Both the position numbers and the translations under genes were made by a program. Shown here one piece after another: positions 1 to 64,000 of a stretch of 64,000 nt of DNA. The stretch is taken from positions 2,824 through 66,823 of IMG/VR virus record IMGVR_UViG_3300021134_000001. One strand, written 5' to 3'. Under the pieces are notes generated by a model. The model saw only the letters and a list, made by a program, of their open reading frames with translations, was not told where the DNA came from and made no database searches. Numbering within the stretch: the first letter of the stretch is position 1; the number at the start of each line of letters is the position of its first letter. Origin of the DNA: a virus.

Positions 1-133
1 TATAACTGGCGAGATTACTGGAATTAATATAATTAGATAATAACTGAATATCGATTATCGATTACTGGTTTATATTAACTAAATTAATATTATATAATAA
101 CCATTTCATATTAACTTAAAGGATAAATATATT

Positions 134-460
134 ATGAAAAACCAATTAACTGTAACTATTCAAAACGACAAATTCGTATTAACTGAAACTAAAATGGTTT
201 TAGAAACCAAAACAGTAGGTGAAACTGAAGATTTCAAAGAATTGAGCGAAATCGTAACTTCACTTGGCTATAAGAATGCTAAGTTTTCTGACGAAGCGAA
301 GATTTTCAAGGTTTCACTGATTAAGCGCATGAAAGCGCAAAACGACGTAAAACGTCAAGAACGTGAAGCTAAGAAAGCAGAACGTGTTGCCGCAGCGAAA
401 GCTCGCGTAGAAGCACGAATTGCCGCTCTTCAAGCTCGTCTTGGTAAGTTTGGCGAATAA
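134..460 (+). CDS. hypothetical early protein with basic coiled-coil C-terminus
   Basis: 108-aa ORF, AAAGGA RBS upstream. Confidence 0.75.
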   Translation: MKNQLTVTIQNDKFVLTETKMVLETKTVGETEDFKELSEIVTSLGYKNAKFSDEAKIFKVSLIKRMKAQNDVKRQEREAKKAERVAAAKARVEARIAALQARLGKFGE

Positions 461-463
461 TCA

Positions 464-515
464 GCATAACTGATGAGTCTTTAATAGACGAAACCGTAGT
501 GATACGGTCTTATGC
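464..515 (+). ncRNA. hammerhead ribozyme HH1 (type I), predicted cut after C509
   Basis: gcataa CTGATGA gtct-ttaat-agac GAAA ccgta-gtga-tacgg TC ttatgc; full core, three paired stems, GUC triplet. Confidence 0.95.
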
Positions 516-624
516 ACAAGTATAACATCGAGCCAGTGATCTGCAGAACGATGTAAAAGTAATCGAACTGATCCGTTTCGAGGACAACGTAAAAGTCCTC
601 TTTTATTCACAAAGGAGAAATCTT

Positions 625-1434
625 ATGAATGTAGTAAAAATGCCTCAATTAACGCGTGATGAGATTCTTGATGACTATTTAGTCGCTATGCAAGATATCG
701 AAGATCGTAGTATTATGGACCAATATGAATACGCTAAGTATCTCAAACGGGCGCATGATATGTTTGCTTTAGACGTTGGTAGACCTCGCAAAACAAATAT
801 TTCTAAAGAAATAATTAAATATGCCTCGTTTACTGAGTTCTGCAAAGCAGCTAATAAAAGTCAAGGCGCAGCCACAAACGCTGTTAAAGTGGTTGAAATG
901 CTTGGCATGGATGCAAATCTATCTCAAGTCAAATTAAGCTTTACTTCGTTAAGAGAATTAGCTTATCAATCTGATGAGATTAAAGAAGAGTTTCTTCCTA
1001 AAATCTTAGATGGTGAGAAAGTTAAAATTAAAGAAGTTCTGAAGAGTTTAACTAAACCTCAGCGTGAAATTGTTGCTGAAGCAGGCTATGAGCTTGATGA
1101 AGAAGAACGCACTGGAATGACAATTGAAGAAATTCAAGCTGATCATGAGCGTGCAGACGACTTTATTGCTAACGATTTACCACGCATTAAACAAGAAGCA
1201 AAAGATAATCGTAAAGCGACTTATCAAGAAGGTTTAGAAAAGTTAGACGATTATGTCGACGAAACTAAAGAAGTTCAAGAATGGTTATTCGCTATTATTA
1301 AGCAAATTCCATTGGATAAACAACCTGCAGTAAGCAAGAAAGCTCTGTATAGCACGTTCAATATATGCTATGATGGGGCATGCGCTGAAACAGACGTAGT
1401 AAATTTTATTGAAACAAACATTAACACTTATTAA
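625..1434 (+). CDS. hypothetical protein
   Basis: 269-aa ORF with AAAGGAG RBS. Confidence 0.75.
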   Translation: MNVVKMPQLTRDEILDDYLVAMQDIEDRSIMDQYEYAKYLKRAHDMFALDVGRPRKTNISKEIIKYASFTEFCKAANKSQGAATNAVKVVEMLGMDANLSQVKLSFTSLRELAYQSDEIKEEFLPKILDGEKVKIKEVLKSLTKPQREIVAEAGYELDEEERTGMTIEEIQADHERADDFIANDLPRIKQEAKDNRKATYQEGLEKLDDYVDETKEVQEWLFAIIKQIPLDKQPAVSKKALYSTFNICYDGACAETDVVNFIETNINTY

Positions 1435-1449
1435 GAAATAAACATTATT

Positions 1450-1878
1450 ATGAAAATCTCATCAACACAGATTAAGAAAATCGAAAAAGATTTAGCATCT
1501 AAATTTGACATCTCAACTGGTAACTTACGTAAGATTTTAACAGAAATCTACAACGTTACTGATCCTGACAAAGCAAAGAAAATCACATCACGTGCGATTC
1601 TTAAGAATCATCTTTGTGAAGTTAATCGTCCTCATAAGGAGAAGTATGATGACACAGGCGATGCTAAGTATTTAGCTAAGTGCTGGGGAATATTTCCATT
1701 AACTGGAACTGGTAACAAAGGTTCATACAAAGAAGAGCTAATGACATATTCAGAAGCAAAGCGTATTGGACAAAAGAAAGTAAACTTAAATGTGTTTACA
1801 GCACGACGTAAGACAAGTATTAGCAATATGACACGAGAAATCGATCGATCTATTGGATTACTTGATTACTTTGAATAA
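1450..1878 (+). CDS. hypothetical basic protein
   Basis: 142-aa ORF. Confidence 0.7.
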   Translation: MKISSTQIKKIEKDLASKFDISTGNLRKILTEIYNVTDPDKAKKITSRAILKNHLCEVNRPHKEKYDDTGDAKYLAKCWGIFPLTGTGNKGSYKEELMTYSEAKRIGQKKVNLNVFTARRKTSISNMTREIDRSIGLLDYFE

Positions 1879-1879
1879 C

Positions 1880-1928
1880 ATCTAACTGATGAGTCCGTAA
1901 GGACGAAACCACGAAAGTGGTCTTAGAT
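1880..1928 (+). ncRNA. hammerhead ribozyme HH2 (type I), cut after C1922
   Basis: atctaa CTGATGA gtcc-gtaa-ggac GAAA ccac-gaaa-gtgg TC ttagat. Confidence 0.96.
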
Positions 1929-1952
1929 TATTATTATTGAAAGGAAATTATT

Positions 1953-2465
1953 ATGAATAAGAAACTATATAACGGTTTTAACCGTGCAGGGATGGTAAGC
2001 GCCATCCATATGGAGTGTGATACCTCAAGCTTTACTTATAAGCTCAACGATGATGAACTCATCAAAGCGTTTAAAGAAATCTTCGCTGGCAATTCAAATA
2101 TGCTAGCCGTGGAGGACTTATAATGTTTGAAATGAAATACTTAATCATTATCATTGGACTTGTATATTTTAGTATCGGCGTGGATCAATATTTTAAAGGA
2201 TCCTTACCAAACTTAATCGTATACACTGGTTACGCATTTAGTAATATTGGTTTATTCTTATTAGCAAAGTGAAAAGGAAATGAATAAAGTGGAAATTCTC
2301 TGGTTTTTCGCCGCATGTGCGGTGTCTGTAATCTTGATTAGTGGGTATCTTATAAATATCTATAGATTGATAAAGATGAAAGAAGTAAATGGTCTTACAT
2401 TTACACGAGTATGCGGAATATTTATATTCCCTATTGGCGCTATTGTAGGATTTATATCTAACTGA
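1953..2465 (+). CDS. three small ORFs (1953-2123, 2123-2272, 2280-2465); the last two are hydrophobic, likely membrane proteins
   Basis: read by hand; RBS motifs and overlapping TAATG stop/start. Confidence 0.65.
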
Positions 2466-2504
2466 TGAGTCGGTAACGACGAAACCACGAAAGTGGTCTT
2501 AGAT
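2456..2504 (+). ncRNA. hammerhead ribozyme HH3 (type I), cut after C2498
   Basis: atctaa CTGATGA gtcg-gtaa-cgac GAAA ccac-gaaa-gtgg TC ttagat; compensatory C-G to G-C swap in stem II versus HH2. Confidence 0.96.
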
Positions 2505-2519
2505 TAAAAGGAAATTATT

Positions 2520-3181
2520 ATGAAAAACGATTTATTTACGATTGTCATTGACGATCAAACATACACTTCTGACGCATTCAGAGCCTTATGTAAATATCAC
2601 GATGTTGTGCTATCCATCTATTCTGATGGTATGCTTGACTCGTTAGTATCTCTATGGAATACAATTATGCCGATCTCAAAATCTGCTAAACTGCTATTCG
2701 ATGGAGAAGAGTCTAAAGGATTCAAGCGTAAGATCTCCTTCGCTTCGAATGACGACACCAATGCAGATGGTTGGTGTGCTGATCCACGCAACTCAAAAGG
2801 AAAATACTAATGGACTTCCATGACGATCCTTCCTTCTTTGAGATTCTCGTATGGACAGTGTTATTCGCTCTCCTTTTCGCTCTCTTGTATATGTGCATGA
2901 TGGTCACAGTTTACCATCTTTAATATAAAGGAAATATTATGACTGTAAAAGATACTATGATTTCTATGGCATTGACTCAACTTCATACATCACTTCACCG
3001 TATTTATGAGATATGGTTGGAAGTTGGTAATGGAGATATGAGCGTATTAGAAGCTCGTATGGACGAAGCACGTGATGAGTTTATGGCTCGCTCAAGTAAA
3101 TACCTGACTGAGCAAGAACAGACACGTTATTTCGTCAAAGCGTATGAAGATACGTTAATCGCTGTAATGAACGCAAGTTAA
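2520..3181 (+). CDS. small hypothetical early proteins (2520-2810, 2939-3181)
   Basis: ORFs each with AAAGGAAAT RBS. Confidence 0.7.
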
Positions 3182-3226
3182 ACTGATGAGTCCTCAATGG
3201 ACGAAACCGCTTCGGCGGTCTTTAAC
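3177..3226 (+). ncRNA. hammerhead ribozyme HH4 (type I), cut after C3220
   Basis: gttaaa CTGATGA gtcc-tcaat-ggac GAAA ccgc-ttcg-gcgg TC tttaac; UUCG tetraloop. Confidence 0.96.
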
Positions 3227-3248
3227 ATTTATTATAAAGGAAACTAAA

Positions 3249-3715
3249 ATGAGTAATACACCTAACATGTCTTATTGCATGTTTGAAAATACCGAAAGCG
3301 CACTTGAACAGTGTGTAGATGCTATGAGCGAAGCGTATGATGTAGAGTCGCTTGATATGAATGAGCATGAGCGTAGCGCGTTTTTGCGAATGAGAAATCT
3401 ATGTAAAGACTTCTTAGCATTTCATGACGAAATTTTAAACAACACAAAGGAAACATTATGAAAATGAAATATAAAGCAGCCTTTACGGCTTTGAAAAAAT
3501 TAGGATGTCCAGTATATGAGCACTCCGACGATAATGGCAACTTTAGCATTTCTGCTGAAGAGGCTACATCTTATCTATGGTGTGATTACTATGATGGATA
3601 CCGAATTCCCGATTGGGAGTTTGGTGTAAGTCCTAAGATTACAGAACTACTACGTTCTAAAGGTTTATTCGCAGAGTGGATGAACAGTGGGAGATTAGTT
3701 GTATATGAAATTTGA
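3249..3715 (+). CDS. two hypothetical proteins (3249-3461, 3458-3715)
   Basis: first start reassigned to ATG 3249 after AAAGGAAA RBS. Confidence 0.7.
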
Positions 3716-4310
3716 TTTATACGTAGCCACGCACGAGTTGCGTCCTGATTATTACTATGTTGGATGCCATAAACATTCAACTAGAGCGTACAACACAAGC
3801 GGTTGGCCTAGGAAACTATGGAAAGATAGTGGAATTCGCCCAACCATTAATGTTATCGCACAGATCGAAGTAGATGAAGATGATAATGTGAGTCCATATT
3901 TACTGGAAAGAGCGTTATTCGACTCGTTAAAGAACAGTGGCGTTAACTTGGATCAGCATCGTCCAAACGTTGGCAATCCATGGGTAACAAAATCTAATAC
4001 TATTGCTCGCGATCGTCTAACTAAAGGCGAACACTTCTTTACAAACAAAGAGGAGCGCTCAAAACATACAGATGCGTACCGAAATGGCGCTAAACTTGGC
4101 GCTAAAAATCAGCCACACTCTGTTCGAGTTGCACAAGGAAAGCGCGCAGGAAAAATCGCCAAAGAGTCGGGTCAACTGCGAAGTATTGCACCGCTTGGTG
4201 GCAAGAACGCCGCAAGACCTCAGCTCTGTTTAGAATGTCATCGCGTCTCACAGGCCGCTAAATGGTGGCATTATAAAAACTGCGAACATTTAATAAAAGT
4301 AGACATATAA
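3699..4310 (+). CDS. putative GIY-YIG-like homing endonuclease with Gly/Lys-rich DNA-binding repeats and C-terminal Cys/His finger
   Basis: LYVA...YYYVG near N-terminus, ESGQLRSIAPLGGK motif, CLEC...H...C tail. Confidence 0.5.
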   Translation: MYMKFDLYVATHELRPDYYYVGCHKHSTRAYNTSGWPRKLWKDSGIRPTINVIAQIEVDEDDNVSPYLLERALFDSLKNSGVNLDQHRPNVGNPWVTKSNTIARDRLTKGEHFFTNKEERSKHTDAYRNGAKLGAKNQPHSVRVAQGKRAGKIAKESGQLRSIAPLGGKNAARPQLCLECHRVSQAAKWWHYKNCEHLIKVDI

Positions 4311-4319
4311 AGGAATACT

Positions 4320-4736
4320 ATGACTGAACGATTTATTGTATTAAACCAAATCCGTACTCCTGATGGTACGATCTTACGCTCCATTAATCGACATGATTAC
4401 CGCACTTACATCGATAAGAATGGTAAGGAATATATGGTTGATGGTGGCACTGACTATCTTCGTCGTAACGTCCATGAAGACGCTCCATACGATGAGTTGT
4501 CTGTTTATTCTGACGATTCTTTCGATGTAATCAGGAGAAGTTTGCATTGGGGCACCTACGGTCCCAAAGGTGACCAAGCGAAGCGTTACGTTCCAATGGC
4601 TGAAATGTCAGACGATCACATTCGTGCGATCTTAGACACGCAGCCACAGGTGCAAGGCATTCTTCGCCAATGGTTTAAAGAAGAATTGAGATGCCGTGAA
4701 TGCGGTCTGTATGAATATGTAAAGGATACATTATGA
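4320..4736 (+). CDS. conserved phage hypothetical protein
   Basis: S..RHDY...VDGG.DYLRR motif typical of phage proteins. Confidence 0.7.
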   Translation: MTERFIVLNQIRTPDGTILRSINRHDYRTYIDKNGKEYMVDGGTDYLRRNVHEDAPYDELSVYSDDSFDVIRRSLHWGTYGPKGDQAKRYVPMAEMSDDHIRAILDTQPQVQGILRQWFKEELRCRECGLYEYVKDTL

Positions 4737-4960
4737 ACGTAAAAGATTTTGAAGTATTAAACCGCCGCTATGCGATCGACATTAATCGCTTTCGTGATGG
4801 ACAAGGATTGACAGTTGATCTATTCAACGCTCTTTTTGACTACTACTGCCAAGGCAATGAAATGCCTTATGGAGTGGCGAAGGCGAGAACAGGCGATCCA
4901 TATGAATGGATAGACTCTCACTTTGGAGATTTCTTAAAAGATTTTGACAACTCACCGTAA
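4733..4960 (+). CDS. hypothetical protein
   Basis: 75-aa ORF, MPYG.AKAR.GDPY motif. Confidence 0.7.
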   Translation: MNVKDFEVLNRRYAIDINRFRDGQGLTVDLFNALFDYYCQGNEMPYGVAKARTGDPYEWIDSHFGDFLKDFDNSP

Positions 4961-5030
4961 CTGATGAGCCGTGCATTCGGCGAAACTACTGTTGTGCAAA
5001 TCAATAACTTGCACGACAGTAGTCTTACGG
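4955..5030 (+). ncRNA. hammerhead ribozyme HH5 (type I, long stem III), cut after C5024
   Basis: ccgtaa CTGATGA gccg-tgcatt-cggc GAAA ctactgttgtgcaa...ttgcacgacagtag TC ttacgg. Confidence 0.95.
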
Positions 5031-5142
5031 CCACCGTTGGAGCCGCCATTACGGTAAACAACGACCTTGTATCAGTTGACTCCCTTTGTTGACGAAATAC
5101 GAGCGCTTTTGACAGGTTGAGCGGTAATCAATCTGTCCTGTA
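5025..5142 (+). ncRNA. putative 118-nt small RNA released by HH5 and HH6
   Basis: non-coding interval between two predicted cleavage sites; folds into three hairpins. Confidence 0.55.
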
Positions 5143-5188
5143 CATGGATGTGTGTCCATGCTGATGAGTTCTAAAGAACGAAACAGAC
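5135..5188 (+). ncRNA. hammerhead ribozyme HH6 (type III), cut after A5142 (GUA triplet)
   Basis: ctgT A catgga-tgtgtg-tccatg CTGATGA gttc-taaa-gaac GAAA cag; stems I and II closed, stem III open. Confidence 0.9.
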
Positions 5189-5207
5189 TTATTATAAAGG
5201 AAATAAA

Positions 5208-7498
5208 ATGGAATATACGAAACTTGAGGAACTGCAAGGCATTTTCTCTGATTTTCACAAAGATTACTACGGATTTAGACCACGCTTTGCTAGCGCTGAA
5301 GAGTGGAATAGCAAAGAATGGTTGCAATCGCAAATTGATAGCATTCATGATGCGATAAACTGTAGAGCTAAAACACCGCAAGGTAGAGCAGCACTACTCG
5401 CCGAAGGGTGGGTAATTAACGATGATATTATAAAGGAATAAATATTATGAAAGTATTAAACAATCCACAGGTGTATATGGAACCTGGCACTTACTACATT
5501 GGTGATTTATGCTACGTATTACAAGATTCATGGGATGAATTCTGTAAAATCACTATTAGTGGTGAGCAATGTCTTAGCGGCGGATTTAGGTTTGCTGATG
5601 GACGCGAATTCGTTTCATTTACCACTATCTATGGTGATGGCACTTATTATGACAAAGATGGTTTTCAATATCCAGTTGATGCAGGCTTAATTGGTTGCAT
5701 TAGAGTCCAAGATATGGACAATGTAGATATCGATGAAGCGTCTCACGATGGAAGAGTGCATGTATTTACTAAACCATTTATATGCGAAAAGGTTGATGGT
5801 GTCCTTTACTTTGGTAAAGTGGCCATCGATCTCGATCCAAGTGATTATAACGATGATGAAGAGGAGTATGACGATGAGTAAATTGTTAGAACAACTCGAA
5901 GAAGAGTTAGGACTTCCTGCATGGAAGATTTTAGAAATGCAAAGAGCAGAGATGGCTGATCCATCCGCTATGCGCATGAATTTTCTAAATGGTACGCTAT
6001 ACGCTACACATTACGCGTATAGTGATATCAATCCGTATGAAGTATTACGTGTTGTATCAGATAATTGCTTAGAAGTTCGCGCAATGCGACACGAAAACGA
6101 TCCAAATGACATGCCAACGTTTGTGCCAGGCGGCTTTAGCGTCATCTGCACTCACTTCGGCAGCCGTGTAATCACAGTCGATCCTAAAGGTAAAGTGTTT
6201 AAGATTCGCCGTACAAAGCGTAATCCTGAACGTTGGACATACAAAGGTATGCGCTTTGCATTAGACAAAGAGCCACGCGCTTACTACGATCACAACTTTT
6301 AATAAAAGGAATACTATGAAAATGAAACATGAAAGGCATGCTCAAAAGATGGCTGATGCCATGTATCTTAATTTTATGGAGAATTCCTTAGATTATGTTC
6401 GAGATTCGACAGCAACTAAGGATGGCTTCGACGATTTAGATGAGTATCTTAAAGTAGAAAACTATGCGATAACATTATTCGCAATTCAATTATTAAAGGA
6501 AATACATGATTATAAATAAACAAAGAACGGCCTCATGGGTCGCTACGCTTCCTACGCTCACCTCTGAAGAGGATAGGCTCGCTCTTGCAGCCATCAAGTC
6601 CACTGTAAAGTCGATCAACGACAACAATGCACGTGATGAGAAATGGCGCAAGCGTTTCGATAAACACTGTAATGAAGTTGGCTATCCTCGCTATCGTGTC
6701 ACCATTCGTGCTCGTGGGCCAGTCAATGGTTACAAGTACGGCTATGGTGGCTATTTGAAACTCGCTGGTGGTAGTCGTTTTGACATCTACATCCACGTGA
6801 GAGGGTAACATGCCTAAATTCAAAATCCCAAAGAAATACCAAAAGTATATCGATGAAGATTCGATTGACGTTTATCACGGTCTCGATAGTTCGACGTATT
6901 TTGTATGGTTACGCTATGGATATAGTTACGACTATGAAAATAGTGGTAGCCATAATCAAGGATACGACTCACTTAAAGAGGCGTTAGCTGGTCTTGAAGA
7001 CGTTTATCTCTGCAACTGCGCTGATTGCGCTAAAGAGCCGCGTGGCACTCCAGTAAAGGACCTAATGAATGCCTAAATTTGTCGTTTATGAAACTAAAGA
7101 GAATGGTAAGGATTATGTCCTTGCCACTGTCGAAGGTATGGCAGCTGCTATGAAAGAGCTGAAGCGCCGTAAGAAGTTGGTGAAAGAAACCTCTGTTGTC
7201 GGTATGCAAGACAAAGAGATTTACCTATTTATTAAAAAACATCAAGAAAAGGAAGCTAAGAAAAATGGCAACTAAACCAAACACAGTAAAGAAGCAAAAG
7301 AACGGTAACATTACTCGTAATGGTAAACCAAAAATTAAATCGTTAAGTGTTGCACAGATTCAAAAGCTAATCGATCAAGGAGCGCAAAAGAACGCGACAT
7401 CAAAGATCGGTAAGAAGATGGCGAAACTTAAGAATGCACTATGTGCTCGATTTAAGCCATTGATTGATAGCGATCCTATTGGTTTCCAACAAAGTTAA
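5208..7498 (+). CDS. cluster of small hypothetical early proteins (5208-5441, 5447-5881, ~5874-6302, 6316-6519, 6506-6808, 6810-7076, 7069-7275, ~7265-7498)
   Basis: tightly packed ORFs with AAGGA-type RBS. Confidence 0.7.
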
Positions 7499-7573
7499 AC
7501 TGATGAGTCCTTAATGGACGAAACAAGCGGTCACATATCCGACCAGGCGATAACGCTGCCGCTTGTCTTTAAC
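7494..7573 (+). ncRNA. hammerhead ribozyme HH7 (type I, insert in stem III), cut after C7567
   Basis: gttaaa CTGATGA gtcc-ttaat-ggac GAAA caagcgg...ccgcttg TC tttaac. Confidence 0.94.
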
Positions 7574-7621
7574 ACACGTATGGTATTCGCTATGCGTGAC
7601 TATATTATGAAAAGGAGATTT

Positions 7622-8458
7622 ATGAAAAGTAAAGAATTTACGCCAATGTTGGCGTCTGTATTTAAACCAGAAAAGTTGAAATTTCCTGCACTTGCATCGC
7701 GCAAATTGGACGGCATTCGCTGCATCGTTAGAGATGGCGTAGCGCTATCACGTAGCGGCAAGCCGATTCGCAATCAGTATATTCAAAGCGTCTTAGGACG
7801 TAAGGAATTCAATTGGTTGGATGGTGAGCTGATCGTTGGCGCGCCAAACGACCCAAAGGCGTTTTCCAACTCCACTTCAGGCGTAATGTCTGAAGATGGT
7901 GAGCCTGACTTCGTCTTTCACGTCTTTGACATCGCTGCTGAAGGCGCTGGCTTTGAGACTCGCTTAGCGGTTGCTAAAAGTATCGTTACGAAAGCAAAGA
8001 GCAAGCACTTGAAGATTGTCGAACACGTCAAGCTTACCTCACTAGGTGGCTTAGACATTATCGAAGAGAAGTGGTTGATGGAAGGATTTGAAGGTGTAAT
8101 GTTACGCTCTTTAGATGGCCCATACAAACTTGGTCGCTCTAGCGTAACTGAAGGTCACTTGTTGAAAGTGAAACGCTTTAGTGATGCGGAAGCCGAAATC
8201 ATTGGCTATGTCGAAGAGGTTACAACAAAAGATCGTACACCAAAGAATGCATTAGGTAAGTTTATTTGCCGTATGCCGAATGGTGTAGAGTTTGGCGTTG
8301 GTGGCGGCTTTAGTCGTGAAGAGCGTGAGAAATTTTGGAAGCAACGAAACAAAATGATCGGTCAAATCTGCAAGTACAAGTACTTTGAAGTAGGTATGAT
8401 CGAGGCTCCAAGATTCCCATCATTTATAGGTATTCGAGATAAGGAAGATATGTCATGA
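7622..8458 (+). CDS. ATP-dependent DNA ligase
   Basis: KLDGIR adenylation motif, LDGEL, EGVMLR, LLKVK, PRFP; start moved to ATG 7622 after AAGGAG. Confidence 0.93.
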   Translation: MKSKEFTPMLASVFKPEKLKFPALASRKLDGIRCIVRDGVALSRSGKPIRNQYIQSVLGRKEFNWLDGELIVGAPNDPKAFSNSTSGVMSEDGEPDFVFHVFDIAAEGAGFETRLAVAKSIVTKAKSKHLKIVEHVKLTSLGGLDIIEEKWLMEGFEGVMLRSLDGPYKLGRSSVTEGHLLKVKRFSDAEAEIIGYVEEVTTKDRTPKNALGKFICRMPNGVEFGVGGGFSREEREKFWKQRNKMIGQICKYKYFEVGMIEAPRFPSFIGIRDKEDMS

Positions 8459-8622
8459 AATACGTTATAGCGTTTGTAATTACCTTATTACTGAGCGCAT
8501 GTGGCACGACCACGTATACTTCTACACCATATTATGGATATTCATCATATCCACACTATTATTGCAGTTACTGTAGAGTATCACGTCCATACGTACGACA
8601 GTATTATCGTAGGTATTATTAA
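8455..8622 (+). CDS. small Tyr-rich lipoprotein
   Basis: MKYVIAFVITLLLSAC lipobox; 55 aa, read by hand. Confidence 0.6.
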   Translation: MKYVIAFVITLLLSACGTTTYTSTPYYGYSSYPHYYCSYCRVSRPYVRQYYRRYY

Positions 8623-8685
8623 TGGACCGCTTGGCAGACGCCAAGTGGCCAACTAGCCCATAACTAATTGATTATAAAGGATAAA

Positions 8686-9420
8686 ATGATAAATTTAGTA
8701 AATACTGACTGTTTAGAGCATTTAGCTTCGCTAGAAGATAACTCTATTGATTTGATAATCGCTGATCCTCCATATTTTATTGGATATGACGGCGGCAAAG
8801 GTTGGGATTCTGCTTGGGAAACTGAGCAAGACTATCTAGAGTGGTGTAATCTATGGACAACTGAATGTTCTAGAGTTCTGAAGCCTAATCGCATGTTAGC
8901 TGTATTTGGCACACTCAAGACAAATCTGTTCATTAAGTATAAACTTCAAACAGATGAAAACCCTCTATTGACTTCACAAAATGAGCTTATCTGGTCTTAC
9001 AACTGGGGTGGTAGAAGTAAAACAAACTTTGCGCGCAAACATGAATACGTATGGTGCTGGTCGAAAGGTGATAACTTTCTATTCAACGCTGATGCGGTTA
9101 GAATTGAACGCAAACAGAAGAGTAATCCAAGAACTGGTGAAGAGTATGCACAAGGCACAATTCCTACTTGTGTATGGGAAAAGAACAACCATACAATGAG
9201 TAAGGAGTTTTGTAAATGGCATCCTACTCAAAAGCCTGTAGAAATTCTCGATCGCATTATTCGAGGATACACTAACGAAGGTGACACTGTGCTTGATATC
9301 TTTAGCGGCAGCGGCTCAACAGCGATTGCGGCTACTAACGCCAAGCGTAACTTTAGCGGATGTGAACGCGATACTGACTACTTTGCGAAAAGTTTAGTTC
9401 GTATTCGTGAACTCACGTAA
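8686..9420 (+). CDS. DNA methyltransferase (N6-A/N4-C, beta class)
   Basis: ADPPY, HPTQKP, VLDIFSGSG motifs. Confidence 0.93.
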   Translation: MINLVNTDCLEHLASLEDNSIDLIIADPPYFIGYDGGKGWDSAWETEQDYLEWCNLWTTECSRVLKPNRMLAVFGTLKTNLFIKYKLQTDENPLLTSQNELIWSYNWGGRSKTNFARKHEYVWCWSKGDNFLFNADAVRIERKQKSNPRTGEEYAQGTIPTCVWEKNNHTMSKEFCKWHPTQKPVEILDRIIRGYTNEGDTVLDIFSGSGSTAIAATNAKRNFSGCERDTDYFAKSLVRIRELT

Positions 9421-9428
9421 GGAGTAAT

Positions 9429-9800
9429 ATGGCCGGACCTCAAGGTAAAGCTATGGCCGTAGGCTCGCATTGCGCTCGAAAGAACGTAAGCGTAGACGGC
9501 TTCACTAGGTATCCTGTGAAATCGCACAATCTCGAGCCATCAGGCGTTTACTTGAATAAAGTGAAAGCATGGATGCATGAGCATATGCCATGGGAAACGA
9601 AACAATGGGAAAAGAAGTTTGGTGTCAAAGAATGGTGGCAGATGGTCAAGATCGAAATGACTGACTACTGCTTTGGATTCGAGGGCAATCAGGCGACTTA
9701 TCTCTATATTAAATATAAAGGAGAGTTAGATGAATCTCAAGCGAAACCTCGTGGCGAAGTACGCGGCAAGATTCGCTACAAGCAAGCCGATTCTGAGTAA
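9429..9800 (+). CDS. hypothetical protein
   Basis: 123-aa ORF, AAGGAG RBS. Confidence 0.65.
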   Translation: MAGPQGKAMAVGSHCARKNVSVDGFTRYPVKSHNLEPSGVYLNKVKAWMHEHMPWETKQWEKKFGVKEWWQMVKIEMTDYCFGFEGNQATYLYIKYKGELDESQAKPRGEVRGKIRYKQADSE

Positions 9801-10013
9801 GAAGCAGAAGTTAAAGAGTCGTAAAGTAAAGCATAGGAAAAGATATGAATCCATTTGAAATGCTTGACTTAATTAGACGTACCCATCCTGATGGATATTG
9901 GCGCGCAAGGATTGCAACATATCTCGCAACGCATCGTTATACGATGAAGGAAGGTGCGGCTAATGAGTGGCGCAATGTTCCACCAGATGGATTACCTATA
10001 CAAGGAGAAAATC

Positions 10014-10496
10014 ATTAACATATTCTATCTTGACGCGGATCCTGTAAAGGCCGCAGAAATGCACTGTGATAAACATGTGTGTAAGATGATCATCGAAACG
10101 GCTCAAATGATGAGCTCGGTCCAAGCTCGTTATGGACTCGAAAATCCTCCATACAAACCAACGCATCAAAAGCATCCATCAACGCTGTGGTCAGGCGATA
10201 ACACGCTTCACTATGCATGGCTAAGAGCATTAGGATTGAGCTTATGCCGTGAGTATACGAAGCGCTATAATAAAACCCATAAGACTGAAGCGATTATTAA
10301 AGATTTATGGTCAGCGCCGCTTGGCATGCCTACAGGAGAGTGGAGCAATCCACCTCAATGTATGCCTGACGAGTGTAAGATGGATGACACCATCGATGCT
10401 TATCGTAAGTATTATGTTATTGCTAAAGCGAAGTTTGCCAAATGGGCACACGCAACTAAGGCACCGCAATGGTGGCCTAAGCTACAAACAATGTAA
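10014..10496 (+). CDS. pyrimidine-dimer DNA glycosylase (DenV-related) family protein
   Basis: NIFYLD.DP..AA..HCDKHV.KM..E.AQ, YKPTH..HP, PPQCMP, AYR.YY; probable ATT start. Confidence 0.75.
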   Translation: MNIFYLDADPVKAAEMHCDKHVCKMIIETAQMMSSVQARYGLENPPYKPTHQKHPSTLWSGDNTLHYAWLRALGLSLCREYTKRYNKTHKTEAIIKDLWSAPLGMPTGEWSNPPQCMPDECKMDDTIDAYRKYYVIAKAKFAKWAHATKAPQWWPKLQTM

Positions 10497-10539
10497 CTGA
10501 TGAGTCCTAATGGACGAAACGCCGTGAGGCGTCTTACAT
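10491..10539 (+). ncRNA. hammerhead ribozyme HH8 (type I), cut after C10533
   Basis: atgtaa CTGATGA gtcc-taat-ggac GAAA cgcc-gtga-ggcg TC ttacat. Confidence 0.96.
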
Positions 10540-10557
10540 AATTATTAAAGGAGGAAT

Positions 10558-12117
10558 ATGGCACGTAATATAAAGAAAGAAATAGGCGAGTTATATACAG
10601 CATTAAACTCCGTTCGCGCTGAAAAGCGATCTTTAGCGGCTCGAATGGATAACGCTCGACGTGCTAGCACTCTTGGGATCGACTTAGGTGACAACGAGTT
10701 TTACTATCGCGTCAGTATGGATTTCCGTGGTCGTTTGTATTATCGCGGCTCACATATGAATCCTCAAATGGGTGATGACATTAAGGTAATGTTAACCTTA
10801 GGCCAGAAGAAGCCGCTCACCGAGATGGGATTTAAATGGTTGTTATGGGGAATCGCTTCAGCTGCAGGCCAGAGTAAGAAGAGTTTCTCTGAGCGTGTCG
10901 AATGGACGCTTGAAAATTGGGCTAATATTCGCGAAGCCGTTCGCAATCCTATTGAATCTCAATGGTTTGCTGACGTCGTAATGGGTGAAGATGAGCCTGC
11001 ACTGTTTCTACAACGCGCTACTGTTGCAGTAGAGGCTGTAGAGTCTGGCGCTCCATTTGATTATCCAACAGATATCACTATTGCAATGGACGCAACATGC
11101 TCAGGTCTTCAGATTCTCTCAGCGGTCGCTCGTGACCTCGAAGGTGGACGCTTAGTCAACCTCGTCGACACTGGCGAGCGCCAAGACGTGTATCTGACGG
11201 TGCTGAATATGGTCAAGCAATCTTATGCAAACGATAACGATGTATTTGCTATCCACATGCGTGAGAATAGCGAAACCTTTGGTCGTCGATTTACAAAGAA
11301 AGTGGTAATGACATTGCCGTATTCTGCGACGTTTAGAAGTGCAGTTGGTTATATTCTAGACGAATTGCAAGGCAATATGGAGAAAAACAATCCTCCATTC
11401 CCATTGCCTGATTCTGTTGAAGATCGCTTAGCACTCTATAACGCCATCTTAGCCCGCAAAGGTAAGGATTTAGTTATAGATTCCACTTTAGCGAAGTTAG
11501 ACGATTTTAGTTTATATCGCATGCTTGCTGATTACCTTGGCCGTCTAGTAATGGACGCCTGTGATAAGTGTTTACCTGCGGCGCTAAATCTCTTACACTT
11601 TTTCCAATCGTGTCCTAAACATTTAGATGGACACGCACATTGGATGACGCCTGATGGATTTAGAGTAGACCAAGTTTATGGCTCTCGCGAACGTGAAAAG
11701 ATTCAATTTCGTTTACAAATGGCAGACCAAGAGACTGGCGAACTAATCAGTCAAAAGATTCAGCGTCGCTATGAATGGCTAGACCCAAACGAAAAGGATG
11801 GACGTAAAGCAGCTAACGGAATGCCACCTAATTGGGTGCACTCATTAGACGCAACGCTAGTGCGAATGGTAGTAAGAACATGCGATTTTCCAATCGTCTG
11901 TATTCACGATTCATTTGCATCACATCCGGCAGATTGTGAAGACTTATCTAAAGCGTTGCGTGAACAGTTTACACTTCTTGTTCAGCAAATGCCATTAGAG
12001 ACTTTAATTACACAATTGAACGAGCAAGTTGGCGATGAGATTTTCTCAACAACCAATTTGACTGTAAACACTTGGGATCCAGAGCAAGCGAAAACTTCAC
12101 CCTTTCTATTTTGTTAG
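10558..12117 (+). CDS. T7-family RNA polymerase, catalytic (C-terminal) subunit
   Basis: DFRGRLY, motif A DATCSGLQ, motif B R...K..VMT..Y, PNWVHSLDA, motif C IHDSF, F-rich C-terminus. Confidence 0.93.
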   Translation: MARNIKKEIGELYTALNSVRAEKRSLAARMDNARRASTLGIDLGDNEFYYRVSMDFRGRLYYRGSHMNPQMGDDIKVMLTLGQKKPLTEMGFKWLLWGIASAAGQSKKSFSERVEWTLENWANIREAVRNPIESQWFADVVMGEDEPALFLQRATVAVEAVESGAPFDYPTDITIAMDATCSGLQILSAVARDLEGGRLVNLVDTGERQDVYLTVLNMVKQSYANDNDVFAIHMRENSETFGRRFTKKVVMTLPYSATFRSAVGYILDELQGNMEKNNPPFPLPDSVEDRLALYNAILARKGKDLVIDSTLAKLDDFSLYRMLADYLGRLVMDACDKCLPAALNLLHFFQSCPKHLDGHAHWMTPDGFRVDQVYGSREREKIQFRLQMADQETGELISQKIQRRYEWLDPNEKDGRKAANGMPPNWVHSLDATLVRMVVRTCDFPIVCIHDSFASHPADCEDLSKALREQFTLLVQQMPLETLITQLNEQVGDEIFSTTNLTVNTWDPEQAKTSPFLFC

Positions 12118-12123
12118 GAATAT

Positions 12124-13029
12124 ATGAGTATAAAACAAGAACAAATCCAAAGAGAGTTAGAAGCGATTCGTTTAGTAAAACAGAGTAGACTTGAAAAGAC
12201 TGAACTTATGAACAGTCTTCAAGAGACCTTCTCTGAAGAAATTCAAACGCTAAGCGAATCTCTTACAAAGTGGTACGCAACGATGCAAGATCCTAAAGAT
12301 GATAATGCGTTACTTTATCAAAAATTAGTGTTTAGCATTGAAACGCCAGTTATGGCTGAACTTATCATTCGCGCTATCTTTGAAGGACTTATGATAACAA
12401 CGCATCAATCCGTGAATTATCAGTTTATCGTAGATCGCCTGCTTATTCAAAGGTATTTACGTAGCACGCTTCCTCCTGAAGAACGTGTTATCTTACCTAA
12501 GTATAAGTTCTTAGTGATCGATAGATTGGTTACACGATCAGTGCGATTACTAACAACGCTATTCTCCGAATCAATGGTTCGTGAGCGTAACGCTAAAGGT
12601 GAGGTTGAGACGTTTTACACCGTCCACCTTACTGAGTTAGGTCGTGAGCGATTAGCAAAGGTTCCACTAAATCAAGTAATCTCTGACGTTCCAATGTATT
12701 GTAAACCGCAGCCATGGACTTCAGTGTTTGATGGTGGATATCTAACAGCGGACGCGCAACGAGGAAATCCTTTGATTCAATCGAAGCGTCTTTCTTATCG
12801 CGAACTGCGTGCAATCGATAAAGAATTGCAAGCAAATCCACAGATCTTTGAGGCAGTAAATAAGATGCAAAATGTATCTTTTAGAATAGACCAAAAATCC
12901 AAAGATTATCAGAACACTATTGCGCAAGTGCGAAAACGTAAGATTAAGGAATGTGATCGCAAGATTACAGCCTACGTCGAGCAGATCGCGAAGCTCAAGA
13001 GTGACCTGGCGCAAGTGGATCCTATATAG
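12124..13029 (+). CDS. T7-family RNA polymerase, N-terminal-domain subunit
   Basis: PMYCKPQPWTSVFDGGYL and IFEAVNKMQNVSFRID resemble T7 RNAP PCVVPPKPWTGITGGGY and VYKAINIAQNTAWKIN. Confidence 0.82.
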   Translation: MSIKQEQIQRELEAIRLVKQSRLEKTELMNSLQETFSEEIQTLSESLTKWYATMQDPKDDNALLYQKLVFSIETPVMAELIIRAIFEGLMITTHQSVNYQFIVDRLLIQRYLRSTLPPEERVILPKYKFLVIDRLVTRSVRLLTTLFSESMVRERNAKGEVETFYTVHLTELGRERLAKVPLNQVISDVPMYCKPQPWTSVFDGGYLTADAQRGNPLIQSKRLSYRELRAIDKELQANPQIFEAVNKMQNVSFRIDQKSKDYQNTIAQVRKRKIKECDRKITAYVEQIAKLKSDLAQVDPI

Positions 13030-13033
13030 AGAG
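13009..13033 (+). promoter_or_regulatory. putative phage RNAP promoter, copy 1
   Basis: GCGCAAGTGGATCCTATATAGAGAG, exact repeat at 25167; TATA then purine-rich start like T7/SP6 promoters; upstream of replication genes. Confidence 0.75.
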
Positions 13034-13073
13034 CTCCCGTAGCACTCTTTTTTCAATAACATGGAGAGCCTAG

Positions 13074-13607
13074 ATGGCAAAACTAAAAACCACAGTAACA
13101 CCAAAAGGTGTATTGTCATGGCCTTACATTGGTAAGCCAGATACACGATACAATCCTGAAGGTGTGTATAAGACCAGCTTGATTGTACCAGCCGAGACCG
13201 CTGAACCGCTGATGACTATGTGTAAAGACGCTTTTATTACCGAGTACGGCGCAACAAAGATGGCTAAGGCAAATATGCCTTTCTCACCTGAGTTGGACGA
13301 TCAAGGCCAAGAAACTGGCAATATCGTATTTAAATTTAAGTCAAAGCGTGCACCTAAGTTATACGATGCCAAAGGCAAAGTAATTAACAAAGTGCTACAA
13401 GTATCGTCTGGCACGGTTGCGAAAGTTGCTACTGCAATTAATCCATACATGACTGGTATCAACGTGGGTGTTTCACTATATCTCAATGACGTTCAGATTA
13501 TCGAATTAGTTGAATATGGTGCAGGCGCTAAGTTTGAAGCTGAAGATGGATACGAAGCAGAAGACAACGGATCGACAGACGATGGCAAAGACTCGCCTGA
13601 CTTCTAA
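13074..13607 (+). CDS. single-stranded DNA-binding protein (T7 gp2.5-like)
   Basis: TPKG, KPD, GVSLYLNDVQIIELVE, acidic tail ending in F. Confidence 0.9.
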   Translation: MAKLKTTVTPKGVLSWPYIGKPDTRYNPEGVYKTSLIVPAETAEPLMTMCKDAFITEYGATKMAKANMPFSPELDDQGQETGNIVFKFKSKRAPKLYDAKGKVINKVLQVSSGTVAKVATAINPYMTGINVGVSLYLNDVQIIELVEYGAGAKFEAEDGYEAEDNGSTDDGKDSPDF

Positions 13608-13986
13608 ACAACTTGCTATTAAATACGCATATCGTAGTGGATTAGAAGAGAAGATTGCCGATCAGCTGACGAACTTAAACGTCTCCTTTACTTTCGAAGA
13701 AACTGTATTGTATTATACTAAGCCAGAGCGTAAGCATCGCTATACGCCTGACTTTGTGTTATCCAATGGCATTATCATCGAAACTAAAGGTCGTTTCTTA
13801 ACGGCTGATCGACAGAAACATCTCCTTGTCAAAGAACAGAATCCCACTATGGATATTCGTTTCGTGTTCTCAAACTCGAACGCTCGTATCTCTAAATCAT
13901 CTGCTACAACGTATGCAGATTGGTGTAGAAAACACGGCTTTCAGTTTGCGGATAAACTAATACCTGTTGAATGGATAAAGGAATAA
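13582..13986 (+). CDS. endonuclease I / Holliday junction resolvase (T7 gp3-like)
   Basis: YRSGLE, YTPDF, IIETKG, DIRFVFSNS. Confidence 0.95.
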   Translation: MAKTRLTSKQLAIKYAYRSGLEEKIADQLTNLNVSFTFEETVLYYTKPERKHRYTPDFVLSNGIIIETKGRFLTADRQKHLLVKEQNPTMDIRFVFSNSNARISKSSATTYADWCRKHGFQFADKLIPVEWIKE

Positions 13987-13989
13987 GTA

Positions 13990-15609
13990 ATGGAAGCGGA
14001 AGATAGTAAATTTCTACGACACGAACAATGCGAATCTTGCGGTTCGTCGGATGCAAAGGCTATTTATAGTAATGGCTCTACCTTCTGTTTTTCATGTCAA
14101 GTATCTACGCGTAAAACGTCAGATAACAAAGTGCAAACTATGAACGCCACGACTCCACTTTTGAATCCGTATTTCGATGGACAAGTGGAACCATTGGCCG
14201 CTAGAGGTATTGCTGAAGCGACGTGTCAGAAGTATGGCGTTCGCAAAGGCCAACTCAACGGCAAAGTGGTCCATCTCTATCCTTACTACAAGGATGGACA
14301 AGTTGTCGCAGCAAAGACGCGCGATGCCGCCAAGAATTTCAATATTATTGGTGATGGCAAAGATTTGTCGTTCTTTGGTCAAAATCTATTTGGTAAGCCA
14401 AGCGATAAGATTTCGCTTGTGGTTACTGAAGGTGAAATTGACGCGTTATCAATGGCTCAGATTATGGGATTAAAATTCCCAGTCGTATCTGTGCCAAGCG
14501 GCGCTCAATCTGCCGTTAAAGCCTTTCGCAATAACATTGAATGGCTTGATGGTTGGAAAGACGTCGTTATCATGTTTGACAGCGATGCGCCAGGTCGAGA
14601 CGCTGCTCAGAAGTGTGCAGAAGTCCTTAGACCAGGCAAAGCACGTATTGCATCATTGCCGTTGAAAGACGCTAATGATATGTTGATGGCTAAGCGTTCT
14701 GAAGAATTGATGAAATGCTTCTGGGATGCAAAGTCATTTAGACCTGACGGTATTATTGCAGGTGTAGATTTGTGGGAGTTGATTTCTCATGAAGATGAAA
14801 CGCTTTCAGTTGAGTATCCATTCGTGGCGCTCAATGAAAAGACGCATGGTTGTCGACGCGGTGAGTTGGTTACAGTTACGGCTGGATCAGGCATCGGTAA
14901 ATCGGCGTTTATGCGTGAAATTGCCCATCACTTACTAAACCTCGGTGAAACAGTTGGCATGGTGATGTTGGAAGAAAATCCACGTCGAACAGCGTTAGGC
15001 CTTATGGGCTTAGCGATTGATAAACCATTACATCTGTCACGTGAAGGCGTAAGTCAAGAGCAATTACGTACAGCATTTGACCAAACACTTGGTACTGGTA
15101 GAGTATTCTTATTCGATCACTTCGGTTCTTCTGAAGTTGAGCATTTAATGAATAAACTCCGTTACATGGTAAAAGGTTTAGGCTGTAATTGGGTTATTCT
15201 TGATCACCTATCCATTCTAGTATCTGGATTGGAAGGCGTAGATGAGCGAAGACTTATCGACCAAGCAATGACAATGTTGCGTACATTCGTAGAAGAAACC
15301 GGTTGTGGTATGTTATTAGTGTCGCATTTAAAACGACCTGATGGCAAAGGCCATGAAGAAGGTGCCCATACGTCTCTATCGCAACTTCGTGGTAGCCATG
15401 CTATCGCTCAACTTTCTGATATTGTTATCGGATTGGAGCGTAATCAGCAAGGTGATAATCCTAATGAAACTCAAATACGCGTTCTAAAGAATCGATTTAG
15501 TGGTGAAACTGGCGAAGCCGGTAAGCTCTACTTTAATCGTGACACTGGACGTTTAACTGAGACATTTATACAAGTAACTTCTAATAACAACTCTTTTGGA
15601 GAATTTTAA
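13990..15609 (+). CDS. primase-helicase (T7 gp4-like)
   Basis: Zn ribbon CxxC...CxxC, TOPRIM EGEID and FDSD, Walker A AGSGIGKS, LRGS, KNRF. Confidence 0.96.
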   Translation: MEAEDSKFLRHEQCESCGSSDAKAIYSNGSTFCFSCQVSTRKTSDNKVQTMNATTPLLNPYFDGQVEPLAARGIAEATCQKYGVRKGQLNGKVVHLYPYYKDGQVVAAKTRDAAKNFNIIGDGKDLSFFGQNLFGKPSDKISLVVTEGEIDALSMAQIMGLKFPVVSVPSGAQSAVKAFRNNIEWLDGWKDVVIMFDSDAPGRDAAQKCAEVLRPGKARIASLPLKDANDMLMAKRSEELMKCFWDAKSFRPDGIIAGVDLWELISHEDETLSVEYPFVALNEKTHGCRRGELVTVTAGSGIGKSAFMREIAHHLLNLGETVGMVMLEENPRRTALGLMGLAIDKPLHLSREGVSQEQLRTAFDQTLGTGRVFLFDHFGSSEVEHLMNKLRYMVKGLGCNWVILDHLSILVSGLEGVDERRLIDQAMTMLRTFVEETGCGMLLVSHLKRPDGKGHEEGAHTSLSQLRGSHAIAQLSDIVIGLERNQQGDNPNETQIRVLKNRFSGETGEAGKLYFNRDTGRLTETFIQVTSNNNSFGEF

Positions 15610-15610
15610 G

Positions 15611-15856
15611 ATGAGCACAAACAGCTACTTCGTAATCCGCGCAATCAAAGAAAAAGGCGTAGCAACGTCTGCATTTATTGCAAAGAAGTATAAAGTTAAA
15701 AACGTATCAGCCACTGTATCTGCCTTGCGCAAACGTGGTCATGAGATTGTAACACTTGCCGAAGGTTATGCATTGCCTTTCGGTACGCGCGATGAAGCAG
15801 CCAAACTAAGTAAGACTGCGCGCAACAAGATTGCTAAGCAATTTGGCTTAGTATAA
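15611..15856 (+). CDS. small winged-HTH-like DNA-binding protein
   Basis: IA..Y...NVSATVSALRKRGH pattern. Confidence 0.55.
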   Translation: MSTNSYFVIRAIKEKGVATSAFIAKKYKVKNVSATVSALRKRGHEIVTLAEGYALPFGTRDEAAKLSKTARNKIAKQFGLV

Positions 15857-15924
15857 AGTATCATAAATGAATCACTAAGCTACATAATGTATCATATACG
15901 ATACAATTTGGCTTAGTATAAAGT
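15839..15924. repeat. 21-bp direct repeat CAATTTGGCTTAGTATAAAGT (15839-15859, 15904-15924)
   Basis: exact repeat in AT-rich DNA. Confidence 0.85.
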
Positions 15925-15974
15925 GTAGTTACTTCTTATAAACATTTCTTTGTATCTAACTAGGAGTATTAAAC

Positions 15975-16136
15975 ATGAATGCTTTTATCGTTACTGCGGT
16001 AGTAAGTCTTTTCTCAATTAACGCAATGGCTTTAGAGCCTGCGATCGTTAAAGCTGATAAAAAGAAAGAAGTCAAGGCTGTAAAGCAAGCGACACCTGCT
16101 AATGCTGCACCTGCTGCGCCTGCTGCAAAGAAATAA
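15975..16136 (+). CDS. small secreted Ala/Lys/Pro-rich protein
   Basis: AGGAG RBS, signal peptide ending AMA, 53 aa; not in ORF track. Confidence 0.7.
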   Translation: MNAFIVTAVVSLFSINAMALEPAIVKADKKKEVKAVKQATPANAAPAAPAAKK

Positions 16137-16139
16137 TCA

Positions 16140-16199
16140 GTCTGACTGATGAGCCTTAAATAGGCGAAACCGCCACTCGTGAGAGTCGCGGTCTCAGAC
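16140..16199 (+). ncRNA. hammerhead ribozyme HH9 (type I), cut after C16193
   Basis: gtctga CTGATGA gcct-taaat-aggc GAAA ccgc-c-actc-gtga-gagt-c-gcgg TC tcagac. Confidence 0.95.
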
Positions 16200-16268
16200 A
16201 ATCTCAACTATCACATAAGTGATTGATTTGATTACATATTTTCACCCTACAAAGACAGATAGGAACGA

Positions 16269-18068
16269 ATGAAATTATTATTCGATATAGAAAGTAACGG
16301 ACTGTTGGACACCGTATCAAAGGTCCATTGTATCGTGATACAGAATGTTGAAACAGATGAAGTATTTTCATTTGTTGGACATGACGAAATTATCGCAAAA
16401 GCTATTCCAATGTTAAATGAAGCTGAAGAGCTGTCAGGCCATAATATTATTGGCTATGATATTCCAGCACTTCGGAAGATTTTTCCTGGAAAGTTAAAAG
16501 AAAATATAAATGCATTTGACACTCTCCTTGCGGTAAAGCTCAGTAATCCTGATATTTATCAAATGGACGTGGCTAAGCGTTATCCTAAGCTCTCTCAAAA
16601 GAATTATGGCAGCTACTCACTTGAATCTTGGGGCGAACGCCTTGGAAATCATAAAGCGAGTAAGCCTGTAGATTTTGAAGAGTTTACGGAAGACATGCTA
16701 AAGTATTGTATTCAAGACGTTTCAACAAACGTTACGATTTACAAATACCTCAAAGGTTTAAACCTTAGTGAGCGCGCTTTACAACTTGAAACTGACTTTT
16801 GGTTTAACACCATCGATATGTCAGATTCAGGTTTTCCATTCGATCTCAAAGCGGCACAAGCGATGTATGCAAGGTTGTCAGCAGAGCGTGAAGAAATTCG
16901 TCAAGAATTGATTACACTCTTCCCAACTCGCACCATTGAACGTGTCTCTGAAAAGACTGGTAAACCATTAAAGCCAACTGTGATTGAATTTAATCCAGGC
17001 TCGCGCGATCATATCGCTTATTGGTTTAAAAAGAAATATGATTGGACACCAAAAGCATTTACACCATCAGGCAAACCTGAAATTAACGCGGATGTTCTAG
17101 AAGAATTAGACTATCCTGAAGCAAAAGAACTTAAACGATATTTCGTAATCGATAAGATTATTGGAATGGTCGGTGAAGGCAAAAACGCTTGGTTGACTAT
17201 GGTCGGTAAAGATGGACGTATGCACGGTCGTATCAATACGATTGGTGCTGCAACTACTCGCTGCTCGCACTCAACGCCAAACATGGCTCAAGTGCCAGGC
17301 GCTCGTAAAGAATTTGGGCTTGAATGTCGTGCACTGTTTCATGCTCCAAAGGGCTACAAACAGATTGGCACTGACTTAAACGCTATCGAATTACGATGCT
17401 TTGCACATTACCTAGGTGCATATGACAATGGTGAATATACTAACATTATCTTAGGTGGTGACATTCACTGGGCCAACGCTGTAGCGGCAGGATTCCATCC
17501 TCCATTACCTGAAGGTCAAGTATACGATTCATCTGTAAAAGCACAGAAGCTCGCTCGTGACCAAGCAAAGACTCTTATCTACGCTATGATTTATGGCGCA
17601 GGTGACGCTAAGCTCGGCATGATTGTTGGTGGTGCTACAAAAGAAGGTAAAGCAATTCGTAAGAAGTTTTACGAGAACTTTCCTGCGATTGAAAAATTCA
17701 CTAACGATGTCAAGAAAGCGGCTGAAGGTCGTGGCAATATTAAACTATTACATGGCGCAACCATCCCTGTTCGTAAAGCATTTGCTGCACTAAACACTCT
17801 TTTACAAGGTGCTGGTGCCGTAGTCGCTAAAGAATGGCTAAACGTTGCTCGTGAAATGGCTGAAGCCAAAGGTTGGAAGTATAATGATGACTTTTGGTTT
17901 GCTGGACATATCCATGACGAAATCCAAGCGATCGCAAAAGATGACATCGCAAAAGACTTTGCGTATTTGATGGAAGCCTCTGCTCAAGAAGCAGGTGCAA
18001 GATTAGGTATGCGCTGCCGCGTCGATGCTGAAGCTAAAGTTGGACAGAATTGGGCAGATTGCCATTAA
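16269..18068 (+). CDS. DNA polymerase family A (T7 gp5-like)
   Basis: FDIE exonuclease motif, HNIIGYD, DLNAIELR, RDQAKTLIY (Tyr as in T7), IHDE. Confidence 0.96.
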   Translation: MKLLFDIESNGLLDTVSKVHCIVIQNVETDEVFSFVGHDEIIAKAIPMLNEAEELSGHNIIGYDIPALRKIFPGKLKENINAFDTLLAVKLSNPDIYQMDVAKRYPKLSQKNYGSYSLESWGERLGNHKASKPVDFEEFTEDMLKYCIQDVSTNVTIYKYLKGLNLSERALQLETDFWFNTIDMSDSGFPFDLKAAQAMYARLSAEREEIRQELITLFPTRTIERVSEKTGKPLKPTVIEFNPGSRDHIAYWFKKKYDWTPKAFTPSGKPEINADVLEELDYPEAKELKRYFVIDKIIGMVGEGKNAWLTMVGKDGRMHGRINTIGAATTRCSHSTPNMAQVPGARKEFGLECRALFHAPKGYKQIGTDLNAIELRCFAHYLGAYDNGEYTNIILGGDIHWANAVAAGFHPPLPEGQVYDSSVKAQKLARDQAKTLIYAMIYGAGDAKLGMIVGGATKEGKAIRKKFYENFPAIEKFTNDVKKAAEGRGNIKLLHGATIPVRKAFAALNTLLQGAGAVVAKEWLNVAREMAEAKGWKYNDDFWFAGHIHDEIQAIAKDDIAKDFAYLMEASAQEAGARLGMRCRVDAEAKVGQNWADCH

Positions 18069-18080
18069 TAGGAGAATTAC

Positions 18081-18347
18081 ATGGAAATTAAACACATTCA
18101 CATTATGCCGTTTATTGAGAATGGTGAGTTAGTTGTAGATTTATCTGTTGATGGTCAAGAAGTTGCGCCTGTCGCTCAGAAACTTGAAATGGTATTTGAA
18201 GAGTATCTTGATTACCGTCGAAACAAGAATGACAGTGGCTTAGACCCACAATATCGCGAAGAAACGGTCAATTTGATCGCAACTCTTCGTTACATCGCTC
18301 AGCAACTTGAAACAGAAACTGACGGTATGAGAAGGGATTTACATTGA
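18081..18347 (+). CDS. hypothetical protein
   Basis: 88-aa ORF, AGGAG RBS. Confidence 0.65.
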   Translation: MEIKHIHIMPFIENGELVVDLSVDGQEVAPVAQKLEMVFEEYLDYRRNKNDSGLDPQYREETVNLIATLRYIAQQLETETDGMRRDLH

Positions 18348-18868
18348 AAGTGACCTACATCCATCGGCGTAATAGTGATAATAAAATCTTTTACGTCGGC
18401 TCAGGCTCTGTAACACGTCCTTACGATAAATGGAAACGTGATACCAGATGGAAAGAAATGGCTACTAATGGCTATTCGATTCAGATTGTGGATACTCACT
18501 CTACAAAGAAGAGCGCTGAAGAGTGCGAAGATTTGTTAATTGAGTTAGTACGCGAAATGCCAGCTAATATCCTTATCAATACTTCTACTAATAGCGAGAA
18601 TCGAAAGAAATCTCAAATAGCAGGAGGAAAGATAACAGGAAGTGTCCAAGGAAAACGTAATGTTGAATCTGGACATTTAGCCTCTATTCGATCGTCAGCA
18701 GGTAAGGCCTCTATTCAAACCCATGGCACTCAAATGGGCAACGGTGGCAGAGCACATACTGGCAAAAAGTGGTATACGAATGGCGTCAAAGATACGATGG
18801 CATTTACAGCACCATTGGGCTTTTATCTTGGACGAACTTCAAATCGAAAGGACGCAAAATGCGTTTAG
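18344..18868 (+). CDS. GIY-YIG-like homing endonuclease
   Basis: VTYIH...IFYVG..R, conserved Glu and Asn, KWYTNG tail. Confidence 0.7.
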   Translation: MKVTYIHRRNSDNKIFYVGSGSVTRPYDKWKRDTRWKEMATNGYSIQIVDTHSTKKSAEECEDLLIELVREMPANILINTSTNSENRKKSQIAGGKITGSVQGKRNVESGHLASIRSSAGKASIQTHGTQMGNGGRAHTGKKWYTNGVKDTMAFTAPLGFYLGRTSNRKDAKCV

Positions 18869-19620
18869 CAATTGACGCTGATATCATTCTCTATCAAGCG
18901 AGCTTAGGAGCCCAAGAAAAGATTGTATGGGATACTGAGAACGTTTCTATTGAAGCAGATATCAATAAAGCCAAAGCAATAGTGAGGAATGTGATACGCG
19001 AATATCAAAATTATACAGGCGTTAAAGAGTTTGTGTTATGTTTATCTCATCACCAAAACTTCCGCAAGGATATTTGGCCTGATTATAAACTTAGCCGCAA
19101 AGACTCTGAGCGGCCTGTGTTACTCAAACCACTTCGTGAATGGGTTATTGAATCCTATCCAACGCTTGTGATGGAGAAACTTGAAGCTGACGATGTGCTA
19201 GGTATTCTAGCAACTCGCCATCCAGGTGAAATCATTCATGTGTCAATGGACAAGGATCTCCAATGCGTTCCTGGCAAAATGTTACACGTCAAAAAGAATC
19301 GTAAACACATCTTAATGGACATTAGTCCTGAAGATGCTAAGCGCTTCCATTACCAACAGTCTATGACTGGTGATATGTGTGACGGTGTGCCAGGCGTTTA
19401 CGGTATAGGTCCTGCTAAAGCTAACAAATATTTAGATAAATACGGTGTCTTATGGTCGACTGTCGTCAAGTGTTACACTGACAACGGCCTAACAGAAGAT
19501 GAAGCACTACGTAACGCCATAATGGTCAAGATGTTAGACCATACAATGTATAACGATGGTGTTATTACTACATGGAGTCCACCAGACGATGAACGACCAG
19601 TATCAGCAAATGTCGCTTGA
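18859..19620 (+). CDS. 5'-3' exonuclease (T7 gp6-like)
   Basis: IDADI, NFRK...PDYK..R, LEADD, DKD, GD..DG.PG..GIG. Confidence 0.93.
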   Translation: MRLAIDADIILYQASLGAQEKIVWDTENVSIEADINKAKAIVRNVIREYQNYTGVKEFVLCLSHHQNFRKDIWPDYKLSRKDSERPVLLKPLREWVIESYPTLVMEKLEADDVLGILATRHPGEIIHVSMDKDLQCVPGKMLHVKKNRKHILMDISPEDAKRFHYQQSMTGDMCDGVPGVYGIGPAKANKYLDKYGVLWSTVVKCYTDNGLTEDEALRNAIMVKMLDHTMYNDGVITTWSPPDDERPVSANVA

Positions 19621-19842
19621 CGAACTCCTTGGAGTATTCAGTAGAAAATTCTTTGCGACACATTCGTATAACTTGACGTACCTTCCATCTCCTCTAACAA
19701 AGGAGTGGTTGGTCGATCAGTTACATGCCTTAGAGTGGTATTGCGGCTATGAGCAAATGGTGAAAACCAAAGAGCGTCCAGCCGATACTATCACAAAGAA
19801 GGTAAAAGTAAAATCAACAAATCCATTTATATAAGGAATAAC

Positions 19843-21036
19843 ATGACACGTATTGCGCATATTCTGGGACGTGGTATTGAGGGCTGTGGAGTAACCATGG
19901 CTGCGGTACAACTCCAACGCGGAGCTGGCGGTACTATCTACGCTGAAATGACAAAGAAGTGGCCACGCGGTAAAGGCATCTTGTTTGATCGAGTAGAATT
20001 TAAAAGTAAAGATTCGTGGTATCAAATCGCTAACGAAATCAACGCAGATTACGATTTAGTGGTGTTTCACTCGGTGCCTGCTACTTCAATGGATGATGAG
20101 ACAACCTCAGCATTCTTGAGAATGGTTAAAGAGATTACAGTGCGTAAGGCGCTTATCAATCACGACCATAAAATGGCATCAATTACACGTAATGCGAATC
20201 TAAAAGAAATCTGTGAGAATGTAGATATTCTTACAACCCACTCTTTAGAAAACGACTTTTGTCGATGGTTAGTAAAGAACGAAGTTACGACTCCAGTCAC
20301 TAAGATGGAATTAGGCTTTGACTATGCCACGCATCGCGCTAAGTATTGGGTGCCAATCGAAAAGCAGGATAGTCGAGTATGGCGCTGGATTGGCCGTGCA
20401 GCCGGTTGGAAAAATCCTAAACTAGCGATTGACTTCCATCAGCATGCTTTGATGGACAGTGGATTTATTACCATCTTAGAAGGTCTTGAGGCCTCTATTG
20501 GTTACAAGGACCTCCTATACACTGACGTGGATGACCCATCTACGCGTCGTATAGTATCCAACTACTTCCGTCAAGAGAAGGAGTATGGTGAGTCTGGTAA
20601 GCATGTCCATGGCACTGAAGTAGAGCATGTTGGCGCATATTTATTACCACCCTTCGTAAATGAAGAGGCTATGTATCGTTTAGGCAAATCTGCCTTTGGA
20701 TCGAATCTCTATAATTTACCTGCTAAATATCATTGTAATAATATTGAATATTGCCACGCTGAAGTTATCGCTTCTGGTTGCGTGCCTATTTTCCACAAAG
20801 ATTTACTTGACTCACTTATCCATAAAGGACGTGGCGATCCAGTAAGCAAATGTGTAAACACTGGCACCATCGGTCTCGATTATGGAAGCAGTTTCGCCGA
20901 AGTTCACGATAAGATGGTTTTCTTACGAGATAATCCAACTGCGCGCGATGAATGGCGTGAAATGGCTTATGCATTCTGGAAAGAGCATAACGATTTAGCA
21001 GTAGTAGCAGAATCAACTATCAATCAATTAAAATAA
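19843..21036 (+). CDS. agt: DNA alpha-glucosyltransferase (T4 Agt-like)
   Basis: GRGIEGCGVT, HSVPATS, HDH, IGR...WK.P, IEYCHAE..A.G..PIF resemble T4 Agt motifs. Confidence 0.8.
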   Translation: MTRIAHILGRGIEGCGVTMAAVQLQRGAGGTIYAEMTKKWPRGKGILFDRVEFKSKDSWYQIANEINADYDLVVFHSVPATSMDDETTSAFLRMVKEITVRKALINHDHKMASITRNANLKEICENVDILTTHSLENDFCRWLVKNEVTTPVTKMELGFDYATHRAKYWVPIEKQDSRVWRWIGRAAGWKNPKLAIDFHQHALMDSGFITILEGLEASIGYKDLLYTDVDDPSTRRIVSNYFRQEKEYGESGKHVHGTEVEHVGAYLLPPFVNEEAMYRLGKSAFGSNLYNLPAKYHCNNIEYCHAEVIASGCVPIFHKDLLDSLIHKGRGDPVSKCVNTGTIGLDYGSSFAEVHDKMVFLRDNPTARDEWREMAYAFWKEHNDLAVVAESTINQLK

Positions 21037-21048
21037 GAAGGATATATT

Positions 21049-21685
21049 ATGACACAAGAACGCGAAGCCTTACCACCAGAAGTGGTGGAAGCCGCTCGTA
21101 AATCTTTAGTAATTAGTTTGCCAGACGCTTTGGCCGCTTTGTCGGCCTTCGACCCAGCGTTTGTCCCTATCCTTACTGGCGCTGTCGCTGAAGCTGAGAC
21201 TAATCTCAAACTTCGCGCAGCGTTGAATCGTTTACTTTTCTCAAGCCGTAATCAGACATTTGCTTACAGCTGCAAAGAGGAGTTAGCGAAGTATAAGGAG
21301 AAACAGAATGGCTAAAAAGAAGCCGGTTACTAAAACCTATAAGACCATCAACGATAATCCTGAAGTGTTTGCCGAGTCTACAACGCTCGTTACAGACATC
21401 AAGGAAAATCCTGACGGCTCTTCAACCATCCAACTCGAGTTTACTCGCGATCAAGTAGATATGCTATTTGACGTAAGCCTTCGCCAAGCATTGGTCCAAG
21501 GTCTAAAGAGTCTTGATGCGGATTCCGCTCATTATGCAAATCTCCTTGGCGCTGTTGCACGTGCTAACGAGTTTGCAAAGCTTGCCACAAAGTGGGAAAC
21601 CTCCGATACAATGGACTGGTCTCCTAAGGTGTCTAAAGCTCTCGCTAAGTTGAATGAGGCATTAGCGAAGATTGAGCGTTCATAA
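21049..21685 (+). CDS. two hypothetical proteins (21049-21315, 21308-21685)
   Basis: packed ORFs with RBS. Confidence 0.65.
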
Positions 21686-21694
21686 GGAAAACTC

Positions 21695-22168
21695 ATGCGA
21701 AAACTTCTCATCGTATTACTACTAACATTATCCATGTCAGCCTCATCAATAGCGCAAGAAGTTACGGTCAAAGATCGTATTGTGACTTTTATTGAAGAGA
21801 CTTACAAGATCAGTAATGCCGGTTTAATCGTTGACTACGTCTTCGAAGTATCAGAGCGCAAGGACTTAGATCCTACGCTCGTTTTAGGTATTATTGCAGT
21901 AGAATCAAGATTTAAAGATAATGCAAAGAATCCAAGCGGAGCAACTGGGCTTATGCAAGTTGTGGTGCCTATGCACTGCAAGCGTTTCCCAACTCCAAAG
22001 AATTGTAAAGCATTAGCTAACGATCCTGAGCATAATATTGAAGTGGGCACAGATATTCTAGTAGAGTTCAAAGGAAATCTACGAAGATATTCTGGCGGTC
22101 ACGAAGGTTATGCAAAGTTAGTAAAGACACAGCAACATAAATTCAAACAATTATACAAGGACATCTAA
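21695..22168 (+). CDS. lytic transglycosylase (SLT domain) with N-terminal signal peptide
   Basis: AVESRF, GATGLMQV, NIEVG motifs. Confidence 0.88.
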   Translation: MRKLLIVLLLTLSMSASSIAQEVTVKDRIVTFIEETYKISNAGLIVDYVFEVSERKDLDPTLVLGIIAVESRFKDNAKNPSGATGLMQVVVPMHCKRFPTPKNCKALANDPEHNIEVGTDILVEFKGNLRRYSGGHEGYAKLVKTQQHKFKQLYKDI

Positions 22169-22537
22169 TGACCGAACATCGCGTAGCACCTGACATTATG
22201 AATCACAATTGGAAGTATATTCCATCAAATCAAACGAACGTTAAAGAGCGTTTTGAAGATTACGGTTTTAAGTTTAATGACTCGCTGTACCGTAAGAATT
22301 TCGATTTTACCGGGTTAGATTATTGGATGTGGCAGATTACCCACAAAGAGAGTTCTCTATGATAAGACCGGAATTACTAGCCGATTATGAAGAGTTCTTT
22401 ATTTTACCTAACGTAGCCTTGCTATTTAAGAAGGTACCATCAGCCAAAACTTTACAAGAGTTACGCGAATTAATTGATGTATTAGAAGAAACAAATAAAG
22501 AATTCCCAATCGCACATTAACTTTATAAGGAATTATT

Positions 22538-23008
22538 ATGACATGTATTATAGGTGATGCAGAGCGGATGATATTAGTATCAGACTCTCAAGTATCAGAT
22601 GAAGATTCAAGCACCAAATCTTACGTATGTGAGAAGGTATTTAAACTTGCTGATGGCTCGTTACTCGCTGTAGCTGGAGATATCCGCTCAGAAGAGAGGG
22701 TCATCGAATGGTTTGATAAAGGTTGTCCTAAAGGCGAGAAGCCTGAGATCAAAGAAGAGCACGACTGCGATTTCATGCGACTTACTGAGGATGGTCTATT
22801 TTTATCTGATAAGAGTTTAGAATTCTGGCGTGTAAAGACTCACGATGGTATCGGCTCAGGACAAGCAATTGCTCTTGGCGCTATGCTCTTAGGTCATACA
22901 GCAGAAGAAGCGGTATGGGCTGCTACACAAGTCGATATGCATACTGGCGGTAACGTCATGGTGTATGAGATTGGTAAGCGTCCAAAGATTTATCATAAAA
23001 AGAGCTAA
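22538..23008 (+). CDS. Ntn-hydrolase, HslV/proteasome-beta-like peptidase
   Basis: Thr at position 2 (MTCII), DSQ, AG, GSG, D..TGG. Confidence 0.7.
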   Translation: MTCIIGDAERMILVSDSQVSDEDSSTKSYVCEKVFKLADGSLLAVAGDIRSEERVIEWFDKGCPKGEKPEIKEEHDCDFMRLTEDGLFLSDKSLEFWRVKTHDGIGSGQAIALGAMLLGHTAEEAVWAATQVDMHTGGNVMVYEIGKRPKIYHKKS

Positions 23009-23691
23009 TGGCATTTCGCCATACAGACTATAACCAACTAAGGAGTATTAAATGTTTAATCTAGATTTTTTAAAATTAGGTCCATCAACTAACGACATCC
23101 TCGCAGACATGGACAAGAAGTGGTATGATGGCCTTCGTGAAGTAAAGAAGGCATTGGATAAATTACAATCAACTGAATATATGCCAATCGTTACTCAAGC
23201 GGACGACTTGACTACTGTGACTTTTAAAGGTCCTAATGTCACAACAACCATCACTACTAAAACCATTGATTTACCTAAGGTATTAGAGCAATATGGTTTG
23301 CAGATGCCAACTGTAGCCACAAAGAAGACTACACGCAAGACTAAGTAATATTGAGAGGCCATTCTAACGAGTGGTCTCGATTATATTTCTTTGGAAATTC
23401 ACCCAGGAAATTTTACCTGGCGATTCAAATGCACTTGGAGAATATGATGACAGTGAACTTTGCAAGACTAAACTGCCAGACGGGTTGTTGCCTAGATAAG
23501 GTGAAGCATCTCTCTGAGCAAATCTTCCATCAGCAGGATGAGATGTATAATAGCCTTGCCGAAGAGAATATTGAGTTAGGTACTTTCGTAGTTGATGAGA
23601 TTATGCCTTACTTAGAAGCACGCGCTCAGTCGCACGATCATAGAGCTCAAGATTTAATGGTTAGCTTGATTACCTTACTGAGAGGCGTATA

Positions 23692-24396
23692 ATGATTGAA
23701 TTACTCTACTTACTGATAACAACTCATATAACGATCGTCTGCGTAACTTTATATCTACACAGAGGTCAAGCCCATAGAGGTTTCACGTTTAATCGGTATG
23801 TAGAGCACTTCATGCGATTTTGGCTATGGTTGACAACAGGCATGGTGACCAAAGAATGGGTCGCTATACACCGCAAACATCACAGCAAATGTGATAAGCA
23901 AGGCGATCCGCATTCACCGCACAACGAAGGCATTTGGAAAATTCTGTTTGGTGGCGCCTTTTATTATGCTAGTGCCTCAACAGATAAGGAAATGGTCAAC
24001 GCATACGGTGTTGGCACGCCAGACGATTGGATGGAACGCAATATGTATAGTAAATATCAATTAGCAGGAGTAATGCTGCTATTGGTTATCAATACACTCT
24101 TGTTTAATGGATGGGGCATAGTAATATGGCTTATTCAGATGGCATGGATTCCGTTCTGGGCTGCTGGCGTCGTGAACGGTCTTGGACATTACATTGGCTA
24201 CCGCAATACTGAGACAAAAGATTACTCAACGAACTTGAGTCCTTTTGGTATTATCATTGGTGGCGAAGAGCTCCACAACAATCATCACGAAAACCCAGCA
24301 AATCCCAAGCTAAGCCGTAAATGGTTTGAGTTTGATATTGGATGGATGTGGTATAAAATACTCAATCGATTTGGGTTGATGAAATTAAGGAATTAA
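23692..24396 (+). CDS. desA: membrane fatty acid (delta-9-type) desaturase
   Basis: His boxes HRGQAH, HRKHH, HNNHH; transmembrane segments. Confidence 0.92.
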   Translation: MIELLYLLITTHITIVCVTLYLHRGQAHRGFTFNRYVEHFMRFWLWLTTGMVTKEWVAIHRKHHSKCDKQGDPHSPHNEGIWKILFGGAFYYASASTDKEMVNAYGVGTPDDWMERNMYSKYQLAGVMLLLVINTLLFNGWGIVIWLIQMAWIPFWAAGVVNGLGHYIGYRNTETKDYSTNLSPFGIIIGGEELHNNHHENPANPKLSRKWFEFDIGWMWYKILNRFGLMKLRN

Positions 24397-24397
24397 C

Positions 24398-24781
24398 ATG
24401 GCGTATTCAGATAAAGTAATAGATCATTATGAAAATCCTCGCAACGTAGGTTCATTCGATAAAGCTGATCCCACAATCGGCACTGGAATGGTTGGTGCAC
24501 CTGCTTGTGGTGACGTAATGAAACTTCAGATAAAGGTTGAAGATGGTATTATTAGAGACGCTCGTTTTAAGACATATGGATGCGGCTCAGCAATTGCGTC
24601 AAGCTCGCTCGTCACGGAGTGGGTCAAAGGTAAAACGTTGGCTGAAGCTGGCGCTATTAAAAACAGCGAGATTGCAGAAGAACTGGCCTTACCTCCAGTA
24701 AAAATCCACTGCTCAATCTTAGCGGAAGACGCCGTGAAAGCAGCAATACATGACTACGAGGTAAAATGCAAATGCTCATAG
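24398..24781 (+). CDS. iscU: Fe-S cluster scaffold IscU
   Basis: DHYENPRNVG, APACGDVM, GCGSAIASSS, LPPVKIHCS. Confidence 0.97.
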   Translation: MAYSDKVIDHYENPRNVGSFDKADPTIGTGMVGAPACGDVMKLQIKVEDGIIRDARFKTYGCGSAIASSSLVTEWVKGKTLAEAGAIKNSEIAEELALPPVKIHCSILAEDAVKAAIHDYEVKCKCS

Positions 24782-25077
24782 TTACAGACAGTGCAGCGAA
24801 TCAAATTAGCGAAGTGCTTACCGACGGCGGTAAATATGTTAGAGCCTTTATTGAAGGCGGAGGTTGCTCGGGATTTAATTATGGATTTAGTATTGAAGAT
24901 GAGAAAGAAGACGATGACTTTGTTATTGGTCAACTTATCGTAGACTCTATGAGTATGCAATACTTTACCGGTGCCACGATCGATTACATTAGTGACCGAC
25001 TAAAGGGCTCGCAGTTTACCATCCATAATCCTAATGCTAAGTCAACATGCGGTTGTGGCAGCTCCTTTGCGGTCTAA
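24772..25077 (+). CDS. A-type Fe-S carrier (ErpA/IscA)
   Basis: GGGCSGF.Y, NPNA..TCGCGSSF. Confidence 0.95.
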   Translation: MLIVTDSAANQISEVLTDGGKYVRAFIEGGGCSGFNYGFSIEDEKEDDDFVIGQLIVDSMSMQYFTGATIDYISDRLKGSQFTIHNPNAKSTCGCGSSFAV

Positions 25078-25166
25078 GGATGCCCTTGGAGCACCCACGT
25101 GAGTCATGGAGCACTCGAAATGCAGTGGATATAGGCAACACTATACTCACGGCGAGATAGTGCCTC

Positions 25167-25191
25167 GCGCAAGTGGATCCTATATAGAGAG
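25167..25191 (+). promoter_or_regulatory. putative phage RNAP promoter, copy 2
   Basis: identical 25-mer to 13009-13033, in intergenic DNA. Confidence 0.75.
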
Positions 25192-25259
25192 GCCGTGCTG
25201 GTCCTAAGATATCCCTAGGAGACCGTCGTGGCTGCAAGACAACAACAGTAAGGTAGATT

Positions 25260-25661
25260 ATGAAACAACAGACCTATATGGAGATTGCCCAAACTATCTC
25301 TAAAGAGAGTAAAGCGACACGTGCCAAAGTTGGCGCCATCGCTGTAGTAGATGGAAGAATAGTGGCTTGTGGCTATAACGGCACTCCACCAGGTTTTGAT
25401 AACAATTGTGAGGATGAAAATGGAGTTACTAAAAAAGAAGTTATACATGCGGAATCTAACATTGTCGCATTTGCTAGCAAGCATGGTGTCAGCATTCGTG
25501 GTGCTAGTGTGTATTGCACTCTATCTCCTTGCGTTACCTGTGCTGCTCTGCTTAGCGCTGCTGGAATCTCTCGTTACTACTACCGGGACACTTATCGTGA
25601 TAGCGACGGTTTGCGTTTACTGGCTGATGCAGGTATAGAAACAATTAAAACGGAGGAATGA
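25260..25661 (+). CDS. dCMP deaminase
   Basis: KVGA, GYNG, HAE, PCxxC. Confidence 0.93.
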   Translation: MKQQTYMEIAQTISKESKATRAKVGAIAVVDGRIVACGYNGTPPGFDNNCEDENGVTKKEVIHAESNIVAFASKHGVSIRGASVYCTLSPCVTCAALLSAAGISRYYYRDTYRDSDGLRLLADAGIETIKTEE

Positions 25662-26149
25662 TGCATAAACATCACATCATACCTAAACATATAGGCGGCA
25701 CTGACCATCCATCTAATCTCATCGAACTTAGCGTCGAAGAGCACGCACTTGAGCATTTTAAACTTTTCCAACAAGATGGAAGATGGCAAGATGAAGTAGC
25801 GTACAAAGCACTCAGTGGAATGCTTGGAAAAGAAGATATTATTCGTGAGATTCAGCGTAACGTTGGTAAGATTAACGGCACGAGAAATAAAGTTAACGGA
25901 TGGTGGTCTAAAGTCCAACAACTCGGCTCTAAAGCTGGCGCCAAGAAAGGAGCTGAGCGATGTCGTGAGTTAGAAGTAAACAGTTTCTTTAACCCGTCTT
26001 TACGCAAAACCGCTCAATCAAAAGGTGGCAAACAAGGTGGTAAAGTTAATGGAACGCAGCGACTTGCCACGTGTCTTAATTGTCGTAAGACTGGACAGTT
26101 GACAGTAATGAATCGCTGGCACTTTGCGAAATGCAAGGTCCAACTATGA
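25658..26149 (+). CDS. HNH homing endonuclease
   Basis: HHIIP...GG.D...NLI.L...EH...H. Confidence 0.85.
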   Translation: MMHKHHIIPKHIGGTDHPSNLIELSVEEHALEHFKLFQQDGRWQDEVAYKALSGMLGKEDIIREIQRNVGKINGTRNKVNGWWSKVQQLGSKAGAKKGAERCRELEVNSFFNPSLRKTAQSKGGKQGGKVNGTQRLATCLNCRKTGQLTVMNRWHFAKCKVQL

Positions 26150-26279
26150 AAAAGTTATTATACACATTTATAGAAAGTATAATACTCTCTGTAATTATTT
26201 TAACAGCTGTTGCAATAGGATTTTATGCCACCATTGCTTGTATAGATTGGTGTATTGGTTATTGCGCACAATTTTGGAG

Positions 26280-26819
26280 ATGGATATGAAAGTGTGGATT
26301 TCGAAGTATCGGCATCACTGGGTTTCACCGTACACCATCTTAGAAAAGTTAGTCTTTTGGCGTGAAGTAGATATTCTAAATCTATCTCCACGTGAAGAGC
26401 GCTTTTGCGAGTTGATTACACCGCTCTGCAATGGATGGCTGAAGTTTATGGACACCATTCATCCTAAGATTGACTACGTAAAGATCGATCGCTGGGACAC
26501 ATGGGATATGCGTTCGACACTAGCACTAATAGCCTTGCCTATGCTAAAGCAACTAAAGGCAACTAAGCATGGCATTCCAGCTGACTTTATCCACGATAAG
26601 AATGGTAATGAAGAGATTCCGTTCGAAGTAGGTGAACAGAAATGGAACGAAGCGTTGGATGCTATGATTTGGTCCTTTGAGACTGAACTAGAAGACGATG
26701 CTGATGGTAAGTTCTTTAATGGCGATGAATGGGACCGTAAAGGCTACGACAAATGGGCTAAACGTAAACAAAAAGGTTTCGACCTCTTTGGGCGCTATTA
26801 CCAGAATTTATGGGATTAA
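26280..26819 (+). CDS. conserved phage hypothetical protein
   Basis: DTW.M..TLA....P.L..LK...HG.P and C-terminal LFG.YY..LWD pattern; start approximate. Confidence 0.6.
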   Translation: MDMKVWISKYRHHWVSPYTILEKLVFWREVDILNLSPREERFCELITPLCNGWLKFMDTIHPKIDYVKIDRWDTWDMRSTLALIALPMLKQLKATKHGIPADFIHDKNGNEEIPFEVGEQKWNEALDAMIWSFETELEDDADGKFFNGDEWDRKGYDKWAKRKQKGFDLFGRYYQNLWD

Positions 26820-27010
26820 AATGAACATTCACCAACGAGCCGAACAGGCATTTAAAGAATGGTCAGAACGGCAAATGTTTCCAGTTAGTCTTATCGAAGA
26901 GCATGGATTTGTTTGCGGATATCTTGAAGCATATAAAGAGTGTCAACATTGGGAACGCCAATATCTTGAGTTACGCGATACCTATCACTATCTGTTAAGA
27001 AAGCGTAATC

Positions 27011-27391
27011 ATGGCAACGACTAAGTTTACGTTTGATGAGGCTTCACTTCGCATCTTATACGATATGCTTTGCGCTACTGTAATGTTTCCATTAGACTTA
27101 CGCTTACCGCCTGAATGGCTAATCCGCTTTGAGATTACCAAAGACGATGAAGCTTATGGTTGGGCAAATCCTGAAGATGAGCATGGAGACCCATTCGGTG
27201 AGTACACTATTGAAGTAAGTAAAGTTAAGAATACAACTTACAAAGATTTAGTAGAAACATTATTGCATGAGATGACTCATATTCATTTACACCACATCGG
27301 AATTAAGGATTGGGATGAGCACTTGAAAAACTCACCGTTCTCCCAAGTAAAAGCGCGCATAGACATGTTCACTGGTTTCGATATATCATAG
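27011..27391 (+). CDS. SprT-like zinc metalloprotease domain protein
   Basis: TLLHEMTH (HExxH) plus downstream His. Confidence 0.65.
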   Translation: MATTKFTFDEASLRILYDMLCATVMFPLDLRLPPEWLIRFEITKDDEAYGWANPEDEHGDPFGEYTIEVSKVKNTTYKDLVETLLHEMTHIHLHHIGIKDWDEHLKNSPFSQVKARIDMFTGFDIS

Positions 27392-27485
27392 GAGATTGTT
27401 ATGCTATGGCTAGCATTAGCGTTAATTGTAGCGGCATTTGCTGCGATGAAATACACCAACATATTAGATAGATGGAAGAATAGAC

Positions 27486-27938
27486 ATGGTAAATAAGACT
27501 CTTGAGAATTTAGAGAGTGCCTTAGCTGGAGAATCCATGGCGCATATTAAATATCGCTATTTTGCCAAGCTAGCGAGAGCTGAAGGTTTTGAAGAAGTAG
27601 CAAAACATTTTGAGCATACAGCTGATCAAGAAATCTTACATGCTTGGGGCCATTTAGAATTATTGGTAGGCAAACCATCAACTCAACGTTGTTTAGAGAT
27701 GGCCATCGAAGGTGAGACGTATGAGTTTACTGAAATGTATCCTAAGTTTGAGACTCAAGCACGTTTAGATGGACATAGTCACTGGCTTGAAGAAATTCAA
27801 GGTCAGATTGGCGAGTCTAAGGAGCATGCTGAGCAGTTCCAAGCGATTCTAAAGAAAGCTGAGAAGCGATTCAATGCTCTTAAGAAAGTTGAAGAGCGTC
27901 ACGCTAATGCCTATAAACAAGTAATGGAGAAACTATAA
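27486..27938 (+). CDS. rubrerythrin
   Basis: NL..A.AGES.A...Y..FA, E..HA, EGE.YE...MYP, E..H di-iron motifs. Confidence 0.92.
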
Positions 27939-28069
27939 TGGAATATCAAGAGATGCAACAGTGCATTGTCTGTGGGTATCTGATTAAAGATGAAGAGTTT
28001 AAAACTCTGCCCGACGACTTTGAGTGCCCTGACTGCGGCGTAGGTAAAGATGAATTCGAATTAGTTTAA
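27938..28069 (+). CDS. rubredoxin
   Basis: 43 aa, CIVCGY...[17 protein letters not shown]; overlaps rubrerythrin stop; not in ORF track. Confidence 0.88.
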
Positions 28070-28260
28070 AGGAGTAGTGTATGAATATCATTGTTGAACG
28101 TTTAATGAATCAAGGATTCGAAAGACAAGAAGCTATAAAGGAATTAAAGGTCCAGCGTAATATGGCAAAACGAGATATCATACCGATCGAAGAGTGTCTA
28201 ATGGATATGGGTTGTCCTCCAACTGAAGACTTCTATTACGCATTTAAAGAAGATTAATTA

Positions 28261-29106
28261 TTAGTAGGTCCATTGGGAGGCATTCAATGGAGGCAACCAT
28301 AGGCAGACCCACCGTGAGGTGTTGAGATACTTCGTAATAGAAAAGGCTCATCGCCAAGCCGGAAATATTGTAATGCCTACTGATAATCGTCTTGGACACG
28401 CAGACGTTAAAGTGAAGTGCAAGTAAGTGGAATGCTTACTGGTCAAAGAAGGAACCAGGTCCTATCGCGACGAGAGTATTCCTGAGAACGCTGAGCAACG
28501 ATAATGCTCCAAGGTCACTGGCTATATGCGTTGGAAGCGAAATAGTAGATACCAGTTACATGTACCAGTAGAAGTCTGGGTTGCCCTCTTGTAGGGTTGA
28601 CGATGAGCTAATGACTCGTCTGAAAGATTGACGTTCGCATGTAACAAAGAAATCCATATGGCGTTAGGTTGATCTCTAACATTGTTTGGTACTGCTGCTC
28701 GAGGTTGTCGAGTAGGCAATGGCTGAAGCCTTTAGGACTGGGGATTCTCGGTTGAAGAAGCCAACTAACATACGCCACTTAATACATATATGCGGAGTCC
28801 GTTCTAGACCACCTTCCGCGGGTCAGTGTAAGGTTCGAAACTTACATGTGTATAATTATAATGGTCGCCCACCACCACAAACAAAAGGTGGGCACTAATG
28901 AATACGCGTAAAGACACATCAACCCAATCTATCTATGGGAAATTATCCTAGCCAACTTCCACCTCACTTATACGAGGCATCGATCAGCTGATTACTTATC
29001 GAATAAAGGCTACCGCTAGGAGAAGCGATGCAATCGGCTCGAAAGAGTAACCTTAAACGTTCACGACCATACGCTCTTAAACGTATACGATAGAGTATTC
29101 ATTAGT
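28261..29106 (+). ncRNA. island of structured non-coding RNA domains
   Basis: no credible ORF; successive closed helices 28261/28383, 28555/28645, 28659/28777, 28782/28853, 28894/29106. Confidence 0.6.
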
Positions 29107-29112
29107 AACTAT

Positions 29113-29187
29113 TTCTCGATAGTGTTAACGGTAGCACGTCTGTCTCCAAAACAGAAGGTTGCGGTTCGAATCCGTATCGGGATGCCA
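29113..29187 (+). tRNA. tRNA-Trp (CCA)
   Basis: cloverleaf, anticodon arm tctgt-ctCCAaa-acaga, GGTTCGAATCC T-loop, encoded 3' CCA; U-U at pair 1:72. Confidence 0.9.
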
Positions 29188-29188
29188 A

Positions 29189-29258
29189 GTACTGTCAGTA
29201 CGGTGGGACGTGCAGGTCGACAAGACACGGACATGGTTCGAATCCTAACAGTACACAC
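29189..29258 (+). ncRNA. tRNA-like element with shrunken anticodon arm
   Basis: acceptor gtactgt/acagtac, D-arm gtac/gtgc, GGTTCGAATCC; no CCA. Confidence 0.5.
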
Positions 29259-29380
29259 GCCACGTAGATACTACACTCAGAAAACTGCTAAGCCAGATAC
29301 AGGCGATTTGCCAAGTCGACTAACCATGACCCTGCTGAGGAAGAGTTAGGGTATCCAAGGATTCAAGCGCCATACGTGGC
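29259..29380 (+). ncRNA. putative ~120-nt structured RNA
   Basis: closing helix gccacgta/tacgtggc, inner gatac/gtatc, ctcag/ctgag, accct/agggt. Confidence 0.45.
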
Positions 29381-29440
29381 TCCTAACATTGTAAACTTTT
29401 CCACAAACATTGTAAACTTATGAGAGAAGGATTGTAAACT

Positions 29441-30224
29441 ATGCCTATAGATTTAGACGATAAGGCTACGGCCGCAGAGCAACTGCAAAAGGTATTGGAA
29501 GATAATCTCTTCTTAAAGAATCTGTTTATGAAATATAAAGGAGTTGAGAATCCTTTTATTTGTGGTGGAAGTAAAGAGCAAGGCGAAGATGGATTGCCTG
29601 AATATATTATGGTCTGTCCAGCTCTAGGAGCGGATGGTTATGCTGTCTATAAAAAGTACAAAGACTACGACGCACCGAGTTATTAAATAAAGAAAGAATA
29701 AAATGAAAGACGATTTGATTTATCGTCTAAGAAAGCGAGCAGAGATTAGGCGGCAAATTACTTCACGTAAGTCTGTGCAGAATGGAGAGCCTGATCGCAT
29801 AGCTGATCTCTTAGAAGAAGCGGCAGACGCTTTAGATAAACTAACTAATAAGGAATTACAATGATAATGACATATACTAAAGATGAACTCTATCGTTCAT
29901 TTAGAGATGCTGTCGATCAATACTTTCAATTGCAACGCGACTATGAGATGTTGAAAAAGCATCGCGATGAGCTATTGCAAGAGAATCGTGATCTTAAGAA
30001 GAAGCCTGTATCCGTAGTCAGATGCGAAGGCTATTGCCAACAAGGTCGATTACCGTGCACTTGTGAGAAGGAGATGGATGATGAATGAGCTATCGCAAAG
30101 GCGAATAGCGATCTGTGCGGCTTGTCCTGAGTATTCATTCCTAGGATTCTGTAAGAAATGTGGGTGTGCTATGGCAGTAAAGACGCGTATGATTAGTGCC
30201 CAATGCCCCTTGAAGAAGTGGTAA
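29441..30224 (+). CDS. small hypothetical proteins, including a Cys-rich 47-aa ORF (30081-30224)
   Basis: packed ORFs; CxxC...CxxCGC...CP..KW pattern in the last. Confidence 0.6.
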
Positions 30225-30434
30225 AATAGTACGAGAGAGGTAAGTCACTTTCGAGAACCGAGAGTGATGTTATGGTCGACGCCAGAGAGTTCTGGAGACC
30301 AATTTGCGAGATAGTACAGTAGTTACTATTCACAGCAATCAAGGAAGGCACCAGGGATATCCTGGTAGCCTCCTATCAATACTCCTAGGCAGTAGCCTAG
30401 CGATTCTTAGGCCGTTCTGGCCATCAAATCAAAG

Positions 30435-30644
30435 TTAAGTTTCAACTTCTTCACCTCGTGGTGTATAAAGTTTATCAGCAGGACATTTAAACAAAGTAAC
30501 TGTTCCATTTGAATTATTTCTTATACAGTCAGGAGCGTTTACAACAGGTTTAGGTACTGTTAGGTATCTATACTCTGGCGTAGACGGTGAAGACACGCAA
30601 CCATTAAGAGCGATAAACGCTAAGGCAATAAGTAAGATTCGCAT
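30435..30644 (-). CDS. small outer-membrane lipoprotein
   Basis: signal peptide with lipobox LNGC. Confidence 0.75.
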   Translation of the reverse strand: MRILLIALAFIALNGCVSSPSTPEYRYLTVPKPVVNAPDCIRNNSNGTVTLFKCPADKLYTPRGEEVET

Positions 30645-31213
30645 TAGAATTTATACTGCGCATTTGCTGTATACCGATTGAAGCCACTAGAATAGTTGCC
30701 ACCTACTGAATTAAACCTAGTGTAGTCAGCAGTCACTGCCCATGCCTTGGTCAAGTCGTATTTGTAGCCAGTACCAAACAAGTAGCCATTACCTGTGCTA
30801 TTAGTTAGTCCTGAATTGACAAAGGAACGATCAAGGCCAGCTCGTGCGTACAAGCCATTGTAGACATAGTAACCCAACGACAGTTCGTAGTCATGATAAC
30901 GTTGCGAGTAACCACTATTTTCATAGGTATATTTAGTTGCTCCCGACTGGCCGTAGGCAAACTCACCGAAAAGTTTCTCTGTGAAGTTCCTACCGATGCC
31001 AAAGCGTTCGAATGAGGTTGTTCCACCTTGAGATCCAGCAGTGGTCGAGTTATGGTATTTGCCACTTGAAATTCCGACGCCTGCGGATACATAGTTCTTT
31101 CCATCGAGAAAAGAATTCTCCAAAGCATCGTTACTTGCGAAGATAGGAGTGGACTGAGCCATCGCTACGCTCGCGAAAAGGGCAACCAAAGCGGCTGTTA
31201 AGATTTTATACAT
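30644..31213 (-). CDS. outer-membrane beta-barrel protein (Ail/Lom/OmpA-barrel-like)
   Basis: signal peptide, amphipathic aromatic strands, C-terminal QYKF BAM signal. Confidence 0.85.
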   Translation of the reverse strand: MYKILTAALVALFASVAMAQSTPIFASNDALENSFLDGKNYVSAGVGISSGKYHNSTTAGSQGGTTSFERFGIGRNFTEKLFGEFAYGQSGATKYTYENSGYSQRYHDYELSLGYYVYNGLYARAGLDRSFVNSGLTNSTGNGYLFGTGYKYDLTKAWAVTADYTRFNSVGGNYSSGFNRYTANAQYKF

Positions 31214-31242
31214 ATTGAACTCCTTTGTTTTTACTACAATTT

Positions 31243-31280
31243 AAAACACCAGAGAGATACCCTTGCGGACACTCTCCGGT
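31243..31280 (-). terminator. intrinsic terminator after tail genes
   Basis: minus strand accggagagtgtcc-gcaa-gggtatctctctggt followed by gtttt. Confidence 0.7.
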
Positions 31281-31311
31281 TTCTTTAGCTCAAACTCTGA
31301 GCAATTTCCGA

Positions 31312-31929
31312 CTATGAAAACGCAGATACGTTTGCACCAGATACGATGTCTCCATTGACGCGTAAACCGCCAGTAATGGTACCACCTGAAAGGGGCAAAT
31401 AATTCGCTACAGTGGCATTCACAATAGTCATAATACGTGCTTCAACTTCTTCTTTAGTATACACTTCATTACGACGATACGTATTCGCGCGTAAAAGATC
31501 ATTGAAAACGTTTGGCAGTTCTTGCCAATCACCAACCTGAAAGAAAGCGTTAGGATTAGGATCTGGTGCAAGATCGTACCTAGCAGAGTAATACTTCTTC
31601 TCATCCGGCTTATAAATCACATCGCCTAACTTATACTCTGTTAGCGGATTCCACTCACTCGCTAATGGATAGACATAGTCACCAATAACGCTATTGTCAC
31701 CAACTACTGTACCAATAACGATATCATTGACGCCGTTAAACATCATCAAGACGAGTGTTGCGCCGTCGACCTTAGTCCATAAACCTCCGGTCTGAAGGTC
31801 AGGTGGACGAGCTGGATTAGATTGATTTGTTTGAATAGACGTGTACAACCTATTCAAGATATCAGCCAACGCGTTACCGCTAGTTGATGCTGCTATGATT
31901 GGAAAATCATTAGCATTTGTAATAGACAT
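31312..31929 (-). CDS. tail-associated protein with carbohydrate-binding-like module
   Basis: follows tail tip gene; EWNPLTEYKLGDVI motif, LPLSGGTITG fibre motif. Confidence 0.65.
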   Translation of the reverse strand: MSITNANDFPIIAASTSGNALADILNRLYTSIQTNQSNPARPPDLQTGGLWTKVDGATLVLMMFNGVNDIVIGTVVGDNSVIGDYVYPLASEWNPLTEYKLGDVIYKPDEKKYYSARYDLAPDPNPNAFFQVGDWQELPNVFNDLLRANTYRRNEVYTKEEVEARIMTIVNATVANYLPLSGGTITGGLRVNGDIVSGANVSAFS

Positions 31930-31938
31930 AAAAACTCC

Positions 31939-34900
31939 TTAAATAGATTGAATACGTTCACGACCTTGACCACGAACAATCGCGTCAACTTTGCCTGAAC
32001 TTGTGGAGCCATCCATGATATCGAACAACTCAAGATCAAAGCTCAAACGATTCTTATTCGTGACTCGCGCAGTAAGAGGTTTCGTATCACCATCGATAGA
32101 GATCGCAACAGAGATATCATCAAACATGAAAGGTGGATCCATAAAGACTGTTGTGACACCTGCTGGTAACTCAATATCGTTCTTAGACCATTGGCGATCT
32201 AATGCATCGATGATTACAGAGCCATCGGTTATAACTACTTTCACGTATGGATCATATGAACGAGCCACAATCCGCATTTGTAATAACTTACACGTAACGT
32301 CCCCAACCATAATACGGCGCCAGTCAGACCATTCTTGTCCACCTGAACCAATCATATCGGGTTGTTCAGCCATCGTTTCCCAAGTTGAAATAAAGTTTAG
32401 TTTACCTGTTCCACGAACTTCAAGCCAACAATCCCATGCGTCAGTAGGAGCGGTTTCGCCACTTTCATATTCACCATGCGCTTCGATTTTAGAAGATACG
32501 CGGACCTCATAGATGTCAGTAAAGTCTACAATATTCTCATAGACATATACACTTTCAGGAGCAGCGTTGCCCCATGTACCGCTACTCATGAGATCACCGA
32601 TACCTCCAGCGATTTCATCCATAAATCCAACATCAGAGAGTTTGTACCACTCACTAATCATCTTATTACGAGCTACGACGCGCACATCGAAATTAGTGCG
32701 AATACCTGGCCATAATGTCAAACGATCGTCAATATCTTCTACGATCTCAACGTTTGGTAAATTTGCGACTGTAGTTCGACGCTGTTCGATCTTTGAACCA
32801 TTGCCAGATGTATCCCACGCTCGAATAAAGTATGTACCTGTACGAGCACCCACTGAAACTGTTGTAGAGTTCCATGGCGCAATCGCTAATGGTAGACTAT
32901 ACTTCCAATCAGGAATACGCACATCAGGTGAATAACGAATCTCATAGTACGATAGGTCAGGGTCCAGAGTCTTAGTCCAAGATAGTTGAATAGTCTCTGA
33001 CTGAACGTTTAACGTATAATCTTTAATATCAGATGGTGGAGTAATGTCTCTAGTTAAAACAATAGTCACAGTCGCAGATCGACCGGTTACACCGCCCGCT
33101 GTGACAGGAACTACAGTGTATACTAACGGCGCACCGATCAAACCTGGATTACCTAACAAGTCGATGATATGTGAATAAGATAGAGTCTGTGAAGATCCAA
33201 TATACTCATTTACATGACCTGGCGCTGTCCAATAGATGTCGGCCTGCGCGTATCCAAATCCACCAATAGTCCAATCAAGGTTAATCGACGCGAATGGTTT
33301 ACGATCGACATAAACAAAGGTCTCATTAGCCTTTAGCGATGCGATATAGAGATCTGTTGAATCGATAAGATCCTGAGAGATCTCAGCGTCCCAAGGAGGT
33401 ATCTCACCTGTTTCAGCCTGATAGACTTCAGGCACGTACTTAACTAGTGTAATTTCCGCCGTTAAGTCATTACCTGGGGTAATAGATTGAACGATATACT
33501 TACCAACAACACGCTCAGTCTGACCAACGATAATTAAATCATCGGATTCAAGACCAGTCGCATCATCCAATATAAGTACAGTACCATACGACTCTGAAGT
33601 TGCCCTTGTAATCAAACCAGTGCGTACTTCACCGTTGCTCATACGTACGGAGTAACCGTTTGGTTTAATCGATAAGGTTTGATCGATTACTACAGTATTC
33701 TGATCTACAGAAACAATACGCGATGGGATACCACCAATCTTAGCGACGTCATTGGCTACGTGAACTAAATCTCCACGTTGAACAACGAGGTTTTCTAGGT
33801 CCATGTTCACAGTAAAGTGTTCACTTCGTAGTACACCTTGCGCCATCATATAGCGACCATATTTCCACGCTTGATCGGGATTGGTGATACCAAACGTCTC
33901 TAGTGTCTCAAAGTTTGTCGCATTATTTTCATCATACCCGTCGTTATAGACGATTCGTTCTTCTTTCTGCCAACTAATCTCAGGAGCGTTCTCAACAATA
34001 ACACTCGACTTTTCACCATTAATAAAGGTGACCAAGAAAGCGTGAGGCGTGTCAGCGAAAGTACGCGAACCTTTGAAACCCCATGAGTTAGCTGGAGTAA
34101 TTAATTGGCGAGGAGTTGTGCGCTCTTCATCTAACAAAACACCATACTTACCGCTAGTCGTGAACATCATAGCCGCATGGCCAGTTGATAGAACGGAAGA
34201 AACTAACTCTTGTACAGTTGTCTTATAATCAATCACAAAGTTAGCATAATACTTATGTTCTTCGCAGAACTTGGCAAACTTAATAAAACTCGGCCAATCA
34301 ATAAGTTCATCTTTAATCGGTTTCCGATTCGCTTCACTCGTTAATATGTCTAAAGCGATCCATGCTGGATTACTCGTCGCTTCAGTGATAAATGTTTTAC
34401 CATCTTGTGTAGTACGTAATACCGATGTGGCGATGGCGTTCAGGGTTTGAACAGTACCAGAGAGTTTCTCTGATGCAGTAACGCGCATCTCAAGCATCGT
34501 ATGTTTTCGATTAAGATTGACAACAGATCCGTCTTTATAAGACTTGATCATGGTTACTGCCATATCTTCAATAATACGATTACTACCGTTGTCTGGACTA
34601 CCTTTAATAATTCTAAATTCAAATTCACCTACATCTGGCGGCACGATTGAGATTACCGCAACAAAGCGTTGGTTAGTAGAACCTGACATACCAATACGTT
34701 GGTTCTGATCGCCAGTCCAGGCCTTACCGTCGTAATAACGGAAGAATTCAGGAGGCGGAGGATCTTGTTGCTCCCAAGCGTTAATACCTTTAAATGAGGA
34801 GGCTGGCACATCACGCCAAACGGTTTCACCAACTAGACGATATTGAGCGTTAATATAGACGCTATGGCCTGTGGCATTACCTTGATCATTAATATAACAT

Positions 34901-35793
34901 AGACCTCGTGGGAATGTTAAATCAACGTCAAACGCTGTGGTAGATTGTTTACTTCGAATGATTAATTCTGAACCTGATTTTAGGACATAACTAAACTGAT
35001 CGTAACCTACTCTATTCGTAAGAAACGTGGTATTAGTTACTAAACTATCTCGGTGCCATATCAGTTCAGGACTAAAGGTCTCGGCTAAAGTATCGCCAAT
35101 CTTTAAATCGGTAACGCTAATATCTCCTAGACCGAAGTCATAGAGCGATGAAACTGTGGAAGATGTACCAACGTTAGTCACCAACGGATTAGCGGCTAAT
35201 TGTGGAAATACCTTATGTCTGCCATAGATTCTCGCAACAGGTGCATACTTACGCATGCCATTTGATTGACCGCCAAGACTATATGTTGGTGAGTCAGTAG
35301 TGCCACTTCCTGCACTACCGCCATTACTTGTATTAGCGGATGGAGGCGGAATGAGAGCGCTAACGGCCATCATACCGACCATCGACACGCCCATAGTTAC
35401 GAGCGAGGCGCCGATACCACCAGCAGCAAGGCCCATACTGGCGGCAAGCGGTGCAGCCACCATTGGCGCAAATACCGCGACAGCGACCATTAATGCAGCG
35501 CCTAGTACACCACTTTTACCGCCGCCTCCGCCTTTCTGTGGAACGATGGCCAAGAGAATACTATCGCCTTCTTGAATCCAAAAGTTCTCCGGTTCATCCA
35601 CTCGCATGCCATGATTAAAGGCAACTAAGTACCCGCGCAGATCTTCAGGAATGGCGCGCTCTACTAACTCATGAATGGTTTCACCAGGCACAGCGATGAT
35701 CGAAAGATTATGTACGCCTGAAGGCGATAAAAGTCTAGCAAGTTGTTTCTGTTGCGTCTGTGGTGCATCTAATACTTCTAATTCATCCATCAT
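31939..35793 (-). CDS. tail tip / host specificity protein (lambda J-like with fused gpI-like N-terminus)
   Basis: 1284 aa, P...YG motif, SNPAW, FnIII-like segment, position in tail module. Confidence 0.85.
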   Translation of the reverse strand: MMDELEVLDAPQTQQKQLARLLSPSGVHNLSIIAVPGETIHELVERAIPEDLRGYLVAFNHGMRVDEPENFWIQEGDSILLAIVPQKGGGGGKSGVLGAALMVAVAVFAPMVAAPLAASMGLAAGGIGASLVTMGVSMVGMMAVSALIPPPSANTSNGGSAGSGTTDSPTYSLGGQSNGMRKYAPVARIYGRHKVFPQLAANPLVTNVGTSSTVSSLYDFGLGDISVTDLKIGDTLAETFSPELIWHRDSLVTNTTFLTNRVGYDQFSYVLKSGSELIIRSKQSTTAFDVDLTFPRGLCYINDQGNATGHSVYINAQYRLVGETVWRDVPASSFKGINAWEQQDPPPPEFFRYYDGKAWTGDQNQRIGMSGSTNQRFVAVISIVPPDVGEFEFRIIKGSPDNGSNRIIEDMAVTMIKSYKDGSVVNLNRKHTMLEMRVTASEKLSGTVQTLNAIATSVLRTTQDGKTFITEATSNPAWIALDILTSEANRKPIKDELIDWPSFIKFAKFCEEHKYYANFVIDYKTTVQELVSSVLSTGHAAMMFTTSGKYGVLLDEERTTPRQLITPANSWGFKGSRTFADTPHAFLVTFINGEKSSVIVENAPEISWQKEERIVYNDGYDENNATNFETLETFGITNPDQAWKYGRYMMAQGVLRSEHFTVNMDLENLVVQRGDLVHVANDVAKIGGIPSRIVSVDQNTVVIDQTLSIKPNGYSVRMSNGEVRTGLITRATSESYGTVLILDDATGLESDDLIIVGQTERVVGKYIVQSITPGNDLTAEITLVKYVPEVYQAETGEIPPWDAEISQDLIDSTDLYIASLKANETFVYVDRKPFASINLDWTIGGFGYAQADIYWTAPGHVNEYIGSSQTLSYSHIIDLLGNPGLIGAPLVYTVVPVTAGGVTGRSATVTIVLTRDITPPSDIKDYTLNVQSETIQLSWTKTLDPDLSYYEIRYSPDVRIPDWKYSLPLAIAPWNSTTVSVGARTGTYFIRAWDTSGNGSKIEQRRTTVANLPNVEIVEDIDDRLTLWPGIRTNFDVRVVARNKMISEWYKLSDVGFMDEIAGGIGDLMSSGTWGNAAPESVYVYENIVDFTDIYEVRVSSKIEAHGEYESGETAPTDAWDCWLEVRGTGKLNFISTWETMAEQPDMIGSGGQEWSDWRRIMVGDVTCKLLQMRIVARSYDPYVKVVITDGSVIIDALDRQWSKNDIELPAGVTTVFMDPPFMFDDISVAISIDGDTKPLTARVTNKNRLSFDLELFDIMDGSTSSGKVDAIVRGQGRERIQSI

Positions 35794-36178
35794 ATCTAAA
35801 TACTCCAGTCAGACGATGCTTCCAGTTAACATTAGACAAGTCTTCTATACATGACTGTCTACCCTTGAGACTATGAAGAAACTCATGGTCATTCAACATA
35901 ATACCGCAATGGACCTCAAGGCCCATGATTCGAAAGGTAACTACATCACCTTGTTTAGGTGTATCTACTTTACGCCAAGCAGCGCCTAAACTATGTTGGG
36001 CGCTTTTAATAGCGATATCGGCTACTGCCTCGTTATCTAATTCAGAATACATATAGGTTGGCAAGGTCTTGTTTAGAACCTCTTTAGAATAAAGTTTAGC
36101 GATGCCATAACAATCAGCACCATCAAATGTTTCGCCACACACTACATAAGGTATTCCTATGAATTTAAGGATGCTCAT
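35783..36178 (-). CDS. NlpC/P60 tail protein
   Basis: GIPY, DCYG, HCGI, FLH. Confidence 0.9.
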   Translation of the reverse strand: MSILKFIGIPYVVCGETFDGADCYGIAKLYSKEVLNKTLPTYMYSELDNEAVADIAIKSAQHSLGAAWRKVDTPKQGDVVTFRIMGLEVHCGIMLNDHEFLHSLKGRQSCIEDLSNVNWKHRLTGVFRYDG

Positions 36179-36233
36179 CCTAACTCCTTTGTAAATGACT
36201 TACCATAACCCTCTTGTGAAGGGTTACAGTCAA

Positions 36234-36704
36234 TCATCTGAATAATCCTGGAAAATGCACAGGGTCATAAGTCTCCGCTGGGAAACCAACTGACATTGTG
36301 TTAAGTACTTCTAGGTCACCAGTGATGGTGAGTGCGTCATATTGGACGCCTCGTAATGTTAGAAAATCTAGTCGTTTTTCTACAATATCTGGGTAAGCGC
36401 TACTGATCAACTCGACAGTTAACACCGGCGGAATAGCCTGTCCTCGTATTGCCTCTATAATCTCATTTGAAACGTTAGAGATTACTAAAGACACTCGTGG
36501 CAATTTTTCACCGTCATCTGAAGGAAGATTAAGTTTAAATGGAAACGGTTGATATGTGATTCCATTGCTTATGATCGATTCGTTATTATTAACTAAATAG
36601 AGAGGCGGATTGCCAAGTGTTTCAATGGTCAATAGATACAACCAAGCCACTGGTGAACTAATGGCTTGGATATCTCTTTGATTTTCTGGATGGACTAGTA
36701 CTGT
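36234..36704 (-). CDS. minor tail protein (DUF1833/gpL-like)
   Basis: YLVNNNE, PF...LP, C-terminal P..FPGLF; start approximate. Confidence 0.75.
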   Translation of the reverse strand, partial: TVLVHPENQRDIQAISSPVAWLYLLTIETLGNPPLYLVNNNESIISNGITYQPFPFKLNLPSDDGEKLPRVSLVISNVSNEIIEAIRGQAIPPVLTVELISSAYPDIVEKRLDFLTLRGVQYDALTITGDLEVLNTMSVGFPAETYDPVHFPGLFR

Positions 36705-37075
36705 CATAGTGTAGCCCAACTTGGCATTTGTTCCCACTTCATCGATGCTTCAAACACATTACGATCTATCCACTTGATGATAGGAGGTGCTGTCACTCGT
36801 ACAACAATCTCTAAGCCATCTTGTGGACGTTTAATACGTGTAGGTAAAACGCCACCTTGCTGTGAAACTCTAAACCATTCAACGAAATCGTGATACTGAG
36901 CTGCCTTTAGTGTAAGAGTTGTTTCAATAGTTCTTACTAATCCAGTAGTACGTCTACGAACCTTTACTTCCATATCGTCCATAGCGCTACGAATGGTATT
37001 GGCAGCGTACGACTCGTTCCAACTTTGCATACATCCATCTATTGATGACGGACGTGGCGCAATGCTTATTGACAT
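36704..37075 (-). CDS. distal tail protein (gpM-like)
   Basis: IRS.M....KVRRR motif directly after tape measure. Confidence 0.7.
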   Translation of the reverse strand: MSISIAPRPSSIDGCMQSWNESYAANTIRSAMDDMEVKVRRRTTGLVRTIETTLTLKAAQYHDFVEWFRVSQQGGVLPTRIKRPQDGLEIVVRVTAPPIIKWIDRNVFEASMKWEQMPSWATL

Positions 37076-37086
37076 AAATTACTCCT

Positions 37087-39504
37087 TTATTGCGCTGCGC
37101 GAGTTAAACCGTAAGAGGTACGCATAGACTTATCCATAGATCCTGATCCAAACATTTCTTTAACCTTCTTCTCAATCATAATGTCAATCTGTTTAGATCC
37201 ATCTTGATTAGTGGTTTCTGCGGTAGTCACGGTTGTATCAGCGTTATTGTAAACGTTAACTGTGGTTGGAGCCGCAGTGACGCCTAGTTTACCATCGCCA
37301 CCTCTTTTAAGAGGCATAATGGCTTCAGGACCAGATTCGCCCATAACCCCAATGCGACCTTGAGTTGCGCCAAAGACGCCACCTGTAGCGAACTTAAACA
37401 CTTGAGGTGAGGTAGAAACGTCGCTCATACTAGCGCCACTGGCACCGCCAAATAGACCGCCTAACCATGAACCAAATCCACCACCACCGCTTCCAGCGGT
37501 TGCGCCTGGTAATGAATTCTTAATACTATCCATTAGCGGTTTCATGATGGTCAATTGAACAATCATCTTAGCGATATCTTTGAGAACAGATTCAGTAAAC
37601 TTCGAGAATGAGAACTCAGCTTGACCTAACGTGTCAATAAAGTTATTAACAGCGTTCGACGCGTTACGATCAATAGCGTCAGTGATCCCTTCACTCATCT
37701 TCTTGAGTTCAAGATTAACACCTTCAACTTCAGCCTTCAATTTCTCGGCCTGTGTAGCGTTCAGTTTACCTTCAGCCAAAGCCTCATCAATCATTTGTAA
37801 CTGAGTGGCAACATCTTCAGCAGCCTTAGCAGAGCCATTGATTTTCTTAGTTAGATCGTAGAACTTATCAGTACCTTTGCCGAGCGTATCTTGCAATTGT
37901 TCTAAATCTTCTTTATATTTCTTAAGAATGACTGGATCGGTTGTATCGAGCATTAACATCTGCATGTAAGCGATCTTCTCAGTTAACTGAGGAACGCCAT
38001 CTTGCGCCTTTTCAATTCCTTGGCGCCACTGTTCGAATGGATCTCCAGCGGCTTTAAGTTTATCTATCTCTTCTTGTAAATGAGTAATCATCTGAGGATT
38101 AGTCTCAGTGGATAGAAGCTTGTACATATAAGCTAGCTTCTGATTCACCATCCCTAGATCTTCTTTGAAGTTTTGTAAACCTTCTACAAAAGACTTCCAC
38201 GCGTCACGACCGGTTTTAGCGGCATTCTTTGCCGGATTGGCGAAATTCTCAGTAAATCCTTCACCAGTCTTCTTCGTGGCGCCAGCGATATCGTTCATCT
38301 GGAGTTTCGTGAGAAGTAGGTCTGATTTTAATACTTCTAATCCTGATGTATCGAAGCCAAACGCCTTCTTAACAGCGATACCCGCATCAATCGCGGCAAT
38401 ACCAATATCAACAAAGAGATTCTTAACAGCTGTCCAATTAAGAACGACCACACCGGCGATCGCTACTATTGCGGTAAACGGGTTAGCCAATGCAGCGGCT
38501 AACATCGCTCGCGTGTACATCAAAACAGCTTCGAGTAATGGTCCTGCGAACACGATGGCTAACAACTCCGCAACCTTTATAATGTCATCCATACTAGCCG
38601 CAACGTCTTTAGAAAATGCGATTAGATTTCCAAACACATAAGTAGCCACCTGTCCGACCTGTTCTAAGGCAACAGTAATCTTTTCATTGATCTGAAAGGC
38701 CTTTGCGAACTCTACCTTAAATTGTGTAAATTGATTGTTGATTACATTTAAACTCTGTGAGATACGACGCGGTAAATTACCAAAAGACTCAGAGATCTTA
38801 CCATCACTATCTTTCAAAGCGTCAACTAGAATCTGTGAGGTAACTTTACCTTCACCACCCATCTTACGTAACTGACCAATGGTAATGCCTAAAGATTCGG
38901 CAATTCGGTTGGCAACTGTCGGTGCACGCTCTAACAGTGAGATCATCTCGTCACCACGTAACGAGCCTGAGCCTAACGCTTGTGAGAATTGAAATACTGC
39001 ACCAGAGGCTTCTTCAATGGAGCCGCCAGTGGCACCTAATTTCAAGAAGTTCTCAGTAACCTTTTGAATCTCTTCGTTAGACGAACCTAACGATTTCATA
39101 CCAATAGACATACGACGCATCGCATCGGCGGTCTGTTCTAACGGTAAACCTAATGAGTTTGACGTCTCTTGAACACGCATCATCATATCAGCGGCGCGCT
39201 CGCCACTTCCAAGAACCGCTTTAAACGATCCTTCTAACGACAACATTGCTTCACGAGTTTTAGCGAAACCTGCAATGCTATTAAACGCGTTTGAGACTAA
39301 CGCCATACCATTTGACAGGGCAGTAGTGGCTACGTTAAATTTTACCATCGCACCTTGAATACCAGTAAATTGGGACTCAACGGCCTTTGACGCTCCGCCA
39401 AACTTCTCTAATTCTTTTGTGGCTTGCGCCATACCGGCGGTAAACGCTGCGGTTTGTGCTTCTAGCGTGACGACTAGTGCGCCAACGTCATTATTTCCAG
39501 CCAT
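37087..39504 (-). CDS. tail tape measure protein
   Basis: QFSQALGSG.LRGDE tape-measure domain, FATGG, GESGPEAIMPL. Confidence 0.93.
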   Translation of the reverse strand: MAGNNDVGALVVTLEAQTAAFTAGMAQATKELEKFGGASKAVESQFTGIQGAMVKFNVATTALSNGMALVSNAFNSIAGFAKTREAMLSLEGSFKAVLGSGERAADMMMRVQETSNSLGLPLEQTADAMRRMSIGMKSLGSSNEEIQKVTENFLKLGATGGSIEEASGAVFQFSQALGSGSLRGDEMISLLERAPTVANRIAESLGITIGQLRKMGGEGKVTSQILVDALKDSDGKISESFGNLPRRISQSLNVINNQFTQFKVEFAKAFQINEKITVALEQVGQVATYVFGNLIAFSKDVAASMDDIIKVAELLAIVFAGPLLEAVLMYTRAMLAAALANPFTAIVAIAGVVVLNWTAVKNLFVDIGIAAIDAGIAVKKAFGFDTSGLEVLKSDLLLTKLQMNDIAGATKKTGEGFTENFANPAKNAAKTGRDAWKSFVEGLQNFKEDLGMVNQKLAYMYKLLSTETNPQMITHLQEEIDKLKAAGDPFEQWRQGIEKAQDGVPQLTEKIAYMQMLMLDTTDPVILKKYKEDLEQLQDTLGKGTDKFYDLTKKINGSAKAAEDVATQLQMIDEALAEGKLNATQAEKLKAEVEGVNLELKKMSEGITDAIDRNASNAVNNFIDTLGQAEFSFSKFTESVLKDIAKMIVQLTIMKPLMDSIKNSLPGATAGSGGGGFGSWLGGLFGGASGASMSDVSTSPQVFKFATGGVFGATQGRIGVMGESGPEAIMPLKRGGDGKLGVTAAPTTVNVYNNADTTVTTAETTNQDGSKQIDIMIEKKVKEMFGSGSMDKSMRTSYGLTRAAQ

Positions 39505-39506
39505 TA

Positions 39507-39986
39507 CTATCTCCTTCTCTTATACCCACCACGGATAGCCATACGGCCGGCTTCTTTATACAATTCTGTCTTCATACCTTGAACCATTAACTCAGCGATC
39601 TCACGTTTGTGTAAAGCCCAGGTCTGGGCGATACCTGTACCAGCTGAATCAAAGTTACCTGAAGATGCGGACACCTTTGTGCCATCTTTACGGGTGTAGG
39701 CTTTTCTACCTACATCCAAAACTTTATAGTATTGGCGACTGTTCAGTCCAACCTTTACTTTGTTATTGCCCATATACTTCATAGTAATGGACTTGCGAAG
39801 GAGACCTTTCTCTCCTTTAGGCGCAGCACGCCTCATGAACGTGCGCAAACGGGAGCCAGCCATCCTGACTCCTGCTCGCACAATATTCTTATTCACCTTC
39901 TCAGGCAAGACTTTCATCGCCTCTAGTAGAGAATCAAGTCCATCTAATTGATAACCACTATCTTCTTTTGAGGTATCATAACTCAT
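39507..39986 (-). CDS. HK97 gp10-like tail completion protein
   Basis: GLD.L...L, AP...GLLRKSI. Confidence 0.8.
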   Translation of the reverse strand: MSYDTSKEDSGYQLDGLDSLLEAMKVLPEKVNKNIVRAGVRMAGSRLRTFMRRAAPKGEKGLLRKSITMKYMGNNKVKVGLNSRQYYKVLDVGRKAYTRKDGTKVSASSGNFDSAGTGIAQTWALHKREIAELMVQGMKTELYKEAGRMAIRGGYKRRR

Positions 39987-40452
39987 TTAGTTAGTCCTTT
40001 CACAAGATCATCTGGGCTACTGAGAAGGTTTTTCTGACCACCGAGTTTCTGGGCAGTCTCATGTTCTTGCGCCTTACGCTGATAGAAATATATCCAACCA
40101 AGATATTCGGTGGCTGGCATCTTTTCCTTCAGTTCATAGAGCGGAAGTCCAAGAGTTTCCGCTAGACTGTAGAGGCCAAATTCGTGGTCGCTAAGGGCTT
40201 TCCCGCTGTGTCACCACTTAGGCCTGTAACTTCAAGAACGGCCTGCATTAGTTTAATATATTCACCGAGACCTAGGTTATTCACGGATTCACCTATAGGT
40301 TGACCATTCACGAAGATAGATTTTTTAACCAACGCCATTTGGAAATCTTTAGGCGACTTCTCCATCAAATCAATGATTGGAAATAGTACACCAACGGTTG
40401 GTTCACGTACTTCATATGTACCGCTTTCTAATACTACTTGTGTTGTTTTCAT
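39983..40452 (-). CDS. tail assembly chaperone G (stop 40162) and -1 frameshift product GT (stop 39983)
   Basis: slippery G GGA AAG at 40204-40198; -1 frame open with LAETLG..L.EL...M...EY.GW..FY. Confidence 0.88.
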
Positions 40453-40548
40453 GTATGCTCTCACTTTTAACGGCTCACCAATTAAAAGACTACGGAAAGT
40501 AGGGTGAGCAACTACCTTGTCGGCTTTCGCCTATCCGTGTCAAAAGTT

Positions 40549-40590
40549 TACTACTCTAATCCACTCATAAGAATGGACTAGATAGTTTAC
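40549..40590 (-). terminator. long hairpin after tail tube gene
   Basis: tctagtccattc-ttat-gagtggattaga; homologous to 62171-62213. Confidence 0.65.
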
Positions 40591-40591
40591 C

Positions 40592-41260
40592 TTACACTGT
40601 TGGTGTAACGAAACGATGTACTGGCTTAGATGCCAATGTGGCTGTACCGTTAAACGCGATAGCGCCATCTAATGGGAGATCCCATGTCAATTGGCTAACA
40701 GCTAAAGGCGCAATGATGAAACCGTTTGAAGGTAGTTCAATACGGATCATGCGTGTTAAACCATCTTCTGCAGCGGCTAACAGTGCTGGGTAATCTTCAG
40801 CAGTAATATCTACATAACCACCGAATGTTAGAGTACCAGCCTGAACTACAACAGAAGGAATAGAAGCAGTTGGATCGCAGTATGTACCAACAGAAACGGT
40901 TCCAGGTGTGTCAGAGTTAATGGCCAATGCGTTCAAACAGAGGTTAGTAAACTTAGAAAATACCTTCGCAGTACCAGTGAACAATGTTGGCGGCTCTGTA
41001 ATAGCAGTAGAGTCGGCGCCAATCAATTCGATTTCAGTGCTAGAAGTGTTTGGACCTGCTACGAATGTTTTACCATCCAATAGAGCAAAGGTCGTACCAG
41101 CGATAGTTACTAAATCGCCTGGTTTTGCGGTGTTAATCGCAGTGATAACAGTTGGATTGCTTGACGAAATGCCGGTGATGGTCGCAGTTGTTGAGGATCC
41201 TGCTTGATCTACCGGAGAGCTGAGGCCGATGATTACGCCTTTTGAACTTTTCGCTGACAT
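40592..41260 (-). CDS. major tail tube protein
   Basis: position upstream of chaperone; beta-rich; ITGISSSNP insertion domain. Confidence 0.8.
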   Translation of the reverse strand: MSAKSSKGVIIGLSSPVDQAGSSTTATITGISSSNPTVITAINTAKPGDLVTIAGTTFALLDGKTFVAGPNTSSTEIELIGADSTAITEPPTLFTGTAKVFSKFTNLCLNALAINSDTPGTVSVGTYCDPTASIPSVVVQAGTLTFGGYVDITAEDYPALLAAAEDGLTRMIRIELPSNGFIIAPLAVSQLTWDLPLDGAIAFNGTATLASKPVHRFVTPTV

Positions 41261-41272
41261 ATGTAATTCTCC

Positions 41273-41668
41273 TTAATTAAACAAATAAATGTATTCAATA
41301 CCTACAGTTACTTGATAGTATTTATTAGCGTCACCACCGGAAAACTCTTCAGGTGCCTGATCATTTAATAATGTAAGTTTCCCATTTGGGTCGTGATTAT
41401 TCATAAATTTTGCGGCAATTTCGGTAGCGTAATCTAATACGTCACCATCGCCAGTGCCTGGCTGTCCTGAGACAATGATATCAATTACACCATGTTCTTC
41501 TTTACTATCGCAATAACTCTTTGAGTCAGTGTATTCATGACTGAACTCAATAGTACACCAAAACGGATCTTGTGGATCATGTTCGGTATTAATTGTATCA
41601 TAGTAAGGAACATCGGACGCTGTTTGAATCCACTCACGAGCCATATCTCGAACATATTTTCTAGACAT
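41273..41668 (-). CDS. tail terminator-like protein
   Basis: size and synteny. Confidence 0.6.
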   Translation of the reverse strand: MSRKYVRDMAREWIQTASDVPYYDTINTEHDPQDPFWCTIEFSHEYTDSKSYCDSKEEHGVIDIIVSGQPGTGDGDVLDYATEIAAKFMNNHDPNGKLTLLNDQAPEEFSGGDANKYYQVTVGIEYIYLFN

Positions 41669-42006
41669 TATTTACCTCGTGTAGTAATTTTATAGCCAAT
41701 AATGGTGTCGTTTAAACGGACAGGAGTAACTGTCTCAGCGATAAACTTTTCACCTTTAATGGTAAACGAATCAAACTTCTCAGGTGTTACATCGGTAAAA
41801 TCGCCTGCTTTTGCGGTAATGGTTTTACCAGCAAGGGCATACGCGTTTACGTTAGGTTGGTCAGTATTTCCCATCTTTGAGAAACCGACGGTTAGCGTTT
41901 TAGTTGTTTCAGTTTTCACATTCACCCAATCGGCTTTGACACCGAGTAAATCAATGACTGTCACAAAGGCGCCATCAATGGTGGAATAGAGATCTGTACT
42001 TAGCAC
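41668..42006 (-). CDS. head closure / head-tail joining protein
   Basis: size and synteny. Confidence 0.55.
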   Translation of the reverse strand: MLSTDLYSTIDGAFVTVIDLLGVKADWVNVKTETTKTLTVGFSKMGNTDQPNVNAYALAGKTITAKAGDFTDVTPEKFDSFTIKGEKFIAETVTPVRLNDTIIGYKITTRGK

Positions 42007-42608
42007 GATATATCCCTATAATAATCAAGTAAATGGAAGAAGGAACCATACTGGCCCCAAGCCGCCGTTCTTGCCGCAGTAGCGGTGGTAGCAGAACCAC
42101 TTGTGTTGAAACTCACAGTACCAACGTCAGGGATGTTGATGCTAGAGATAGCACCTGAACTCAATGACGATGAACTGCCAGACGAAGCGCCTGGATTATC
42201 GATGGCTTTATATGTGGCATCAAAGATACCCCAAAGTGCGAGTTCAATATCAGCAGGTAGAATTTTATATCCAGCCGCGTAATCGACCTCAAGCTCTTCT
42301 GCGCGATTGTAGTTCTTTAACTCTAATCGACCTAAGAGATGGTGAATCTTGTATTCAGGAAAGTTGCCATCTGAATCTTGCACGTTAAAGACTGCTTCAA
42401 TTGGATACCGCTTTAGCGTGTATCTTTTAGATACTTGATAGTAAAACTTGGCGCGCTCAGCGGCCTTAAACATAAACTTGCGGTCGCAGTAATTCTCTGC
42501 AATCGCTAAGGATGCATTCATAGCACCAACTAGTTGAGCGTCTTTTGATGTATCGCTAGCGTCTAAACCAACTCTAACACGAGCTGACTCAATATCAAAA
42601 CTCATAAT
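42000..42608 (-). CDS. head-tail adaptor protein
   Basis: AENYCDRKF, YAAGY..LPADI, LLDYYR; start approximate. Confidence 0.8.
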   Translation of the reverse strand: MMSFDIESARVRVGLDASDTSKDAQLVGAMNASLAIAENYCDRKFMFKAAERAKFYYQVSKRYTLKRYPIEAVFNVQDSDGNFPEYKIHHLLGRLELKNYNRAEELEVDYAAGYKILPADIELALWGIFDATYKAIDNPGASSGSSSSLSSGAISSINIPDVGTVSFNTSGSATTATAARTAAWGQYGSFFHLLDYYRDISC

Positions 42609-42684
42609 CATCTCCCGTGTGTAATACATTATAGATAGATTTCATAATATCCTTAATCAGTAGGCTTAGTAATAGCGACAGCTA

Positions 42685-42724
42685 AAAATAAAGACACCGC
42701 TACCTTTCGATAGCGGCGCCTCTT
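42685..42724 (-). terminator. intrinsic terminator
   Basis: minus strand ggcgccgcta-loop-tagcggtgtc then T-rich tract. Confidence 0.7.
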
Positions 42725-42760
42725 AAACATTAATACTTATATAATGGCATGATTTATTCC

Positions 42761-45700
42761 CTATTTTCTTTTGCGCTCATACTTGCTCTTAACCAATAAG
42801 GCTTCGCTTGTTGCTGGAGTCATTACATCCATCCATACATATCCACCATTCGGATCGTTGGCTGGGAAAAACTGTATGAGCCATCCACCTGGAACCTCGA
42901 AGGTGTGTGGTGTACTTACAGACTCTTCAGCAGTTACAGTCACCCATGAGTTTGCTGCCTCTGGGAAGTTGAAGCGGCCAGCGGTTGGAGGGTTGATAGA
43001 GAAAACAAAATCCATTCCAACTGCAGAAGTTACAGACATAGTTACAGGGTCTGGAGGAGTAGGTGGAGCTTCTTCAACAGTTACGTCAGCAGTTACAGGC
43101 TTACTCAACTCGTTAGGACTGAAAGTAATTGTATACGTTCCAGCCGCGCGATAAGCGTAAGTACCAGTACCATCGGCGGTCTCTAGCGTTCCTTGTGGGA
43201 TAGCAGGAGTTGTCACTTCACCAGTATCAGGATCAGTTACTTCTGCTACAGCATCGCCAAAGTAATACGTTCCGCCACATGGGATATCTAATGCCAATGA
43301 GACATTGAGATAATTAGGTGTAGGAGTAATTACATATGGAACGCTTGTATGCGACACGAATGTCGTAGTAGCTTCGTAGTTATGATCGTCTGGAACATAG
43401 CGAATTGTGAATGTACCATCTAATGGATAGGTGTAAGTACCTGTACCATCGCCAGTAGTCAACGTACCTTCAGGAACAGCAGGAACCTCAGGAATAGTCG
43501 GTGTCAACTCTACAGTTGCACTTGACTGAGCCACAGGATCCGCATCAGGAATATCTAATGGAGTAATCATTACCATAGTGTCATCAGACGCCATGAAAGA
43601 TACTGTCACAGATGACGCGGCAGGATAAGTAAAGGTTGCATTGCCATCGGCGCTTAGGAAGCTTGAGCCTGCCTCATCACCAAATGCATACATACCGCCA
43701 ATACCCTTGTTATTGCTGAAGTTGAACTTCCACTGTCCATTATCATAGTCAGGAGTTGCAGTCATCTGTAGACCATAAGTCGCTGGGACTTCTGGAATAG
43801 CAGGCTGTGCATCGCCGAAATAATAAGTACCGGCCAAAGCAGGTGCAGATGCTAGAGTCGCTGTACGTTCATCACGCATAGCAACGATAGAGTAATCTGT
43901 ACGCGCTACGGCGTTGACGTCCAGAGTGACTGGCTTACTGAGTTCGTTAGGCTCAAATGTAATAGTGTAATCACCAGCACGAGCATAAGTATACTCAACA
44001 ACACCGTCAGTAGTCTCAATGACTCCTTCAGGGATTGCAGGTTCTGGAACTACTAACCATTCATTATCGCTAACTTGCTCGATAGAGCCAGAGTCTAACA
44101 CTTCAAGTTGCATTGTAGAAACTGAACCATTAGTATCGTCTGTAAATGTTACAGTATATGTACCAGCAGCAGCGTAAGTAAATGCACCATCAGCATTGAC
44201 AGTACCGTCTGGATCTCCATAAGAGTATTGACCAGCAGACTTACCGCGCTTTGCAGCACGGAGTCGATGAGCAATACGTGAGAAACGAGTCACACCGTCA
44301 TTAGTGAACGTGAAGGCCAAAGAGTTGTCTGCAGAAGGCGTCGCAATAATGTGAGCCTTATACACACCAACAACCTCAGGAACGTAGTCACCCATTCTAT
44401 ACACACCGCCGCATGTCGGAGACAAGCTTAGGGTTTTGTATAAGAAATACTCTGGAGATGAGATAACATACGGAACGCTATTATGAGAGATAAACTCTGT
44501 AGTAGCATTATAGTTATGGTCATCAGGAATATAGGTAATTGTAAACGTACCTTCACGAGCATACTCATAGGTACCTGTACCATCAGAAGTTGTTAGCGTG
44601 CCTTCTTCGATAGCTGGAACTTCTGGGATTGCTTCAGTCAGAATTTCTTCAGGACTGGTTTGCGCCACAGGGTCAACATCAGGAACACTCAACGTCATAG
44701 TAGATACAGCGCCTGTAGAGGCTTCTGTAAACGTGACAGTATAATCTCCAGCCGCAGTGTAAATCATTTCAGACACACCGTTAGGTGTCTCATCTGTGGT
44801 AGACTCTGCATCGCCATACGAGTAAATACCTTCTACACCGGTATCAAAGATAAAGGTGAGTGGAACTGGATCATAAGCAGGAGTTGCAACTATTTGTTTC
44901 TTATAGACAGCTGGAACTTCTGGCACAGCAGGAACGTAATCACCGAAATGATATACACCTGGTAACGCAGGAGAAGATGACAATGTAGCAGTACGCTCAT
45001 CACGAGATGCAGTGATAGAGTATGAAGTACGTTCGACAGCACTTACATCCAATGTGACAGGTTTACTCAACTCATTCGGATAGAATGTGATTGTGTAATC
45101 GCCAACACGTGGGTAAGTATATTCGGCAGTACCGTCTGTAGTCGTAACTTCACCAGCAGGAATCGCAGGTACTTCTGGGACATAAGGAGAAATCTCCTCA
45201 AGTTCACCAGTCTGTGCAACAGGCGCGTCATCAACTATCAACGATAGATTGGAGACATAGCCGGTCGCATCGTCAGTAAATGTTACAGCGTATGTACCAG
45301 GACCAGGATAGGTAAAGACACCTGAAGTATCAACAGTTGCGGCTTCATCGCCATAACCGAAAGAACCGGCAGGAGCGTTCTCTACGCTAAATGTAAACAT
45401 ATAAGGAACAGGAGGATCCGAAGCATCTGGTGTTGCGGTGATCTTGTTCTTATTTACAGCTGGAACTTCTGGAATCGCAGCTACATAGTCGCCCATGTTA
45501 TAATATCCGCCACAAGTTGGGGATAAGCTGAGAGTCTTGTACATAAAGTACTCAGGAGAACTAATCACATAAGGCACGCTTGTATGTGCGATACATGTTG
45601 TAGTAGCTTCATAGTTGTGATCGTCAGGAACATAACGAATCGTATAAGTACCTTCACGAGGATAGGTGTAAGACGCAGTACCATCAGAACTTGTAGCAGT

Positions 45701-48175
45701 GCCCTCTGCGATTGCTGGAACCTCTGGAACTAGAGCAGTGATCTCTTGATCAGCACCAGTTTGAGTGTCCACATCACCGTCGGAAACTACTAGACTCAGA
45801 TTGGAAACCGCTCCACTATCTTGTGTGAATGTCACTTCATAAGTGCCAGTTCCAGGGTAGGTGAAAGTACCATCTGTGTTGCTTGTAGAATCCGCATCAC
45901 CATACATCCAAGTGCCAGACACGCCACCTTCAATAGCAAACGTCCACATATAGGCAGTGCCAGCTGTGAAAGTGCCATCGCCGTTGTCTACTCGATCAGG
46001 AGTAGCGGTGATATGCGGTTGGTACGTAGCAGGAATCTCAGGTACGGCTGGGACACCATCACCGAAGTAATAAGTGCCAGGCAAAGCATAGTTCGAAGTA
46101 AAGCTACCAGTCATTTCATCACGACTAGAAGTTATTTCATATGTTTTACGTTGAACGGCGTTTACACCCAAACTAACAGGCTTTGATAGCTCATTAGGAT
46201 AGAAAGTGATTGTAAAGTCGCCTTCACGTGGATAAGTATATTCTGCAGTTCCGTCTGTAGTCTCTACTTGACCTTGTGGGACAGCAGGTACAGCAGGGAC
46301 ATACGGAGTGAGTTCTTCGAGATCGCCAGTTTGAACAGTGTTGTCTGCATCTAGAACTGTCAGAGACAAATTCGAAACGATACCTGTAGAATCATCAGTA
46401 AATGTTACAGCGTAAGTGCCTGCGCCAGCATAAGTAAACGAACCAGCAGTATCTACAGTACCTTCACCATAGGCGAAAGATCCTGCAGGAGTATTTTCAA
46501 CACTGAAAGACCAAACATATGGATTTCCAGGGATTGTAGTGCCGTTACCGCTGCCGTCGTCAACCATTTCTGGAGACGCAGTAATTCTATTCTTATATGT
46601 AGCATCAATAGCAGGAACCTCTGGGATTCCATCTCCCATTGTGTAGTAGCCACCGCATGTAGGAGACAATGTTAATGCCTTGTACATGAAATATTCAGGT
46701 GAACTGATTACATATGGAACACTAATGTGTGCAGTAAATGATGTTGTAGGATTGTCGTTACCATCATCTGGAGCGAAACGAATTGTAAACGTTCCCTCTC
46801 GGTTGTAGGTGTAAGACACAGCAGTTGCACCGTCGTAGTAAACTTCGCCTTGTGGAACAGCTGGAACCTCTGGGATTGCATCAGCGATCAACTGATCTGG
46901 ACTTGTCTGAGCATCTACGTCGCCATCAGAAACAACTAAACTCAAGTTAGAAACTTGGTTGTCAGACGCACGAGTAAAGGTCACTTCATAAGTGCCAGTA
47001 GCAGGATAAGTGAACACGCCATCAATGTTCGCAGTAGAGTCTACATCACCGTAATTCCATTCGCCAGCAACACCACCTTCGATAGTGAAAGTCCATGCAT
47101 AAGCTGTACCAGGTGAGAATGTTCCATCACCGTTATCTACACGATCAGGTGTAGCAGTGATATGCGGAGCATAAACAGCAGGTACTTCAGGAACTGCAGG
47201 AATGCCATCACCAAAGTAATAGTAACCTGGTAGATCTGGACTGATAGACATATTAGCAATCAAATCATCGCGAGATGCAGTGATCACATACGCTGTAGGC
47301 ATGATTATGTTGATACCTGTAGTGACAGCATAGTTACCATCATCAGGTGTGAACGTGATTGTGTAATCGCCACCAGCAGTGTAAGAGTGCACAGCATTAC
47401 CAGAACCATCACTAGTTACAGTGTTACCATCTCCCATGTCATACACGCCAGACATGCTAGGTGAGACAGAGAGATTACAAACGTCGAAACGAATGCTAGG
47501 ATTGATTGTATAACCTGTACGAGCGATAGCAGTCAGTGTAGGACCAGAACAAGGAGATGACGCAGTATTGTCTGGAACAAATCTGATAGAGTAGGTGCCA
47601 GGAACTTGATACTGATAGTTGGCAACTAAACCTGAAGTATGGACGGAACCTTCTGGCACAGCAGGAACTGCAGGAGAACCTGTGTCTGGAATAGGCTCGC
47701 CAGTGTCAGGATTGATATCTGGTGGAACCTCTGGAATCTCAGCAACAGGGTCGCCGAAGTAGAAAGTACCTTCGTAATTCGCACGACCTAGCGCAGCAAC
47801 CTCTGGTAGAAGAGTAGCCGTAGCCACAACATCCAGAAAGTTGATTGTTGCATCGACAGTGTATTCGCGACCTACCTCGTAGAAAGCGATAACATTGCCA
47901 TCAGCCATAACCTGAGTGTACGAACGAACAGAGTTCAGAATTGCATCATCACCCTGTCCGATCTTGTTCACTATGTCAGTTTCTAACTGAACAACTCGAG
48001 CTTCGAGATCTGTTAGATCACCAGAGCCACTACCACCTGTAGAAGCCGTAGTCTGAATGGTGCCGTCAGGAAATACTAACGGACCAGGCAGTTGTGCGGA
48101 TTCATCTACAGCGAGTTCTCCCAGAGCCACGACTTTACCTTCAATGTCATAGATTGGTTTTAATAAAATTGCCAT
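42761..48175 (-). CDS. very large acidic PKD/Ig-like repeat virion protein
   Basis: 1804 aa; repeated FGD...YTY...G.YT(I/V).F units with PAVPEVPA linkers. Confidence 0.75.
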   Translation of the reverse strand: MAILLKPIYDIEGKVVALGELAVDESAQLPGPLVFPDGTIQTTASTGGSGSGDLTDLEARVVQLETDIVNKIGQGDDAILNSVRSYTQVMADGNVIAFYEVGREYTVDATINFLDVVATATLLPEVAALGRANYEGTFYFGDPVAEIPEVPPDINPDTGEPIPDTGSPAVPAVPEGSVHTSGLVANYQYQVPGTYSIRFVPDNTASSPCSGPTLTAIARTGYTINPSIRFDVCNLSVSPSMSGVYDMGDGNTVTSDGSGNAVHSYTAGGDYTITFTPDDGNYAVTTGINIIMPTAYVITASRDDLIANMSISPDLPGYYYFGDGIPAVPEVPAVYAPHITATPDRVDNGDGTFSPGTAYAWTFTIEGGVAGEWNYGDVDSTANIDGVFTYPATGTYEVTFTRASDNQVSNLSLVVSDGDVDAQTSPDQLIADAIPEVPAVPQGEVYYDGATAVSYTYNREGTFTIRFAPDDGNDNPTTSFTAHISVPYVISSPEYFMYKALTLSPTCGGYYTMGDGIPEVPAIDATYKNRITASPEMVDDGSGNGTTIPGNPYVWSFSVENTPAGSFAYGEGTVDTAGSFTYAGAGTYAVTFTDDSTGIVSNLSLTVLDADNTVQTGDLEELTPYVPAVPAVPQGQVETTDGTAEYTYPREGDFTITFYPNELSKPVSLGVNAVQRKTYEITSSRDEMTGSFTSNYALPGTYYFGDGVPAVPEIPATYQPHITATPDRVDNGDGTFTAGTAYMWTFAIEGGVSGTWMYGDADSTSNTDGTFTYPGTGTYEVTFTQDSGAVSNLSLVVSDGDVDTQTGADQEITALVPEVPAIAEGTATSSDGTASYTYPREGTYTIRYVPDDHNYEATTTCIAHTSVPYVISSPEYFMYKTLSLSPTCGGYYNMGDYVAAIPEVPAVNKNKITATPDASDPPVPYMFTFSVENAPAGSFGYGDEAATVDTSGVFTYPGPGTYAVTFTDDATGYVSNLSLIVDDAPVAQTGELEEISPYVPEVPAIPAGEVTTTDGTAEYTYPRVGDYTITFYPNELSKPVTLDVSAVERTSYSITASRDERTATLSSSPALPGVYHFGDYVPAVPEVPAVYKKQIVATPAYDPVPLTFIFDTGVEGIYSYGDAESTTDETPNGVSEMIYTAAGDYTVTFTEASTGAVSTMTLSVPDVDPVAQTSPEEILTEAIPEVPAIEEGTLTTSDGTGTYEYAREGTFTITYIPDDHNYNATTEFISHNSVPYVISSPEYFLYKTLSLSPTCGGVYRMGDYVPEVVGVYKAHIIATPSADNSLAFTFTNDGVTRFSRIAHRLRAAKRGKSAGQYSYGDPDGTVNADGAFTYAAAGTYTVTFTDDTNGSVSTMQLEVLDSGSIEQVSDNEWLVVPEPAIPEGVIETTDGVVEYTYARAGDYTITFEPNELSKPVTLDVNAVARTDYSIVAMRDERTATLASAPALAGTYYFGDAQPAIPEVPATYGLQMTATPDYDNGQWKFNFSNNKGIGGMYAFGDEAGSSFLSADGNATFTYPAASSVTVSFMASDDTMVMITPLDIPDADPVAQSSATVELTPTIPEVPAVPEGTLTTGDGTGTYTYPLDGTFTIRYVPDDHNYEATTTFVSHTSVPYVITPTPNYLNVSLALDIPCGGTYYFGDAVAEVTDPDTGEVTTPAIPQGTLETADGTGTYAYRAAGTYTITFSPNELSKPVTADVTVEEAPPTPPDPVTMSVTSAVGMDFVFSINPPTAGRFNFPEAANSWVTVTAEESVSTPHTFEVPGGWLIQFFPANDPNGGYVWMDVMTPATSEALLVKSKYERKRK

Positions 48176-48187
48176 GGCTCAAACTCC

Positions 48188-49240
48188 TTAGATAAACTTA
48201 ATAGGCTTCAATGTTCCGTTTGTGTCGAAGAATGGAAGCGACTTGTTTGCAACTTCTTGTACAGCAGCTTGTACATCAGTAGCTGCGATAGCAACAGTCT
48301 GAGTAGTGCCAGCAACTGGAGCAAATGAGATTGCAGAAGCAGCGTGAGCACCAGTAGTATTGTTGATGTGGTCTTGGATTGAACCAGCGGCGCCACCTGT
48401 AGCATCGTTCAATGCTTGTTCTAACTCATCGATAGCACCTTGAACGTTTACAGATGTAACGACACCTGTGCCACTTGGTGTGTGCTTAACTTGTACAGAC
48501 TCATAATCGCCATCTGCAGGTGCAACTACACCAGAACGACCATTGAAAGCATTTACATAGTTGCGACCATTGATACCAGCAACTTGAGTCTCGAGGATCT
48601 CTAAAGCTGTGTCAGTTTGGTCTAATGCAGTTTGTACATCAGTGCCTTTGAGGACACGATGATTTGCTGGGTCGTATGAGGTACCTTTAGCAGTTTGTGT
48701 GCGAGCTGAGTAGGCTAAATGAACCCACTTGGTAGTAGTCGCATTGTAAGCTAACCAGTCGCCAACTTCAACTTTCACACCAGATGCGTCACCAACTGTA
48801 CGAGTACCAGCTGTGTTGAAGATGTAGTATGGAGCAGCTGTAGTACCAGCAGCAGGTTTAGCAGGATCAGCATCATTGAAGCCGAGTGTACCAGCAAACT
48901 TTGTACCAGACTGAACGCTAGAGATGCTAGACTCAAGAGACTGTAAAGCACCTTGAACTTCAGTAGCACCACCGATTAGAGGAGATACAGTAATGTCAAT
49001 AGCTGAGTAGTCGCCAGCTTGTGGAGTGATTGCTCCGGTGCGACCTGAGAATGTAGAAACGTTACCTTCACCAGGAATGTATGCAGTAGTTTGTTGTGTG
49101 CCGTCTTGGAACTCTAGAGGACCAGGAACGATTGCTATGTCGCCTTGTACGAGTTCGCCTAAGCCAACTACTTTACCTTCGACGTCGCGAATTGGTTTAA
49201 TTAAAATTGCGGAAACGCCAGCTTTTGGGGCAATTGCCAT
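48188..49240 (-). CDS. fibre-like structural protein
   Basis: FNGR.G.V repeats, VQ.AL.EL repeats. Confidence 0.7.
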   Translation of the reverse strand: MAIAPKAGVSAILIKPIRDVEGKVVGLGELVQGDIAIVPGPLEFQDGTQQTTAYIPGEGNVSTFSGRTGAITPQAGDYSAIDITVSPLIGGATEVQGALQSLESSISSVQSGTKFAGTLGFNDADPAKPAAGTTAAPYYIFNTAGTRTVGDASGVKVEVGDWLAYNATTTKWVHLAYSARTQTAKGTSYDPANHRVLKGTDVQTALDQTDTALEILETQVAGINGRNYVNAFNGRSGVVAPADGDYESVQVKHTPSGTGVVTSVNVQGAIDELEQALNDATGGAAGSIQDHINNTTGAHAASAISFAPVAGTTQTVAIAATDVQAAVQEVANKSLPFFDTNGTLKPIKFI

Positions 49241-49252
49241 AGTGAAACTCCT

Positions 49253-49612
49253 TTAGGGATTGAGTGGAAATGCGGATGATGATCCGTTTGTGTCGAAGAA
49301 TGGGAATGTAGATGTGACTGAGACTTTGACAGTTCCTGGTTCAATACCAGGAGATGCTGTAAGACCAGGACCTAATTCTAAACTACCAGGTGTCAGACCT
49401 CCACCACTACCAGGCTCACCCTGTGGTCCGACTAAACTTGCTAGCCATTCGTCTTCTGTACCAACGAAACCGTTGGCTAATGCAACTTCATACGCTGAGA
49501 GGCCAGGGTCGCCTTTGGGACCCTGTTCTCCTTGAGGACCTTGCGGTCCCTGTGGACCAGGTTCACCTGGCCCACCTGACAAGTATTGTAATGTATCTGG
49601 ATATCCGGACAT
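49253..49612 (-). CDS. short collagen-like protein
   Basis: GXY repeats, SAYEVA..NGF.GTE.EWLASL motif. Confidence 0.75.
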   Translation of the reverse strand: MSGYPDTLQYLSGGPGEPGPQGPQGPQGEQGPKGDPGLSAYEVALANGFVGTEDEWLASLVGPQGEPGSGGGLTPGSLELGPGLTASPGIEPGTVKVSVTSTFPFFDTNGSSSAFPLNP

Positions 49613-49621
49613 AGTGACTCC

Positions 49622-50302
49622 TTACGGTGTGAGTGTGATAGAGACTTTGACACCCTGTTGTAGAGGGGCATTTGCTGGATCGTTACCCATGTCCGTGCAA
49701 GTCATAGTCTTAGTTCCAGATGTTTTGTATTGATATGTTATTGTGCTAGTTCCATACATTGCAGACTCATTAGAGACTCCATCACCATCGAAGTCCCAGA
49801 AATAGGTGCCAGATCCGCCAACTGCTGTGAATGTTACTTCACGAGTTGTACCAGTCTTAACGTAAGTTACATCAGTTAGAATAGTAACTGAAGGAGGCGT
49901 ATACTTTGGAACTGTTACACGATTTTCTACGAACTCGAAATTTACGACATCTGAGACAGATACGTCAAAATCACCATCGCTTCTAAACGTTCTAATCCAA
50001 ACCTTCCCTGCTGTAGTGTGTGTTGTATCGCCAGGCAGAACCTTCCACATATATCCAGTAGGACTATCGCTCTTTCCACCCCAAGCAGTTAATTCCATTT
50101 CATATGGATTGCCTGTAGGTTTATAGCGAACTTCAGTTAGAAAACTAGGCTCAACTTCAGGTGCTGCTGTAGGATAGACGTCCTTCCAGACGCCACCTAC
50201 ATTTACCTTAGCAACTGCAACAGATTTCCATACGCCACCAACGTTTACTTTACTAGGAGTGCCTTCTTTCCAGACACCTCCAACATTAGTGGCTATGCTC
50301 AT
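49622..50302 (-). CDS. fibre-tip protein with PKD-like domains
   Basis: three NVGGVWK repeats, WDFDGDG. Confidence 0.65.
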
Positions 50303-52140
50303 GGTGTATACCTCACAAGTAACGCACCTTCAGGATAACCAGAAGCAGCAGGTTCAGTAGCACCATCGGCGATTGAAACAATCGTTGCGCCAGCAGGTGC
50401 TTGGATTGCGGCAATAGCGTCATCAACATACTGTTTAGTTGTTGCATGTGAAGTAGCCGTTGGCATGCCAGGCAATGCGATAGGATTCATTGAGGTATGT
50501 GTTGTACCATCAAATGTCCATTTTAATGCACCGCTAACATATACACCAATGCCTGTACTTACTTTAGACATGTAGGCACCACCAGTACCAAACTGGACGC
50601 CAACGCCTGTTGCAGCCGTAATAAGTGGTTTATAGGAGTATACAGCAGAACTACTAAATGCCATTAAATCAGTTGCACCAAATCTAAAAGATACACCACC
50701 TGTAGCAGTGAACATAGAATAAGTGTTAGCATAATTCATCACTATACCAGCAGGCATAGTAATTGGGCCAGTCATAGTTCCACCAGCTAATGGTAGATAC
50801 GCACCAGCTTGTGCACCGACATAGACTAAACCGTCTGTACCGAGCTTAGCAGTGTTGTTCGCATCTGCAGATACAGCTGTAGGACCCGCAGGACCTTGCG
50901 CTCCTTGAGGACCAGTAGCACCTGCAGGACCTTCAGCTCCTTGCGGACCTGTAGGACCAACGATTGGACCGGCGTTTACGAAGGCTGCAGAAGTATCTGA
51001 CCAAACCCAAGCATCGCCTGTAGCGTCAATAATATAGGCATCACCTTGCGCCGCTGTTGCAGGAAGGTCGCCAACAGTCGCTACACGACCTTTAAATGTA
51101 ATACCTAATCCCGGAATACCTTGATCGCCTTGATCACCTTTAGGACCGACTTCGCCTTGCGGACCAATAGGACCAATGTCGCCTTGTGGACCAATAGGAC
51201 CAATGTCGCCTTGTGGACCTTGTGGACCAACTGCGCCATCAGCGCCGTCTTTACCAGCAGGACCTGTAGCGCCATCGTTACCGGTAGGACCAATATCGCC
51301 TTGTGGACCTTGAGCACCATCTTTGCCGTCTACGCCAGGAGTGCCATCAGCACCAGGCGCACCGTCCTGTCCGGCAGGACCTTGAATTCCTTGCGGACCT
51401 TCAGGACCAATAGGACCAACTTCGCCTTGAACACCTTGTGGACCTTGCGGGCCAGTGTCGCCTTTAGGACCAACGATCTTGCCGATATTCAAATACGAAT
51501 TATCAGTGTCAGACCAGGAGTAAGCGTTACCATCAGCATCGACAATGTATGTATCGCCTTGAGCGGCGCCAGTAGGCAAGTCAGCAACAGTCGCTACGTG
51601 ACCTTTTAAATTGATACCCATACCAGCAGGACCTTGCGGACCAGCGGCACCAGCAGGACCTTCAGCACCATCGACGCCAGCTGGACCTTGTGGACCAACT
51701 TCGCCAGGAATACCTTGCTCGCCTTGCTTGCCTGGTAATCCAGGTTTGCCATCAGCGCCCGCAGGACCTTCAAGACCTTGAGGGCCAGGAGCACCGTCTT
51801 GACCGACTAAGCGGCCCATACTATTGAAACCGCGACCAGTAGATGTTTGTGCAATAGGAACACAGAGCCAACCTTCGCCCCACTGATCATCTATGTAAAA
51901 ATCGCCGAGCTCGTTATTAGTTGCTTCTGGATCTAACGCAGCTTGAGTTGGAATACGACCCTTATATTGCATCCCTTGGCCAGCAGGACCAGGCTCACCT
52001 TGAGGACCTTGTGGTCCAGGCAAACCTGCACCTACTGATACAACATTCCATACAGAACCATCCCATTGATATTGAACTCCATTGGGTGCTGTGTAAACTT
52101 CATCTACCGCAGGAGTATCTGGAAAATTCATTGTTGCCAT
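50299..52140 (-). CDS. collagen-like fibre protein
   Basis: long GXY runs, [19 protein letters not shown]. Confidence 0.85.
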
Positions 52141-52155
52141 AATTTAATTCCTTTA

Positions 52156-55035
52156 TTATTTAATGATTTTCAGAAGAGCTGCGACTTGTGACTGTAACTC
52201 AGCAACTTGCGCTTGTAACTGCGCAATCTCAGGGGTTGGTGCCGCGCCAATAGAAACGATTTCGATCCATTGTGCTGACGTACCATCATTGTAGTATGAG
52301 AAGAGTGAACCAGTGGCAGTGTTTAACCATAACTGATTTGCAGATGGAACTGTAGGTGGAACTTCACCGCTATAAACAGAGGCAGCGCCTGCTGGAGATG
52401 CGGTTTGTACCCACTGTGAACTAGTACCATCACTTAAGTAAATATACATTGTACCGTTTAAGGTACAGAACCAAAGATCGTTCTCTAAAGCTGTAGAAGG
52501 TGGAGCATCGCTAGCAGATATATTAGCATTGCCAGTACCTGTGCCACCGCCGCTATCTGCAGTAACTGGAACATAGATGAAACCATCAGAACCAAGACGT
52601 GCAGCGTTATCTCTATCGCTAGAAACTACTGTAGGACCAGCAGGACCTTGAGCACCGTCGTTACCGTTTAGACCGTTTTGGCCGTTCTGTCCAGGCATAC
52701 CTTGAGGACCAACAGGACCTTGTTCGCCTTGTGGACCAACGATTGGGCCTAAATTGATAAACGCATTATTAGCATCAGACCACGACCAAGCATCGCCAGT
52801 TGCATCAATAATATATGTATCGCCTTGCTTAGCATTCTTTGGTAAATCTGCGACAGTTGGAATACGACCTAATAAGGTAATACCAACGCCAGCGGCACCT
52901 TGAGGACCTTGAGGACCCTGTGCACCATCAACGCCATCTTTACCGTCTTTGCCAGCAGGACCAGCGTCGCCTTTGGCACCAGTAGGACCAGGAGCGCCTT
53001 GCGGACCTTGAGCGCCAGTAGCGCCTTGTGGGCCTTGCGGACCTTGCATTCCCATAGGACCAGGAGCGCCAGGCGTGCCTGATGGACCCATAGGACCTTG
53101 TGGACCACGAGGACCCATAGGACCTGGCAAACCATCGCCAGAACCTGTGCCACCGCCACCACCAGTTGCAGTTACCATTAGTTGCCATGCATTACCAGAA
53201 GCGATGACAGCATCAGCGCTAATAAACTCTTGTGGCGCTACGCCATTAGAGGTAGACTTAGCGACGTAAAGACCATAGCCATATGAAACAACATCGCCAC
53301 GACTATATTCGCGGTTAGAATTCCATAAACCTTTAAAGTCAGTAATAGGCAACTCATATGTGTCATACTGAGTTAACCATTGTTTTGTTACCATGTCCTG
53401 TATCATAGAGATAACAGGTAAATCGAATGAAATACGTGAGCCATCGCTCTTAATGAAAGCTAGTTCTTCAGTAGCATAGTCATACACGCAATCGATAATA
53501 TCAAGAGCATCAAGACCTTTTTCGCCTTGAGGACCTTGAGGGCCTAAGTCACCTTTGATACCACGTTCACCGCGCTTGCATAATAGATTCCAATCTGGAG
53601 TTGAGCCAGGCTCGCCTTCAGGCTGAGATTTGTTTGCTATCCAAGCAGACCCCGACGACGAGATGACGACATCAAGTCTTTCATAATTTGTATCAGCATT
53701 CCAAGCCTTACGAAACTCAAAGCCACGAAGAACGAGGCTGTAAGCTGTGCTAGAGCCAGGAGTACTATCACTATCTCGATTGGCGACATAATATCTTCCA
53801 TCGTGTTCTACCCACTGACCCGCCTTGACAACAGTATCAGGAGTCCATTGTTGAACTTTACTACGGTTGGCTTCAGCGATAGCCATCTCGAACTGAAGAG
53901 ATTTAGTTTTCGCTACAGCGATTTGTTTATCAAATTCAAATAACTGATCGGCAATAGCTGCCTTTTGCATTTCAATGAGTTCATTTGTAGCGTCTTTTAC
54001 TTCGTCTTCAAGAGCAGCTTTAGTGAGTGTTAACTCTTCTTCAGCAGCCTTGGCAATTAAATCCTGTGCCATTAGATATTCATCTACGGCTTCTAATTTC
54101 AGGTTTACTTGTGCTTGAGTGTCTTGGACGAATGATTTAAACTGTTCAGTATAGTTACTATTCCACTCAGTAACGATGTCATCGAGGTGTTTCTTGACAT
54201 CCTCTGGTGACACTTTAAGCGACTCGATTAGGTCATTATCGCACTTGAATACGGCTAAGAACTCTTCAGCGTTGAAGTTTTTACCATCAACACCATCAGC
54301 GCCTTTAATCACGCCAAGATCGATAGACTGACCATCACTCATTTCAATAGTGAGTTCGCCAGTTTCGCTAAGTTCAAAAGCCTTAATACTTAGGCCTTCA
54401 GGTCCACTTTCTCCGCGTTCTCCTTGGTCGCCTTTTTCACCAACAGGGCCGGCAATGCCTTCTTGACCTTGAGGTCCTGTGATGGATTTAACGAACTCTT
54501 CGTCAGATAAGAGACTTGCCTTAACTTCGTCGACGGTAACAGATTGACCAGATTCACCTTGCTCTCCTTGAGGACCTTGAGCGCCTGTGTCACCTTTTTC
54601 ACCAACTAAAGATTTCACAAACTCAACGTCGTTGATTAGAACTTCTTTAACTTGTTCAATAGTGACTGACTCGCCGGCTTCGCCTTGCTCGCCTTTTTCA
54701 CCTTGCAAACCTTGCTCGCCTTGTAGTCCTTGTGGACCTTGAGCGCGTAAGATAAATGTTTCGTCAGCGATGAGAGAGGCCACGACTTCATCAACAGACA
54801 CACTAGTGCCGTCTTGACCATCAATGCCCTTTTCACCTTGCGGACCGATCTCGCCTTGGAGACCTTGCTCGCCTTGTGGACCTTGCTCACCTGCAGGAAT
54901 AGCCTTGACTAAATCAAATACTTCCTTGAGTTTGTCATTAGATTCTTGGATAATGTCAAGGACGATTTGGTCCTTTTCATCCACATATTGTTTCATTTGC
55001 GTTGCAACGGCAACTAGACCCTTTTCTACTGTCAT
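52156..55035 (-). CDS. large collagen-like / coiled-coil virion protein with carbohydrate-binding-like repeats
   Basis: GXY runs, W....Y..GDVV repeats; start set at ATG 55035 after AAGGA. Confidence 0.8.
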
Positions 55036-55125
55036 GTTTCTATTCCTTATCGTGAAGCCGATTTTAATTACGTGAGAAGTAAACAACTTTCCAAAGACCG
55101 TGTTTAGCGGCCTTCAGAAAACTGT

Positions 55126-55365
55126 TTACGAATTAGCGACTTTAAGCGCTTTCGCGATCGCGTCGTTTAAACGTTTCTTTGGTTCTGGATCTGTATCAGA
55201 TAGACCTTCAATGAGAATATCAAGGAAGTCTTTTGTGGCTTGTTCGGTCAACGGATCTTCAGTGTCAAGAAATTCTTGGAACATTGCCCATTCTTGTTCA
55301 AAATCATCTTGTTGTCCAAGATACTCACCGAATAAATTCTCTGCGTCATCTCTTGAAAATGCCAT
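55126..55365 (-). CDS. small acidic protein, candidate immunity protein
   Basis: 79 aa, D/E-rich, immediately downstream of HNH-bearing gene. Confidence 0.55.
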   Translation of the reverse strand: MAFSRDDAENLFGEYLGQQDDFEQEWAMFQEFLDTEDPLTEQATKDFLDILIEGLSDTDPEPKKRLNDAIAKALKVANS

Positions 55366-55368
55366 ACA

Positions 55369-56517
55369 TTACCTCTTCTTAATTGGTTTATTAGGTTCAA
55401 TTGGACTTTTGGTTAAATATCCGCGAATCTCATTAATAGCGTTAGGTTTTTGATACACAACGCCTTTGCGATCAAACATTAGTTTACTGCCTTTTTTATA
55501 AACACCAGCTTTAATAGCAATGTCCATATAAGGCTTAACTTGTTGATTGACTTTTGTCTCTAACTTCTTAAACTCAGAAGCAGACATAGGCTTACTTCCG
55601 TCTTTACCATACTTAGCATTACGTAACTTACCCGCCTGAGAGCCTAACTGTTTAGTCACGTTATTTTGGGCACGAGCAGCTGTAGCTGTTTCAATCCTAG
55701 GATACACACCAAGGTTGCCTGGTTTCGTTCCTTTCGCAGTGCGAATAGGATTTATAACAGCCTCTAACATATGAGCCACGGTGTGTTCGCCACCATTCAG
55801 CAAAGCCATGTTTTTGCCAGAGTTAGAGCCACCTTTGCCGCCGGAAATCTTATGATGCCATTCCCAGTTCATTGTTGACAAACCACGCTCAGCCAGATAC
55901 TTCTTTTGACCTTGAGATTCAAACTTATGAGCCTCTACTCCAGTGCCTTGACGTTTACTTGCATGCGCATATAAATCATTCATCATAACGCGAGCAGCAT
56001 AGACTCCAGCAGGACCTTTGCTTCTAAGACCATCAATATCCTTCATAGACATTGGAGGTTTCCATGAACTCTTAGATGAGAAGTCACCTTCTTTTACTGT
56101 AGGAGTTCTTGGTGCCTTAGGCATAGATGCATCGTAACCTTTTGGAGGTTTCTCTGACTTACTCCATTGACCACTGTAGTATACACCACCATCACTAGCA
56201 TCGCGTTTATAATACGGATCGGTAATAGCGTTATCAGAATGATAAGCACCAGACACTTGCTTCTTGTCCATATCACGCTTCGGACCACCAGCAGCGTCTA
56301 GTTGCGCTTTCATCTTAGCAGCCGCAGCTGGAGACATTGTCCCAGCGGTAGGCTTAGGAGTGCCAGCAGCACCACCCTTAGAGGGCTTAGCGGTGCCAGC
56401 ACCTCTTGCGCCACCTCCACGAGACGTGAATTGGCCATTCTTGCTATCATGATATGGATTACCTTTTTCAACGAAGAGAAGAGATTTGAGAAACTCTAAA
56501 CAGGTTTCTTTATTCAT
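55369..56517 (-). CDS. basic protein with NPYHD..GQF motif and HNH nuclease domain
   Basis: GNPYHDSKNGQFT; WHH...GG.N...N..L....EH...H. Confidence 0.65.
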   Translation of the reverse strand: MNKETCLEFLKSLLFVEKGNPYHDSKNGQFTSRGGGARGAGTAKPSKGGAAGTPKPTAGTMSPAAAAKMKAQLDAAGGPKRDMDKKQVSGAYHSDNAITDPYYKRDASDGGVYYSGQWSKSEKPPKGYDASMPKAPRTPTVKEGDFSSKSSWKPPMSMKDIDGLRSKGPAGVYAARVMMNDLYAHASKRQGTGVEAHKFESQGQKKYLAERGLSTMNWEWHHKISGGKGGSNSGKNMALLNGGEHTVAHMLEAVINPIRTAKGTKPGNLGVYPRIETATAARAQNNVTKQLGSQAGKLRNAKYGKDGSKPMSASEFKKLETKVNQQVKPYMDIAIKAGVYKKGSKLMFDRKGVVYQKPNAINEIRGYLTKSPIEPNKPIKKR

Positions 56518-56526
56518 ACTATCTCC

Positions 56527-56754
56527 TTAGTCGTTACCACTTTCAAAACTAATTTCGAATTCATCTTTAGAGAAACGAATTTCAATATCGATGTCTTCTG
56601 AAATGGTCGATTCATTAGCCACTAAGTATGCGCGTGCTTCGGCAACGACTTTATCAAAATCTTCTAGTACAGATTCATTTGGATCGTTTGAAACAGGCTC
56701 TTCACCTAGTAGACCTTTTGCGCGTTTAAGCGCCTCTTGTAGACGAGCGTCCAT
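56527..56754 (-). CDS. small acidic hypothetical protein
   Basis: 75-aa ORF with RBS. Confidence 0.6.
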   Translation of the reverse strand: MDARLQEALKRAKGLLGEEPVSNDPNESVLEDFDKVVAEARAYLVANESTISEDIDIEIRFSKDEFEISFESGND

Positions 56755-56762
56755 AGTATTCC

Positions 56763-58232
56763 TTAAGAGTTAAACACACCTTTTAACATGAGATCCAAGG
56801 ATTCCATATCAATCTCCTTCTTTGCCTGATCTTCCTTTGGAGGAGTATCTTGCGGAGGTGTAGGAGGTGTAGGTGGAGTTACTGGCTGATTGGTAATCTG
56901 TTCCGCTTGAGCGTCAAGGTGAGCGGCTTGCGCTTCAACTTTATCATTCTCACGGCGATTGCGATCAGCGGCATTATCTGCGTTCTGTTGCATTGGTTGT
57001 ACTTGAGCCTGAGCAACAAGTTCATCGGCGACGCCAGGTACTGGAGCGAGATCTAACTTAGCGCGAGCTTCGTTAGGCTTCATAATACCGTTTAAAACAA
57101 GACCTTTTAACATCTCAGCCTTATTCATTAAATCAGCACGAGCCAGGTCACTAATGTCTAACATCATCTCTTCATCTTTTGGAATATCATAAGCGTACTC
57201 AAACGCCTGTTCGATAATCTGACAGATAGATAAGAGACCTGTAGTACGCCAACCATACATCAACTGTTCTAAGTTATTGTAGGTTACGCCAGAATTCTCG
57301 CCTAAAAGGATTGGTGGAATACCAAACGCTTTAGCGATATCTTTAGTAGTGAAACCGAGTAACTGAACTACTTGACTCTCATTGGCGGACGCTGAAGTCG
57401 CTTGCCAACGAAGACCATTAGATAGAATAGGCGTTTCACCTTGTTTCATCTTCTGCGACATATCATTCCAGCGATCGCGTAGACGATTAGCCTGTTCAGC
57501 GGTCAATGCGGCATCAGTAGTCAATACACCAGAAGGTTGCCCTTTGTTTGTATGGAATACTTCTTGACCGGCACGAAGCACGGAACCAAGACCGATTGAG
57601 TTCGCATAAGCGTGTAATGGAGCTAGAGCGCGTAATGGATTACGTGGATCGACTTCAAAACGACCGTGTGCGATGTATCGCTGAGGAATGTACATGCGAC
57701 CGTGTTCATCAGTCCATGTAGACCACTCAGGACCAAGATACTTAACGGCATCGTGGAAATTAACCTGATAGAAGATAGAACCATCTTCCGCAGCGATCAT
57801 CTGAAACTCATTTAATGGATGAATAGTTGACTGACGGCCGCGGCCATCTTCTTCAACAAAACAGGCGAATTCACCTTTAGTCAAAAGACCGTCTACTATT
57901 ACACCTATCATCTCGGCCCAAGTCATATAGATATTAGGACGATGAAAGACCTCGCTTAACGCGGAAGTATCTAAGACTTCGGTAACAGCGCCATCTTTAG
58001 TGCGGCGCACATGTTTCGTTGGTACTGCCATCAGCGCTCGTTTATAGAGACTAATGGCGGCAGACACATCAGGATTGTAGGACTTGCTTGCACCAGGCGT
58101 ATACCCTTGTTGGAACCAGCCAGGAGTAAAAGATTGAGGAAAGTATCCTTCAATCGTTTCCCAGCCGCCCATTGTAACTGTTTTCTCTTTGTCGGAAGCG
58201 ACGAGCGTTTTAATTCTATCGAGTAATCCCAT
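56763..58232 (-). CDS. HK97-family portal protein
   Basis: RPN.YMT, PSGVL, IAKAFGIPP.LLG, PNEAR. Confidence 0.93.
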   Translation of the reverse strand: MGLLDRIKTLVASDKEKTVTMGGWETIEGYFPQSFTPGWFQQGYTPGASKSYNPDVSAAISLYKRALMAVPTKHVRRTKDGAVTEVLDTSALSEVFHRPNIYMTWAEMIGVIVDGLLTKGEFACFVEEDGRGRQSTIHPLNEFQMIAAEDGSIFYQVNFHDAVKYLGPEWSTWTDEHGRMYIPQRYIAHGRFEVDPRNPLRALAPLHAYANSIGLGSVLRAGQEVFHTNKGQPSGVLTTDAALTAEQANRLRDRWNDMSQKMKQGETPILSNGLRWQATSASANESQVVQLLGFTTKDIAKAFGIPPILLGENSGVTYNNLEQLMYGWRTTGLLSICQIIEQAFEYAYDIPKDEEMMLDISDLARADLMNKAEMLKGLVLNGIMKPNEARAKLDLAPVPGVADELVAQAQVQPMQQNADNAADRNRRENDKVEAQAAHLDAQAEQITNQPVTPPTPPTPPQDTPPKEDQAKKEIDMESLDLMLKGVFNS

Positions 58233-58256
58233 AGGGATGCCTCCTTCCGATTATAG

Positions 58257-58837
58257 TTATACTGTTGGTGCTGGCTCTTCAGGTGTAACCTCAGGAGTTA
58301 CAGGTGTTGGCTCAGGCGTAACTTCAGGAGTTACTGGAGTTGGCTCAGGAGTTGGCGCTGGAGCTGGAACTGGTGTTGGCTCAGGCTTTGGCTCAGGAGC
58401 AGGCTTAGGCGTCTTAGGCGGAACTGGTGTATTACCAGACAAAGTCTTGATACCTACAGTTGCTAATGAGAAATCTGCACCAGCCGGAGCTTTTACAGGA
58501 GCAGCATTGTTATCAGGCGTTGGGGCAGTAGCAAAGTTTGTGCCAGCCATATCTAAGGCGTCGCCTGATGCTACAAAAGCTTTTGCTACTTTAGGTGGCA
58601 GACCGATAATGTTACCTGCATGCCATACGTTACCTTTACTGTCAGTAACAGGTTTGAGTGTTAAAACTGCATTCATTGTTCTTCTCCTTCATTGGAATTG
58701 GGTTCACTGTCTGCGTAAACTCCGCATCCAGATGAGACAATTGCGAGCGCAAGAGGAGTATCTACAAAGTAGAACTCATCTGCCTCAAATTTTTGATTTT
58801 GTAAAACGATCGTTTTGCCGATATACACTTCACGCAT
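58257..58837 (-). CDS. two small head-region proteins (about 58837-58673 and 58676-58257; second with PEPTPV repeats)
   Basis: ORFs between nrdB and portal. Confidence 0.6.
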
Positions 58838-58838
58838 G

Positions 58839-59822
58839 TTAGGCAGCCTTGCCCCAAACATCGTTCCATGAGCCAGATAAAGCGCCTTTGGCATAATCTG
58901 TAACGCGGTTTTCAAAGAAGTTACCATGAACAGGAGCGTTGATCATCTCCTCGACCCACGGCAATGGATTCTTTTTGCGTTTGAAGATGCCTTTGAGACC
59001 TAATGAAATTAAGCGTCTATCCGCAATGTAGCGAATGTATTCCTTAACATCATTAGAAGTCAAGTTGCGCATATCAGATCCAGCAAAAGATAGATCGATA
59101 AATTTATCCTCTAACTCTACCATCCGTTCGGCGATAGAATAGATTTTTGATTTGAGCTCATCGTTCCAAATCTCAGGATTCTCTTTAATATATTCTTTAA
59201 ACAATCTAATCATAGACTCAGAGTGCATTGTCTCGTCTATTATGCTCCATGTGATTATTTGTCCCATTCCTTTCATAAGACCGTGGCGAGCAAAATTCAA
59301 TAACATAATAAATGAGCTAAATAATTGCATACCTTCAGTAAACGCAGAGAATACCGCAATATGTTCAGCTGTAGAGGCAATTGTACCATTCTTTGAGCTA
59401 ATCTCTAATACATAATCGTGCTTATCTTTCATCTCCGTATATTCGAGAAAATCGGTATACGTTGATTCCGGCATTCCAAGAGTTTCAATCAAATGAGAAT
59501 AAGCTGCAATATGTAATGCTTCACGTGCAGCGAAACCCATTAACATCATTCTAACCTCAGGTTGAGGAAAATGCGGTAAATAGTTATTTACGTAGCCGCC
59601 TGCCACATCAATATCGCCTTGCGTAAAAAAGCGAAAGATATTTGTTAGGAACTGTTTTTCATGTGGTGTAAGCTTTCTCTTCCAATCCTTAACGTCTTCA
59701 GCCATTGGGACTTCAGAATGCATCCAGTGGGATTGTTCGTGTTTTAGCCACGAATCGTACGCCCAAGGATAATTAAAAGGTTTAAAAGAATTGCGAGTAT
59801 CTGTAAGTCTATGTTTTGTCAT
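58839..59822 (-). CDS. nrdB: ribonucleotide reductase class Ia beta subunit
   Basis: FFTQGD, REALH..AY, EGMQLFSSF, DETMH, NFFE. Confidence 0.96.
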   Translation of the reverse strand: MTKHRLTDTRNSFKPFNYPWAYDSWLKHEQSHWMHSEVPMAEDVKDWKRKLTPHEKQFLTNIFRFFTQGDIDVAGGYVNNYLPHFPQPEVRMMLMGFAAREALHIAAYSHLIETLGMPESTYTDFLEYTEMKDKHDYVLEISSKNGTIASTAEHIAVFSAFTEGMQLFSSFIMLLNFARHGLMKGMGQIITWSIIDETMHSESMIRLFKEYIKENPEIWNDELKSKIYSIAERMVELEDKFIDLSFAGSDMRNLTSNDVKEYIRYIADRRLISLGLKGIFKRKKNPLPWVEEMINAPVHGNFFENRVTDYAKGALSGSWNDVWGKAA

Positions 59823-60361
59823 AAATCTATCCAAGTATGTTGATAACCGGTCTTGCGCTCATAGGCAGAACGCTTACCCCAAGTGGTGATTTTCCCATCA
59901 TCGATAGACATTACACGTCGATTAGTCGTCTTACACCCGAGCTTACCTGCTTTAGATGTATTTCCTAATTCATGAGAGCGTTTGCCGCCAAGAGAGGTGC
60001 AGTTAGCCCAATGGCCTGATGCTACATTGGCCTTGCCTTGTATTGGGCCTCGAGTTTTTCCACCGATCTTACCAGCTTTTGAAGAAATACTTTGAAGATG
60101 ACCAGACTTTACATTAGTAAGACCGCCTTCGATTCTTCCTATACGCTGTGCTTCCCGCTGGGCTTCAGTAATTGTCAGCTGTCCACTTAAAGTTTTCCAA
60201 GCAACATTATCCTGCCATCTACCGTGCGTTTCAAATAAAACTCTATGCGCCTCTGCGTGCTCACTAATAGAAAGCTCTATTAAATTGCTAGGCTCGTCAG
60301 TCCCACCAGCATGTCGCGGGACAATATGGTGAGTATGAGTATGTTTCATGTTATCCTTCAC
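59819..60361 (-). CDS. free-standing HNH homing endonuclease
   Basis: HHIVP...GG.D...NLI.L...EH...H; between nrdA and nrdB. Confidence 0.87.
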   Translation of the reverse strand: MKDNMKHTHTHHIVPRHAGGTDEPSNLIELSISEHAEAHRVLFETHGRWQDNVAWKTLSGQLTITEAQREAQRIGRIEGGLTNVKSGHLQSISSKAGKIGGKTRGPIQGKANVASGHWANCTSLGGKRSHELGNTSKAGKLGCKTTNRRVMSIDDGKITTWGKRSAYERKTGYQHTWIDL

Positions 60362-62138
60362 AAGCGAGACACTCGCCGCCTTCTGTTAAATCGTGTAGGT
60401 TAATTTCTTTTATTACTTCACGTTCAATCTTCTTGGAGATTTTATCCGCTTTAGCGATCTTATCAGATCGACAATAGTACATAGTCTTAAGTCCTTGCTT
60501 CCAAGCTTGGAAATGGACCGCATGAATGTATTTGATATGGCTGTCAGGTCTAAAGAACACGTTTAATGACTGCGCTTGATCGATGAACTCTTGACGATCG
60601 GCAGCGTGTTGTACAACCCAACGTTGGTCGATTTCCATGGAAGTCTTAAAGACCTCTTTAGTCCAATCATCTAACCATGCTAGGTGTTGAACAGAACCAT
60701 CATTAGCGATAATACTTGACCACACCTCATCGTACTCGTTAGGCTTTAACTCTTTTACGATTTTATCCAAGTAACGATTACGATTGAAATGACTGCCAGA
60801 TAAAGTATCTTGGCGATAAGCATTTGCCCGATAGGGCTCAATAGAAGGACTAGTGTTGCCCATAAGAATAGAGCTGCTAGCGTTAGGAGCAATAGCCATA
60901 AGATGACTAAATCTATTACCAGTCCCAAGTGCATCTGGGGCTTCTCCTCGACGTGTGCCGAGTTCTTTGTTGGCTTCATCAAGTGATGTCCTAACATGTT
61001 GGAAGATTTTCTTATTGCGACCTATTGAGAGTGCTGATTCCCAGGGAAGATTATTTCGCTGAAGATAAGCATGCCAACCCAAAGCACCGATACCAATGCT
61101 GCGCTCACGTATTGCAGAATACTTAGCGCGTTTGATTGAGTCTGGAGCATTATCAATAAAATACTGAAGAACATTGTCAAGCATTTCGGCAACATCACGA
61201 AGAAATAGAGTGTCTGTTTTCCAGTCGTCATAGTATTCCAAGTTAAGGGAAGATAGGCAACAAACAGCAGTTCGCTTTTCATTAGTAGGGAGAATAATCT
61301 CGCTACATAAATTGGATTGGTGAACTTTAAGGCCTAACTCTTTTAAATGTTGAGGCAACGCGCGGTTAGAAGCATCGATAAAATGGAGATAAGGTTCTCC
61401 AGTTGTCATACGCAATTCTAAAATCTTTTGCCATAAATCTTTTGCAGATACTGTCTCGCGAATCTCTTTAGATGCAGGATCAATTAAGTTCCATGAATCA
61501 TCAAAATCAGAGTCTAACATAGACTTTTCAATGATTTCCATAAAGGCATCAGGAATATTTATACCGTGATGAAGATTCAATGTGCGCATATTTTGATCGC
61601 CAGTAGGCTTCCGCATTTCTAAGAATGAGATAATATCAGGATGTGAGATATCGAGATATGCGGCGTAAGAGCCTCTACGAGTTCTACCTTGACGGAAAGC
61701 CAAGGAAGACGCGTCGTACATCTTTAGGTGAGGCATAACACCAGTAGACTTATCGTCAGCTGATCTAATACCAAAGCCAATGCCAACGCCACCGCCCAGC
61801 ATTGAGAGCCAATTCGTCTCAGAGAGGTTATCCACCAAACCTTCAGACGAATCTTCAATATAATTAAGAAAACAAGAAATCGGTAATCCACGCTTACTCC
61901 GTCCAAATGATAAGATCGGCGTAGAGTACGACAACCAATGTTTACTACTATATTCATATAACCGCTGAGCGTGTTCAAGATCGCTACCAAAGGCGCGTGA
62001 AACAAAAGCAAAGCGTTCCTGAGGAGAACTTTCTTCCTCAGTCATGTAACTCTCTTTAAGTCGGATTAAACCTAACTCGTCAAATAGACTATCACGAGAA
62101 TAATCTACTGTGATATCGTGTACGATACCTTTGCTCAT
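60351..62138 (-). CDS. nrdA: ribonucleotide reductase class Ia alpha subunit (no ATP cone)
   Basis: ISCF, SNLCSE, APNASSS, KTMYY, C-terminal CLAC. Confidence 0.96.
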   Translation of the reverse strand: MSKGIVHDITVDYSRDSLFDELGLIRLKESYMTEEESSPQERFAFVSRAFGSDLEHAQRLYEYSSKHWLSYSTPILSFGRSKRGLPISCFLNYIEDSSEGLVDNLSETNWLSMLGGGVGIGFGIRSADDKSTGVMPHLKMYDASSLAFRQGRTRRGSYAAYLDISHPDIISFLEMRKPTGDQNMRTLNLHHGINIPDAFMEIIEKSMLDSDFDDSWNLIDPASKEIRETVSAKDLWQKILELRMTTGEPYLHFIDASNRALPQHLKELGLKVHQSNLCSEIILPTNEKRTAVCCLSSLNLEYYDDWKTDTLFLRDVAEMLDNVLQYFIDNAPDSIKRAKYSAIRERSIGIGALGWHAYLQRNNLPWESALSIGRNKKIFQHVRTSLDEANKELGTRRGEAPDALGTGNRFSHLMAIAPNASSSILMGNTSPSIEPYRANAYRQDTLSGSHFNRNRYLDKIVKELKPNEYDEVWSSIIANDGSVQHLAWLDDWTKEVFKTSMEIDQRWVVQHAADRQEFIDQAQSLNVFFRPDSHIKYIHAVHFQAWKQGLKTMYYCRSDKIAKADKISKKIEREVIKEINLHDLTEGGECLACEG

Positions 62139-62170
62139 GCACCACTCCTTGTATGTAAATAGATAAATAA

Positions 62171-62213
62171 AACTACTCTAACCCACTCCGAAGAATGGGC
62201 TAGATAGATTTAC
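62171..62213 (-). terminator. hairpin terminator after major capsid gene
   Basis: tctagcccattc-ttcg-gagtgggttaga followed by gtagtttt. Confidence 0.7.
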
Positions 62214-62245
62214 TTAATAGTTAAATTAAGAATCAAAACGCTGGA

Positions 62246-63520
62246 TTAAACTCCACCCAAACCGTCAACGATTTGTACAGAGCCACCGCGGATATCAGAC
62301 CAACCAGTTGTGGTGATCATGCGGATTGCCAACATGTCTTGCTGGAACATAGAAGCGTTCAAGCCAGGACCAGTTGTTGGGTTGTCAGCCATCTCTAGAG
62401 AAGCTGTATCGCTAACTGCGAATGAAGGAGTACCTAAACCGAAGTAAACTTCAGCAGCGTCAACCAACATGATGCTGTCAGCAGGAGCAGCGTTAGAAAC
62501 TAACACGTCCATACCTAACAAGCGACCAGATGACAACTCATTCTGGAACACGAAAGAACCAGTAGCAGTCATTGTCATGCTCAAGCCGAGGTGAACAGCA
62601 GGAGTCATGATAGCAACAGGCTTAGTTGTACGGTTCTGATTTGTCATAGCTGTGATAGCTTGTTTCAAAGCAGCGATAACTTCTGCAGTTGTTACGCCAG
62701 TAGCTGTGATTGGTGTTACACCATTCAACAAGCCAGCAGGTGACAATGGAGTTGCAGCAGCATTAGAGAATGCTACAGAGTCCAACAACGCAGCTGTATC
62801 ACGGATGATAGCATCACGGAGGATTGGCTCGATTGCAGGAGTAGAGCGACGTAGGATCTCAGAAGAGGCTACAGTGATTACACCTAACTTGCTAGCAGAA
62901 ACTTTCTTGCTGCCGAATGCAGTTTTCTTCACAGGGATGGATTGACCTTCACCGATGAAAGCACCAGCCAACGCGGTTGTAGAACCAGCGTAGAATGGGA
63001 TGATAACTTCATTGTTCTTGTCGAAAGACAAGCTTACGCCACCTTTAGCTGCCAACTGTGGCAACAAAGCAGCAGGACGGAGCAACTCAAGGAATGTGCC
63101 ATAAGATTCGCGAACGAGTTCTTGTGCCCAACCAGCAACGTCTGTACGAGCTTCTGGAGTAGCAGCTTTAGTAACAGCGTATGTGCCAGAATCTTGACCA
63201 TACAATGCTTCAGCAGCAGCCAATTGGCTCATGTTTTCTACTTTTGCCTTAACAGCAACCAACGCTTGCTTCTCGAAAGAATACTCATTAGCAGACTTGT
63301 TACGGATAAATGCAGGAGCAGACTTCTGTACTAATACAGCTTCAGCTTTCTCTAAAGACTCAACTTTAGCTTGGTCTTGTTCGATAGACTTAGTTAAAGT
63401 CTCGAGAGTTTCTGCGTCAACGTCTTGACCTTCAGCAGCAGCTTGAGCCAGAGTTGCGAGTTCAGATTTCTTAGCTTCGATAGCGGACTTAGCGGCTTCG
63501 ATTTTTTGTGAAATGGACAT
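62246..63520 (-). CDS. HK97-fold major capsid protein
   Basis: coiled-coil delta domain, EG..IP, PAGLLN, LLG..V..S, FQQD..AIR. Confidence 0.92.
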   Translation of the reverse strand: MSISQKIEAAKSAIEAKKSELATLAQAAAEGQDVDAETLETLTKSIEQDQAKVESLEKAEAVLVQKSAPAFIRNKSANEYSFEKQALVAVKAKVENMSQLAAAEALYGQDSGTYAVTKAATPEARTDVAGWAQELVRESYGTFLELLRPAALLPQLAAKGGVSLSFDKNNEVIIPFYAGSTTALAGAFIGEGQSIPVKKTAFGSKKVSASKLGVITVASSEILRRSTPAIEPILRDAIIRDTAALLDSVAFSNAAATPLSPAGLLNGVTPITATGVTTAEVIAALKQAITAMTNQNRTTKPVAIMTPAVHLGLSMTMTATGSFVFQNELSSGRLLGMDVLVSNAAPADSIMLVDAAEVYFGLGTPSFAVSDTASLEMADNPTTGPGLNASMFQQDMLAIRMITTTGWSDIRGGSVQIVDGLGGV

Positions 63521-63529
63521 ATTATTTCC

Positions 63530-64000
63530 TTATTTCTTTAAAACACTCTTAGCTTTATTATAAGCATCGAGTAATTGTTTATCTTTAATCTTTACTTGTC
63601 CAAAGACAGAGTTAGGATTATGGGTATTGCTAGATTTATGACCAGCAGCTAGAAGTGTTTGAGCCTTTTCAAGCGCCACAGAAAGTGGTAATGGTGTATC
63701 ATCGTCGACATCAATACCGGAATCGGCTCCGTCAACAGATACAAAGGTTTTAACTACATCATTACTAATGTCCAAGGATTTAGCGATCCTTATTGCGTTA
63801 GCGTTCGCAGGAACCGAGACGAGAGATACCTCACGTAATACGGCTTTGTGAACGATCATGCCACGGCTTGGTCGACCATTAGCGTCTTTTCTTTTCTCAA
63901 AGTTTTTGACACCAAAGCCAACAGAAGTGGCGTTTAAGATTCCAGCTTCAACCAAAGCATTGGCATATTTCAGCACATCGCTTACAGGTGGAGCTAGAGT
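63530..64000 (-). CDS. HK97-type prohead protease (5' end outside window)
   Basis: SVGF, LREVSLVSVPAN. Confidence 0.9.
   Translation of the reverse strand, partial: TLAPPVSDVLKYANALVEAGILNATSVGFGVKNFEKRKDANGRPSRGMIVHKAVLREVSLVSVPANANAIRIAKSLDISNDVVKTFVSVDGADSGIDVDDDTPLPLSVALEKAQTLLAAGHKSSNTHNPNSVFGQVKIKDKQLLDAYNKAKSVLKK

Follow-up and report, generated by a model that had tools for sequence, protein, structure and literature searches.

In phage T7, the early and middle mRNAs are processed by intercistronic RNase III cuts, after which the upstream message ends in a 3′ hairpin. A different arrangement is found in the RiboJ insulators, engineered elements derived from a satellite-RNA hammerhead that strip away the upstream RNA context and give the gene that follows a defined 5′ end. 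In RiboJ it is the downstream RNA that keeps the body of the ribozyme. Clustered prophage hammerheads were proposed by Perreault et al. (2011; PMC3088659) to process long phage transcripts into gene-length mRNAs, and three tandem arrangements cleaved in vitro. In the fusarivirus PtFV1 (PMC13725137) a type I hammerhead fills nearly the whole of a 66-nt inter-ORF space. It cuts 7 nt ahead of the start codon that follows, and the 5′ end so produced was seen in vivo by RACE. A 2019 review (PMC6765202) still calls the role of bacterial and phage hammerheads unresolved.

The locus described here comes from an uncultivated phage with T7-like replication genes; it lies between early and middle genes, in a 64,000-nt stretch of the phage DNA (IMGVR_UViG_3300021134_000001:2824-66823; hereafter the window). 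The neighbourhood is like that of T7, with ligase, RNA polymerase, a gp2.5-like SSB, primase-helicase and DNA polymerase but, unlike T7, the cut would be made by the RNA itself, with no host enzyme required. A T7-type RNase III site, an irregular double-stranded hairpin, was considered and ruled out, the elements of the window being hammerheads; the likeness is one of function only. As in the prophage clusters of PMC3088659, hammerheads of mixed types lie beside single genes or small groups of genes that share a transcript. Compared with these clusters, the window contributes nine further sites, set among T7-like early/middle genes, together with a regularity, the embedding of the upstream stop codon, that appears to go beyond them; ‘stop codon’ occurs 0 times in the main text of that paper. 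PtFV1 differs from the window in being a eukaryotic RNA virus, whose authors tie the ribozyme to cap-independent translation initiation, and the available text of PMC13725137 does not mention any overlap between the hammerhead and the preceding stop. The disposition of RiboJ resembles that of HH6, the single type III hammerhead of the window, and is unlike that of the eight type I sites.

Hammerheads of the window

A parser, complemented by inspection, gave eight canonical type I hammerheads and one of type III, all on the + strand and together spanning 464–16199 (Table 1). All eight type I copies have three helices round the core, with stems II and III closed by loops and stem I open-ended, and in each the parser found the CUGAUGA core, G10.1–C11.1, GAAA, the A15.1–U16.1 pair and C17; stem I is exactly 6 bp long throughout. 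Across these copies, 96 of 96 cells in stems I–III are paired, 7 of the 12 stem pairs show compensatory changes, and the covariation score was reached by 0 of 500 shuffles. The gathering cut-off of RF00163 (34 bits) is passed by two of the eight, HH8 (36.1) and HH2 (34.5); HH3 (30.5), HH4 (29.3), HH9 (28), HH7 (15.5) and HH1 (14.8 bits) lie under it and HH5 is unreported. Long inserts in stem III, for which the 45-position model has no counterpart, are present in the low scorers HH5, HH7 and HH9. In HH6 the core is the same, and stem III is the open helix, stems I and II being closed; it scores 35.3 bits with RF00008 (cut-off 48.5), and its orthologue in L123 has C17 where HH6 has A5142. The body of HH6 is predicted to stay at the mRNA 5′ end of the gene at 5208–5441. 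A type I plus type III pairing like that of HH5 and HH6 is also present in L123 and L109.

Table 1. Hammerheads and adjoining features of the window, with the distance from the upstream stop to stem I (negative where the stop reaches into the ribozyme).
Feature	Position	Strand	Stem I 5′ strand	Predicted cut	Upstream stop	Stop to stem I (nt)	Remarks
HH1, type I	464–515	+	464–469	after C509	458–460	+3	stem I 464–469/510–515; core 470–476
HH2, type I	1880–1928	+	1880–1885	after C1922	1876–1878	+1	30-nt leader to ATG 1953
HH3, type I	2456–2504	+	2456–2461	after C2498	2463–2465	−10	near-duplicate of HH2
HH4, type I	3177–3226	+	3177–3182	after C3220	3179–3181	−5	
HH5, type I	4955–5030	+	4955–4960	after C5024	4958–4960	−6	15-bp stem III
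RNA between HH5 and HH6 cuts	5025–5142	+					118 nt, without ribozyme body; 3′ hairpin abuts HH6
HH6, type III	5138–5186	+		between 5142 and 5143			stem III 5138–5141/5183–5186; N17 is A5142
HH6, inner parts		+					stem I hairpin 5143–5160; core 5161–5167; then stem II hairpin
HH7, type I	7494–7573	+	7494–7499	after C7567	7496–7498	−5	next gene DNA ligase, 7622–8458
HH8, type I	10491–10539	+	10491–10496	after C10533	10494–10496	−6	
Gene 3′ of HH8	10558–12117						RNA polymerase, catalytic part
HH9, type I	16140–16199	+	16140–16145	after C16193	16134–16136	+3	next gene DNA polymerase, 16269–18068

Stop codons at the type I sites

An earlier note on this DNA had claimed that every type I hammerhead sits on or next to the upstream stop codon, and all eight stop coordinates hold. 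The stop lies inside stem I in HH4, HH5, HH7 and HH8, and precedes it in HH1, HH2 and HH9; the ORF upstream of HH3 (2280–2465), which matches phrog_6006 through to the end of the profile, takes as its stop the first UGA within the core CUGAUGA. HH1 and HH9 have second in-frame stops at the base of stem I (UAA 467–469 and UGA 16143–16145, respectively). The distance from stop to stem II is 3–16 nt, and the 5′ strand of stem I lies wholly within 9 nt of the stop in eight of eight cases. It should be noted that the stops of HH2 and HH9 are assigned from ORF length and ribosome-binding site only, because the ORFs concerned (1450–1878 and 15975–16136, the latter of 53 aa) gave no family or locus match. 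HH6 has no adjoining upstream ORF.

Stop positions in phage hammerheads at large

Two independent samples of IMG/VR contigs were drawn with different stem II sequences, copies of the window being excluded from the counts, and the upstream ORF was assigned heuristically by taking the longest open frame, with 50 codons as the minimum. Spacing is given as d, the distance from stop to core; for type I, stop to stem II is d+7. Among the matches listed, the stop lies in stem I or in the core UGA in 102 of 226 type I hammerheads (51/114 and 51/112 by sample) and at most 9 nt 5′ of stem I in a further 57 of 226, so that the whole interval from core UGA to 9 nt before stem I holds the stop in 77/114 and 82/112. 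After clustering on the upstream 60 nt, a stop in the core or stem I is found in 43 of 101 ORF-bearing clusters, again among the matches listed. The intergenic location is in itself trivial; it is the closeness of the stop that is reproduced in the two outside samples. Stop overlap is not special to this phage, and appears to be a mode of packing common to phage hammerheads.

The favoured stop positions are those where conserved nucleotides of the hammerhead can spell a stop. Peaks occur, among the matches listed, at d=−4 (17 and 20 cases in samples 1 and 2), d=0 (19 and 10), d=5 (13 and 14) and d=6 (9 and 11), the d=5 stops of sample 1 being mostly UAG that use A-7 and G-6. Position −7 is A in 80/106 and 94/104 of the hammerheads among the matches listed. 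A UAA adjoining the core is a family trait, whether it is the stop or not: it stands there without being the stop in 32/80 and 20/87 of the matches listed. The three possible frames of the stop are unequally represented (40:35:15 and 29:46:22 among the matches listed; chi-square p=0.003 and 0.009 for samples 1 and 2, kinship ignored). Closeness of the stop and frame bias suit ribosome-based models equally well.

Packing and sequence opportunity as the probable cause

The ordinary junctions of the window are packed as tightly as those with hammerheads, which bears out genome compaction, named in the earlier note as the simpler alternative. The median gap from stop to start is 3 nt, with gaps of at most 15 nt at 19 of 22 ordinary junctions; the Shine-Dalgarno sequence of the next gene begins at a median of 10.5 nt inside the upstream gene, and at 15 of 20 such junctions it starts inside or over that gene. 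With phage genes packed in this manner, the next functional element would normally begin within the last part of the gene before it, and the nucleotides conserved in the family happen to spell stops: A(−7), then G-N-N-U-A-A, then CUGAUGA. Stops would thus come to lie in or beside stem I because tight gene packing is combined with stop-spelling conserved nucleotides; overlap would therefore be mainly a matter of packing and of 3′-UTR design, and not a translation gate. Packing plus sequence opportunity is the most likely source of the stop overlap. We put at about two in three the probability of the reading as a whole, namely that the nine hammerheads act constitutively as self-contained sites of processing between genes, and that stop overlap reflects mainly packing and opportunity and not gating.

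It is possible, as a tentative historical account compatible with packing, that hammerheads spread and recombine as leader-gene-hammerhead cassettes, whose own stop-spelling nucleotides end reading frames where they land; stops within the ribozyme would then be an outcome of insertion or recombination. HH2 and HH3 are 91% identical over 58 nt (repeat D1), leaders and ribosome-binding sites are repeated too (D1, D13), and stem I sequences are shared within genomes (six GTTCAA in L100; two ATCTAA and two GTTAAA in the window). At the position of HH9, L009 has two hammerheads and an extra ORF, and HH9 joins the body of the first L009 hammerhead to the 3′ flank of the second. Upstream genes keep their N-terminal parts and differ at the C-terminus beside the hammerhead, the gene upstream of HH7 being 90% identical over residues 1–60 of 77. 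Random insertion, however, predicts equal frames, one third of which should read far into the ribozyme, and the upstream frame reads through the core in 17 of 226 cases among the matches listed; frames that reach so far being so few, later selection or trimming would be needed.

Is cleavage coupled to translation?

The earlier note had proposed that cleavage could be delayed or gated by translation of the upstream gene, and that the spacing in relatives be checked. The exact distance from stop to core is not conserved: at the HH4 junction d is 1 in L123 and −4 in L109 (1, 1, −4 as a series for the HH4-upstream gene), at HH5 it is 0 in both, at HH7 −4 in both (series 1, −4, −4), and at the HH8 (RNAP) junction it is 0 in L009 and L123 and 9 in L010 and L011. 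Moreover, some family members stand after tRNA genes, in L095, L099 and L069, and some follow hairpins. Taken with the frames that read through the core and with HH6, which has no upstream ORF, these observations leave the proposal without support. Gating is physically possible, because in the window no stop is farther from stem I than roughly the footprint of a ribosome. No published family of ribosome-controlled self-cleaving ribozymes was found in the literature searched.

In one form of the idea, a ribosome terminating at a stop in or beside stem I, or translating the last codons ahead of it, would keep the stem I 5′ strand, with some of the core, inside the mRNA channel, so that folding and cutting would occur only between ribosomes or when upstream translation falls, the timing having been selected accordingly. 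When the stop occupies the A site, a ribosome reaches about 9 nt (the toeprint distance), and all eight 5′ strands of stem I in the window lie within this distance. The closeness is general (159/226 among the matches listed), and reading frames that take their stop from the hammerhead are in excess among the matches listed; ordinary ribosome-binding sites, however, show equal overlap, and type III sites place a hairpin between stop and ribozyme. Directly after the stops of HH1 and HH9 there is an AUCAG that can pair with the core CUGAU, stem I having predicted probabilities of 0.02 (HH1) and 0.09 (HH9) with the native flank against 0.32 and 0.28 with shuffled flanks. A compensating UUCAG/CUGAA version of this hairpin occurs in L062, but the hairpin is rare (14/252 against 7.4 ± 2.7 in shuffles, among the matches listed). 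Hammerhead cleavage is irreversible and translation termination is brief compared with usual hammerhead rates, so occlusion should delay cutting only modestly. With orthologous junctions differing in spacing, relatives following tRNAs or hairpins, HH6 lacking an adjoining ORF, and some frames crossing the core, we consider occlusion very unlikely.

The opposite sign of effect has also to be weighed: with the stop at stem I, upstream RNA covered by ribosomes would be kept away from the ribozyme, and cleavage promoted. Naked upstream RNA can mispair with stem I because this has only six weak base pairs. Over 246 hammerheads among the matches listed, the mean predicted probability of stem I falls from 0.82 when the ribozyme is folded by itself to 0.37 when 40 nt of native upstream flank are included, and is 0.28 when the flank is shuffled; native flanks are predicted to be only slightly better than random (56% exceed shuffles, Wilcoxon p=3e-5, among the matches listed). 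Five of the eight MFE folds in the window lose, on addition of a 30-nt upstream flank, a stem I that is present in the ribozyme alone, and in HH4 and HH7 stem I is absent both with and without that flank. Stem I is thus weak in the secondary-structure model, and upstream ribosomes could therefore matter. The model, however, leaves out tertiary contacts and co-transcriptional order; tertiary contacts are likely, because A is conserved at −7 and +7 and the stem is fixed at 6 bp. Hammerheads after tRNAs or hairpins fold without upstream ribosomes, and the available text of PMC3088659 describes efficient self-cleavage of clustered prophage hammerheads when ~2-kb fragments were simply transcribed in vitro. 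Assisted folding accordingly seems to us highly improbable.

More broadly, the upstream ribosome might be a direct regulator of ribozyme folding, making a ribosome-sensing switch free of ligand and protein; we think this unlikely. The ribosome could cover stem I and the core, or it could clear away competing structure in the upstream RNA; in HH1 and HH9, it could also melt the AUCAG/CUGAU hairpin that hides the core. If this were true, each intercistronic cut would report whether the upstream gene is being translated.

The retained 3′ structure

A separate stable hairpin abuts stem III on the cleavage side in 40/48 and 13/22 phage type III hammerheads among the matches listed, and in 31/40 and 12/13 of these it is flush with stem III, with no spacer. 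The median distance from stop to hairpin is 7 and 6 nt in samples 1 and 2 (typically 6–8, among the matches listed), and the spacings of type I and type III are similar, not identical (medians 11.5 and 7 nt, Mann-Whitney p=0.017, among the matches listed). Among the matches listed, type III stops are mostly clear of the hairpin whereas type I stops often overlap stem I, and simple maximal packing is therefore not the whole story.

The earlier note had also held that stems II and III stay on the upstream RNA as a protective 3′ structure. Their retention follows from the anatomy, only C17 lying beyond stem III. The importance of a retained structure is strengthened by the type III hairpins, with the difference that there the ribozyme leaves with the downstream RNA. 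We infer that the retained stems protect the 3′ end.

Proposed intercistronic processing and its implications

On the preferred reading of constitutive processing, the host-independent hammerheads would cut a long early/middle transcript into about ten pieces. Each type I cut would leave the ribozyme with the upstream message, whose end would consist of the stop, a few nucleotides, stem II, stem III and an overhanging C with a 2′,3′-cyclic phosphate; the downstream message would start with a 5′-hydroxyl, 21–115 nt ahead of its start codon. The sequences themselves show the anatomy, the generality of the layout, the variable spacing and the control architectures; cleavage in vivo and the absence of gating are what we infer.

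The window is a compact natural test bed, with nine ribozymes of two topologies in 16 kb amongst recognisable T7-like early/middle genes, and the survey turns translation coupling into a cheaply testable question with clear alternative outcomes. The data suggest a design rule: a stop, then a stable hairpin flush with the new 3′ end, then a short leader with a ribosome-binding site, the stop codon often being spelled by conserved nucleotides of the ribozyme. Should this rule hold, it would explain the choice of type I as the topology that directly follows genes, it allows gene callers to place gene ends beside hammerheads, and it provides ready-made parts for self-processing operons.

Hammerheads of the window and the phage that carries them

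A structure parser applied to both strands of the whole window identifies eight type I hammerheads and one of type III (HH6), every one of them a + strand element located within 464-16199; it demands perfect contiguous pairs, and hammerheads with bulged stems escape it. In every type I copy the parser recovers a complete catalytic core, C17 and six stem I pairs, no more and no fewer. Across the eight copies the stem cells are paired in 96 of 96 cases, with compensatory changes in 7 of the 12 pairs. Only two type I copies exceed the Rfam cut-off; five score lower, and HH5, with its 39-nt stem III, is missed by Rfam. A scan of the + strand of the record's 2.9 kb upstream of the window gave no CUGANGA core. 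HH3 nearly duplicates HH2, with 91% identity across 58 nt (1873-1971 against 2449-2538), and the leader, ribosome-binding site and start codon that follow them are repeated too (81% over 36 nt), as if a hammerhead and its leader had been copied as one unit. A 10-bp hairpin (7575-7598) begins two nucleotides past the 3' strand of HH7 stem I, so that cleavage would give the ligase message a stem-loop at its 5' end.

The source record comprises 66,823 bases and is 59% complete according to CheckV; the genes in the initial 29 kb of the window lie on the + strand. Its gene content, the identity of only ~33% between part of its RNA polymerase and the polymerases of phiKMV-like phages in a protein comparison, and the absence of any DNA-level match to GenBank phages (megablast, window 1-16500) together indicate an uncultivated phage carrying a T7-like early/middle gene set. 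The RNA polymerase (10558-13029) is encoded in two pieces whose order is apparently permuted, since the catalytic part (519 aa) comes first; the RPOL_N-like segment in the second protein (301 aa) scores 28.1 bits, under the cut-off of 30.1. Transcription units were defined neither by a sigma-70 promoter scan of 1-18500, which gave 47 matches against 47.1 in shuffles, nor by an intrinsic terminator scan of the same stretch, which gave 16 against 12.9, counted as equal. A 29-nt repeat with 97% identity, whose 3' end is TATAGAGAG, occurs at 13005-13033, directly before the single-strand DNA-binding protein gene, and at 25163-25191. This repeat may be a promoter that the phage RNA polymerase itself recognises; if it is one, HH1-HH8 fall upstream of its first copy. 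A tRNA gene (53.4 bits, 29113-29184) lies close to the switch from + to - strand genes.

Features of the window, with examples from other IMG/VR loci (named)
Feature	Position	Strand	Basis
ATP-dependent DNA ligase	7622-8458	+	PHROG and Pfam scans
Single-subunit RNA polymerase, piece with PF00940	10558-12117	+	PHROG and Pfam scans
RNA polymerase, RPOL_N-like piece	12124-13029	+	PHROG and Pfam scans
gp2.5-like single-strand DNA-binding protein	13074-13607	+	PHROG and Pfam scans
Primase-helicase	13990-15609	+	PHROG and Pfam scans
Family A DNA polymerase	16269-18068	+	PHROG and Pfam scans
A-flanked stem I, flank positions	463/516, 1879/1929 and so on
Predicted segment	up to 509
Predicted segment	510-1922
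Predicted segment	1923-2498
Predicted segment	2499-3220
Predicted segment	3221-5024
Predicted segment, 118-nt RNA	5025-5142
Predicted segment	5143-7567
Predicted segment	7568-10533
Predicted segment	10534-16193
Predicted segment	16194 onward
Type III sites with abutting hairpin, examples	L128 6162, L027 3342, L057 1995

Position of the upstream stop codon

It had been observed in the earlier note that an upstream stop lies on or next to every type I hammerhead in the window, and all of its stop coordinates proved correct when rechecked. The stop lies within stem I in HH4, HH5, HH7 and HH8. HH3 has it at the core's first UGA, and the preceding ORF aligns to phrog_6006 through the last position of the profile. 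For HH1, HH2 and HH9 it lies 3, 1 and 3 nt 5' of stem I; in HH1 and HH9 the base of that stem holds a further stop in the same frame. No homologues were found for the ORFs preceding HH2 and HH9, and their stops are therefore less certain.

Two sets of hammerheads from other IMG/VR loci were compared with these. Sample 1 came from a scan for the core plus a stem II pattern (at least 120 stretches), all hammerheads in the fetched loci being parsed; sample 2 came from a second scan with another stem II sequence (at least 120 stretches), with predictions fixed before analysis. Upstream ORFs were assigned heuristically, with 50 open codons as the minimum length, and copies without one (13/127 and 7/119 among the matches listed) were excluded from the denominators. 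Among the matches listed, sample 1 holds 127 non-identical type I copies outside the window, 114 with such a frame, and sample 2 holds 119 new copies, 112 with an ORF, which reproduce the sample 1 result.

Stop position relative to type I hammerheads, among the matches listed
Stop position	Sample 1 (n=114)	Sample 2 (n=112)
Core UGA	17	20
Within stem I	34	31
<=2 nt 5' of stem I	13	20
3-9 nt 5' of stem I	13	11
10-29 nt 5' of stem I	7	5
>=30 nt 5' of stem I	24	14
Past core	6	11

Taken together, the stop falls within stem I or the core in 102/226 of the matches listed; counting also those up to 9 nt 5' of stem I, the total is 159/226. When sample 1 is clustered by the upstream 60 nt, 112 clusters contain no copy from the window, and among the matches listed the proportions stay the same. 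Stop overlap is not special to this phage; it is general among the sampled type I hammerheads. Fifteen of the 31 distant cases (at least 10 nt) listed in sample 1 have a shorter ORF of 20-56 aa ending at -14 to +9; these assignments are ambiguous and were kept outside the near-stop classes. tRNA genes precede three of these 31 listed cases, and strong hairpins precede several. Type I hammerheads at L069 8399, L095 3865 and L099 (reverse strand, 5092) lie within or just past tRNA gene arrays, one between tRNA-Ile and tRNA-Tyr and two ~80 nt past tRNA-Thr, without an upstream ORF.

Packing and the hammerhead consensus

Genome compaction was named at the outset as the simpler alternative to translation-coupled cleavage, and it is well supported as an explanation of the stop overlap, since the ordinary junctions of the window overlap just as the hammerheads do. 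The median stop-to-start gap over the 22 ordinary junctions is 3 nt, and their Shine-Dalgarno sequences start a median of 10.5 nt within the upstream gene (negative in 15/20); the type I hammerheads, HH1-HH5 and HH7-HH9 in order, start at +3, +1, -10, -5, -6, -5, -6 and +3 nt relative to the stop. Overlap between a functional element and the tail of the gene before it is the norm here.

The type I consensus in the sampled phage copies is also sharper than the Rfam model shows. Among the matches listed in samples 1 and 2, respectively, stem I has six pairs in 114/135 and 104/119, the base immediately 5' of it is A in 80/106 and 94/104, the base immediately 3' is A in 74/106 and 95/104, and the core-adjacent triplet is UAA in 50/106 and 34/104. 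With an A conserved on each side (75-90%), the six-pair stem I suggests that loop II takes part in a defined tertiary contact in this phage family. The core-adjacent UAA is present even where it is not the stop (32/80 and 20/87 of the matches listed). With d as the nucleotide count from the stop to C3 of the core, the favoured values among the matches listed are -4, 0, 5 and 6, exactly the positions at which conserved bases can supply a UGA, UAA, UAG or NNA-type stop. Frame counts in the listed matches are 40:35:15 in sample 1 (chi-square p=0.003) and 29:46:22 in sample 2 (p=0.009), neither test being corrected for relatedness, and the rarest frame is that for which the ribozyme provides no stop codon; the bias would be explained by the conserved hammerhead bases that spell stops at the favoured d. 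In L070 (reverse strand, core positions 2850 and 3544) stem I has UGGAG as its 3' strand, 5-10 nt ahead of the next start codon; a Shine-Dalgarno sequence would therefore be held in stem I until cleavage releases it.

Spread of hammerheads as cassettes is supported by the HH2/HH3 duplication and by an extra cassette in L009, a locus whose polymerase is 96% identical to that of the window; such spread probably contributed to the origin of the pattern. The HH9 region (15857-16269) corresponds to L009 5590-6210, where two hammerheads with an intervening ORF stand in place of HH9 alone; HH9 is the body of the first joined to the 3' flank of the second, a layout that points to gain or loss of a hammerhead-bounded cassette.

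Hairpins at the predicted new 3' ends

Type III hammerheads, whose ribozyme departs with the downstream RNA, provide a control. Among the matches listed there are 49 at the same loci in sample 1 and 26 in sample 2, and a stable hairpin precedes 40/48 and 13/22 of those listed with an upstream ORF. In the listed matches this hairpin is usually of -14 to -18 kcal/mol, often with the motif GUGUCUUCAAAGACAC; it adjoins stem III on that stem's 5' side, leaving no spacer in 31/40 and 12/13, and the median distance from stop to hairpin is 7 and 6 nt. At type I sites stem I is lost on cleavage, and the first remaining hairpin is therefore stem II, at a distance from the stop of d+7, which is 3-16 nt in the window and has a median of 11.5 nt among the sample 1 matches listed. 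For the matches listed, the two spacings are of the same order, although their distributions differ (Mann-Whitney p=0.017). Both types would thus leave the upstream message with a hairpin flush at its new 3' end; at type I sites that hairpin is the ribozyme's own stem III. This lends support to the idea, put forward in the earlier note, that stems II and III cap the 3' end, and it suggests that the position of the stop is fitted more to the mature message than to the uncut ribozyme.

Cuts by HH5 (type I) and HH6 (type III) are predicted to free a 118-nt RNA with no ribozyme body aboard, and a type I and type III pair around a short RNA is also found in L123 and L109. The RNA has a CCCUUU-loop hairpin and a 3' hairpin at the type III site, both kept in the diverged L109 copy. 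It is possibly a small RNA with precisely defined ends; that its CCCUUU loop could pair with phage AAAGG ribosome-binding sites is speculation.

A possible role for ribosomes

Under the model first proposed, a ribosome terminating on the upstream ORF would gate cleavage by occlusion. At all eight window stops a terminating ribosome would extend roughly far enough past the stop to cover the 5' strand of stem I, by the distance known from toeprinting work, and the AUCAG after the HH1 and HH9 stops is predicted to be able to pair with the core CUGAU and mask it. Spacing in relatives, a check that the earlier note proposed, was compared in L123 and L109 (many common junctions) and in L009-L011 (common polymerase). 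Before HH5, d is 0 in the window, L123 and L109 alike; before HH4 it is 1 in the window and L123 and -4 in L109; before HH7 it is 1 in the window and -4 in both relatives; and at the junction before the RNA polymerase it is 0 in the window, L009 and L123 and 9 in L010 and L011. Closeness of stop and core is therefore retained, whereas the exact spacing varies between orthologous junctions, and we regard occlusion as unlikely.

The opposite effect, in which upstream ribosomes help stem I to form, can also be envisaged, because naked upstream RNA is predicted to disturb this stem. A partition-function model of 246 hammerheads among the matches listed gives a mean stem I pairing probability of 0.82 for the ribozyme alone; adding 40 nt of upstream RNA lowers it to 0.37 if the sequence is native and to 0.28 if it is shuffled. 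Stem I is thus weak in this model, and native flanks have only a slight advantage over random ones. Such models, however, leave out tertiary contacts and co-transcriptional order, and the clustered prophage hammerheads described in PMC3088659 cut efficiently in plain in vitro transcription; assisted folding seems to us just as improbable as occlusion.

The AUCAG/CUGAU pairing of HH1 and HH9 forms an alternative hairpin of 5 bp with a 5-nt loop (459-474, -3.7 kcal/mol; 16135-16150, -4.6 kcal/mol), which in the model drops stem I formation under the shuffled-flank level; L062 carries a compensating UUCAG/CUGAA version. As a general trait it was rejected (at least 5 bp in 14/252 of the matches listed against 7.4 +/- 2.7 in shuffles), and it is a local curiosity of HH1 and HH9, rare overall.

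Hammerheads as probable processing sites

Intercistronic processing of T7 transcripts is carried out by RNase III; in this phage, in contrast, hammerheads are predicted to take over that role. We consider it probable, at roughly two chances in three, that the nine hammerheads are constitutive processing sites standing in for RNase III, and that the stop overlap results from packing together with a consensus that spells stops. Nine cuts would divide the operon transcript into ten segments, and packing and the stop-spelling consensus would between them produce the overlap.

Hammerhead clusters at phage genes are a known kind of element, to which the window adds a further case. Clusters flanking phage genes, with the idea of polycistronic RNA processing, were reported in 2011 (PMC3088659), their purpose was still called undefined in a 2019 review (PMC6765202), and in a fungal RNA virus a type I hammerhead occupies an entire intergenic UTR (PMC13725137). 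In the portions of the open literature at hand we found no account of stop codons lying within phage hammerheads; the supplementary alignments and figures of PMC3088659 might show them. The stop-embedding rule, the A-flanked, fixed six-pair stem I and the hairpin abutting type III hammerheads appear to be undescribed regularities. The stop overlap itself is real and general, and it yields a testable design rule.

Follow-up and report, generated by a model that had tools for sequence, protein, structure and literature searches.

The window, a 64-kb stretch of DNA, comes from an uncultured freshwater phage that is related to T7 and looks virulent. Its + arm carries a long rightward unit that contains early genes and genes for a DNA ligase, a methyltransferase and a split T7-like RNA polymerase, and that further encodes a single-strand DNA-binding protein, an endonuclease, a primase/helicase and a DNA polymerase. 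Promoter and terminator scans gave results at chance level, so we infer the extent of the transcript from gene packing only. Nine hammerhead elements (HH1 to HH9) punctuate this unit; all are on the coding strand, either between genes or across a stop codon, and the downstream ribosome sites are preserved; each has the CUGAUGA...GAAA...UH core, the core-flanking pairs and three stems. The core pattern CTGATGA-N6-30-GAAA matches nine times in the 64 kb, always on the + strand (at 470, 1886, 2462, 3183, 4961, 5161, 7500, 10497, and 16146), whereas 100 dinucleotide shuffles averaged 1.42 matches and never exceeded six. Three full stems are present at all nine matches, though the pattern itself does not require pairing. 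A three-stem scanner run on the record returned the nine, and found 0 elements in 50 shuffles of the record (both strands). It also gave a tenth, weak parse, which was discounted since it reuses the core of the 2456 element. Individual parses, scanner and shuffles agree with the initial annotation, which had placed nine + strand elements with full cores and paired stems at these locations.

Eight of the nine elements parse as type I: in each of them stem I has 6 bp, stem II has 4 bp, stem III has 4-14 bp, and the cleavage triplet is GUC. Their predicted cuts fall at exactly the positions listed in the initial annotation. HH1 (464-515, cut after 509; stems of 6, 4, and 5 bp) lies between a gene at 134-460 and a gene at 625-1434 that starts 116 nt past the cut, and its minimum-free-energy fold is the hammerhead fold. 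HH2 (1880-1928, cut after 1922) is 1 nt past the stop of the gene at 1450-1878 and has 31 nt between its cut and the next start (1953); its predicted fold is also the hammerhead fold. HH3 (2456-2504, cut after 2498, 22 nt before the start at 2520) contains the stop codon of the gene at 2289-2465 in its core, and is close to a copy of HH2 (91%), with a compensatory change in stem II from GUCC/GGAC to GUCG/CGAC. HH4 (3177-3226, cut after 3220, 29 nt before the start at 3249) has the stop of the gene at 2939-3181 in stem I; stems II and III form in its predicted fold, but the A/U-rich stem I does not. HH5 (4955-5030, cut after 5024), with a 14-bp stem III and the stop of the gene at 4733-4960 in stem I, is 184 nt away from the next gene, and is predicted to adopt the hammerhead fold with a z-score of -5.6. 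HH7 (7494-7573, cut after 7567) carries a 42-nt insert in stem III and the stop of the gene at 7265-7498 in stem I, and its cut precedes the DNA ligase gene (7622-8458) by 55 nt; its predicted fold lacks the A/U-rich stem I, and HH4 and HH7 are near copies within the genome (97% over 33 nt). HH8 (10491-10539, cut after 10533) has the stop of the gene at 9963-10496 in stem I and precedes the RNA polymerase gene (10558-12117), which starts 25 nt past the cut. HH9 (16140-16199, cut after 16193) is placed between the gene at 15975-16136 and the DNA polymerase gene (16269-18068; start 76 nt past the cut), and its predicted fold is the hammerhead fold (z-score -3.6).

HH6 (5138-5186), the sole type III element, is predicted to cut after 5142, 66 nt before the start at 5208; stems I and II form in its predicted fold and the 4-bp stem III is absent. 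The initial annotation had the same cut, but began the element at 5135 rather than 5138. The measured distances bear out its observation that, with the exception of HH5, the cuts fall 22-116 nt before the next start and leave the ribosome sites, here of the AAGGA type, intact.

Searches with covariance models gave a graded picture. In a run of Rfam on the whole window one element (10491) reached the gathering score, and in a 20-kb run two of the nine reached that of Hammerhead_1 (34 bits), at 10491 (36.1 bits) and 1880 (34.5 bits). Thus the Rfam search proposed in the initial annotation succeeds at gathering level for these two and leaves seven below it, mainly because their stem III loops or inserts are longer; at E<=10, some hammerhead-family match was found for eight of the nine in the 20-kb run (none for 4955). 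Among those below the gathering score, HH4 scores 29.3 bits with Hammerhead_1 and HH6 scores 35.3 bits with Hammerhead_3 (E 2.2e-4; gathering score 48.5). The core and three-way junction of the window elements match those of Hammerhead_1 (RF00163), Hammerhead_3 (RF00008), and RAGATH-1-hammerhead (RF03152), and the open stem I of type I or open stem III of type III likewise agrees with the Rfam hammerhead families; matches to RAGATH-1-hammerhead are weak (22.5-28.2 bits, versus 56.3), and the full 4-bp stem II of the window elements does not fit that variant. We also used a clade-specific covariance model, R1, with nine seed sequences. Five of these (HH1, HH2, HH3, HH4, and HH8) come from the window, so the R1 scores of these members, such as 72.4 bits for HH1, are circular; HH5, HH7, and HH9, which are not in the seed, score 24.5, 56.0, and 59.9 bits. 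Applied to both strands of the 66.8-kb record, R1 found no hammerheads beyond the nine, and its best score on the minus strand with filters off was 10.7 bits; Rfam at E<=1 matched only one tRNA, and no hammerhead, over 20000-64000. The late (minus) arm is thus free of hammerheads in these searches, as had been noted.

The stems had been described as differing between copies while pairing is kept, and covariation strongly supports this. In an alignment of 81 matches (50 distinct), which was selected by, and fitted to, the covariance model, 98.5% of cells are paired versus 28-37% with slid partners, and both-side changes are found at 12 of the 15 pairs; such changes involve 149 cells versus 29.7 in shuffles, with 0 of 500 shuffles reaching 149. 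The catalytic core is intact in 51 of 51 distinct type I copies; loop II is conserved as UNAAU or GUAA, and A residues flank a stem I whose length is fixed at 6 bp. Beyond these features, we detected no tertiary contact linking loop II to stem I. By every sequence test applied, these are real hammerhead ribozymes.

Of the 15 loci whose primase/helicase is at least 71% identical, 13 carry hammerheads of the same design, in every case on the gene strand, with 12-13 in each of L091-L093; whole related records contain 15, 14, 8, 7, and 12 model matches, on one strand only per record. There were 0 matches in 65 loci of T7-like relatives at <=58% identity (1,024,416 bases). Among 16 related loci, 79 of the 94 + strand core-pattern matches are full three-stem hammerheads, and the - strand has two core matches. 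The initial annotation had suggested a check of synteny, and relatives do share the sites that precede the genes for ligase, RNA polymerase, and DNA polymerase, even at ∼52% polymerase identity: for example, a hammerhead precedes the ligase gene also in L018, L022, and L010, and one immediately precedes the RNA polymerase gene in L009, L010, L011, L014, L015, L018, L020, and L022.

The exceptional distance of HH5 from the next gene is explained by a conserved non-coding RNA of 118 nt (5025-5142, + strand) that is framed by HH5 and HH6 and extends from the HH5 cut to the HH6 cut. It folds into three hairpins, in which an apical loop reads UCCCUUU and a linker reads GCUUUUG, and has a fold energy of -36.4 kcal/mol (z-score -2.97); a search against Rfam at E<=10 gave no match. 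Homologues are present in L018, L022, L314, L091-L093, L020, and L337, and show both-side changes at 13 of 30 pairs, with 93.3% of cells paired versus 31-48% with slid partners. The pair of type I and type III elements, with a spacer of 118-125 nt, is kept in L018, L314, and L091-L093; L022 has the small RNA and the type III element, and its contig edge precludes seeing an upstream element, while L020 and L337 have the small RNA without flanking ribozymes. The HH5 orthologues in L018, L091-L093, and L314 differ in stems II and III, and in six HH6 orthologues stems I and II have changed in a compensatory way around a constant 4-bp stem III. Cleavage at HH5 would set the 5′ terminus of the small RNA and cleavage at HH6 its 3′ terminus, so that the released molecule would carry only six and five ribozyme nucleotides on its ends. 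In the predicted fold of the window RNA the two ends pair with each other; in that of L091 this terminal pairing is absent and the first 16 nt are unpaired. Neither the framed small RNA nor the status of HH6 as the sole type III element had been recognised in the initial annotation. In engineered constructs, ribozymes on either side of a guide RNA or circular RNA cassette give the RNA defined ends, and a ribozyme insulator placed 5′ of a ribosome site shields that site from upstream context; those constructs are synthetic, whereas the arrangement in the window is natural, pairs hammerheads of types I and III, and has been kept within a phage clade.

The best explanation of the array, and one that we consider probable, is that the ribozymes cut the polycistronic early/middle RNA into pieces without host enzymes, as initially proposed; sense orientation, placement at gene boundaries only, and conservation in relatives make it the best reading. 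Each ribozyme would fold during RNA synthesis and cut itself after GUC or GUA, dividing the transcript into about ten pieces. The piece upstream of a type I cut would retain its stop codon, often within stem I or the core, and would end in compact ribozyme hairpins with a 2′,3′-cyclic phosphate; the downstream piece would begin with a 5′-hydroxyl and six nucleotides of the ribozyme, followed by a short leader and then a ribosome-binding site that the cut leaves intact. Cleavage in vivo, this end chemistry, any effects on stability or translation, and the polymerase that makes the transcript are inferred. The predicted products are mostly blocks of 2-8 genes rather than single-gene mRNAs, and such a layout does not give single-gene tuning.

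In T7, according to the account in PMC4858673, host RNase III processes early and late transcripts; the scarce enzyme cuts the early RNA, a precursor of ∼7 kb, co-transcriptionally at five intergenic sites, and the resulting mono- and dicistronic mRNAs include the one for the phage RNA polymerase. The task here would be the same, and the window cuts just before the ligase and polymerase genes would work alike, but the resemblance is functional and not one of family: T7 depends on host RNase III while the window ribozymes would need no host enzyme, and the predicted ends are 5′-OH and 2′,3′-cyclic phosphate with the ribozyme retained at the 3′ end, versus 5′-phosphate and 3′-OH with half an RNase III hairpin in T7. 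The initial annotation knew of no described operon-wide array of this kind, which overstates the novelty, for the idea itself is not new. As described in the text of Perreault et al. (2011; PLoS Comput Biol, PMC3088659), multiple clustered hammerheads flank genes in prophages and were proposed to process long phage transcripts into operon- or gene-length mRNAs; three triple arrays cleave in vitro, and one in E. coli. Those arrays share with ours several sense hammerheads around single phage genes or short blocks and the same proposed role. Going by the same text, ours differs in its scale (nine elements within 16 kb, with related records giving 14-15 model matches), in its virulent-looking, T7-related phage genome in place of a prophage, in one type I design shared by eight of the nine, in a pair that frames a non-coding RNA, and in the conservation of sites that precede the genes for RNA polymerase, ligase, and DNA polymerase. 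The text also describes HHphage of the haloviruses HF1/HF2, where a transcript 5′ end was mapped <=3 nt from the cut; HHphage is a single core-variant ribozyme of an archaeal virus, whereas the window holds an array.

The hammerheads might instead be chiefly boundary modules of exchangeable gene cassettes, with RNA cleavage secondary, serving as conserved linkers for recombination between phages or as part of a travelling unit of leader, gene, and ribozyme; we regard this as unlikely, although several junctions fit it. The window equals L013 minus a unit of ∼545 nt (a gene of ∼135 aa and a second ribozyme), HH9 having the upstream flank of the first L013 ribozyme and the downstream flank of the second; DNA contigs from three other runs bridge HH9 with no differences, so this is not a misassembly. 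Unlike sequence begins at 1879, 3181, 3222, 3230, 10489, or 10541, the borders of HH2, HH4, and HH8, in nine of the 13 comparisons listed (of 14), and a variant joint from 15909 to 16139 stops at the start of HH9. Proteins of L018 are 94-98% identical on either side, while its HH8 is identical and the two RNA polymerase genes downstream of it reach only 53% and 42% protein identity, and the near copies HH2/HH3 and HH4/HH7 point in the same direction. However, assembly accounts in part for contig breaks at short repeats, and the L018 breakpoint is not placeable to the nucleotide. Selection acts on RNA pairing and not on DNA identity; copies whose stems differ while pairing is kept are poor substrates for homologous recombination, and a DNA linker needs neither strict sense orientation nor intact cores in every type I copy. 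Exchange at these borders is also compatible with self-processing and does not exclude it.

Self-cleavage could also be conditional, the ribozymes being switches that depend on ribosome traffic over the stem I stop, on Mg2+, or on the polymerase, in which case the ratio of long to short transcripts would be set during infection. Regulated cleavage of phage hammerheads is raised in the text of Perreault et al. (PMC3088659). Of the eight type I elements, four contain the upstream stop codon in stem I and a fifth, HH3, contains it in the core, so a terminating ribosome would cover the ribozyme, and the predicted folds are weak in stem I of HH4 and HH7 and in stem III of HH6; both features also weigh against the main reading. 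Switching nevertheless seems improbable to us: no aptamer-like insert is conserved across copies, and orthologues do not keep the inserts that HH5 and HH7 carry in stem III. Ends with 5′-OH and 2′,3′-cyclic phosphate, such as the HH5 and HH6 cuts would make, are substrates for ligation, whether by a host RtcB-type ligase or by the ribozyme running in reverse, and paired cleavage followed by ligation could give a circular small RNA or spliced products. We consider this very unlikely. The paired ends of the 118-nt RNA in the window would suit it, but this terminal pairing is not kept in L091, the small RNA of L020 and L337 has no flanking ribozymes, and no RNA ligase or end-healing enzyme was found among the 40 + arm proteins scanned; the text of Perreault et al. 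names the possibility and describes such products as undetected (PMC3088659). It is less probable still that these are inactive look-alikes or decaying selfish repeats without a role. That only two of the nine reach an Rfam gathering score would fit such remnants, but perfect cores in all nine, compensatory changes, exclusive sense orientation, the empty shuffles, and synteny kept across ∼50% protein divergence speak against decay.

Set against the arrays of Perreault et al. as their text describes them (PMC3088659), the scale of this array is new, as is the conserved 118-nt structured RNA framed by type I and type III ribozymes, and the position of ribozymes at cassette and indel boundaries counts among the new features. 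For the phage, self-processing of its early/middle RNA would yield blocks of genes that decay and are translated independently of one another, with no need for host RNase III.

We identified nine hammerhead ribozymes in the window, all on the + strand. Eight are of type I (HH1, 464-515; HH2, 1880-1928; HH3, 2456-2504; HH4, 3177-3226; HH5, 4955-5030; HH7, 7494-7573; HH8, 10491-10539; and HH9, 16140-16199), and the ninth, HH6 (5138-5186), is the genome's single type III element. They lie where the initial annotation had placed them, as borne out by core-pattern matching, reading of the flanks and parsing of the stems; the parse also reproduced all of its cut sites (509, 1922, 2498, 3220, 5024, 5142, 7567, 10533, and 16193). 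A core-only pattern (CTGATGA, 6-30 nt, GAAA) matched nine times in the 64-kb window, always on the + strand and between 470 and 16169, against a mean of 1.42 and a maximum of 6 in shuffled sequence. A three-stem scanner recovered all nine elements and returned none in 50 shuffles; its tenth output was a weak alternative parse around the 2456 core, and was discounted. All eight type I elements have a stem I of 6 bp, a stem II of 4 bp, a stem III of 4-14 bp, and a GUC site. Judged by the core positions in the available methods text of PMC3088659 (C3 U4 G5 A6 N7 G8 A9 ... G12 A13 A14 A15.1 ... U16.1 H17), the core is complete in 9 of 9 (CUGAUGA, GAAA, and UC or UA where expected), and on parsing each has three helices with uninterrupted stems abutting the core (pairs at 10.1-11.1, 1.1-2.1, and 15.1-16.1). 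The predicted fold contains the full hammerhead in six of the nine, HH4, HH6, and HH7 showing two of the three stems. The upstream gene's stop codon overlaps the ribozyme in five of the eight type I cases. A 10-bp hairpin (7575-7598) lies directly 3′ of HH7 and 5′ of the ligase ribosome site.

The Rfam models proposed in the initial annotation as a check recovered these elements in part: two of the nine passed the Hammerhead_1 gathering threshold of 34 bits (36.1 and 34.5 bits, in a run over 20 kb) and the remaining seven scored below gathering, at 19-35 bits, except the element at 4955, which had no match at all. The 20-kb run gave some hammerhead-family match at E<=10 for eight of the nine, and a run over the whole window reported one element at the gathering score; Rfam is only partly sensitive to the ribozyme design of this phage. 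RAGATH-1 membership was rejected, as the scores were far below gathering. We utilized a clade-specific type I covariance model (R1), built on nine short type I sequences, of which the window supplied five and relatives four; HH5, HH7, and HH9 were outside the seed. Run unfiltered on the complete 66.8-kb record, R1 scored the eight type I elements at 24.5-72.4 bits and the type III element at 14.8 bits, noise thereafter reaching at most 12.1 bits. On the - strand its maximum was 10.7 bits, and Rfam at E<=1 over 20000-64000 matched a tRNA and no hammerhead, in agreement with the earlier statement that the late arm carries none.

The IMG/VR virus contig is 66,823 bases long, a fragment estimated to be 59% complete, and the window begins at its base 2824. 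The first 2.4 kb of the record contain - strand ORFs; a rightward arm begins at window position 134 and extends to about 28 kb, followed by a tRNA at 29113 and by structural genes on the - strand from 30.6 kb. The genes of the rightward arm are closely packed, with AAGGA-type ribosome sites, and were named from PHROGs and Pfam, which gave no family for most genes upstream of 7.6 kb. Beyond this point, all on the + strand, are genes for a DNA ligase (7622-8458), a methyltransferase (8686-9420), a DNA-binding protein (9963-10496), a T7-like RNA polymerase in two genes (10558-12117 and 12124-13029), a gp2.5-like single-strand DNA-binding protein (13074-13607), an endonuclease (13510-13986), a primase/helicase (13990-15609), a DNA polymerase (16269-18068), and an exonuclease (18859-19620). 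The same arm encodes an alpha-glucosyltransferase-like protein (19843-21036), an HslV-family peptidase (22538-23008), and a NifU-like Fe-S assembly protein (24398-24781). The single-subunit RNA polymerase is split into two adjoining genes with its parts in swapped order: the gene at 10558-12117 encodes the catalytic part (Pfam RNA_pol; PHROG profile positions 346-816), and that at 12124-13029 the N-terminal part (RPOL_N; profile positions 188-319). This order is identical in four related phage loci (L010, L018, L020, and L022).

The ribozymes punctuate this arm from the end of its first gene onward, at intervals of 0.1-5.7 kb, and the predicted cleavage pieces would span two to eight genes. 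As in the clustered phage hammerheads of Perreault et al. (2011), several gene-sense hammerheads flank genes or short blocks in phage DNA, here nine of them at gene boundaries on the coding strand, in a record that also carries phage replication and structural genes. Scans for sigma-70 promoters (47 found, 47.1 expected) and terminators (16 found, 12.9 expected) were not used. An exact 23-nt repeat on the + strand (13011-13033 and 25169-25191), ending in CCTATATAGAGAG, has one copy just past the RNA polymerase genes and the other ahead of a dCMP deaminase gene; it looks like a candidate promoter for the phage polymerase, and the late arm holds no copy within 3 mismatches.

Ribozymes of this design recur at the same gene boundaries in relatives, a test of synteny that the initial annotation had proposed. 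Among 15 loci whose primase/helicase is at least 71% identical, 13 carry the same design, always on the gene strand, and the two ribozyme-free loci are fragments of 4-5 kb. A ribozyme stands immediately ahead of the RNA polymerase gene in eight further loci, and relatives also have ribozymes upstream of the ligase gene, as well as in the stretch that separates the primase/helicase block from the DNA polymerase gene. Three loci found through a 144-aa protein have 12-13 ribozymes each, and R1 matched 15, 14, 8, 7, and 12 times in whole related records, on one strand only in each. All 51 distinct type I copies of the clade have GUC (45) or GUA (6), loop II is conserved (UNAAU or GUAA), and every stem I has 6 bp with A residues at its borders; no pairing partner or pseudoknot was demonstrated for the stem I/stem II tertiary contact that gives fast cleavage at low Mg2+. 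In an alignment fitted to the model, the 81 R1 matches (50 distinct) have 98.5% of cells paired vs 28-37% in slid controls, and 12 of the 15 type I stem pairs have changed on both sides; among the type III orthologues, stems I and II show covariation. In a check made without selection for pairing, 79 of 94 core-pattern matches on the gene strand of these loci lie in complete three-stem elements, and the other strand has two core matches.

Outside this clade, R1 had no matches in 65 loci of relatives at <=58% identity (mostly contigs of ~42 kb; 1,024,416 bases). In these distant relatives (L025-L089) the bare core CTGANGA...GAAA occurs 172 times on the gene strand vs 19 times on the other; we rejected the 172 matches as ribozymes because R1 gives none there, and their likely source is a coding motif that these loci share and that was counted in each of them once. 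A tblastn search with the primase/helicase placed Ralstonia and Roseobacter podophages (<=58% identity) closest among cultured phages and brought up no cultured phage of the clade with ribozymes; megablast of window positions 1-20000 against cultured phages gave no match. The 24 runs listed with the phage include no RNA run; all are DNA runs labelled freshwater or lake metagenomes.

The exceptional position of HH5, already pointed out in the initial annotation, is real, and is explained by the next downstream feature being not a gene but a predicted small structured RNA. This RNA (5025-5142), 118 nt from the HH5 cut to the HH6 cut, is predicted to form three hairpins (z-score -2.97). L018, L314, and L091-L093 also have a type I element, the spacer, and a type III element in this order, their cuts 118 or 125 nt apart, and the contig of L022 begins inside such an arrangement. 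The L314 spacer differs from that of the window at 5 positions, and its upstream ribozyme has different stems II and III. With a covariance model built from the spacer (R2), diverged copies were also detected in L020 and L337, neither of them framed by ribozymes; these homologues (L020 1424-1600; L337 4516-4633) directly follow a stop codon. In L020 a long hairpin (about 1545-1580) comes after the homologue, and could be a processing site for a protein nuclease. Across six sequences, 13 of 30 pairs have changed on both sides and 93.3% of cells pair, in a small sample that covers three lineages only and is fitted to the model. The conserved single-stranded parts are an apical loop, UCCCUUU, and a linker, GCUUUUG.

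Searches for known counterparts returned nothing: the small RNA alone had no match to Rfam covariance models at E<=10, 5025-5142 gave no tRNA or tmRNA call, and blastn against cultured phages gave no match. A loose pattern of the small RNA hit at least 116 loci in a viral scan, with no relative among the matches listed, and at least 119 loci in a metagenome scan, with one relative (L314) among the matches listed; a tighter pattern hit eight viral loci, comprising five known, one new true copy (L337), and two chance matches. The type III choice for HH6 is the telling point: when the upstream ribozyme is of type I and the downstream one of type III, the released RNA would keep just 6 and 5 ribozyme nucleotides. 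A circular RNA was considered and rejected, since pairing between the termini is not conserved. As to its role, we guess, with little confidence, that it regulates in trans, pairing by way of its C/U-rich loop. AAAGGGA is absent from the + strand and has two copies on the - strand, one of them just the complement of the loop itself; we propose no phage target for UCCCUUU.

Comparison of related contigs suggests that cassettes bounded by ribozymes are gained, lost, and exchanged as units. Relative to L013, the window is without a unit of one gene and the second of two ribozymes; the upstream flank of HH9 comes from one L013 ribozyme and its downstream flank from the other, and HH9 is bridged unchanged by contigs of three other metagenomes. 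In these metagenomes, 9 of the 13 rows listed have variant contigs whose divergence from the window coincides with a border of HH2, HH4, or HH8, and one variant joint ends where HH9 starts. Assembly that breaks off at short repeats may account for part of this boundary signal. The HSP edges near ribozyme borders (51 of 138) were set aside as evidence, because ribozyme-to-ribozyme homology inflates their count. Two further differences were observed. The RNA polymerase genes of L018 (6596-9016) are 53% and 42% identical to those of the window (10558-13029), the flanking genes are 94-99% identical, and the ribozyme ahead of the polymerase is identical, so that the region looks like a module swap. 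At 3679-4308, a stretch of 628 nt that holds a gene for a 201-aa protein of no family (3705-4310) is exchanged for 33 other nt in contigs of two other metagenomes (X3 and X4), and is missing from L018.

Most likely, the sense transcript would cleave itself co-transcriptionally. The upstream product would retain its stop codon and end in stems II and III with a cyclic phosphate, and the downstream product would start with a 5′-hydroxyl just ahead of its own ribosome site. RNase E, an enzyme that 5′-monophosphate stimulates, and RNase J both act poorly on such 5′-OH ends, and 3′ exonucleases are slowed by terminal hairpins. Since the promoter-like repeat follows the polymerase genes, HH1-HH8 would lie on an early transcript of the host polymerase and HH9 on a transcript of the phage polymerase. 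In T7, according to the accessible text of PMC4858673, an early precursor of ~7 kb is cut at five sites by host RNase III, which is scarce during infection; a built-in ribozyme would remove this dependence.

The initial annotation was not aware of any described operon-wide array of this type. The kind was already known: the available text of Perreault et al. (2011; PMC3088659) describes prophage genes as often flanked by multiple hammerheads, proposes that they process long phage transcripts, and reports cleavage by three triple arrays, and the accessible part of a 2019 review repeats the processing idea, with roles termed elusive. The sections available of PMC6765202 and PMC6155905, and the introduction of PMC13725137, still describe what hammerheads do in bacteria and phages as elusive. 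The density appeared new (nine ribozymes here, 14-15 R1 matches in two related records): in the literature searched, mostly open-access and without supplements, we found no array of such size or density in a virulent T7-like lineage, although Figure 3 and the datasets of Perreault et al. could contain larger arrays. The same literature yielded no presence and absence of such arrays between sister lineages, no ribozyme-framed conserved phage small RNA, and no ribozyme-bounded cassettes.

We tentatively propose, giving it somewhat less than an even chance, that in one uncultured T7-like branch self-cleaving RNA took over the task that host RNase III performs for T7; that the type I/type III pair is a near-scarless excision cassette for an undescribed family of 118-125 nt regulatory RNAs, whose C/U-rich UCCCUUU loop would pair with purine-rich, Shine-Dalgarno-like sequences; and that units of gene plus hammerhead are modules gained, lost, and swapped. 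Synthetic biologists independently came up with a design for which the small RNA framed by ribozymes would be a natural precedent, and the ribozymes may serve as insulator parts, because they are compact (49-52 nt), sequence-diverse, and presumably orthogonal. For phage biology, the clade is an unusually clean natural experiment, with numerous ribozymes that share a design and sit at defined, syntenic gene boundaries within a T7-like replication module, and sister lineages with the same genes have no ribozymes; ribozyme-based and RNase III-based processing can therefore be compared directly, and the clade also allows study of how 5′-OH and cyclic-phosphate ends affect mRNA life and translation.

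What the first reader, a model, noticed from the sequence alone, without database searches (positions are those of the whole stretch)
4955..5188. A type I plus type III hammerhead pair precisely brackets a 118-nt non-coding RNA
Seen: HH5 cuts near its own 3' end (after 5024) and HH6, the only type III copy, cuts near its own 5' end (after 5142), so most ribozyme sequence stays outside the released piece. The piece 5025-5142 has no ORF and folds into three hairpins: cgttg-ga-gccg/cggt-aaa-caacg; cttgta-tcagt/gttga-tacgag with loop UGACUCCCUUU; and gacaggttga/tcaatctgtc. Established: 5'-OH plus cyclic-phosphate ends are RtcB substrates, and ribozyme-cargo-ribozyme layouts are used in engineered circular RNA expression. 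Inference: a natural ribozyme-excised small RNA, possibly circularised. Its CUCCCUUU loop resembles an anti-Shine-Dalgarno sequence, suggesting translational regulation or a decoy role.
Basis: partly seen in the sequence, partly recalled or inferred. Interest (0 to 1): 0.85.

Follow-up and report, generated by a model that had tools for sequence, protein, structure and literature searches.

The report
Hammerhead pair releasing conserved phage RNA
In a freshwater phage, two self-cutting hammerhead RNAs of opposite layout should release a conserved, folded 118-base non-coding RNA; it is a natural version of an engineered RNA-release design, its job is unknown, and nothing shows it forms a circle.

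Summary
HH5 (type I, 4955-5030) should cut after C5024. HH6 (type III, about 5135-5189, the only type III among nine hammerheads in the window) should cut after A5142. This releases a 118-nt piece carrying only 6 and 5 nt of ribozyme strand.

The piece looks like a selected RNA, not a spacer.
- Its three hairpins recur in a second phage clade (125 nt, about 60% identical) at a different locus, again between a type I and a type III hammerhead.
- Eleven base pairs change on both sides, while the loop CCCUUU and the linker GCUUUUG are kept.
- Within its own clade it is the best-conserved segment: 90-97% identity against 75-91% for neighbouring genes.
- Neighbouring genes and even HH5 are swapped around it.

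The family is tiny: four sequence variants in public collections beside the window's own, found on seven contigs and in contigs of lake-metagenome runs. It has no Rfam match.

Circularisation and the anti-Shine-Dalgarno idea remain untested guesses. No RNA data exist, the record (59% complete) has no RNA ligase, the end-pairing is not conserved, and the phage has no complementary target.

Clustered phage hammerheads have been known since 2011, and this scan has met other ribozyme-flanked non-coding pieces on other DNA. I class it as a new variant of a known kind.

The parts
4733..4960 (+). Upstream 75-aa early gene of unknown function. Its TAA stop codon (4958-4960) lies in the 5' strand of HH5 stem I.
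   Evidence: ORF list; sequence; no Pfam or PHROG family.
4955..5030 (+). HH5, a type I hammerhead. Stem I 4955-4960/5025-5030; core 4961-4967; stem II 4968-4981; GAAA 4982-4985; long stem III 4985-5023. It cuts after C5024.
   Evidence: Sequence; scripts; partial Rfam hammerhead match. In relatives stems II and III are replaced while the core is kept (L111; L005).
5025..5142 (+). Released 118-nt non-coding RNA: a 5' tail, three hairpins and a 3' tail.
   Evidence: Fold z -2.97. Covariance model hits in relatives. 96.8% of pair cells paired, 11 pairs changed on both sides. It is the best-conserved segment of the locus.
5035..5063 (+). Hairpin 1: outer stem CGUUG/CAACG, inner stem GCCG/CGGU, variable loop.
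   Evidence: All 5 outer pairs change on both sides in the L005 clade. The inner stem is rebuilt in L048.
5066..5103 (+). Hairpin 2: outer stem 5066-5072/5097-5103, inner stem 5075-5080/5088-5093, conserved loop UCCCUUU at 5081-5087.
   Evidence: Folds of both clades. The loop CCCUUU is invariant in 5 of 5 sequences while the stems change.
5104..5110 (+). Conserved single-stranded linker CGCUUUU. With G5111 it forms the motif GCUUUUG.
   Evidence: Alignment: GCUUU(U/C)G in all 5 sequences.
5111..5137 (+). Hairpin 3, stem of 10 pairs with loop GCGGUAA, directly upstream of HH6.
   Evidence: 3 pairs changed on both sides. Other phages also carry a hairpin just before a type III hammerhead of this kind.
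5135..5189 (+). HH6, a type III hammerhead. Stem III CUGU/ACAG (5138-5141/5183-5186); cut after A5142; stem I 5143-5160; core 5161-5167; stem II 5168-5179.
   Evidence: Rfam RF00008, 35.3 bits. 97% of cells paired, with 24 cells changed on both sides, across 11 sequences. A compensatory variant pair 5170 T>C with 5177 A>G occurs in lake contigs.
5196..5441 (+). Ribosome site AAAGGA (5196-5201) and the downstream 77-aa gene (ATG at 5208). After the cut, its mRNA would start with the folded HH6.
   Evidence: This gene is replaced by other genes in L003, L106 and L098.

Best explanation
The 118-nt piece is a stand-alone RNA gene occupying one 'gene slot' of a hammerhead-punctuated early operon.

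Release. The operon is transcribed as a long RNA. HH5 folds using the first six bases of the piece as one strand of its stem I, and cuts after C5024. HH6 uses the last bases of the piece as one strand of its stem III, and cuts after A5142. Because the first ribozyme is type I and the second is type III, both ribozyme bodies stay on the neighbouring mRNAs: one as a 3' cap on the upstream message, one as a 5' cap on the downstream message.

Product. The piece leaves almost free of ribozyme sequence, with a 5'-OH and a 2',3'-cyclic phosphate. Those ends plus the terminal hairpin 3 should make it long-lived as a linear molecule.

Action. It then acts in trans. Most likely it binds a host or phage factor through the invariant single-stranded UCCCUUU loop and the GCUUUUG linker.

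Shown here by computation: the two ribozymes, their cut sites, the fold, its conservation with covariation, and its independence from the neighbouring genes.

Inferred: actual cleavage, the end chemistry (established hammerhead chemistry), stability, action in trans, and the binding role.
For: Ribozymes:
- Both have canonical cores and correctly placed stems.
- The HH6 family shows covariation in all three stems (97% of cells paired, 0 of 500 shuffles reach the covariation score, slid controls 21-41%).
- HH5 keeps its core while stems II and III are replaced in L111 and L005.

Cargo structure:
- The model R1, built on three window-clade sequences, finds the divergent L004/L005/L098 copies at 41.9 bits, E 1.7e-9.
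- It finds nothing else in 59 sources (400,834 bases).
- On 5 distinct sequences, 96.8% of 158 cells pair. Eleven of 32 pairs change on both sides (0 of 500 shuffles reach this). Slid controls give 31-52%.
- Independent folds of the window and L005 copies give the same three hairpins.
- Within the window clade, 5 of 7 variable pairs stay paired. The other two are register shifts in L048.

Conservation:
- The cargo is 96%, 90% and 97% identical to L003, L048 and L111, against 75-91% for four flanking genes.
- Lake-metagenome contigs carry only 5055 T>C (G-U to G-C), 5073 C>T (internal loop), 5124 G>A (loop) and 5142 A>C (cleavage-site base) inside the cargo. The coding sequence just upstream varies far more.

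Independence from neighbours:
- The gene after HH6 differs in four contexts, one of them a homing endonuclease.
- In the L005 clade the whole module sits about 2.5 kb upstream of the 138-aa gene instead of downstream of it. The site syntenic with HH5 holds a lone type I hammerhead there.
- In the phage loci fetched by protein relatedness, type III hammerheads occur only next to this cargo. Type I to type III pairs within 500 nt occur only around it. The tally over all held loci is 87 type I and 21 type III, including redundant loci.
Against: - There are no RNA data at all: 0 of 24 listed runs are on record as RNA. Cleavage, abundance and ends are therefore unobserved.
- HH6 scores below Rfam's gathering threshold in the window (35.3 against 48.5). 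HH5 is not found by RF00163.
- The covariation rests on essentially two lineages, since 4 of the 5 sequences are close relatives. No proper statistical test such as R-scape is possible. The alignment was fitted to the model, which leans towards the structure.
- High identity could partly reflect recent exchange at a recombination-prone junction rather than selection.
- Other phages have a hairpin plus a type III hammerhead of the same kind after a stop codon, without a type I partner. Hairpin 3 may therefore belong to the mRNA-processing module rather than to a separate RNA.
- No partner, target or known RNA family was found.
Confidence: 0.55

Rival explanations
1. The piece is a processing by-product or cis-acting spacer. 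Its hairpins only help the two ribozymes fold independently and give the neighbouring mRNAs protected ends. Hairpin 3 plus HH6 would form a 5'-UTR insulator module, and the excised piece itself would have no job.
For: Clustered hammerheads that cut phage polycistronic RNAs into gene-length pieces are the published reading (Perreault et al. 2011, PMC3088659, passages read). The other seven junction hammerheads in the window sit between a stop codon and the next ribosome site. Other phages have a hairpin plus the same type III hammerhead upstream of a ribosome site with no type I partner. The engineered insulator RiboJ works this way (recalled, not checked in any call).
Against: The seven other junctions in the same operon manage with one type I hammerhead and no spacer. 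So does the syntenic site in the L005 clade. Hairpins 1 and 2, an invariant loop and an invariant linker are kept across two clades and four gene contexts, and are better conserved than the genes. A mere spacer should drift.
Confidence: 0.25
2. The excised piece is circularised by a host RtcB-type ligase and acts as a circular RNA.
For: Hammerhead cleavage gives a 5'-OH and a 2',3'-cyclic phosphate, which are RtcB substrates (established chemistry, recalled). In the window copy the two ends pair (positions 2-6 with 114-118). The near-scarless release resembles engineered circular-RNA cassettes.
Against: The end pairing does not appear in the predicted folds of the L074 and L005 copies. Neither Pfam RtcB nor the RNA_ligase family was found in the record, which is 59% complete; the RNA_lig_T4_1 search is uninformative because its controls did not ring either. 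Perreault et al. looked for circular or spliced products of clustered bacterial hammerheads and reported none detected ('data not shown', passage). The end chemistry and hairpin 3 already protect a linear molecule.
Confidence: 0.12
3. The UCCCUUU loop acts as an anti-Shine-Dalgarno sequence. It would either mask the downstream ribosome site in cis until HH6 cuts, or titrate ribosome sites or mimic the 16S rRNA tail in trans.
For: The loop is invariant in 5 of 5 sequences. It can pair 5 bp (CCUUU with AAAGG) with the phage's usual early ribosome site AAAGGA.
Against: The CUCC part is not conserved: L005 has AUCCCUUUA. In L005 and L098 the downstream sites are UAAGGAG and UUGGAG, which give 4 bp or fewer. 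The full complement AAAGGGA does not occur on the sense strand (0 found against 5.3 expected). Five base pairs give no specificity in trans.
Confidence: 0.07

Closest known systems
Clustered hammerhead ribozymes flanking genes in prophage and phage transcripts (Perreault et al. 2011, PLoS Comput Biol, PMC3088659; passages read, supplements not seen)
   Same: Several same-strand hammerheads at gene junctions of a phage operon. The proposed role is cutting long transcripts into gene-length RNAs. Circular or spliced products were considered in that paper but not detected.
   Different: Here one 'slot' between two ribozymes holds a conserved structured non-coding RNA instead of a gene. The two ribozymes are of opposite topology (type I then type III), so the piece carries almost no ribozyme sequence.
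Engineered ribozyme-cargo-ribozyme release cassettes (hammerhead-guide RNA-HDV 'RGR' designs; twister-based circular RNA expression). Recalled from general knowledge, not checked in a call.
   Same: The 5' ribozyme pairs with the first bases of the cargo and cuts at its own 3' end. The 3' ribozyme cuts at its own 5' end. The cargo leaves with defined 5'-OH and 2',3'-cyclic phosphate ends.
   Different: This one is natural and phage-encoded, both ribozymes are hammerheads, and the purpose of the cargo is unknown. Ligation into a circle is not shown.
Other ribozyme-flanked non-coding pieces met by this scan on other DNA (e1-6124209: twister pair around about 290 nt; e1-6117392: hammerhead pair around 328 nt; e1-887222: twin type III hammerheads 314 nt apart)
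   Same: A pair of self-cleaving ribozymes around a conserved non-coding stretch. Two of the three notes concern aquatic phages and the third an uncultured bacterium. No evidence for circles in any of them.
   Different: The cargo is different and much shorter. The layout is a mixed type I plus type III pair. I did not re-test those notes.
Retrozymes and viroid-like circular RNAs with hammerheads (review PMC6765202, passages read; PMC7761336, listing only)
   Same: Hammerhead-bounded non-coding RNA; a type III hammerhead whose stem I and loop resemble those of small circular satellite-like records (L099, L100).
   Different: There is no repeat of one ribozyme at both ends, no LTR, primer-binding site or polypurine tract, and no rolling-circle logic. 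It is a single copy in a dsDNA phage operon, and no hammerhead forms across a joined junction.

Membership tests
Hammerhead ribozyme type III (Rfam RF00008): HH6 | Conserved core CUGANGA...GAAA with an A15.1-U16.1 pair and a non-G base at the cleavage site | tested here: met
   CUGAUGA 5161-5167, GAAA 5180-5183, U5141-A5183, A5142 at the site. The site base is C in L003, L048 and L111.
Hammerhead ribozyme type III (Rfam RF00008): HH6 | Stems I and II closed by loops, stem III open, all supported by covariation | tested here: met
   11 sequences, 97% of 165 cells paired, 6 pairs and 24 cells changed on both sides, slid controls 21-41%.
Hammerhead ribozyme type III (Rfam RF00008): HH6 | Score at or above Rfam's gathering threshold (48.5 bits) | tested here: not met
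   35.3 bits in the window; 47.8 bits for the L005 copy. The shortfall comes from short stems III and II, not from the core.
Hammerhead ribozyme type III (Rfam RF00008): HH6 | Self-cleavage activity | not testable with these tools
   No RNA runs are available; an in vitro transcription assay is needed.
Hammerhead ribozyme type I (Rfam RF00163): HH5 | Core plus an open stem I, with stems II and III closed by loops | tested here: met
   Sequence; scripts. The equivalent ribozyme in L005 scores 30 bits, E 1e-5. Stems covary between window, L111 and L005.
Hammerhead ribozyme type I (Rfam RF00163): HH5 | Score at or above Rfam's gathering threshold (34 bits) | tested here: not met
   RF00163 reports no match at 4955-5030. 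The long stem III (14 pairs plus an 11-nt loop) does not fit the model. RF03152 matches partly at 24.7 bits.
Clustered phage hammerheads that process polycistronic mRNA (Perreault 2011) | Several co-oriented hammerheads at gene boundaries of a phage operon | tested here: met
   Nine on the + strand between 464 and 16199; most type I copies have the upstream stop codon in or just before stem I and a ribosome site soon after the cut.
Natural circular RNA made by ribozymes plus ligase | A covalent 3'-to-5' junction of the excised piece | not testable with these tools
   No RNA run. Indirect signs are weak or negative.
Any described RNA family for the cargo (Rfam 15) | A match of 5025-5142 or of the L005 copy to a curated model | tested here: not met
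   No model matches the cargo interior at E up to 10 in small-stretch searches; the one overlap, ES036 at 4991-5023, lies in HH5 stem III.
Anti-Shine-Dalgarno regulatory RNA | Conserved complementarity to ribosome sites or a defined target | tested here: inconclusive
   At most 5 bp to AAAGGA; no AAAGGGA on the sense strand; the CUCC part is not conserved.

The most novel reading that the evidence does not exclude
A phage has evolved the same scarless ribozyme-cargo-ribozyme design that engineers use. It would produce an early, chemically end-protected (or RtcB-circularised) trans-acting RNA that disables a host factor. Examples would be a decoy for a defence or RNA-repair sensor of cyclic-phosphate RNA ends, or a mimic of the 16S rRNA tail. 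The 'cargo plus type III hammerhead' unit would move between hammerhead-marked gene junctions as a mobile RNA-gene cassette.
Probability: 0.15. Interest if true: 0.85.

Novelty: new variant of a known kind. Interest (0 to 1): 0.58.

Why it matters
What hammerheads do in bacteria and phages has been an open question since 2011. The only proposal has been mRNA trimming. Here the thing between two ribozymes is not a gene but a small, conserved, folded RNA. The choice of a type I then a type III ribozyme looks tailored to release it cleanly.

That would give self-cleaving ribozymes a second natural job: maturation of a small RNA with unusual end chemistry. It also offers a compact 235-nt construct on which cleavage, end protection, possible ligation and the RNA's partner can all be tested directly. 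A natural scarless-release cassette may also interest RNA engineers.

Tried and rejected
Searches for relatives and for known families
- A nucleotide search of the locus against deposited phage genomes found no match.
- Rfam at gathering and at E up to 10 found no family for the cargo, on the whole window and on small stretches of the window and L005.
- I tried five exact-pattern scans of IMG/VR, one of JGI metagenomes and one of GTDB genomes.
  - The 16-mer scan gave 42 stretches. Only the 3 already-known contigs were real by blastn.
  - The metagenome scan gave 4 stretches, of which 1 was real (L111).
  - The genome scan gave 5 stretches, of which 0 were real.
  - The two architecture patterns re-found the same 5 contigs.
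  - The family therefore stays at five distinct sequences in two clades, too few for a significance test of covariation.

RNA evidence
- No RNA holder is listed among the 24 runs. Expression, ends and circles could not be examined.
- Only DNA contigs of 4 runs were laid, and they say nothing about RNA.

Other checks that gave nothing
- An RNA ligase in the phage record: RtcB and RNA_ligase gave no match. The RNA_lig_T4_1 search is uninformative because its controls did not ring either.
- A complementary target for the loop: none.
- Sigma-70 promoter or intrinsic terminator inside the piece: none on the + strand between 4955 and 5189.
- Neighbouring proteins: no informative family.

Readings I considered and rejected
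- An HH6 cut after C5137 (GUC). This would leave five unpaired bases between the site and stem I, and Rfam's alignment places the site at A5142.
- A peptide encoded in the piece. The 42-aa ORF starts inside the HH5 core, and the copies differ by non-triplet indels.
- CRISPR-repeat, ToxI-like, tRNA-like or K-turn readings. There is no Rfam or ARAGORN support, and the internal loops are not conserved.

Literature
- Five searches found no paper describing a type I plus type III hammerhead pair around a non-coding RNA in a phage.
- I read passages of PMC3088659 and PMC6765202. The other papers I saw only as listings and abstract starts.
- Supplements, such as the figures of Perreault et al. with gene contexts, were not seen and may hold similar layouts.

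Full report
What the window is. The window is bases 2824-66823 of a 66.8-kb IMG/VR virus record, estimated 59% complete. DNA runs that hold it are freshwater and lake metagenomes. No deposited phage genome matches the locus at nucleotide level. The + strand of the first 16 kb is a run of small genes of unknown function, interrupted by hammerhead ribozymes.

The observation. A motif script on the whole record found nine + strand hammerheads with a complete CUGAUGA...GAAA core and a paired stem II, plus one weak in-gene match at 18516. A second script that also checks stems I and III called eight of them type I and one type III. It placed the cuts of the two in question after 5024 and after 5142.

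Rfam supports four type I copies at or near threshold. It supports the type III copy at 5135-5189 with 35.3 bits (gathering score 48.5). E is 7.2e-4 for the window and 3e-6 for a 271-nt search.

HH5 is missed by the type I model because its stem III is long (14 pairs plus an 11-nt loop). Read by eye it is canonical. Its equivalents in relatives keep the core while stems II and III are exchanged.

For HH6, 11 distinct sequences from this and other phages pair in 97% of 165 cells, with 24 cells changed on both sides. Controls with the partner slid by 1-3 columns give 21-41%. Lake contigs add a compensatory pair, 5170 T>C with 5177 A>G. Both ribozymes are therefore genuine, and the 118-nt interval 5025-5142 is correctly delimited.

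The released piece. It folds with z = -2.97 into a 5' tail, three hairpins and a 3' tail. The same elements appear when the whole 246-nt region is folded together with both ribozymes.

Relatives were fetched through flanking proteins and through exact patterns. They give four further distinct versions:
- L003/L059;
- L002 plus L048, which are two contigs that break inside the region;
- L111;
- a divergent 125-nt version shared by L004, L005, L098, L102 and L106.

A covariance model built on the three close sequences finds the divergent version at 41.9 bits, E 1.7e-9. It finds nothing else in 400,834 bases of related phage DNA.

On the five distinct sequences, 96.8% of 158 cells pair and 11 of 32 pairs change on both sides. 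All five outer pairs of hairpin 1 do so. No shuffle of 500 reaches these values, and slid controls give 31-52%. The L005 copy folds on its own into the same three hairpins.

The hairpin-2 loop CCCUUU and the linker GCUUUUG stay constant while the stems around them change. The caveats are real: there are effectively two lineages, and the alignment was fitted to the model.

Selection or spacer. Three observations argue that the piece is more than filler.
- It is the best-conserved segment of the locus in every comparison. It is 96%, 90% and 97% identical in L003, L048 and L111, against 75-91% for four neighbouring genes.
- In lake contigs only four positions vary. They are a wobble-to-Watson-Crick change, two unpaired bases and the cleavage-site base.
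- Within the clade, 5 of 7 variable pairs stay paired, and the other two are register shifts in L048.

Its surroundings are also fluid.
- HH5 in L111 has a different stem II and a 4-pair stem III.
- The gene after HH6 differs between four contexts: window/L048/L111, L003, L106 and L098. In L003 it is a homing endonuclease (NUMOD3, phrog_314).
- In the L005 clade the whole type I - cargo - type III module lies about 2.5 kb upstream of the 138-aa gene rather than just downstream of it.
- In that clade the position syntenic with HH5 carries a lone type I hammerhead followed by a ribosome site.

Finally, in the phages fetched by relatedness, type III hammerheads occur only beside this cargo. Type I to type III pairs within 500 nt occur only around it.

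How it most likely works. The other junction hammerheads of the operon are type I. In most of them the upstream stop codon lies in or just before stem I, and the next ribosome site follows soon after the cut. After cleavage each message keeps a folded ribozyme and a cyclic phosphate at its 3' end.

In the cargo slot the downstream ribozyme is type III, so its body goes to the next message instead. The piece leaves with only 6 and 5 nt of ribozyme strand. By established hammerhead chemistry it has a 5'-OH and a 2',3'-cyclic phosphate. With hairpin 3 next to the 3' end, it should resist end-dependent decay as a linear molecule.

Because the neighbouring genes vary, action in trans is more likely than gene-specific control in cis. 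The invariant single-stranded UCCCUUU and GCUUUUG are the obvious contact surfaces. The binding role is inference; I found no partner.

Rivals.
- A pure processing spacer or insulator remains possible (0.25). Other phages have a hairpin plus the same type III hammerhead ahead of a ribosome site without a type I partner, so hairpin 3 may belong to that module.
- Circularisation (0.12) has no positive evidence. The end pairing seen in the window copy does not appear in the predicted folds of the L074 and L005 copies. No RtcB or RNA_ligase family is in the incomplete record, and the T4 Rnl1 search was uninformative. Perreault et al. reported not detecting circles from clustered hammerheads.
- The anti-Shine-Dalgarno idea (0.07) rests on 5 bp. 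The full complement is absent from the sense strand, and the CUCC part is not conserved.

Comparison with what is known. The setting is a member of the clustered phage hammerheads described in 2011 (PMC3088659, passages read). A 2019 review still lists the bacterial function of these ribozymes as unresolved (PMC6765202, passage read).

What differs is the content of the slot and the mixed topology, which works like engineered ribozyme-cargo-ribozyme release cassettes (recalled). The cargo matches no Rfam family.

Five literature searches found no description of such a pair. Supplements were closed. This scan has already noted ribozyme pairs around other non-coding pieces on other DNA, so the theme is not unique. 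I did not re-test those notes.

Verdict. This is a new variant of a known kind, of moderate to good interest. It is a compact, testable case in which hammerheads appear to mature a small RNA rather than an mRNA.

Noticed in passing
L003:3892-4461 (+), directly after the HH6 homologue: In L003 the 77-aa gene that follows HH6 in the window is replaced by a 189-190-aa homing endonuclease gene (NUMOD3, phrog_314). The ribozyme and ribosome-site junction seems to be an insertion and recombination hotspot.
   Followed up: partly
L111:1425-1474 (-), equivalent to window 4954-5030: HH5 in L111 has the same stem I and core but a different stem II (GCUC/GAGC), a 4-pair stem III and a GUA site. The cargo next to it is 97% identical to the window's, so the ribozyme was swapped around a fixed cargo.
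   Followed up: partly
L002 3' end (cargo position 108) and L048 5' end (inside HH5 stem III): Two contigs from one metagenome end and begin inside this region and overlap by about 110 nt. This assembly break may reflect strain variants of the flanks.
   Followed up: no
window 5110-5217; loose ends at 5140 and 5184 in runs X8 and X11: Contigs of very high depth (bins up to 160 and 398) match only the HH6 stem I to GAAA stretch and then run on into unrelated sequence. A type III hammerhead with this stem I therefore occurs in other, abundant lake organisms.
   Followed up: no
L099 (366 nt) and L100 (377 nt), whole records: Two tiny IMG/VR records carry a type III hammerhead with almost the same stem I and loop (UGGAUGUGUAUCCA). 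Their size recalls plant-virus circular satellite RNAs, which is recalled and was not checked.
   Followed up: no
window 5143-5210: Weak match to Rfam 'freshwater-2 RNA' (RF02980, 19.9 bits, E 0.59) over HH6 plus the ribosome site. The consensus of that motif is a hairpin, then CU..., then ...GAAC..., then AAAGGAG and AUG. It may overlap hammerhead-plus-ribosome-site leaders of this kind.
   Followed up: no
window 7494-7567 and ORF 7514-8458: The mechanical start of the ATP-dependent DNA ligase ORF (ATG 7514) lies inside hammerhead HH7, which cuts after 7567. The Pfam and PHROG matches begin at residues 44 and 32. The real start is probably downstream of the cut.
   Followed up: no
window 1880-1928 and 2456-2504; L005 399-469, 1020-1071, 1869-1918: Type I hammerheads with identical stem I (AUCUAA/UUAGAU) and stem II recur at several junctions within and between phages, differing mainly in stem III. 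This fits ribozyme plus ribosome-site units acting as portable homology for gene shuffling.
   Followed up: partly
window 18516-18557: A CUGAAGA...GAAA match with only a 3-pair stem II lies inside a gene. It is probably a chance match and not a tenth hammerhead.
   Followed up: no

What the first reader, a model, noticed from the sequence alone, without database searches (positions are those of the whole stretch)
10558..13029. T7-type RNA polymerase split in two with the halves in reversed order
Seen: the 519-aa ORF has all catalytic motifs but starts in the thumb region. The following 301-aa ORF carries the motifs that precede the thumb in T7 RNAP (P..P.PW....GGY; AVN..Q...F.I). Both new termini are long amphipathic helices (IKKEIGELYTALNSVRAEKRSL; IKECDRKITAYVEQIAKLKSDL). 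Established: N4 RNAPII is a heterodimeric T7-family enzyme whose N-terminal subunit gene comes first. Inference: a heterodimer, possibly an independent split, reassembled through a thumb coiled coil. The reversed order excludes a simple frameshift or intron explanation.
Basis: partly seen in the sequence, partly recalled or inferred. Interest (0 to 1): 0.78.

Follow-up and report, generated by a model that had tools for sequence, protein, structure and literature searches.

The report
Reversed-order split phage RNA polymerase
An uncultivated freshwater phage encodes its T7-type RNA polymerase as two separate proteins cut in the thumb, with the gene for the back half placed before the gene for the front half, and this odd layout is conserved in a whole group of related phages.

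Summary
ORF 10558-12117 (519 aa) is the thumb-tip-to-C-terminus part of a T7-family RNA polymerase, with DX2GR and motifs A, B and C. ORF 12124-13029 (301 aa) is the N-terminal domain plus the first thumb helix. Profile comparison puts the N-part on columns 47-298 and the C-part on columns 345-818 of an 818-column full-length profile, so the halves tile the enzyme.

The order C then N, with a 6-7 nt spacer, recurs in 5 of 5 related contigs (40-99% identity). Independently assembled contigs from three other lake runs bridge the junction, so it is not a misassembly. Both genes are under purifying selection, and the 20 C-parts sit on one side of a branch against 81 full-length enzymes.

A complex prediction gives ipSAE 0.83 against 0.00 for the best control, with heptad-spaced contacts between the two terminal helices. 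This may partly reflect solved T7 structures.

The cut differs from N4 RNAPII, where DX2GR lies in the N-subunit. The best reading is an independently evolved, non-covalent heterodimer. Binding and activity are predicted, not shown. I found no printed description.

Extras: a hammerhead ribozyme just upstream and a conserved promoter-like motif at the 3' end of the N-part gene.

The parts
10491..10539 (+). Type I hammerhead ribozyme directly upstream of the C-part gene. The predicted cut after GUC lies about 24 nt before the start codon.
   Evidence: Rfam RF00163 scores 36.1 bits against a gathering score of 34. The fold is a three-way junction at -15.7 kcal/mol, z -3.4. The same core sits upstream of the C-part in L037 (read by eye).
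10550..10554 (+). Shine-Dalgarno GGAGG for the C-part gene
   Evidence: Sequence read
10558..12117 (+). RNAP C-part, 519 aa: second thumb helix (about residues 3-42), DX2GR, palm and fingers with motifs A, B and C, and the C-terminal FLFC
   Evidence: AF2 model pLDDT 83; Foldseek best match is T7 RNAP, E 1.5e-20, TMq 0.69.
12115..12126 (+). Coupling junction: the C-part stop codon overlaps an SD-like AGGA/AGGAG, followed by a 6-7 nt spacer and the N-part ATG
   Evidence: TAG-gaatat-ATG in the window. The same layout (TAG/TAA followed by GA/GGA, 6-7 nt) occurs in 5 of 5 related loci.
12124..13029 (+). RNAP N-part, 301 aa: N-terminal (promoter-binding) domain with a beta-hairpin at 147-169, the PxxxxPxPW...GGY and AVNKMQN blocks, and the first thumb helix (259-297)
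   Evidence: There are 12 end-to-end stand-alone relatives of 284-311 aa among 1.84 billion representatives.
13005..13033 (+). Candidate phage-RNAP promoter overlapping the last codons and the stop of the N-part gene, just before the gp2.5-like SSB gene
   Evidence: 29-nt repeat. The 25-nt core has 2 exact copies against 0 expected. ATAGAGAG occurs once in each of L037, L003, L039 and L040, always at this same place, over non-conserved codons.
25163..25191 (+). Second copy of the candidate promoter, in an intergenic region

Best explanation
The two ORFs encode the two subunits of one T7-family RNA polymerase that is naturally cut at the tip of the thumb.

- The 519-aa protein carries the second thumb helix, DX2GR, palm and fingers: all of the catalysis.
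- The 301-aa protein carries the promoter-binding N-terminal domain and the first thumb helix.
- Both are translated from one transcript, with the N-part coupled to the stop codon of the C-part.
- They assemble non-covalently. The C-terminal helix of the N-part and the N-terminal helix of the C-part pack antiparallel and rebuild the thumb. The PxPW/GGY/AVNKMQN region of the N-part packs on the DX2GR region of the C-part.
- The enzyme then probably transcribes from the conserved GGAT..TATAGAGAG motif at the end of its own operon, driving the replication genes.

What is shown: homology, tiling, conservation of order, purifying selection.
What is predicted: the interface.
What is inferred: activity, the promoter assignment, and an origin by tandem duplication of an intact gene followed by loss of the outer N and C parts.
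For: Homology and tiling:
- N-part residues 34-258 align to full-length columns 47-298 (98.9% probability, E 2.5e-17). C-part residues 6-519 align to columns 345-818 (100%, E 1.7e-86).
- On T7, the N-part profile positions 190-272 align to residues 270-347, and C-part residue 47 aligns to T7 413.
- The catalytic residues are invariant in 20 of 20 C-parts.

Gene order:
- The order C then N is found in 5 of 5 loci that hold a full-length N-part relative: L002 99%, L037 77%, L003 52%, L039 44%, L040 40%.
- Contigs from three other runs bridge the junction: X5 12074-12238, X6 11785-12390, X8 11981-12279.

Selection and descent:
- Window against L037: pN/pS is 0.114/0.751 for the C-part and 0.154/0.736 for the N-part.
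- The 20 C-parts lie on one side of a branch (SH-like 100) against 81 full-length RNAPs.
- Only one PF00940 match and one PF14700 match occur in the 66.8-kb record.

Predicted complex:
- ipSAE 0.83 (runs 0.84, 0.82, 0.83) against 0.00 for the best of 3 controls.
- The runs agree in at least 87% of contacts, and the partner pLDDT is at least 79.
- That mark was reached by 58 of 80 solved complexes and 2 of 110 mismatched pairs.
- Contacts fall at chain 1 residues 2, 5-6, 8-9, 12-13, 15-16, 19-20, 22-23 and chain 2 residues 273-274, 277-278, 280-281, 284-285, 287-288, 291-292, 294-295.

Transcription unit: no sigma70-like promoter on the + strand and no terminator-like site in 9800-13300.
Against: - No experiment exists. 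Binding and activity are predictions.
- The complex score may come from the model's memory of solved single-chain T7 RNAP structures, and my own alignments were used, so the calibration counts hold only roughly.
- The N-part folded alone gave no Foldseek match to T7 RNAP at E <= 0.001. The best rows were winged-helix PadR proteins at E 0.07.
- PF14700 scores 28.1 bits, below its 30.1-bit cut-off.
- No RNA run is listed for this DNA, so expression is untested.
- The record is only about 59% complete, so a second RNAP gene elsewhere in the phage cannot be excluded.
- Only 2 promoter-like copies lie in the window and none lies before the minus-strand structural genes.
- The duplication-deletion origin has no direct trace.
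Confidence: 0.8

Rival explanations
1. The C-part is the polymerase proper. The N-part is a dissociable, sigma-like initiation and specificity factor that binds through the coiled coil only for promoter recognition and melting, or whose supply limits the amount of active enzyme.
For: - The N-part holds the promoter-binding elements by homology.
- It diverges faster than the C-part in every pair. N/C identity to the window: 77/83, 75/83, 50/59, 46/56, 47/50, 40/51.
- It is translated second, from a weak SD that overlaps a stop codon.
- Engineered T7 fragments can act this way (passages of PMC4299498).
Against: - The predicted interface is large: 279-312 contacts. It includes the buried PxPW/GGY region packed on DX2GR, not only the helices.
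- That region is an integral part of the fold in single-chain enzymes.
- There is no evidence for release.
Confidence: 0.1
2. The halves are rejoined into one chain by a split intein, RNA trans-splicing or circularisation between ribozymes.
For: Hammerhead ribozymes flank the region (10491 and 16146). Their cleavage products could in principle be ligated.
Against: - The two proteins tile the full-length profile with no extra sequence: the N-part ends near column 341 and the C-part starts near column 340.
- There are no intein-sized extensions.
- ORF2 ends in a stop codon in all 5 loci, so a circular RNA would still give two proteins.
Confidence: 0.03
3. The ORFs are decaying remnants of a rearranged RNAP gene with no function.
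For: The layout is unusual and no expression data exist.
Against: - Both frames are intact in 5 of 5 loci down to 40% identity.
- pN is far below a saturated pS.
- The catalytic residues are invariant.
- Twelve stand-alone N-part cluster representatives exist.
Confidence: 0.03
4. The order is an assembly artefact.
For: The window is a metagenome-assembled virus record.
Against: - The same order is found in five contigs from other records.
- Junction-bridging contigs come from runs of three other studies.
- The upstream and downstream gene junctions are also bridged.
Confidence: 0.01

Closest known systems
Bacteriophage N4 RNAPII (gp15 + gp16), the known natural heterodimeric T7-family RNAP
   Same: Two polypeptides together make one T7-like enzyme. 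The genes are adjacent. The N-subunit carries the more variable promoter-recognition part.
   Different: [quoted passage not shown] Here the cut is inside the thumb, and DX2GR is in the C-part.
- N4 gp16 residues 41-121 align to C-part residues 139-218, so the N4 cut lies about 100 residues further on.
- The gene order here is reversed.
- The enzyme here is full-sized (820 aa in all, against 673), and much closer to T7 RNAP (E 1.4e-35) than to gp16 (E 4e-8).
- N4 RNAPII needs cofactors gp1 and gp2 and has a minimal AT-rich promoter. I did not look for such cofactors here.
Single-chain T7 / phiKMV-type phage RNAPs (PF14700 + PF00940)
   Same: All conserved blocks and the fold. The gene sits before a gp2.5-like SSB, an endonuclease I-like gene, a gp4-like primase-helicase and a DNA polymerase. 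A promoter-like motif follows the gene.
   Different: The enzyme is two chains in permuted gene order. The best identity to any phage in the GenBank collection is 33%. The carrier has a tape-measure protein and a J-like tail protein, so it is not a T7-like podovirus.
Engineered split T7 RNAP (bisection mapping, 'resource allocator')
   Same: T7 RNAP tolerates cuts at surface-exposed seams. Antiparallel leucine zippers added at a cut raised activity more than tenfold at low expression (passages of PMC4299498). Here the two natural termini look like such an antiparallel pair.
   Different: The seams named in the passages I saw are at residues 67, 179 and 601, and the word 'thumb' does not occur in the main text. 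The full list of 36 sites is in a figure and supplements that I could not see. The natural cut maps to about T7 residues 365-380 by extrapolation.
Another split RNAP seen here, in normal order (locus L036)
   Same: A T7-family RNAP in two ORFs before SSB, endonuclease and primase genes.
   Different: The order is N (296 aa) then C (569 aa). The cut lies between the GGY and AINTMQN blocks, and the stop and start codons overlap by one base. It is a single contig, so a sequencing frameshift is not excluded.

Membership tests
T7-family single-subunit RNA polymerase (PF00940 catalytic part) | Palm and fingers with motifs A (D), B (R..K..Y) and C (HD), plus DX2GR | tested here: met
   PF00940 scores 213.6 bits against a 22-bit cut-off. 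D55, R57, G58, R59, D178, R243, K247, Y255, H450 and D451 are invariant in 20 of 20. The fold matches T7 RNAP at E 1.5e-20.
T7-family single-subunit RNA polymerase | N-terminal promoter-binding domain (PF14700 RPOL_N) | tested here: met
   hhalign gives 98.9% probability, E 2.5e-17, over residues 34-258. Pfam hmmscan alone is just under its cut-off (28.1 against 30.1 bits). The database's precomputed Pfam lists PF14700 for 7 of 7 N-parts. A Foldseek search of the lone model found nothing.
T7-family single-subunit RNA polymerase | One polypeptide chain | tested here: not met
   There are two ORFs with a stop codon and a 6-nt spacer, in C-then-N order, in 5 of 5 related loci.
T7-family single-subunit RNA polymerase | Promoter-specific DNA-dependent RNA synthesis | not testable with these tools
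   There is only a candidate promoter motif.
N4 RNAPII-type heterodimer | Two subunits that align to non-overlapping parts of T7 RNAP | tested here: met
N4 RNAPII-type heterodimer | Cut after thumb and DX2GR, with the N-subunit gene first | tested here: not met
   DX2GR is in the C-part. gp16 starts about 100 residues into the C-part. The gene order is reversed.
N4 RNAPII-type heterodimer | Close sequence kinship to gp15/gp16 | tested here: not met
   gp16 chain 6dt7_B matches at E 4e-8 over 80 residues, against E 1.4e-35 for T7 RNAP. No PDB match of the N-part profile to the other N4 RNAPII chain at E <= 1.
Split-intein joined protein | Intein halves at the two new termini | tested here: not met
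   No extra length: the tails of 29 and 46 residues span 66 T7 residues. No intein family appeared in the Pfam scan.

The most novel reading that the evidence does not exclude
The cut makes the promoter-binding N-terminal domain a separate, exchangeable, sigma-like subunit. It docks on the catalytic subunit through a two-helix zipper that doubles as the thumb. The phage could then set the amount or the timing of active polymerase by the supply of the N-part, and recombination could swap specificity. This would be a natural counterpart of the engineered 'resource allocator', and it would have arisen independently of N4 RNAPII through tandem duplication and reciprocal truncation.
Probability: 0.15. 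Interest if true: 0.8.

Novelty: new variant of a known kind. Interest (0 to 1): 0.62.

Why it matters
- It would be a second, independent natural route to a two-subunit T7-family RNA polymerase. As far as my seven literature searches show, it would be the first with the gene halves in permuted order.
- It marks the thumb tip as a naturally validated split site whose own helices act as the assembly zipper. That is of direct use to people who build split T7 RNAP sensors and logic gates.
- It gives a clean case for studying how an essential single-chain enzyme becomes a heterodimer, for example by duplication and reciprocal loss.
- The mechanism itself, non-covalent reassembly of two fragments, is not new in kind.

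Tried and rejected
- Misassembly: rejected.
- Intein, trans-splicing or circular RNA rejoining: rejected on length and stop codons.
- Pseudogene: rejected.
- Structural confirmation of the N-part alone: Foldseek against the PDB gave no match at E <= 0.001. The VIA libraries were not on the machine. Homology of the N-part therefore rests on profile comparison and sequence.
- Close cultured relatives: none. Best identity in 'phages' is 33% for the C-part and 35% over 38% of the N-part. The ORF at 48188-49237, which I sent as a guessed capsid gene, gave no match. The portal protein reached 27% at most.
- Genome contigs held no relative of the N-part.
- The divergent subgroup (C-part P0026 at 33%; N-parts P0134-P0136) could not be placed on contigs. 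Its gene order is untested.
- RNA evidence: no RNA holder listed, so nothing can be said on expression.
- Of the 35 loci, only L002 and L003 matched the whole N-part. The other 33 matched residues 189-267 only (mostly 30-36% identity; L036 65%), and of these I opened only L036.
- The tree is FastTree only. It left out the 17 proteins under 770 aa that are outside the split group, and N4 gp16 was not in it.
- Database names: the four cluster look-ups gave no names.
- A terminator reading of the ATAGAGAG motif was considered, because AGAG...CTCT plus a T-run follows it at 13026. It is less likely: the second copy at 25163 shares the 22 nt upstream but not the downstream part, and no terminator-like site was scored.
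- Supplements of PMC4299498 (the full list of T7 split sites) are closed, so I cannot say whether a thumb seam was found in T7.
Full report
WHAT THE WINDOW IS

The window is bases 2824-66823 of a 66.8-kb IMG/VR virus record. The record is linear, and CheckV estimates it to be 59% complete.

The plus strand from 1 to about 28 kb carries early and replication genes:
- ligase-like ORF 7514-8458, read from its translation and not scanned against any library
- a 250-aa ORF at 8668-9420, whose translation I read as a DNA methylase; no family scan was run on it
- Pyr_excise-like ORF 9954-10496
- the two RNAP ORFs
- gp2.5-like SSB, 13074-13607
- a 158-aa ORF, 13510-13986, which I read as endonuclease I-like from its position and size; no family scan was run on it
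- gp4-like primase-helicase, 13990-15609
- DNA polymerase, 16269-18068

The minus strand from about 30.6 kb to 64 kb carries a J-like tail protein, a tape-measure protein, collagen-like fibres, a portal protein and a ribonucleotide reductase. The phage is therefore siphovirus-like with a T7-like replication and transcription module.

No cultured phage is close. The best tblastn identity is 33% for the C-part, 58% for the primase-helicase and 27% for the portal. Near-identical DNA occurs in freshwater and lake metagenome runs of several studies.

THE OBSERVATION

ORF1 (10558-12117, 519 aa):
- It matches PF00940 at E 6.4e-63.
- It matches phrog_414 'RNA polymerase' at profile positions 346-816 of 816.

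ORF2 (12124-13029, 301 aa):
- It matches the same PHROG at positions 188-319.
- It matches PF14700 RPOL_N at 28.1 bits, just under the 30.1-bit cut-off.

Against PDB sequences, ORF1 residue 47 aligns to T7 RNAP residue 413 (E 1.4e-35). The profile of ORF2 and its six relatives aligns positions 190-272 to T7 residues 270-347 (E 1.2e-4).

I compared both families with an alignment of 30 full-length RNAPs (A3) by hhalign:
- The N-part covers columns 47-298 with its residues 34-258 (98.9% probability, E 2.5e-17).
- The C-part covers columns 345-818 with its residues 6-519 (100% probability, E 1.7e-86).

Extrapolating the unaligned tails, the N-part ends near column 341 and the C-part starts near column 340. 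The two proteins tile the enzyme without overlap or gap. In T7 numbering the break falls at about residue 365-380. That lies in the thumb, which I recall as T7 residues 326-411; that range comes from memory and from no call.

The 29 + 46 tail residues span what is 66 residues in T7, so there is no room for intein halves. DX2GR and motifs A, B and C are invariant in 20 of 20 C-parts. AlphaFold2 models H3-42 and H259-297 as single long helices.

IS THE REVERSED ORDER REAL?

Word-indexed protein searches gave two sets of relatives:
- Seven N-part proteins of 299-314 aa, at 40-100% identity (7 with E <= 0.001 among 1317 candidates).
- 117 C-part relatives among 8000 scored candidates.
  - Nineteen form the split group (P0008-P0026). 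Eighteen are at 50-95% identity and P0026 is at 33%. They are 466-532 aa long; the two shortest are cut at the N-terminus.
  - After these, identity drops to 30% or less, and nearly all remaining proteins are full-length (about 780-909 aa).

Loci fetched with the N-part alignment all show C-part, then a 6-7 nt spacer, then N-part, then SSB:

| Locus | N-part identity to window | Note |
|---|---|---|
| L002 | 99% | |
| L003 (same contig as L038) | 52% | C-part cut by the contig end |
| L037 | 77% | |
| L039 | 44% | |
| L040 | 40% | |

That is 5 of 5 loci with a full-length N-part relative. L041, a more distant hit, has a normal 853-aa gene.

Logan contigs of four runs other than the likely source were laid on 9900-13700:
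- The ORF1/ORF2 junction is bridged by X5 record 13 (12074-12238, no differences), X6 record 20 (11785-12390) and X8 record 30 (11981-12279).
- The upstream junction is bridged by X5 record 9, X6 record 19 and X10 record 3.
- The downstream junction is bridged by X5 record 14, X6 record 23, X8 record 31 and X10 record 7.

Misassembly is excluded.

ARE BOTH GENES MAINTAINED?

- Nei-Gojobori counts, window against L037: pN 0.114 and pS 0.751 for the C-part; pN 0.154 and pS 0.736 for the N-part.
- In the more distant pairs pS stays saturated (0.74-0.81) while pN is 0.31-0.40.
- An exhaustive profile search of 1.84 billion cluster representatives with the N-part alignment found 125 proteins at E <= 0.001.
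  - Twelve are stand-alone proteins of 284-311 aa matched end to end (E 4.8e-152 to 6.4e-17).
  - Two are fragments.
  - The rest start at E 6.4e-10 and are mostly full-length RNAPs.
- Three divergent N-parts (P0134-P0136) also end in a long charged helix.
- In a FastTree tree of 101 rows, the 20 split rows are one side of a branch with SH-like support 100. The rows were 20 split C-parts plus the 81 relatives of 770 aa or more; 17 shorter proteins were left out. One origin is thus not contradicted. The tree is unrooted and quick, and it does not include N4 gp16.
- The record holds one PF00940 match and one PF14700 match.

DO THE HALVES BIND?

Complex prediction was run with A2 and A1, with the N-part as partner:
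- ipSAE was 0.84, 0.82 and 0.83 (median 0.83). The best of 3 controls was 0.00.
- The runs agree in at least 87% of contacts, and the partner pLDDT is at least 79.
- The mark was reached by 58 of 80 solved complexes and 2 of 110 mismatched pairs. These counts hold only roughly, because my own alignments were used.

The interface has two parts:
- C-part 42-83 (around DX2GR) packs against N-part 186-260 (the PxPW, GGY and AVNKMQN blocks).
- There is a ladder of contacts at 3-4 residue spacing, C-part 2-33 against N-part 262-298. This is what two packed helices would give.

Since the chain must go up and down the thumb, the helices should be antiparallel. That orientation is inferred.

This is a split of a fold with many solved single-chain structures, so the pass may reflect memory of T7 RNAP. 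It shows likeness, not binding.

The C-part model alone (pLDDT 83) matches T7 RNAP at E 1.5e-20, TMq 0.69. The N-part model alone (pLDDT 74, low at 189-256) found no RNAP by Foldseek. Those low-confidence residues are the ones that contact the C-part in the complex.

EXPRESSION SIGNALS

- A type I hammerhead ribozyme lies at 10491-10539 (Rfam 36.1 bits against a gathering score of 34). It folds as a three-way junction. It ends 18 nt before the ORF1 start, which has a GGAGG Shine-Dalgarno.
- The ORF1 stop codon overlaps an AGGA/AGGAG-like SD for ORF2 in 5 of 5 loci. This suggests translational coupling.
- No sigma70-like promoter on the plus strand and no terminator-like site was scored in 9800-13300.
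- The last codons and the stop of ORF2 lie in a 29-nt repeat (13005-13033) that recurs at 25163-25191.
- A third copy, with 3 mismatches, lies on the minus strand at 2331-2353 of the full record, which is outside the window.
- Its core ATAGAGAG occurs exactly once in each of L037, L003, L039 and L040, always at the 3' end of the N-part gene, although the codons there are not conserved.
- With GGAT upstream and a TATA-G core, it resembles a T7-type promoter. That resemblance is recalled, not tested. I read it as the promoter from which this polymerase drives the replication genes.

COMPARISON WITH WHAT IS KNOWN

[quoted passage not shown] The review also says that, of more than 500 homologues, only 24 were heterodimers, all tied to N4-like phages. 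Here:
- DX2GR is in the C-part.
- gp16 residues 41-121 align to C-part 139-218, so the N4 cut is about 100 residues further on.
- The order is reversed.
- The sequence is far closer to T7 RNAP than to gp16.

I therefore file this as working like N4 RNAPII, a non-covalent two-subunit T7-family enzyme, but not as a member of that lineage.

Engineered T7 RNAP tolerates cuts at five surface seams. Those named in the passages I read are at residues 67, 179 and 601, and added antiparallel zippers improved assembly (PMC4299498). The figure and supplements with all sites were not available to me.

Seven literature searches returned nothing on a reversed-order or thumb-split natural T7-family RNAP. Only titles, abstracts and the cited passages were seen. 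The library lacks most subscription journals.

ORIGIN (inference only)

A tandem duplicate N-C-N-C that lost the first N and the last C would give C-N directly. The intact copy would cover the function until both fragments could assemble. The thumb tip is a place where ragged ends would be tolerated. I found no relic of such an intermediate.

VERDICT

Binding, activity and the promoter remain to be shown. It is a new variant of a known kind, and interest is moderate to high.

Noticed in passing
window 470-494, 1886-1909, 2462-2485, 3183-3207, 4961-4986, 5161-5184, 7500-7524, 10497-10520, 16146-16170 (all + strand): Nine hammerhead ribozyme cores (CTGATGA..GAAAC), against 0.29 expected by chance, all sit between genes of the early plus-strand region. 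Rfam scores 10491-10539 at 36.1 bits and 1880-1928 at 34.5 bits, both at or above the gathering score of 34. Three more score below gathering: 2456, 3177, and 5135 as a type III-like match. They look like self-cleaving punctuation of a long early transcript. L037 has three as well. In the lake runs many contigs match only 10489-10541 and then run on unlike, so the element recurs in many contexts.
   Followed up: partly
L036 376-2975: Another T7-family RNAP in two ORFs, in normal order: 296 aa ending just after GGYL, then 569 aa starting before AINTMQN. The stop and start codons overlap by one base, and SSB, endonuclease and primase genes follow. It is either a further natural split site or a frameshift error in a single contig.
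   Followed up: no
L037 11287-11908 and L040 7992-8644: Group I intron-like matches (RF00028, 43.6 and 42.2 bits, below the gathering score of 50) interrupt the DNA polymerase gene. The gene reads as 439 + 160 aa pieces with a 175-192 aa ORF inside. The window's own polymerase gene is uninterrupted at 599 aa.
   Followed up: no
window 12672-15856 compared with L003 1443-4625: Mosaicism. L003 shares 88.6% DNA identity with the window from the last third of the N-part gene through SSB, endonuclease and primase-helicase. Its RNAP halves are only 59% (C) and about 50-52% (N) identical in protein. The polymerase pair seems to be exchanged as a unit, with a breakpoint near the promoter-like motif.
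   Followed up: partly
own record G000:C1:2331-2353, minus strand (outside the window): A third copy of the promoter-like repeat, with 3 mismatches and pointing leftwards. It could serve minus-strand genes if the genome is circular or permuted.
   Followed up: no
window 42761-48175 (-) and 49253-55086 (-): An 1804-aa ORF has about five internal repeats of roughly 1.1 kb and no PHROG match. Next to it are two large collagen-like (G-X-Y) tail fibre genes whose repeats dominate the repeat scan.
   Followed up: no
window 19843-21036 (+), 9954-10496 (+), 29113-29187 (+): An alpha-glucosyltransferase-like gene (phrog_2888, E 1.4e-56) hints at sugar-modified DNA. A Pyr_excise/DenV-like gene lies just before the RNAP. 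There is a tRNA-Trp.
   Followed up: no
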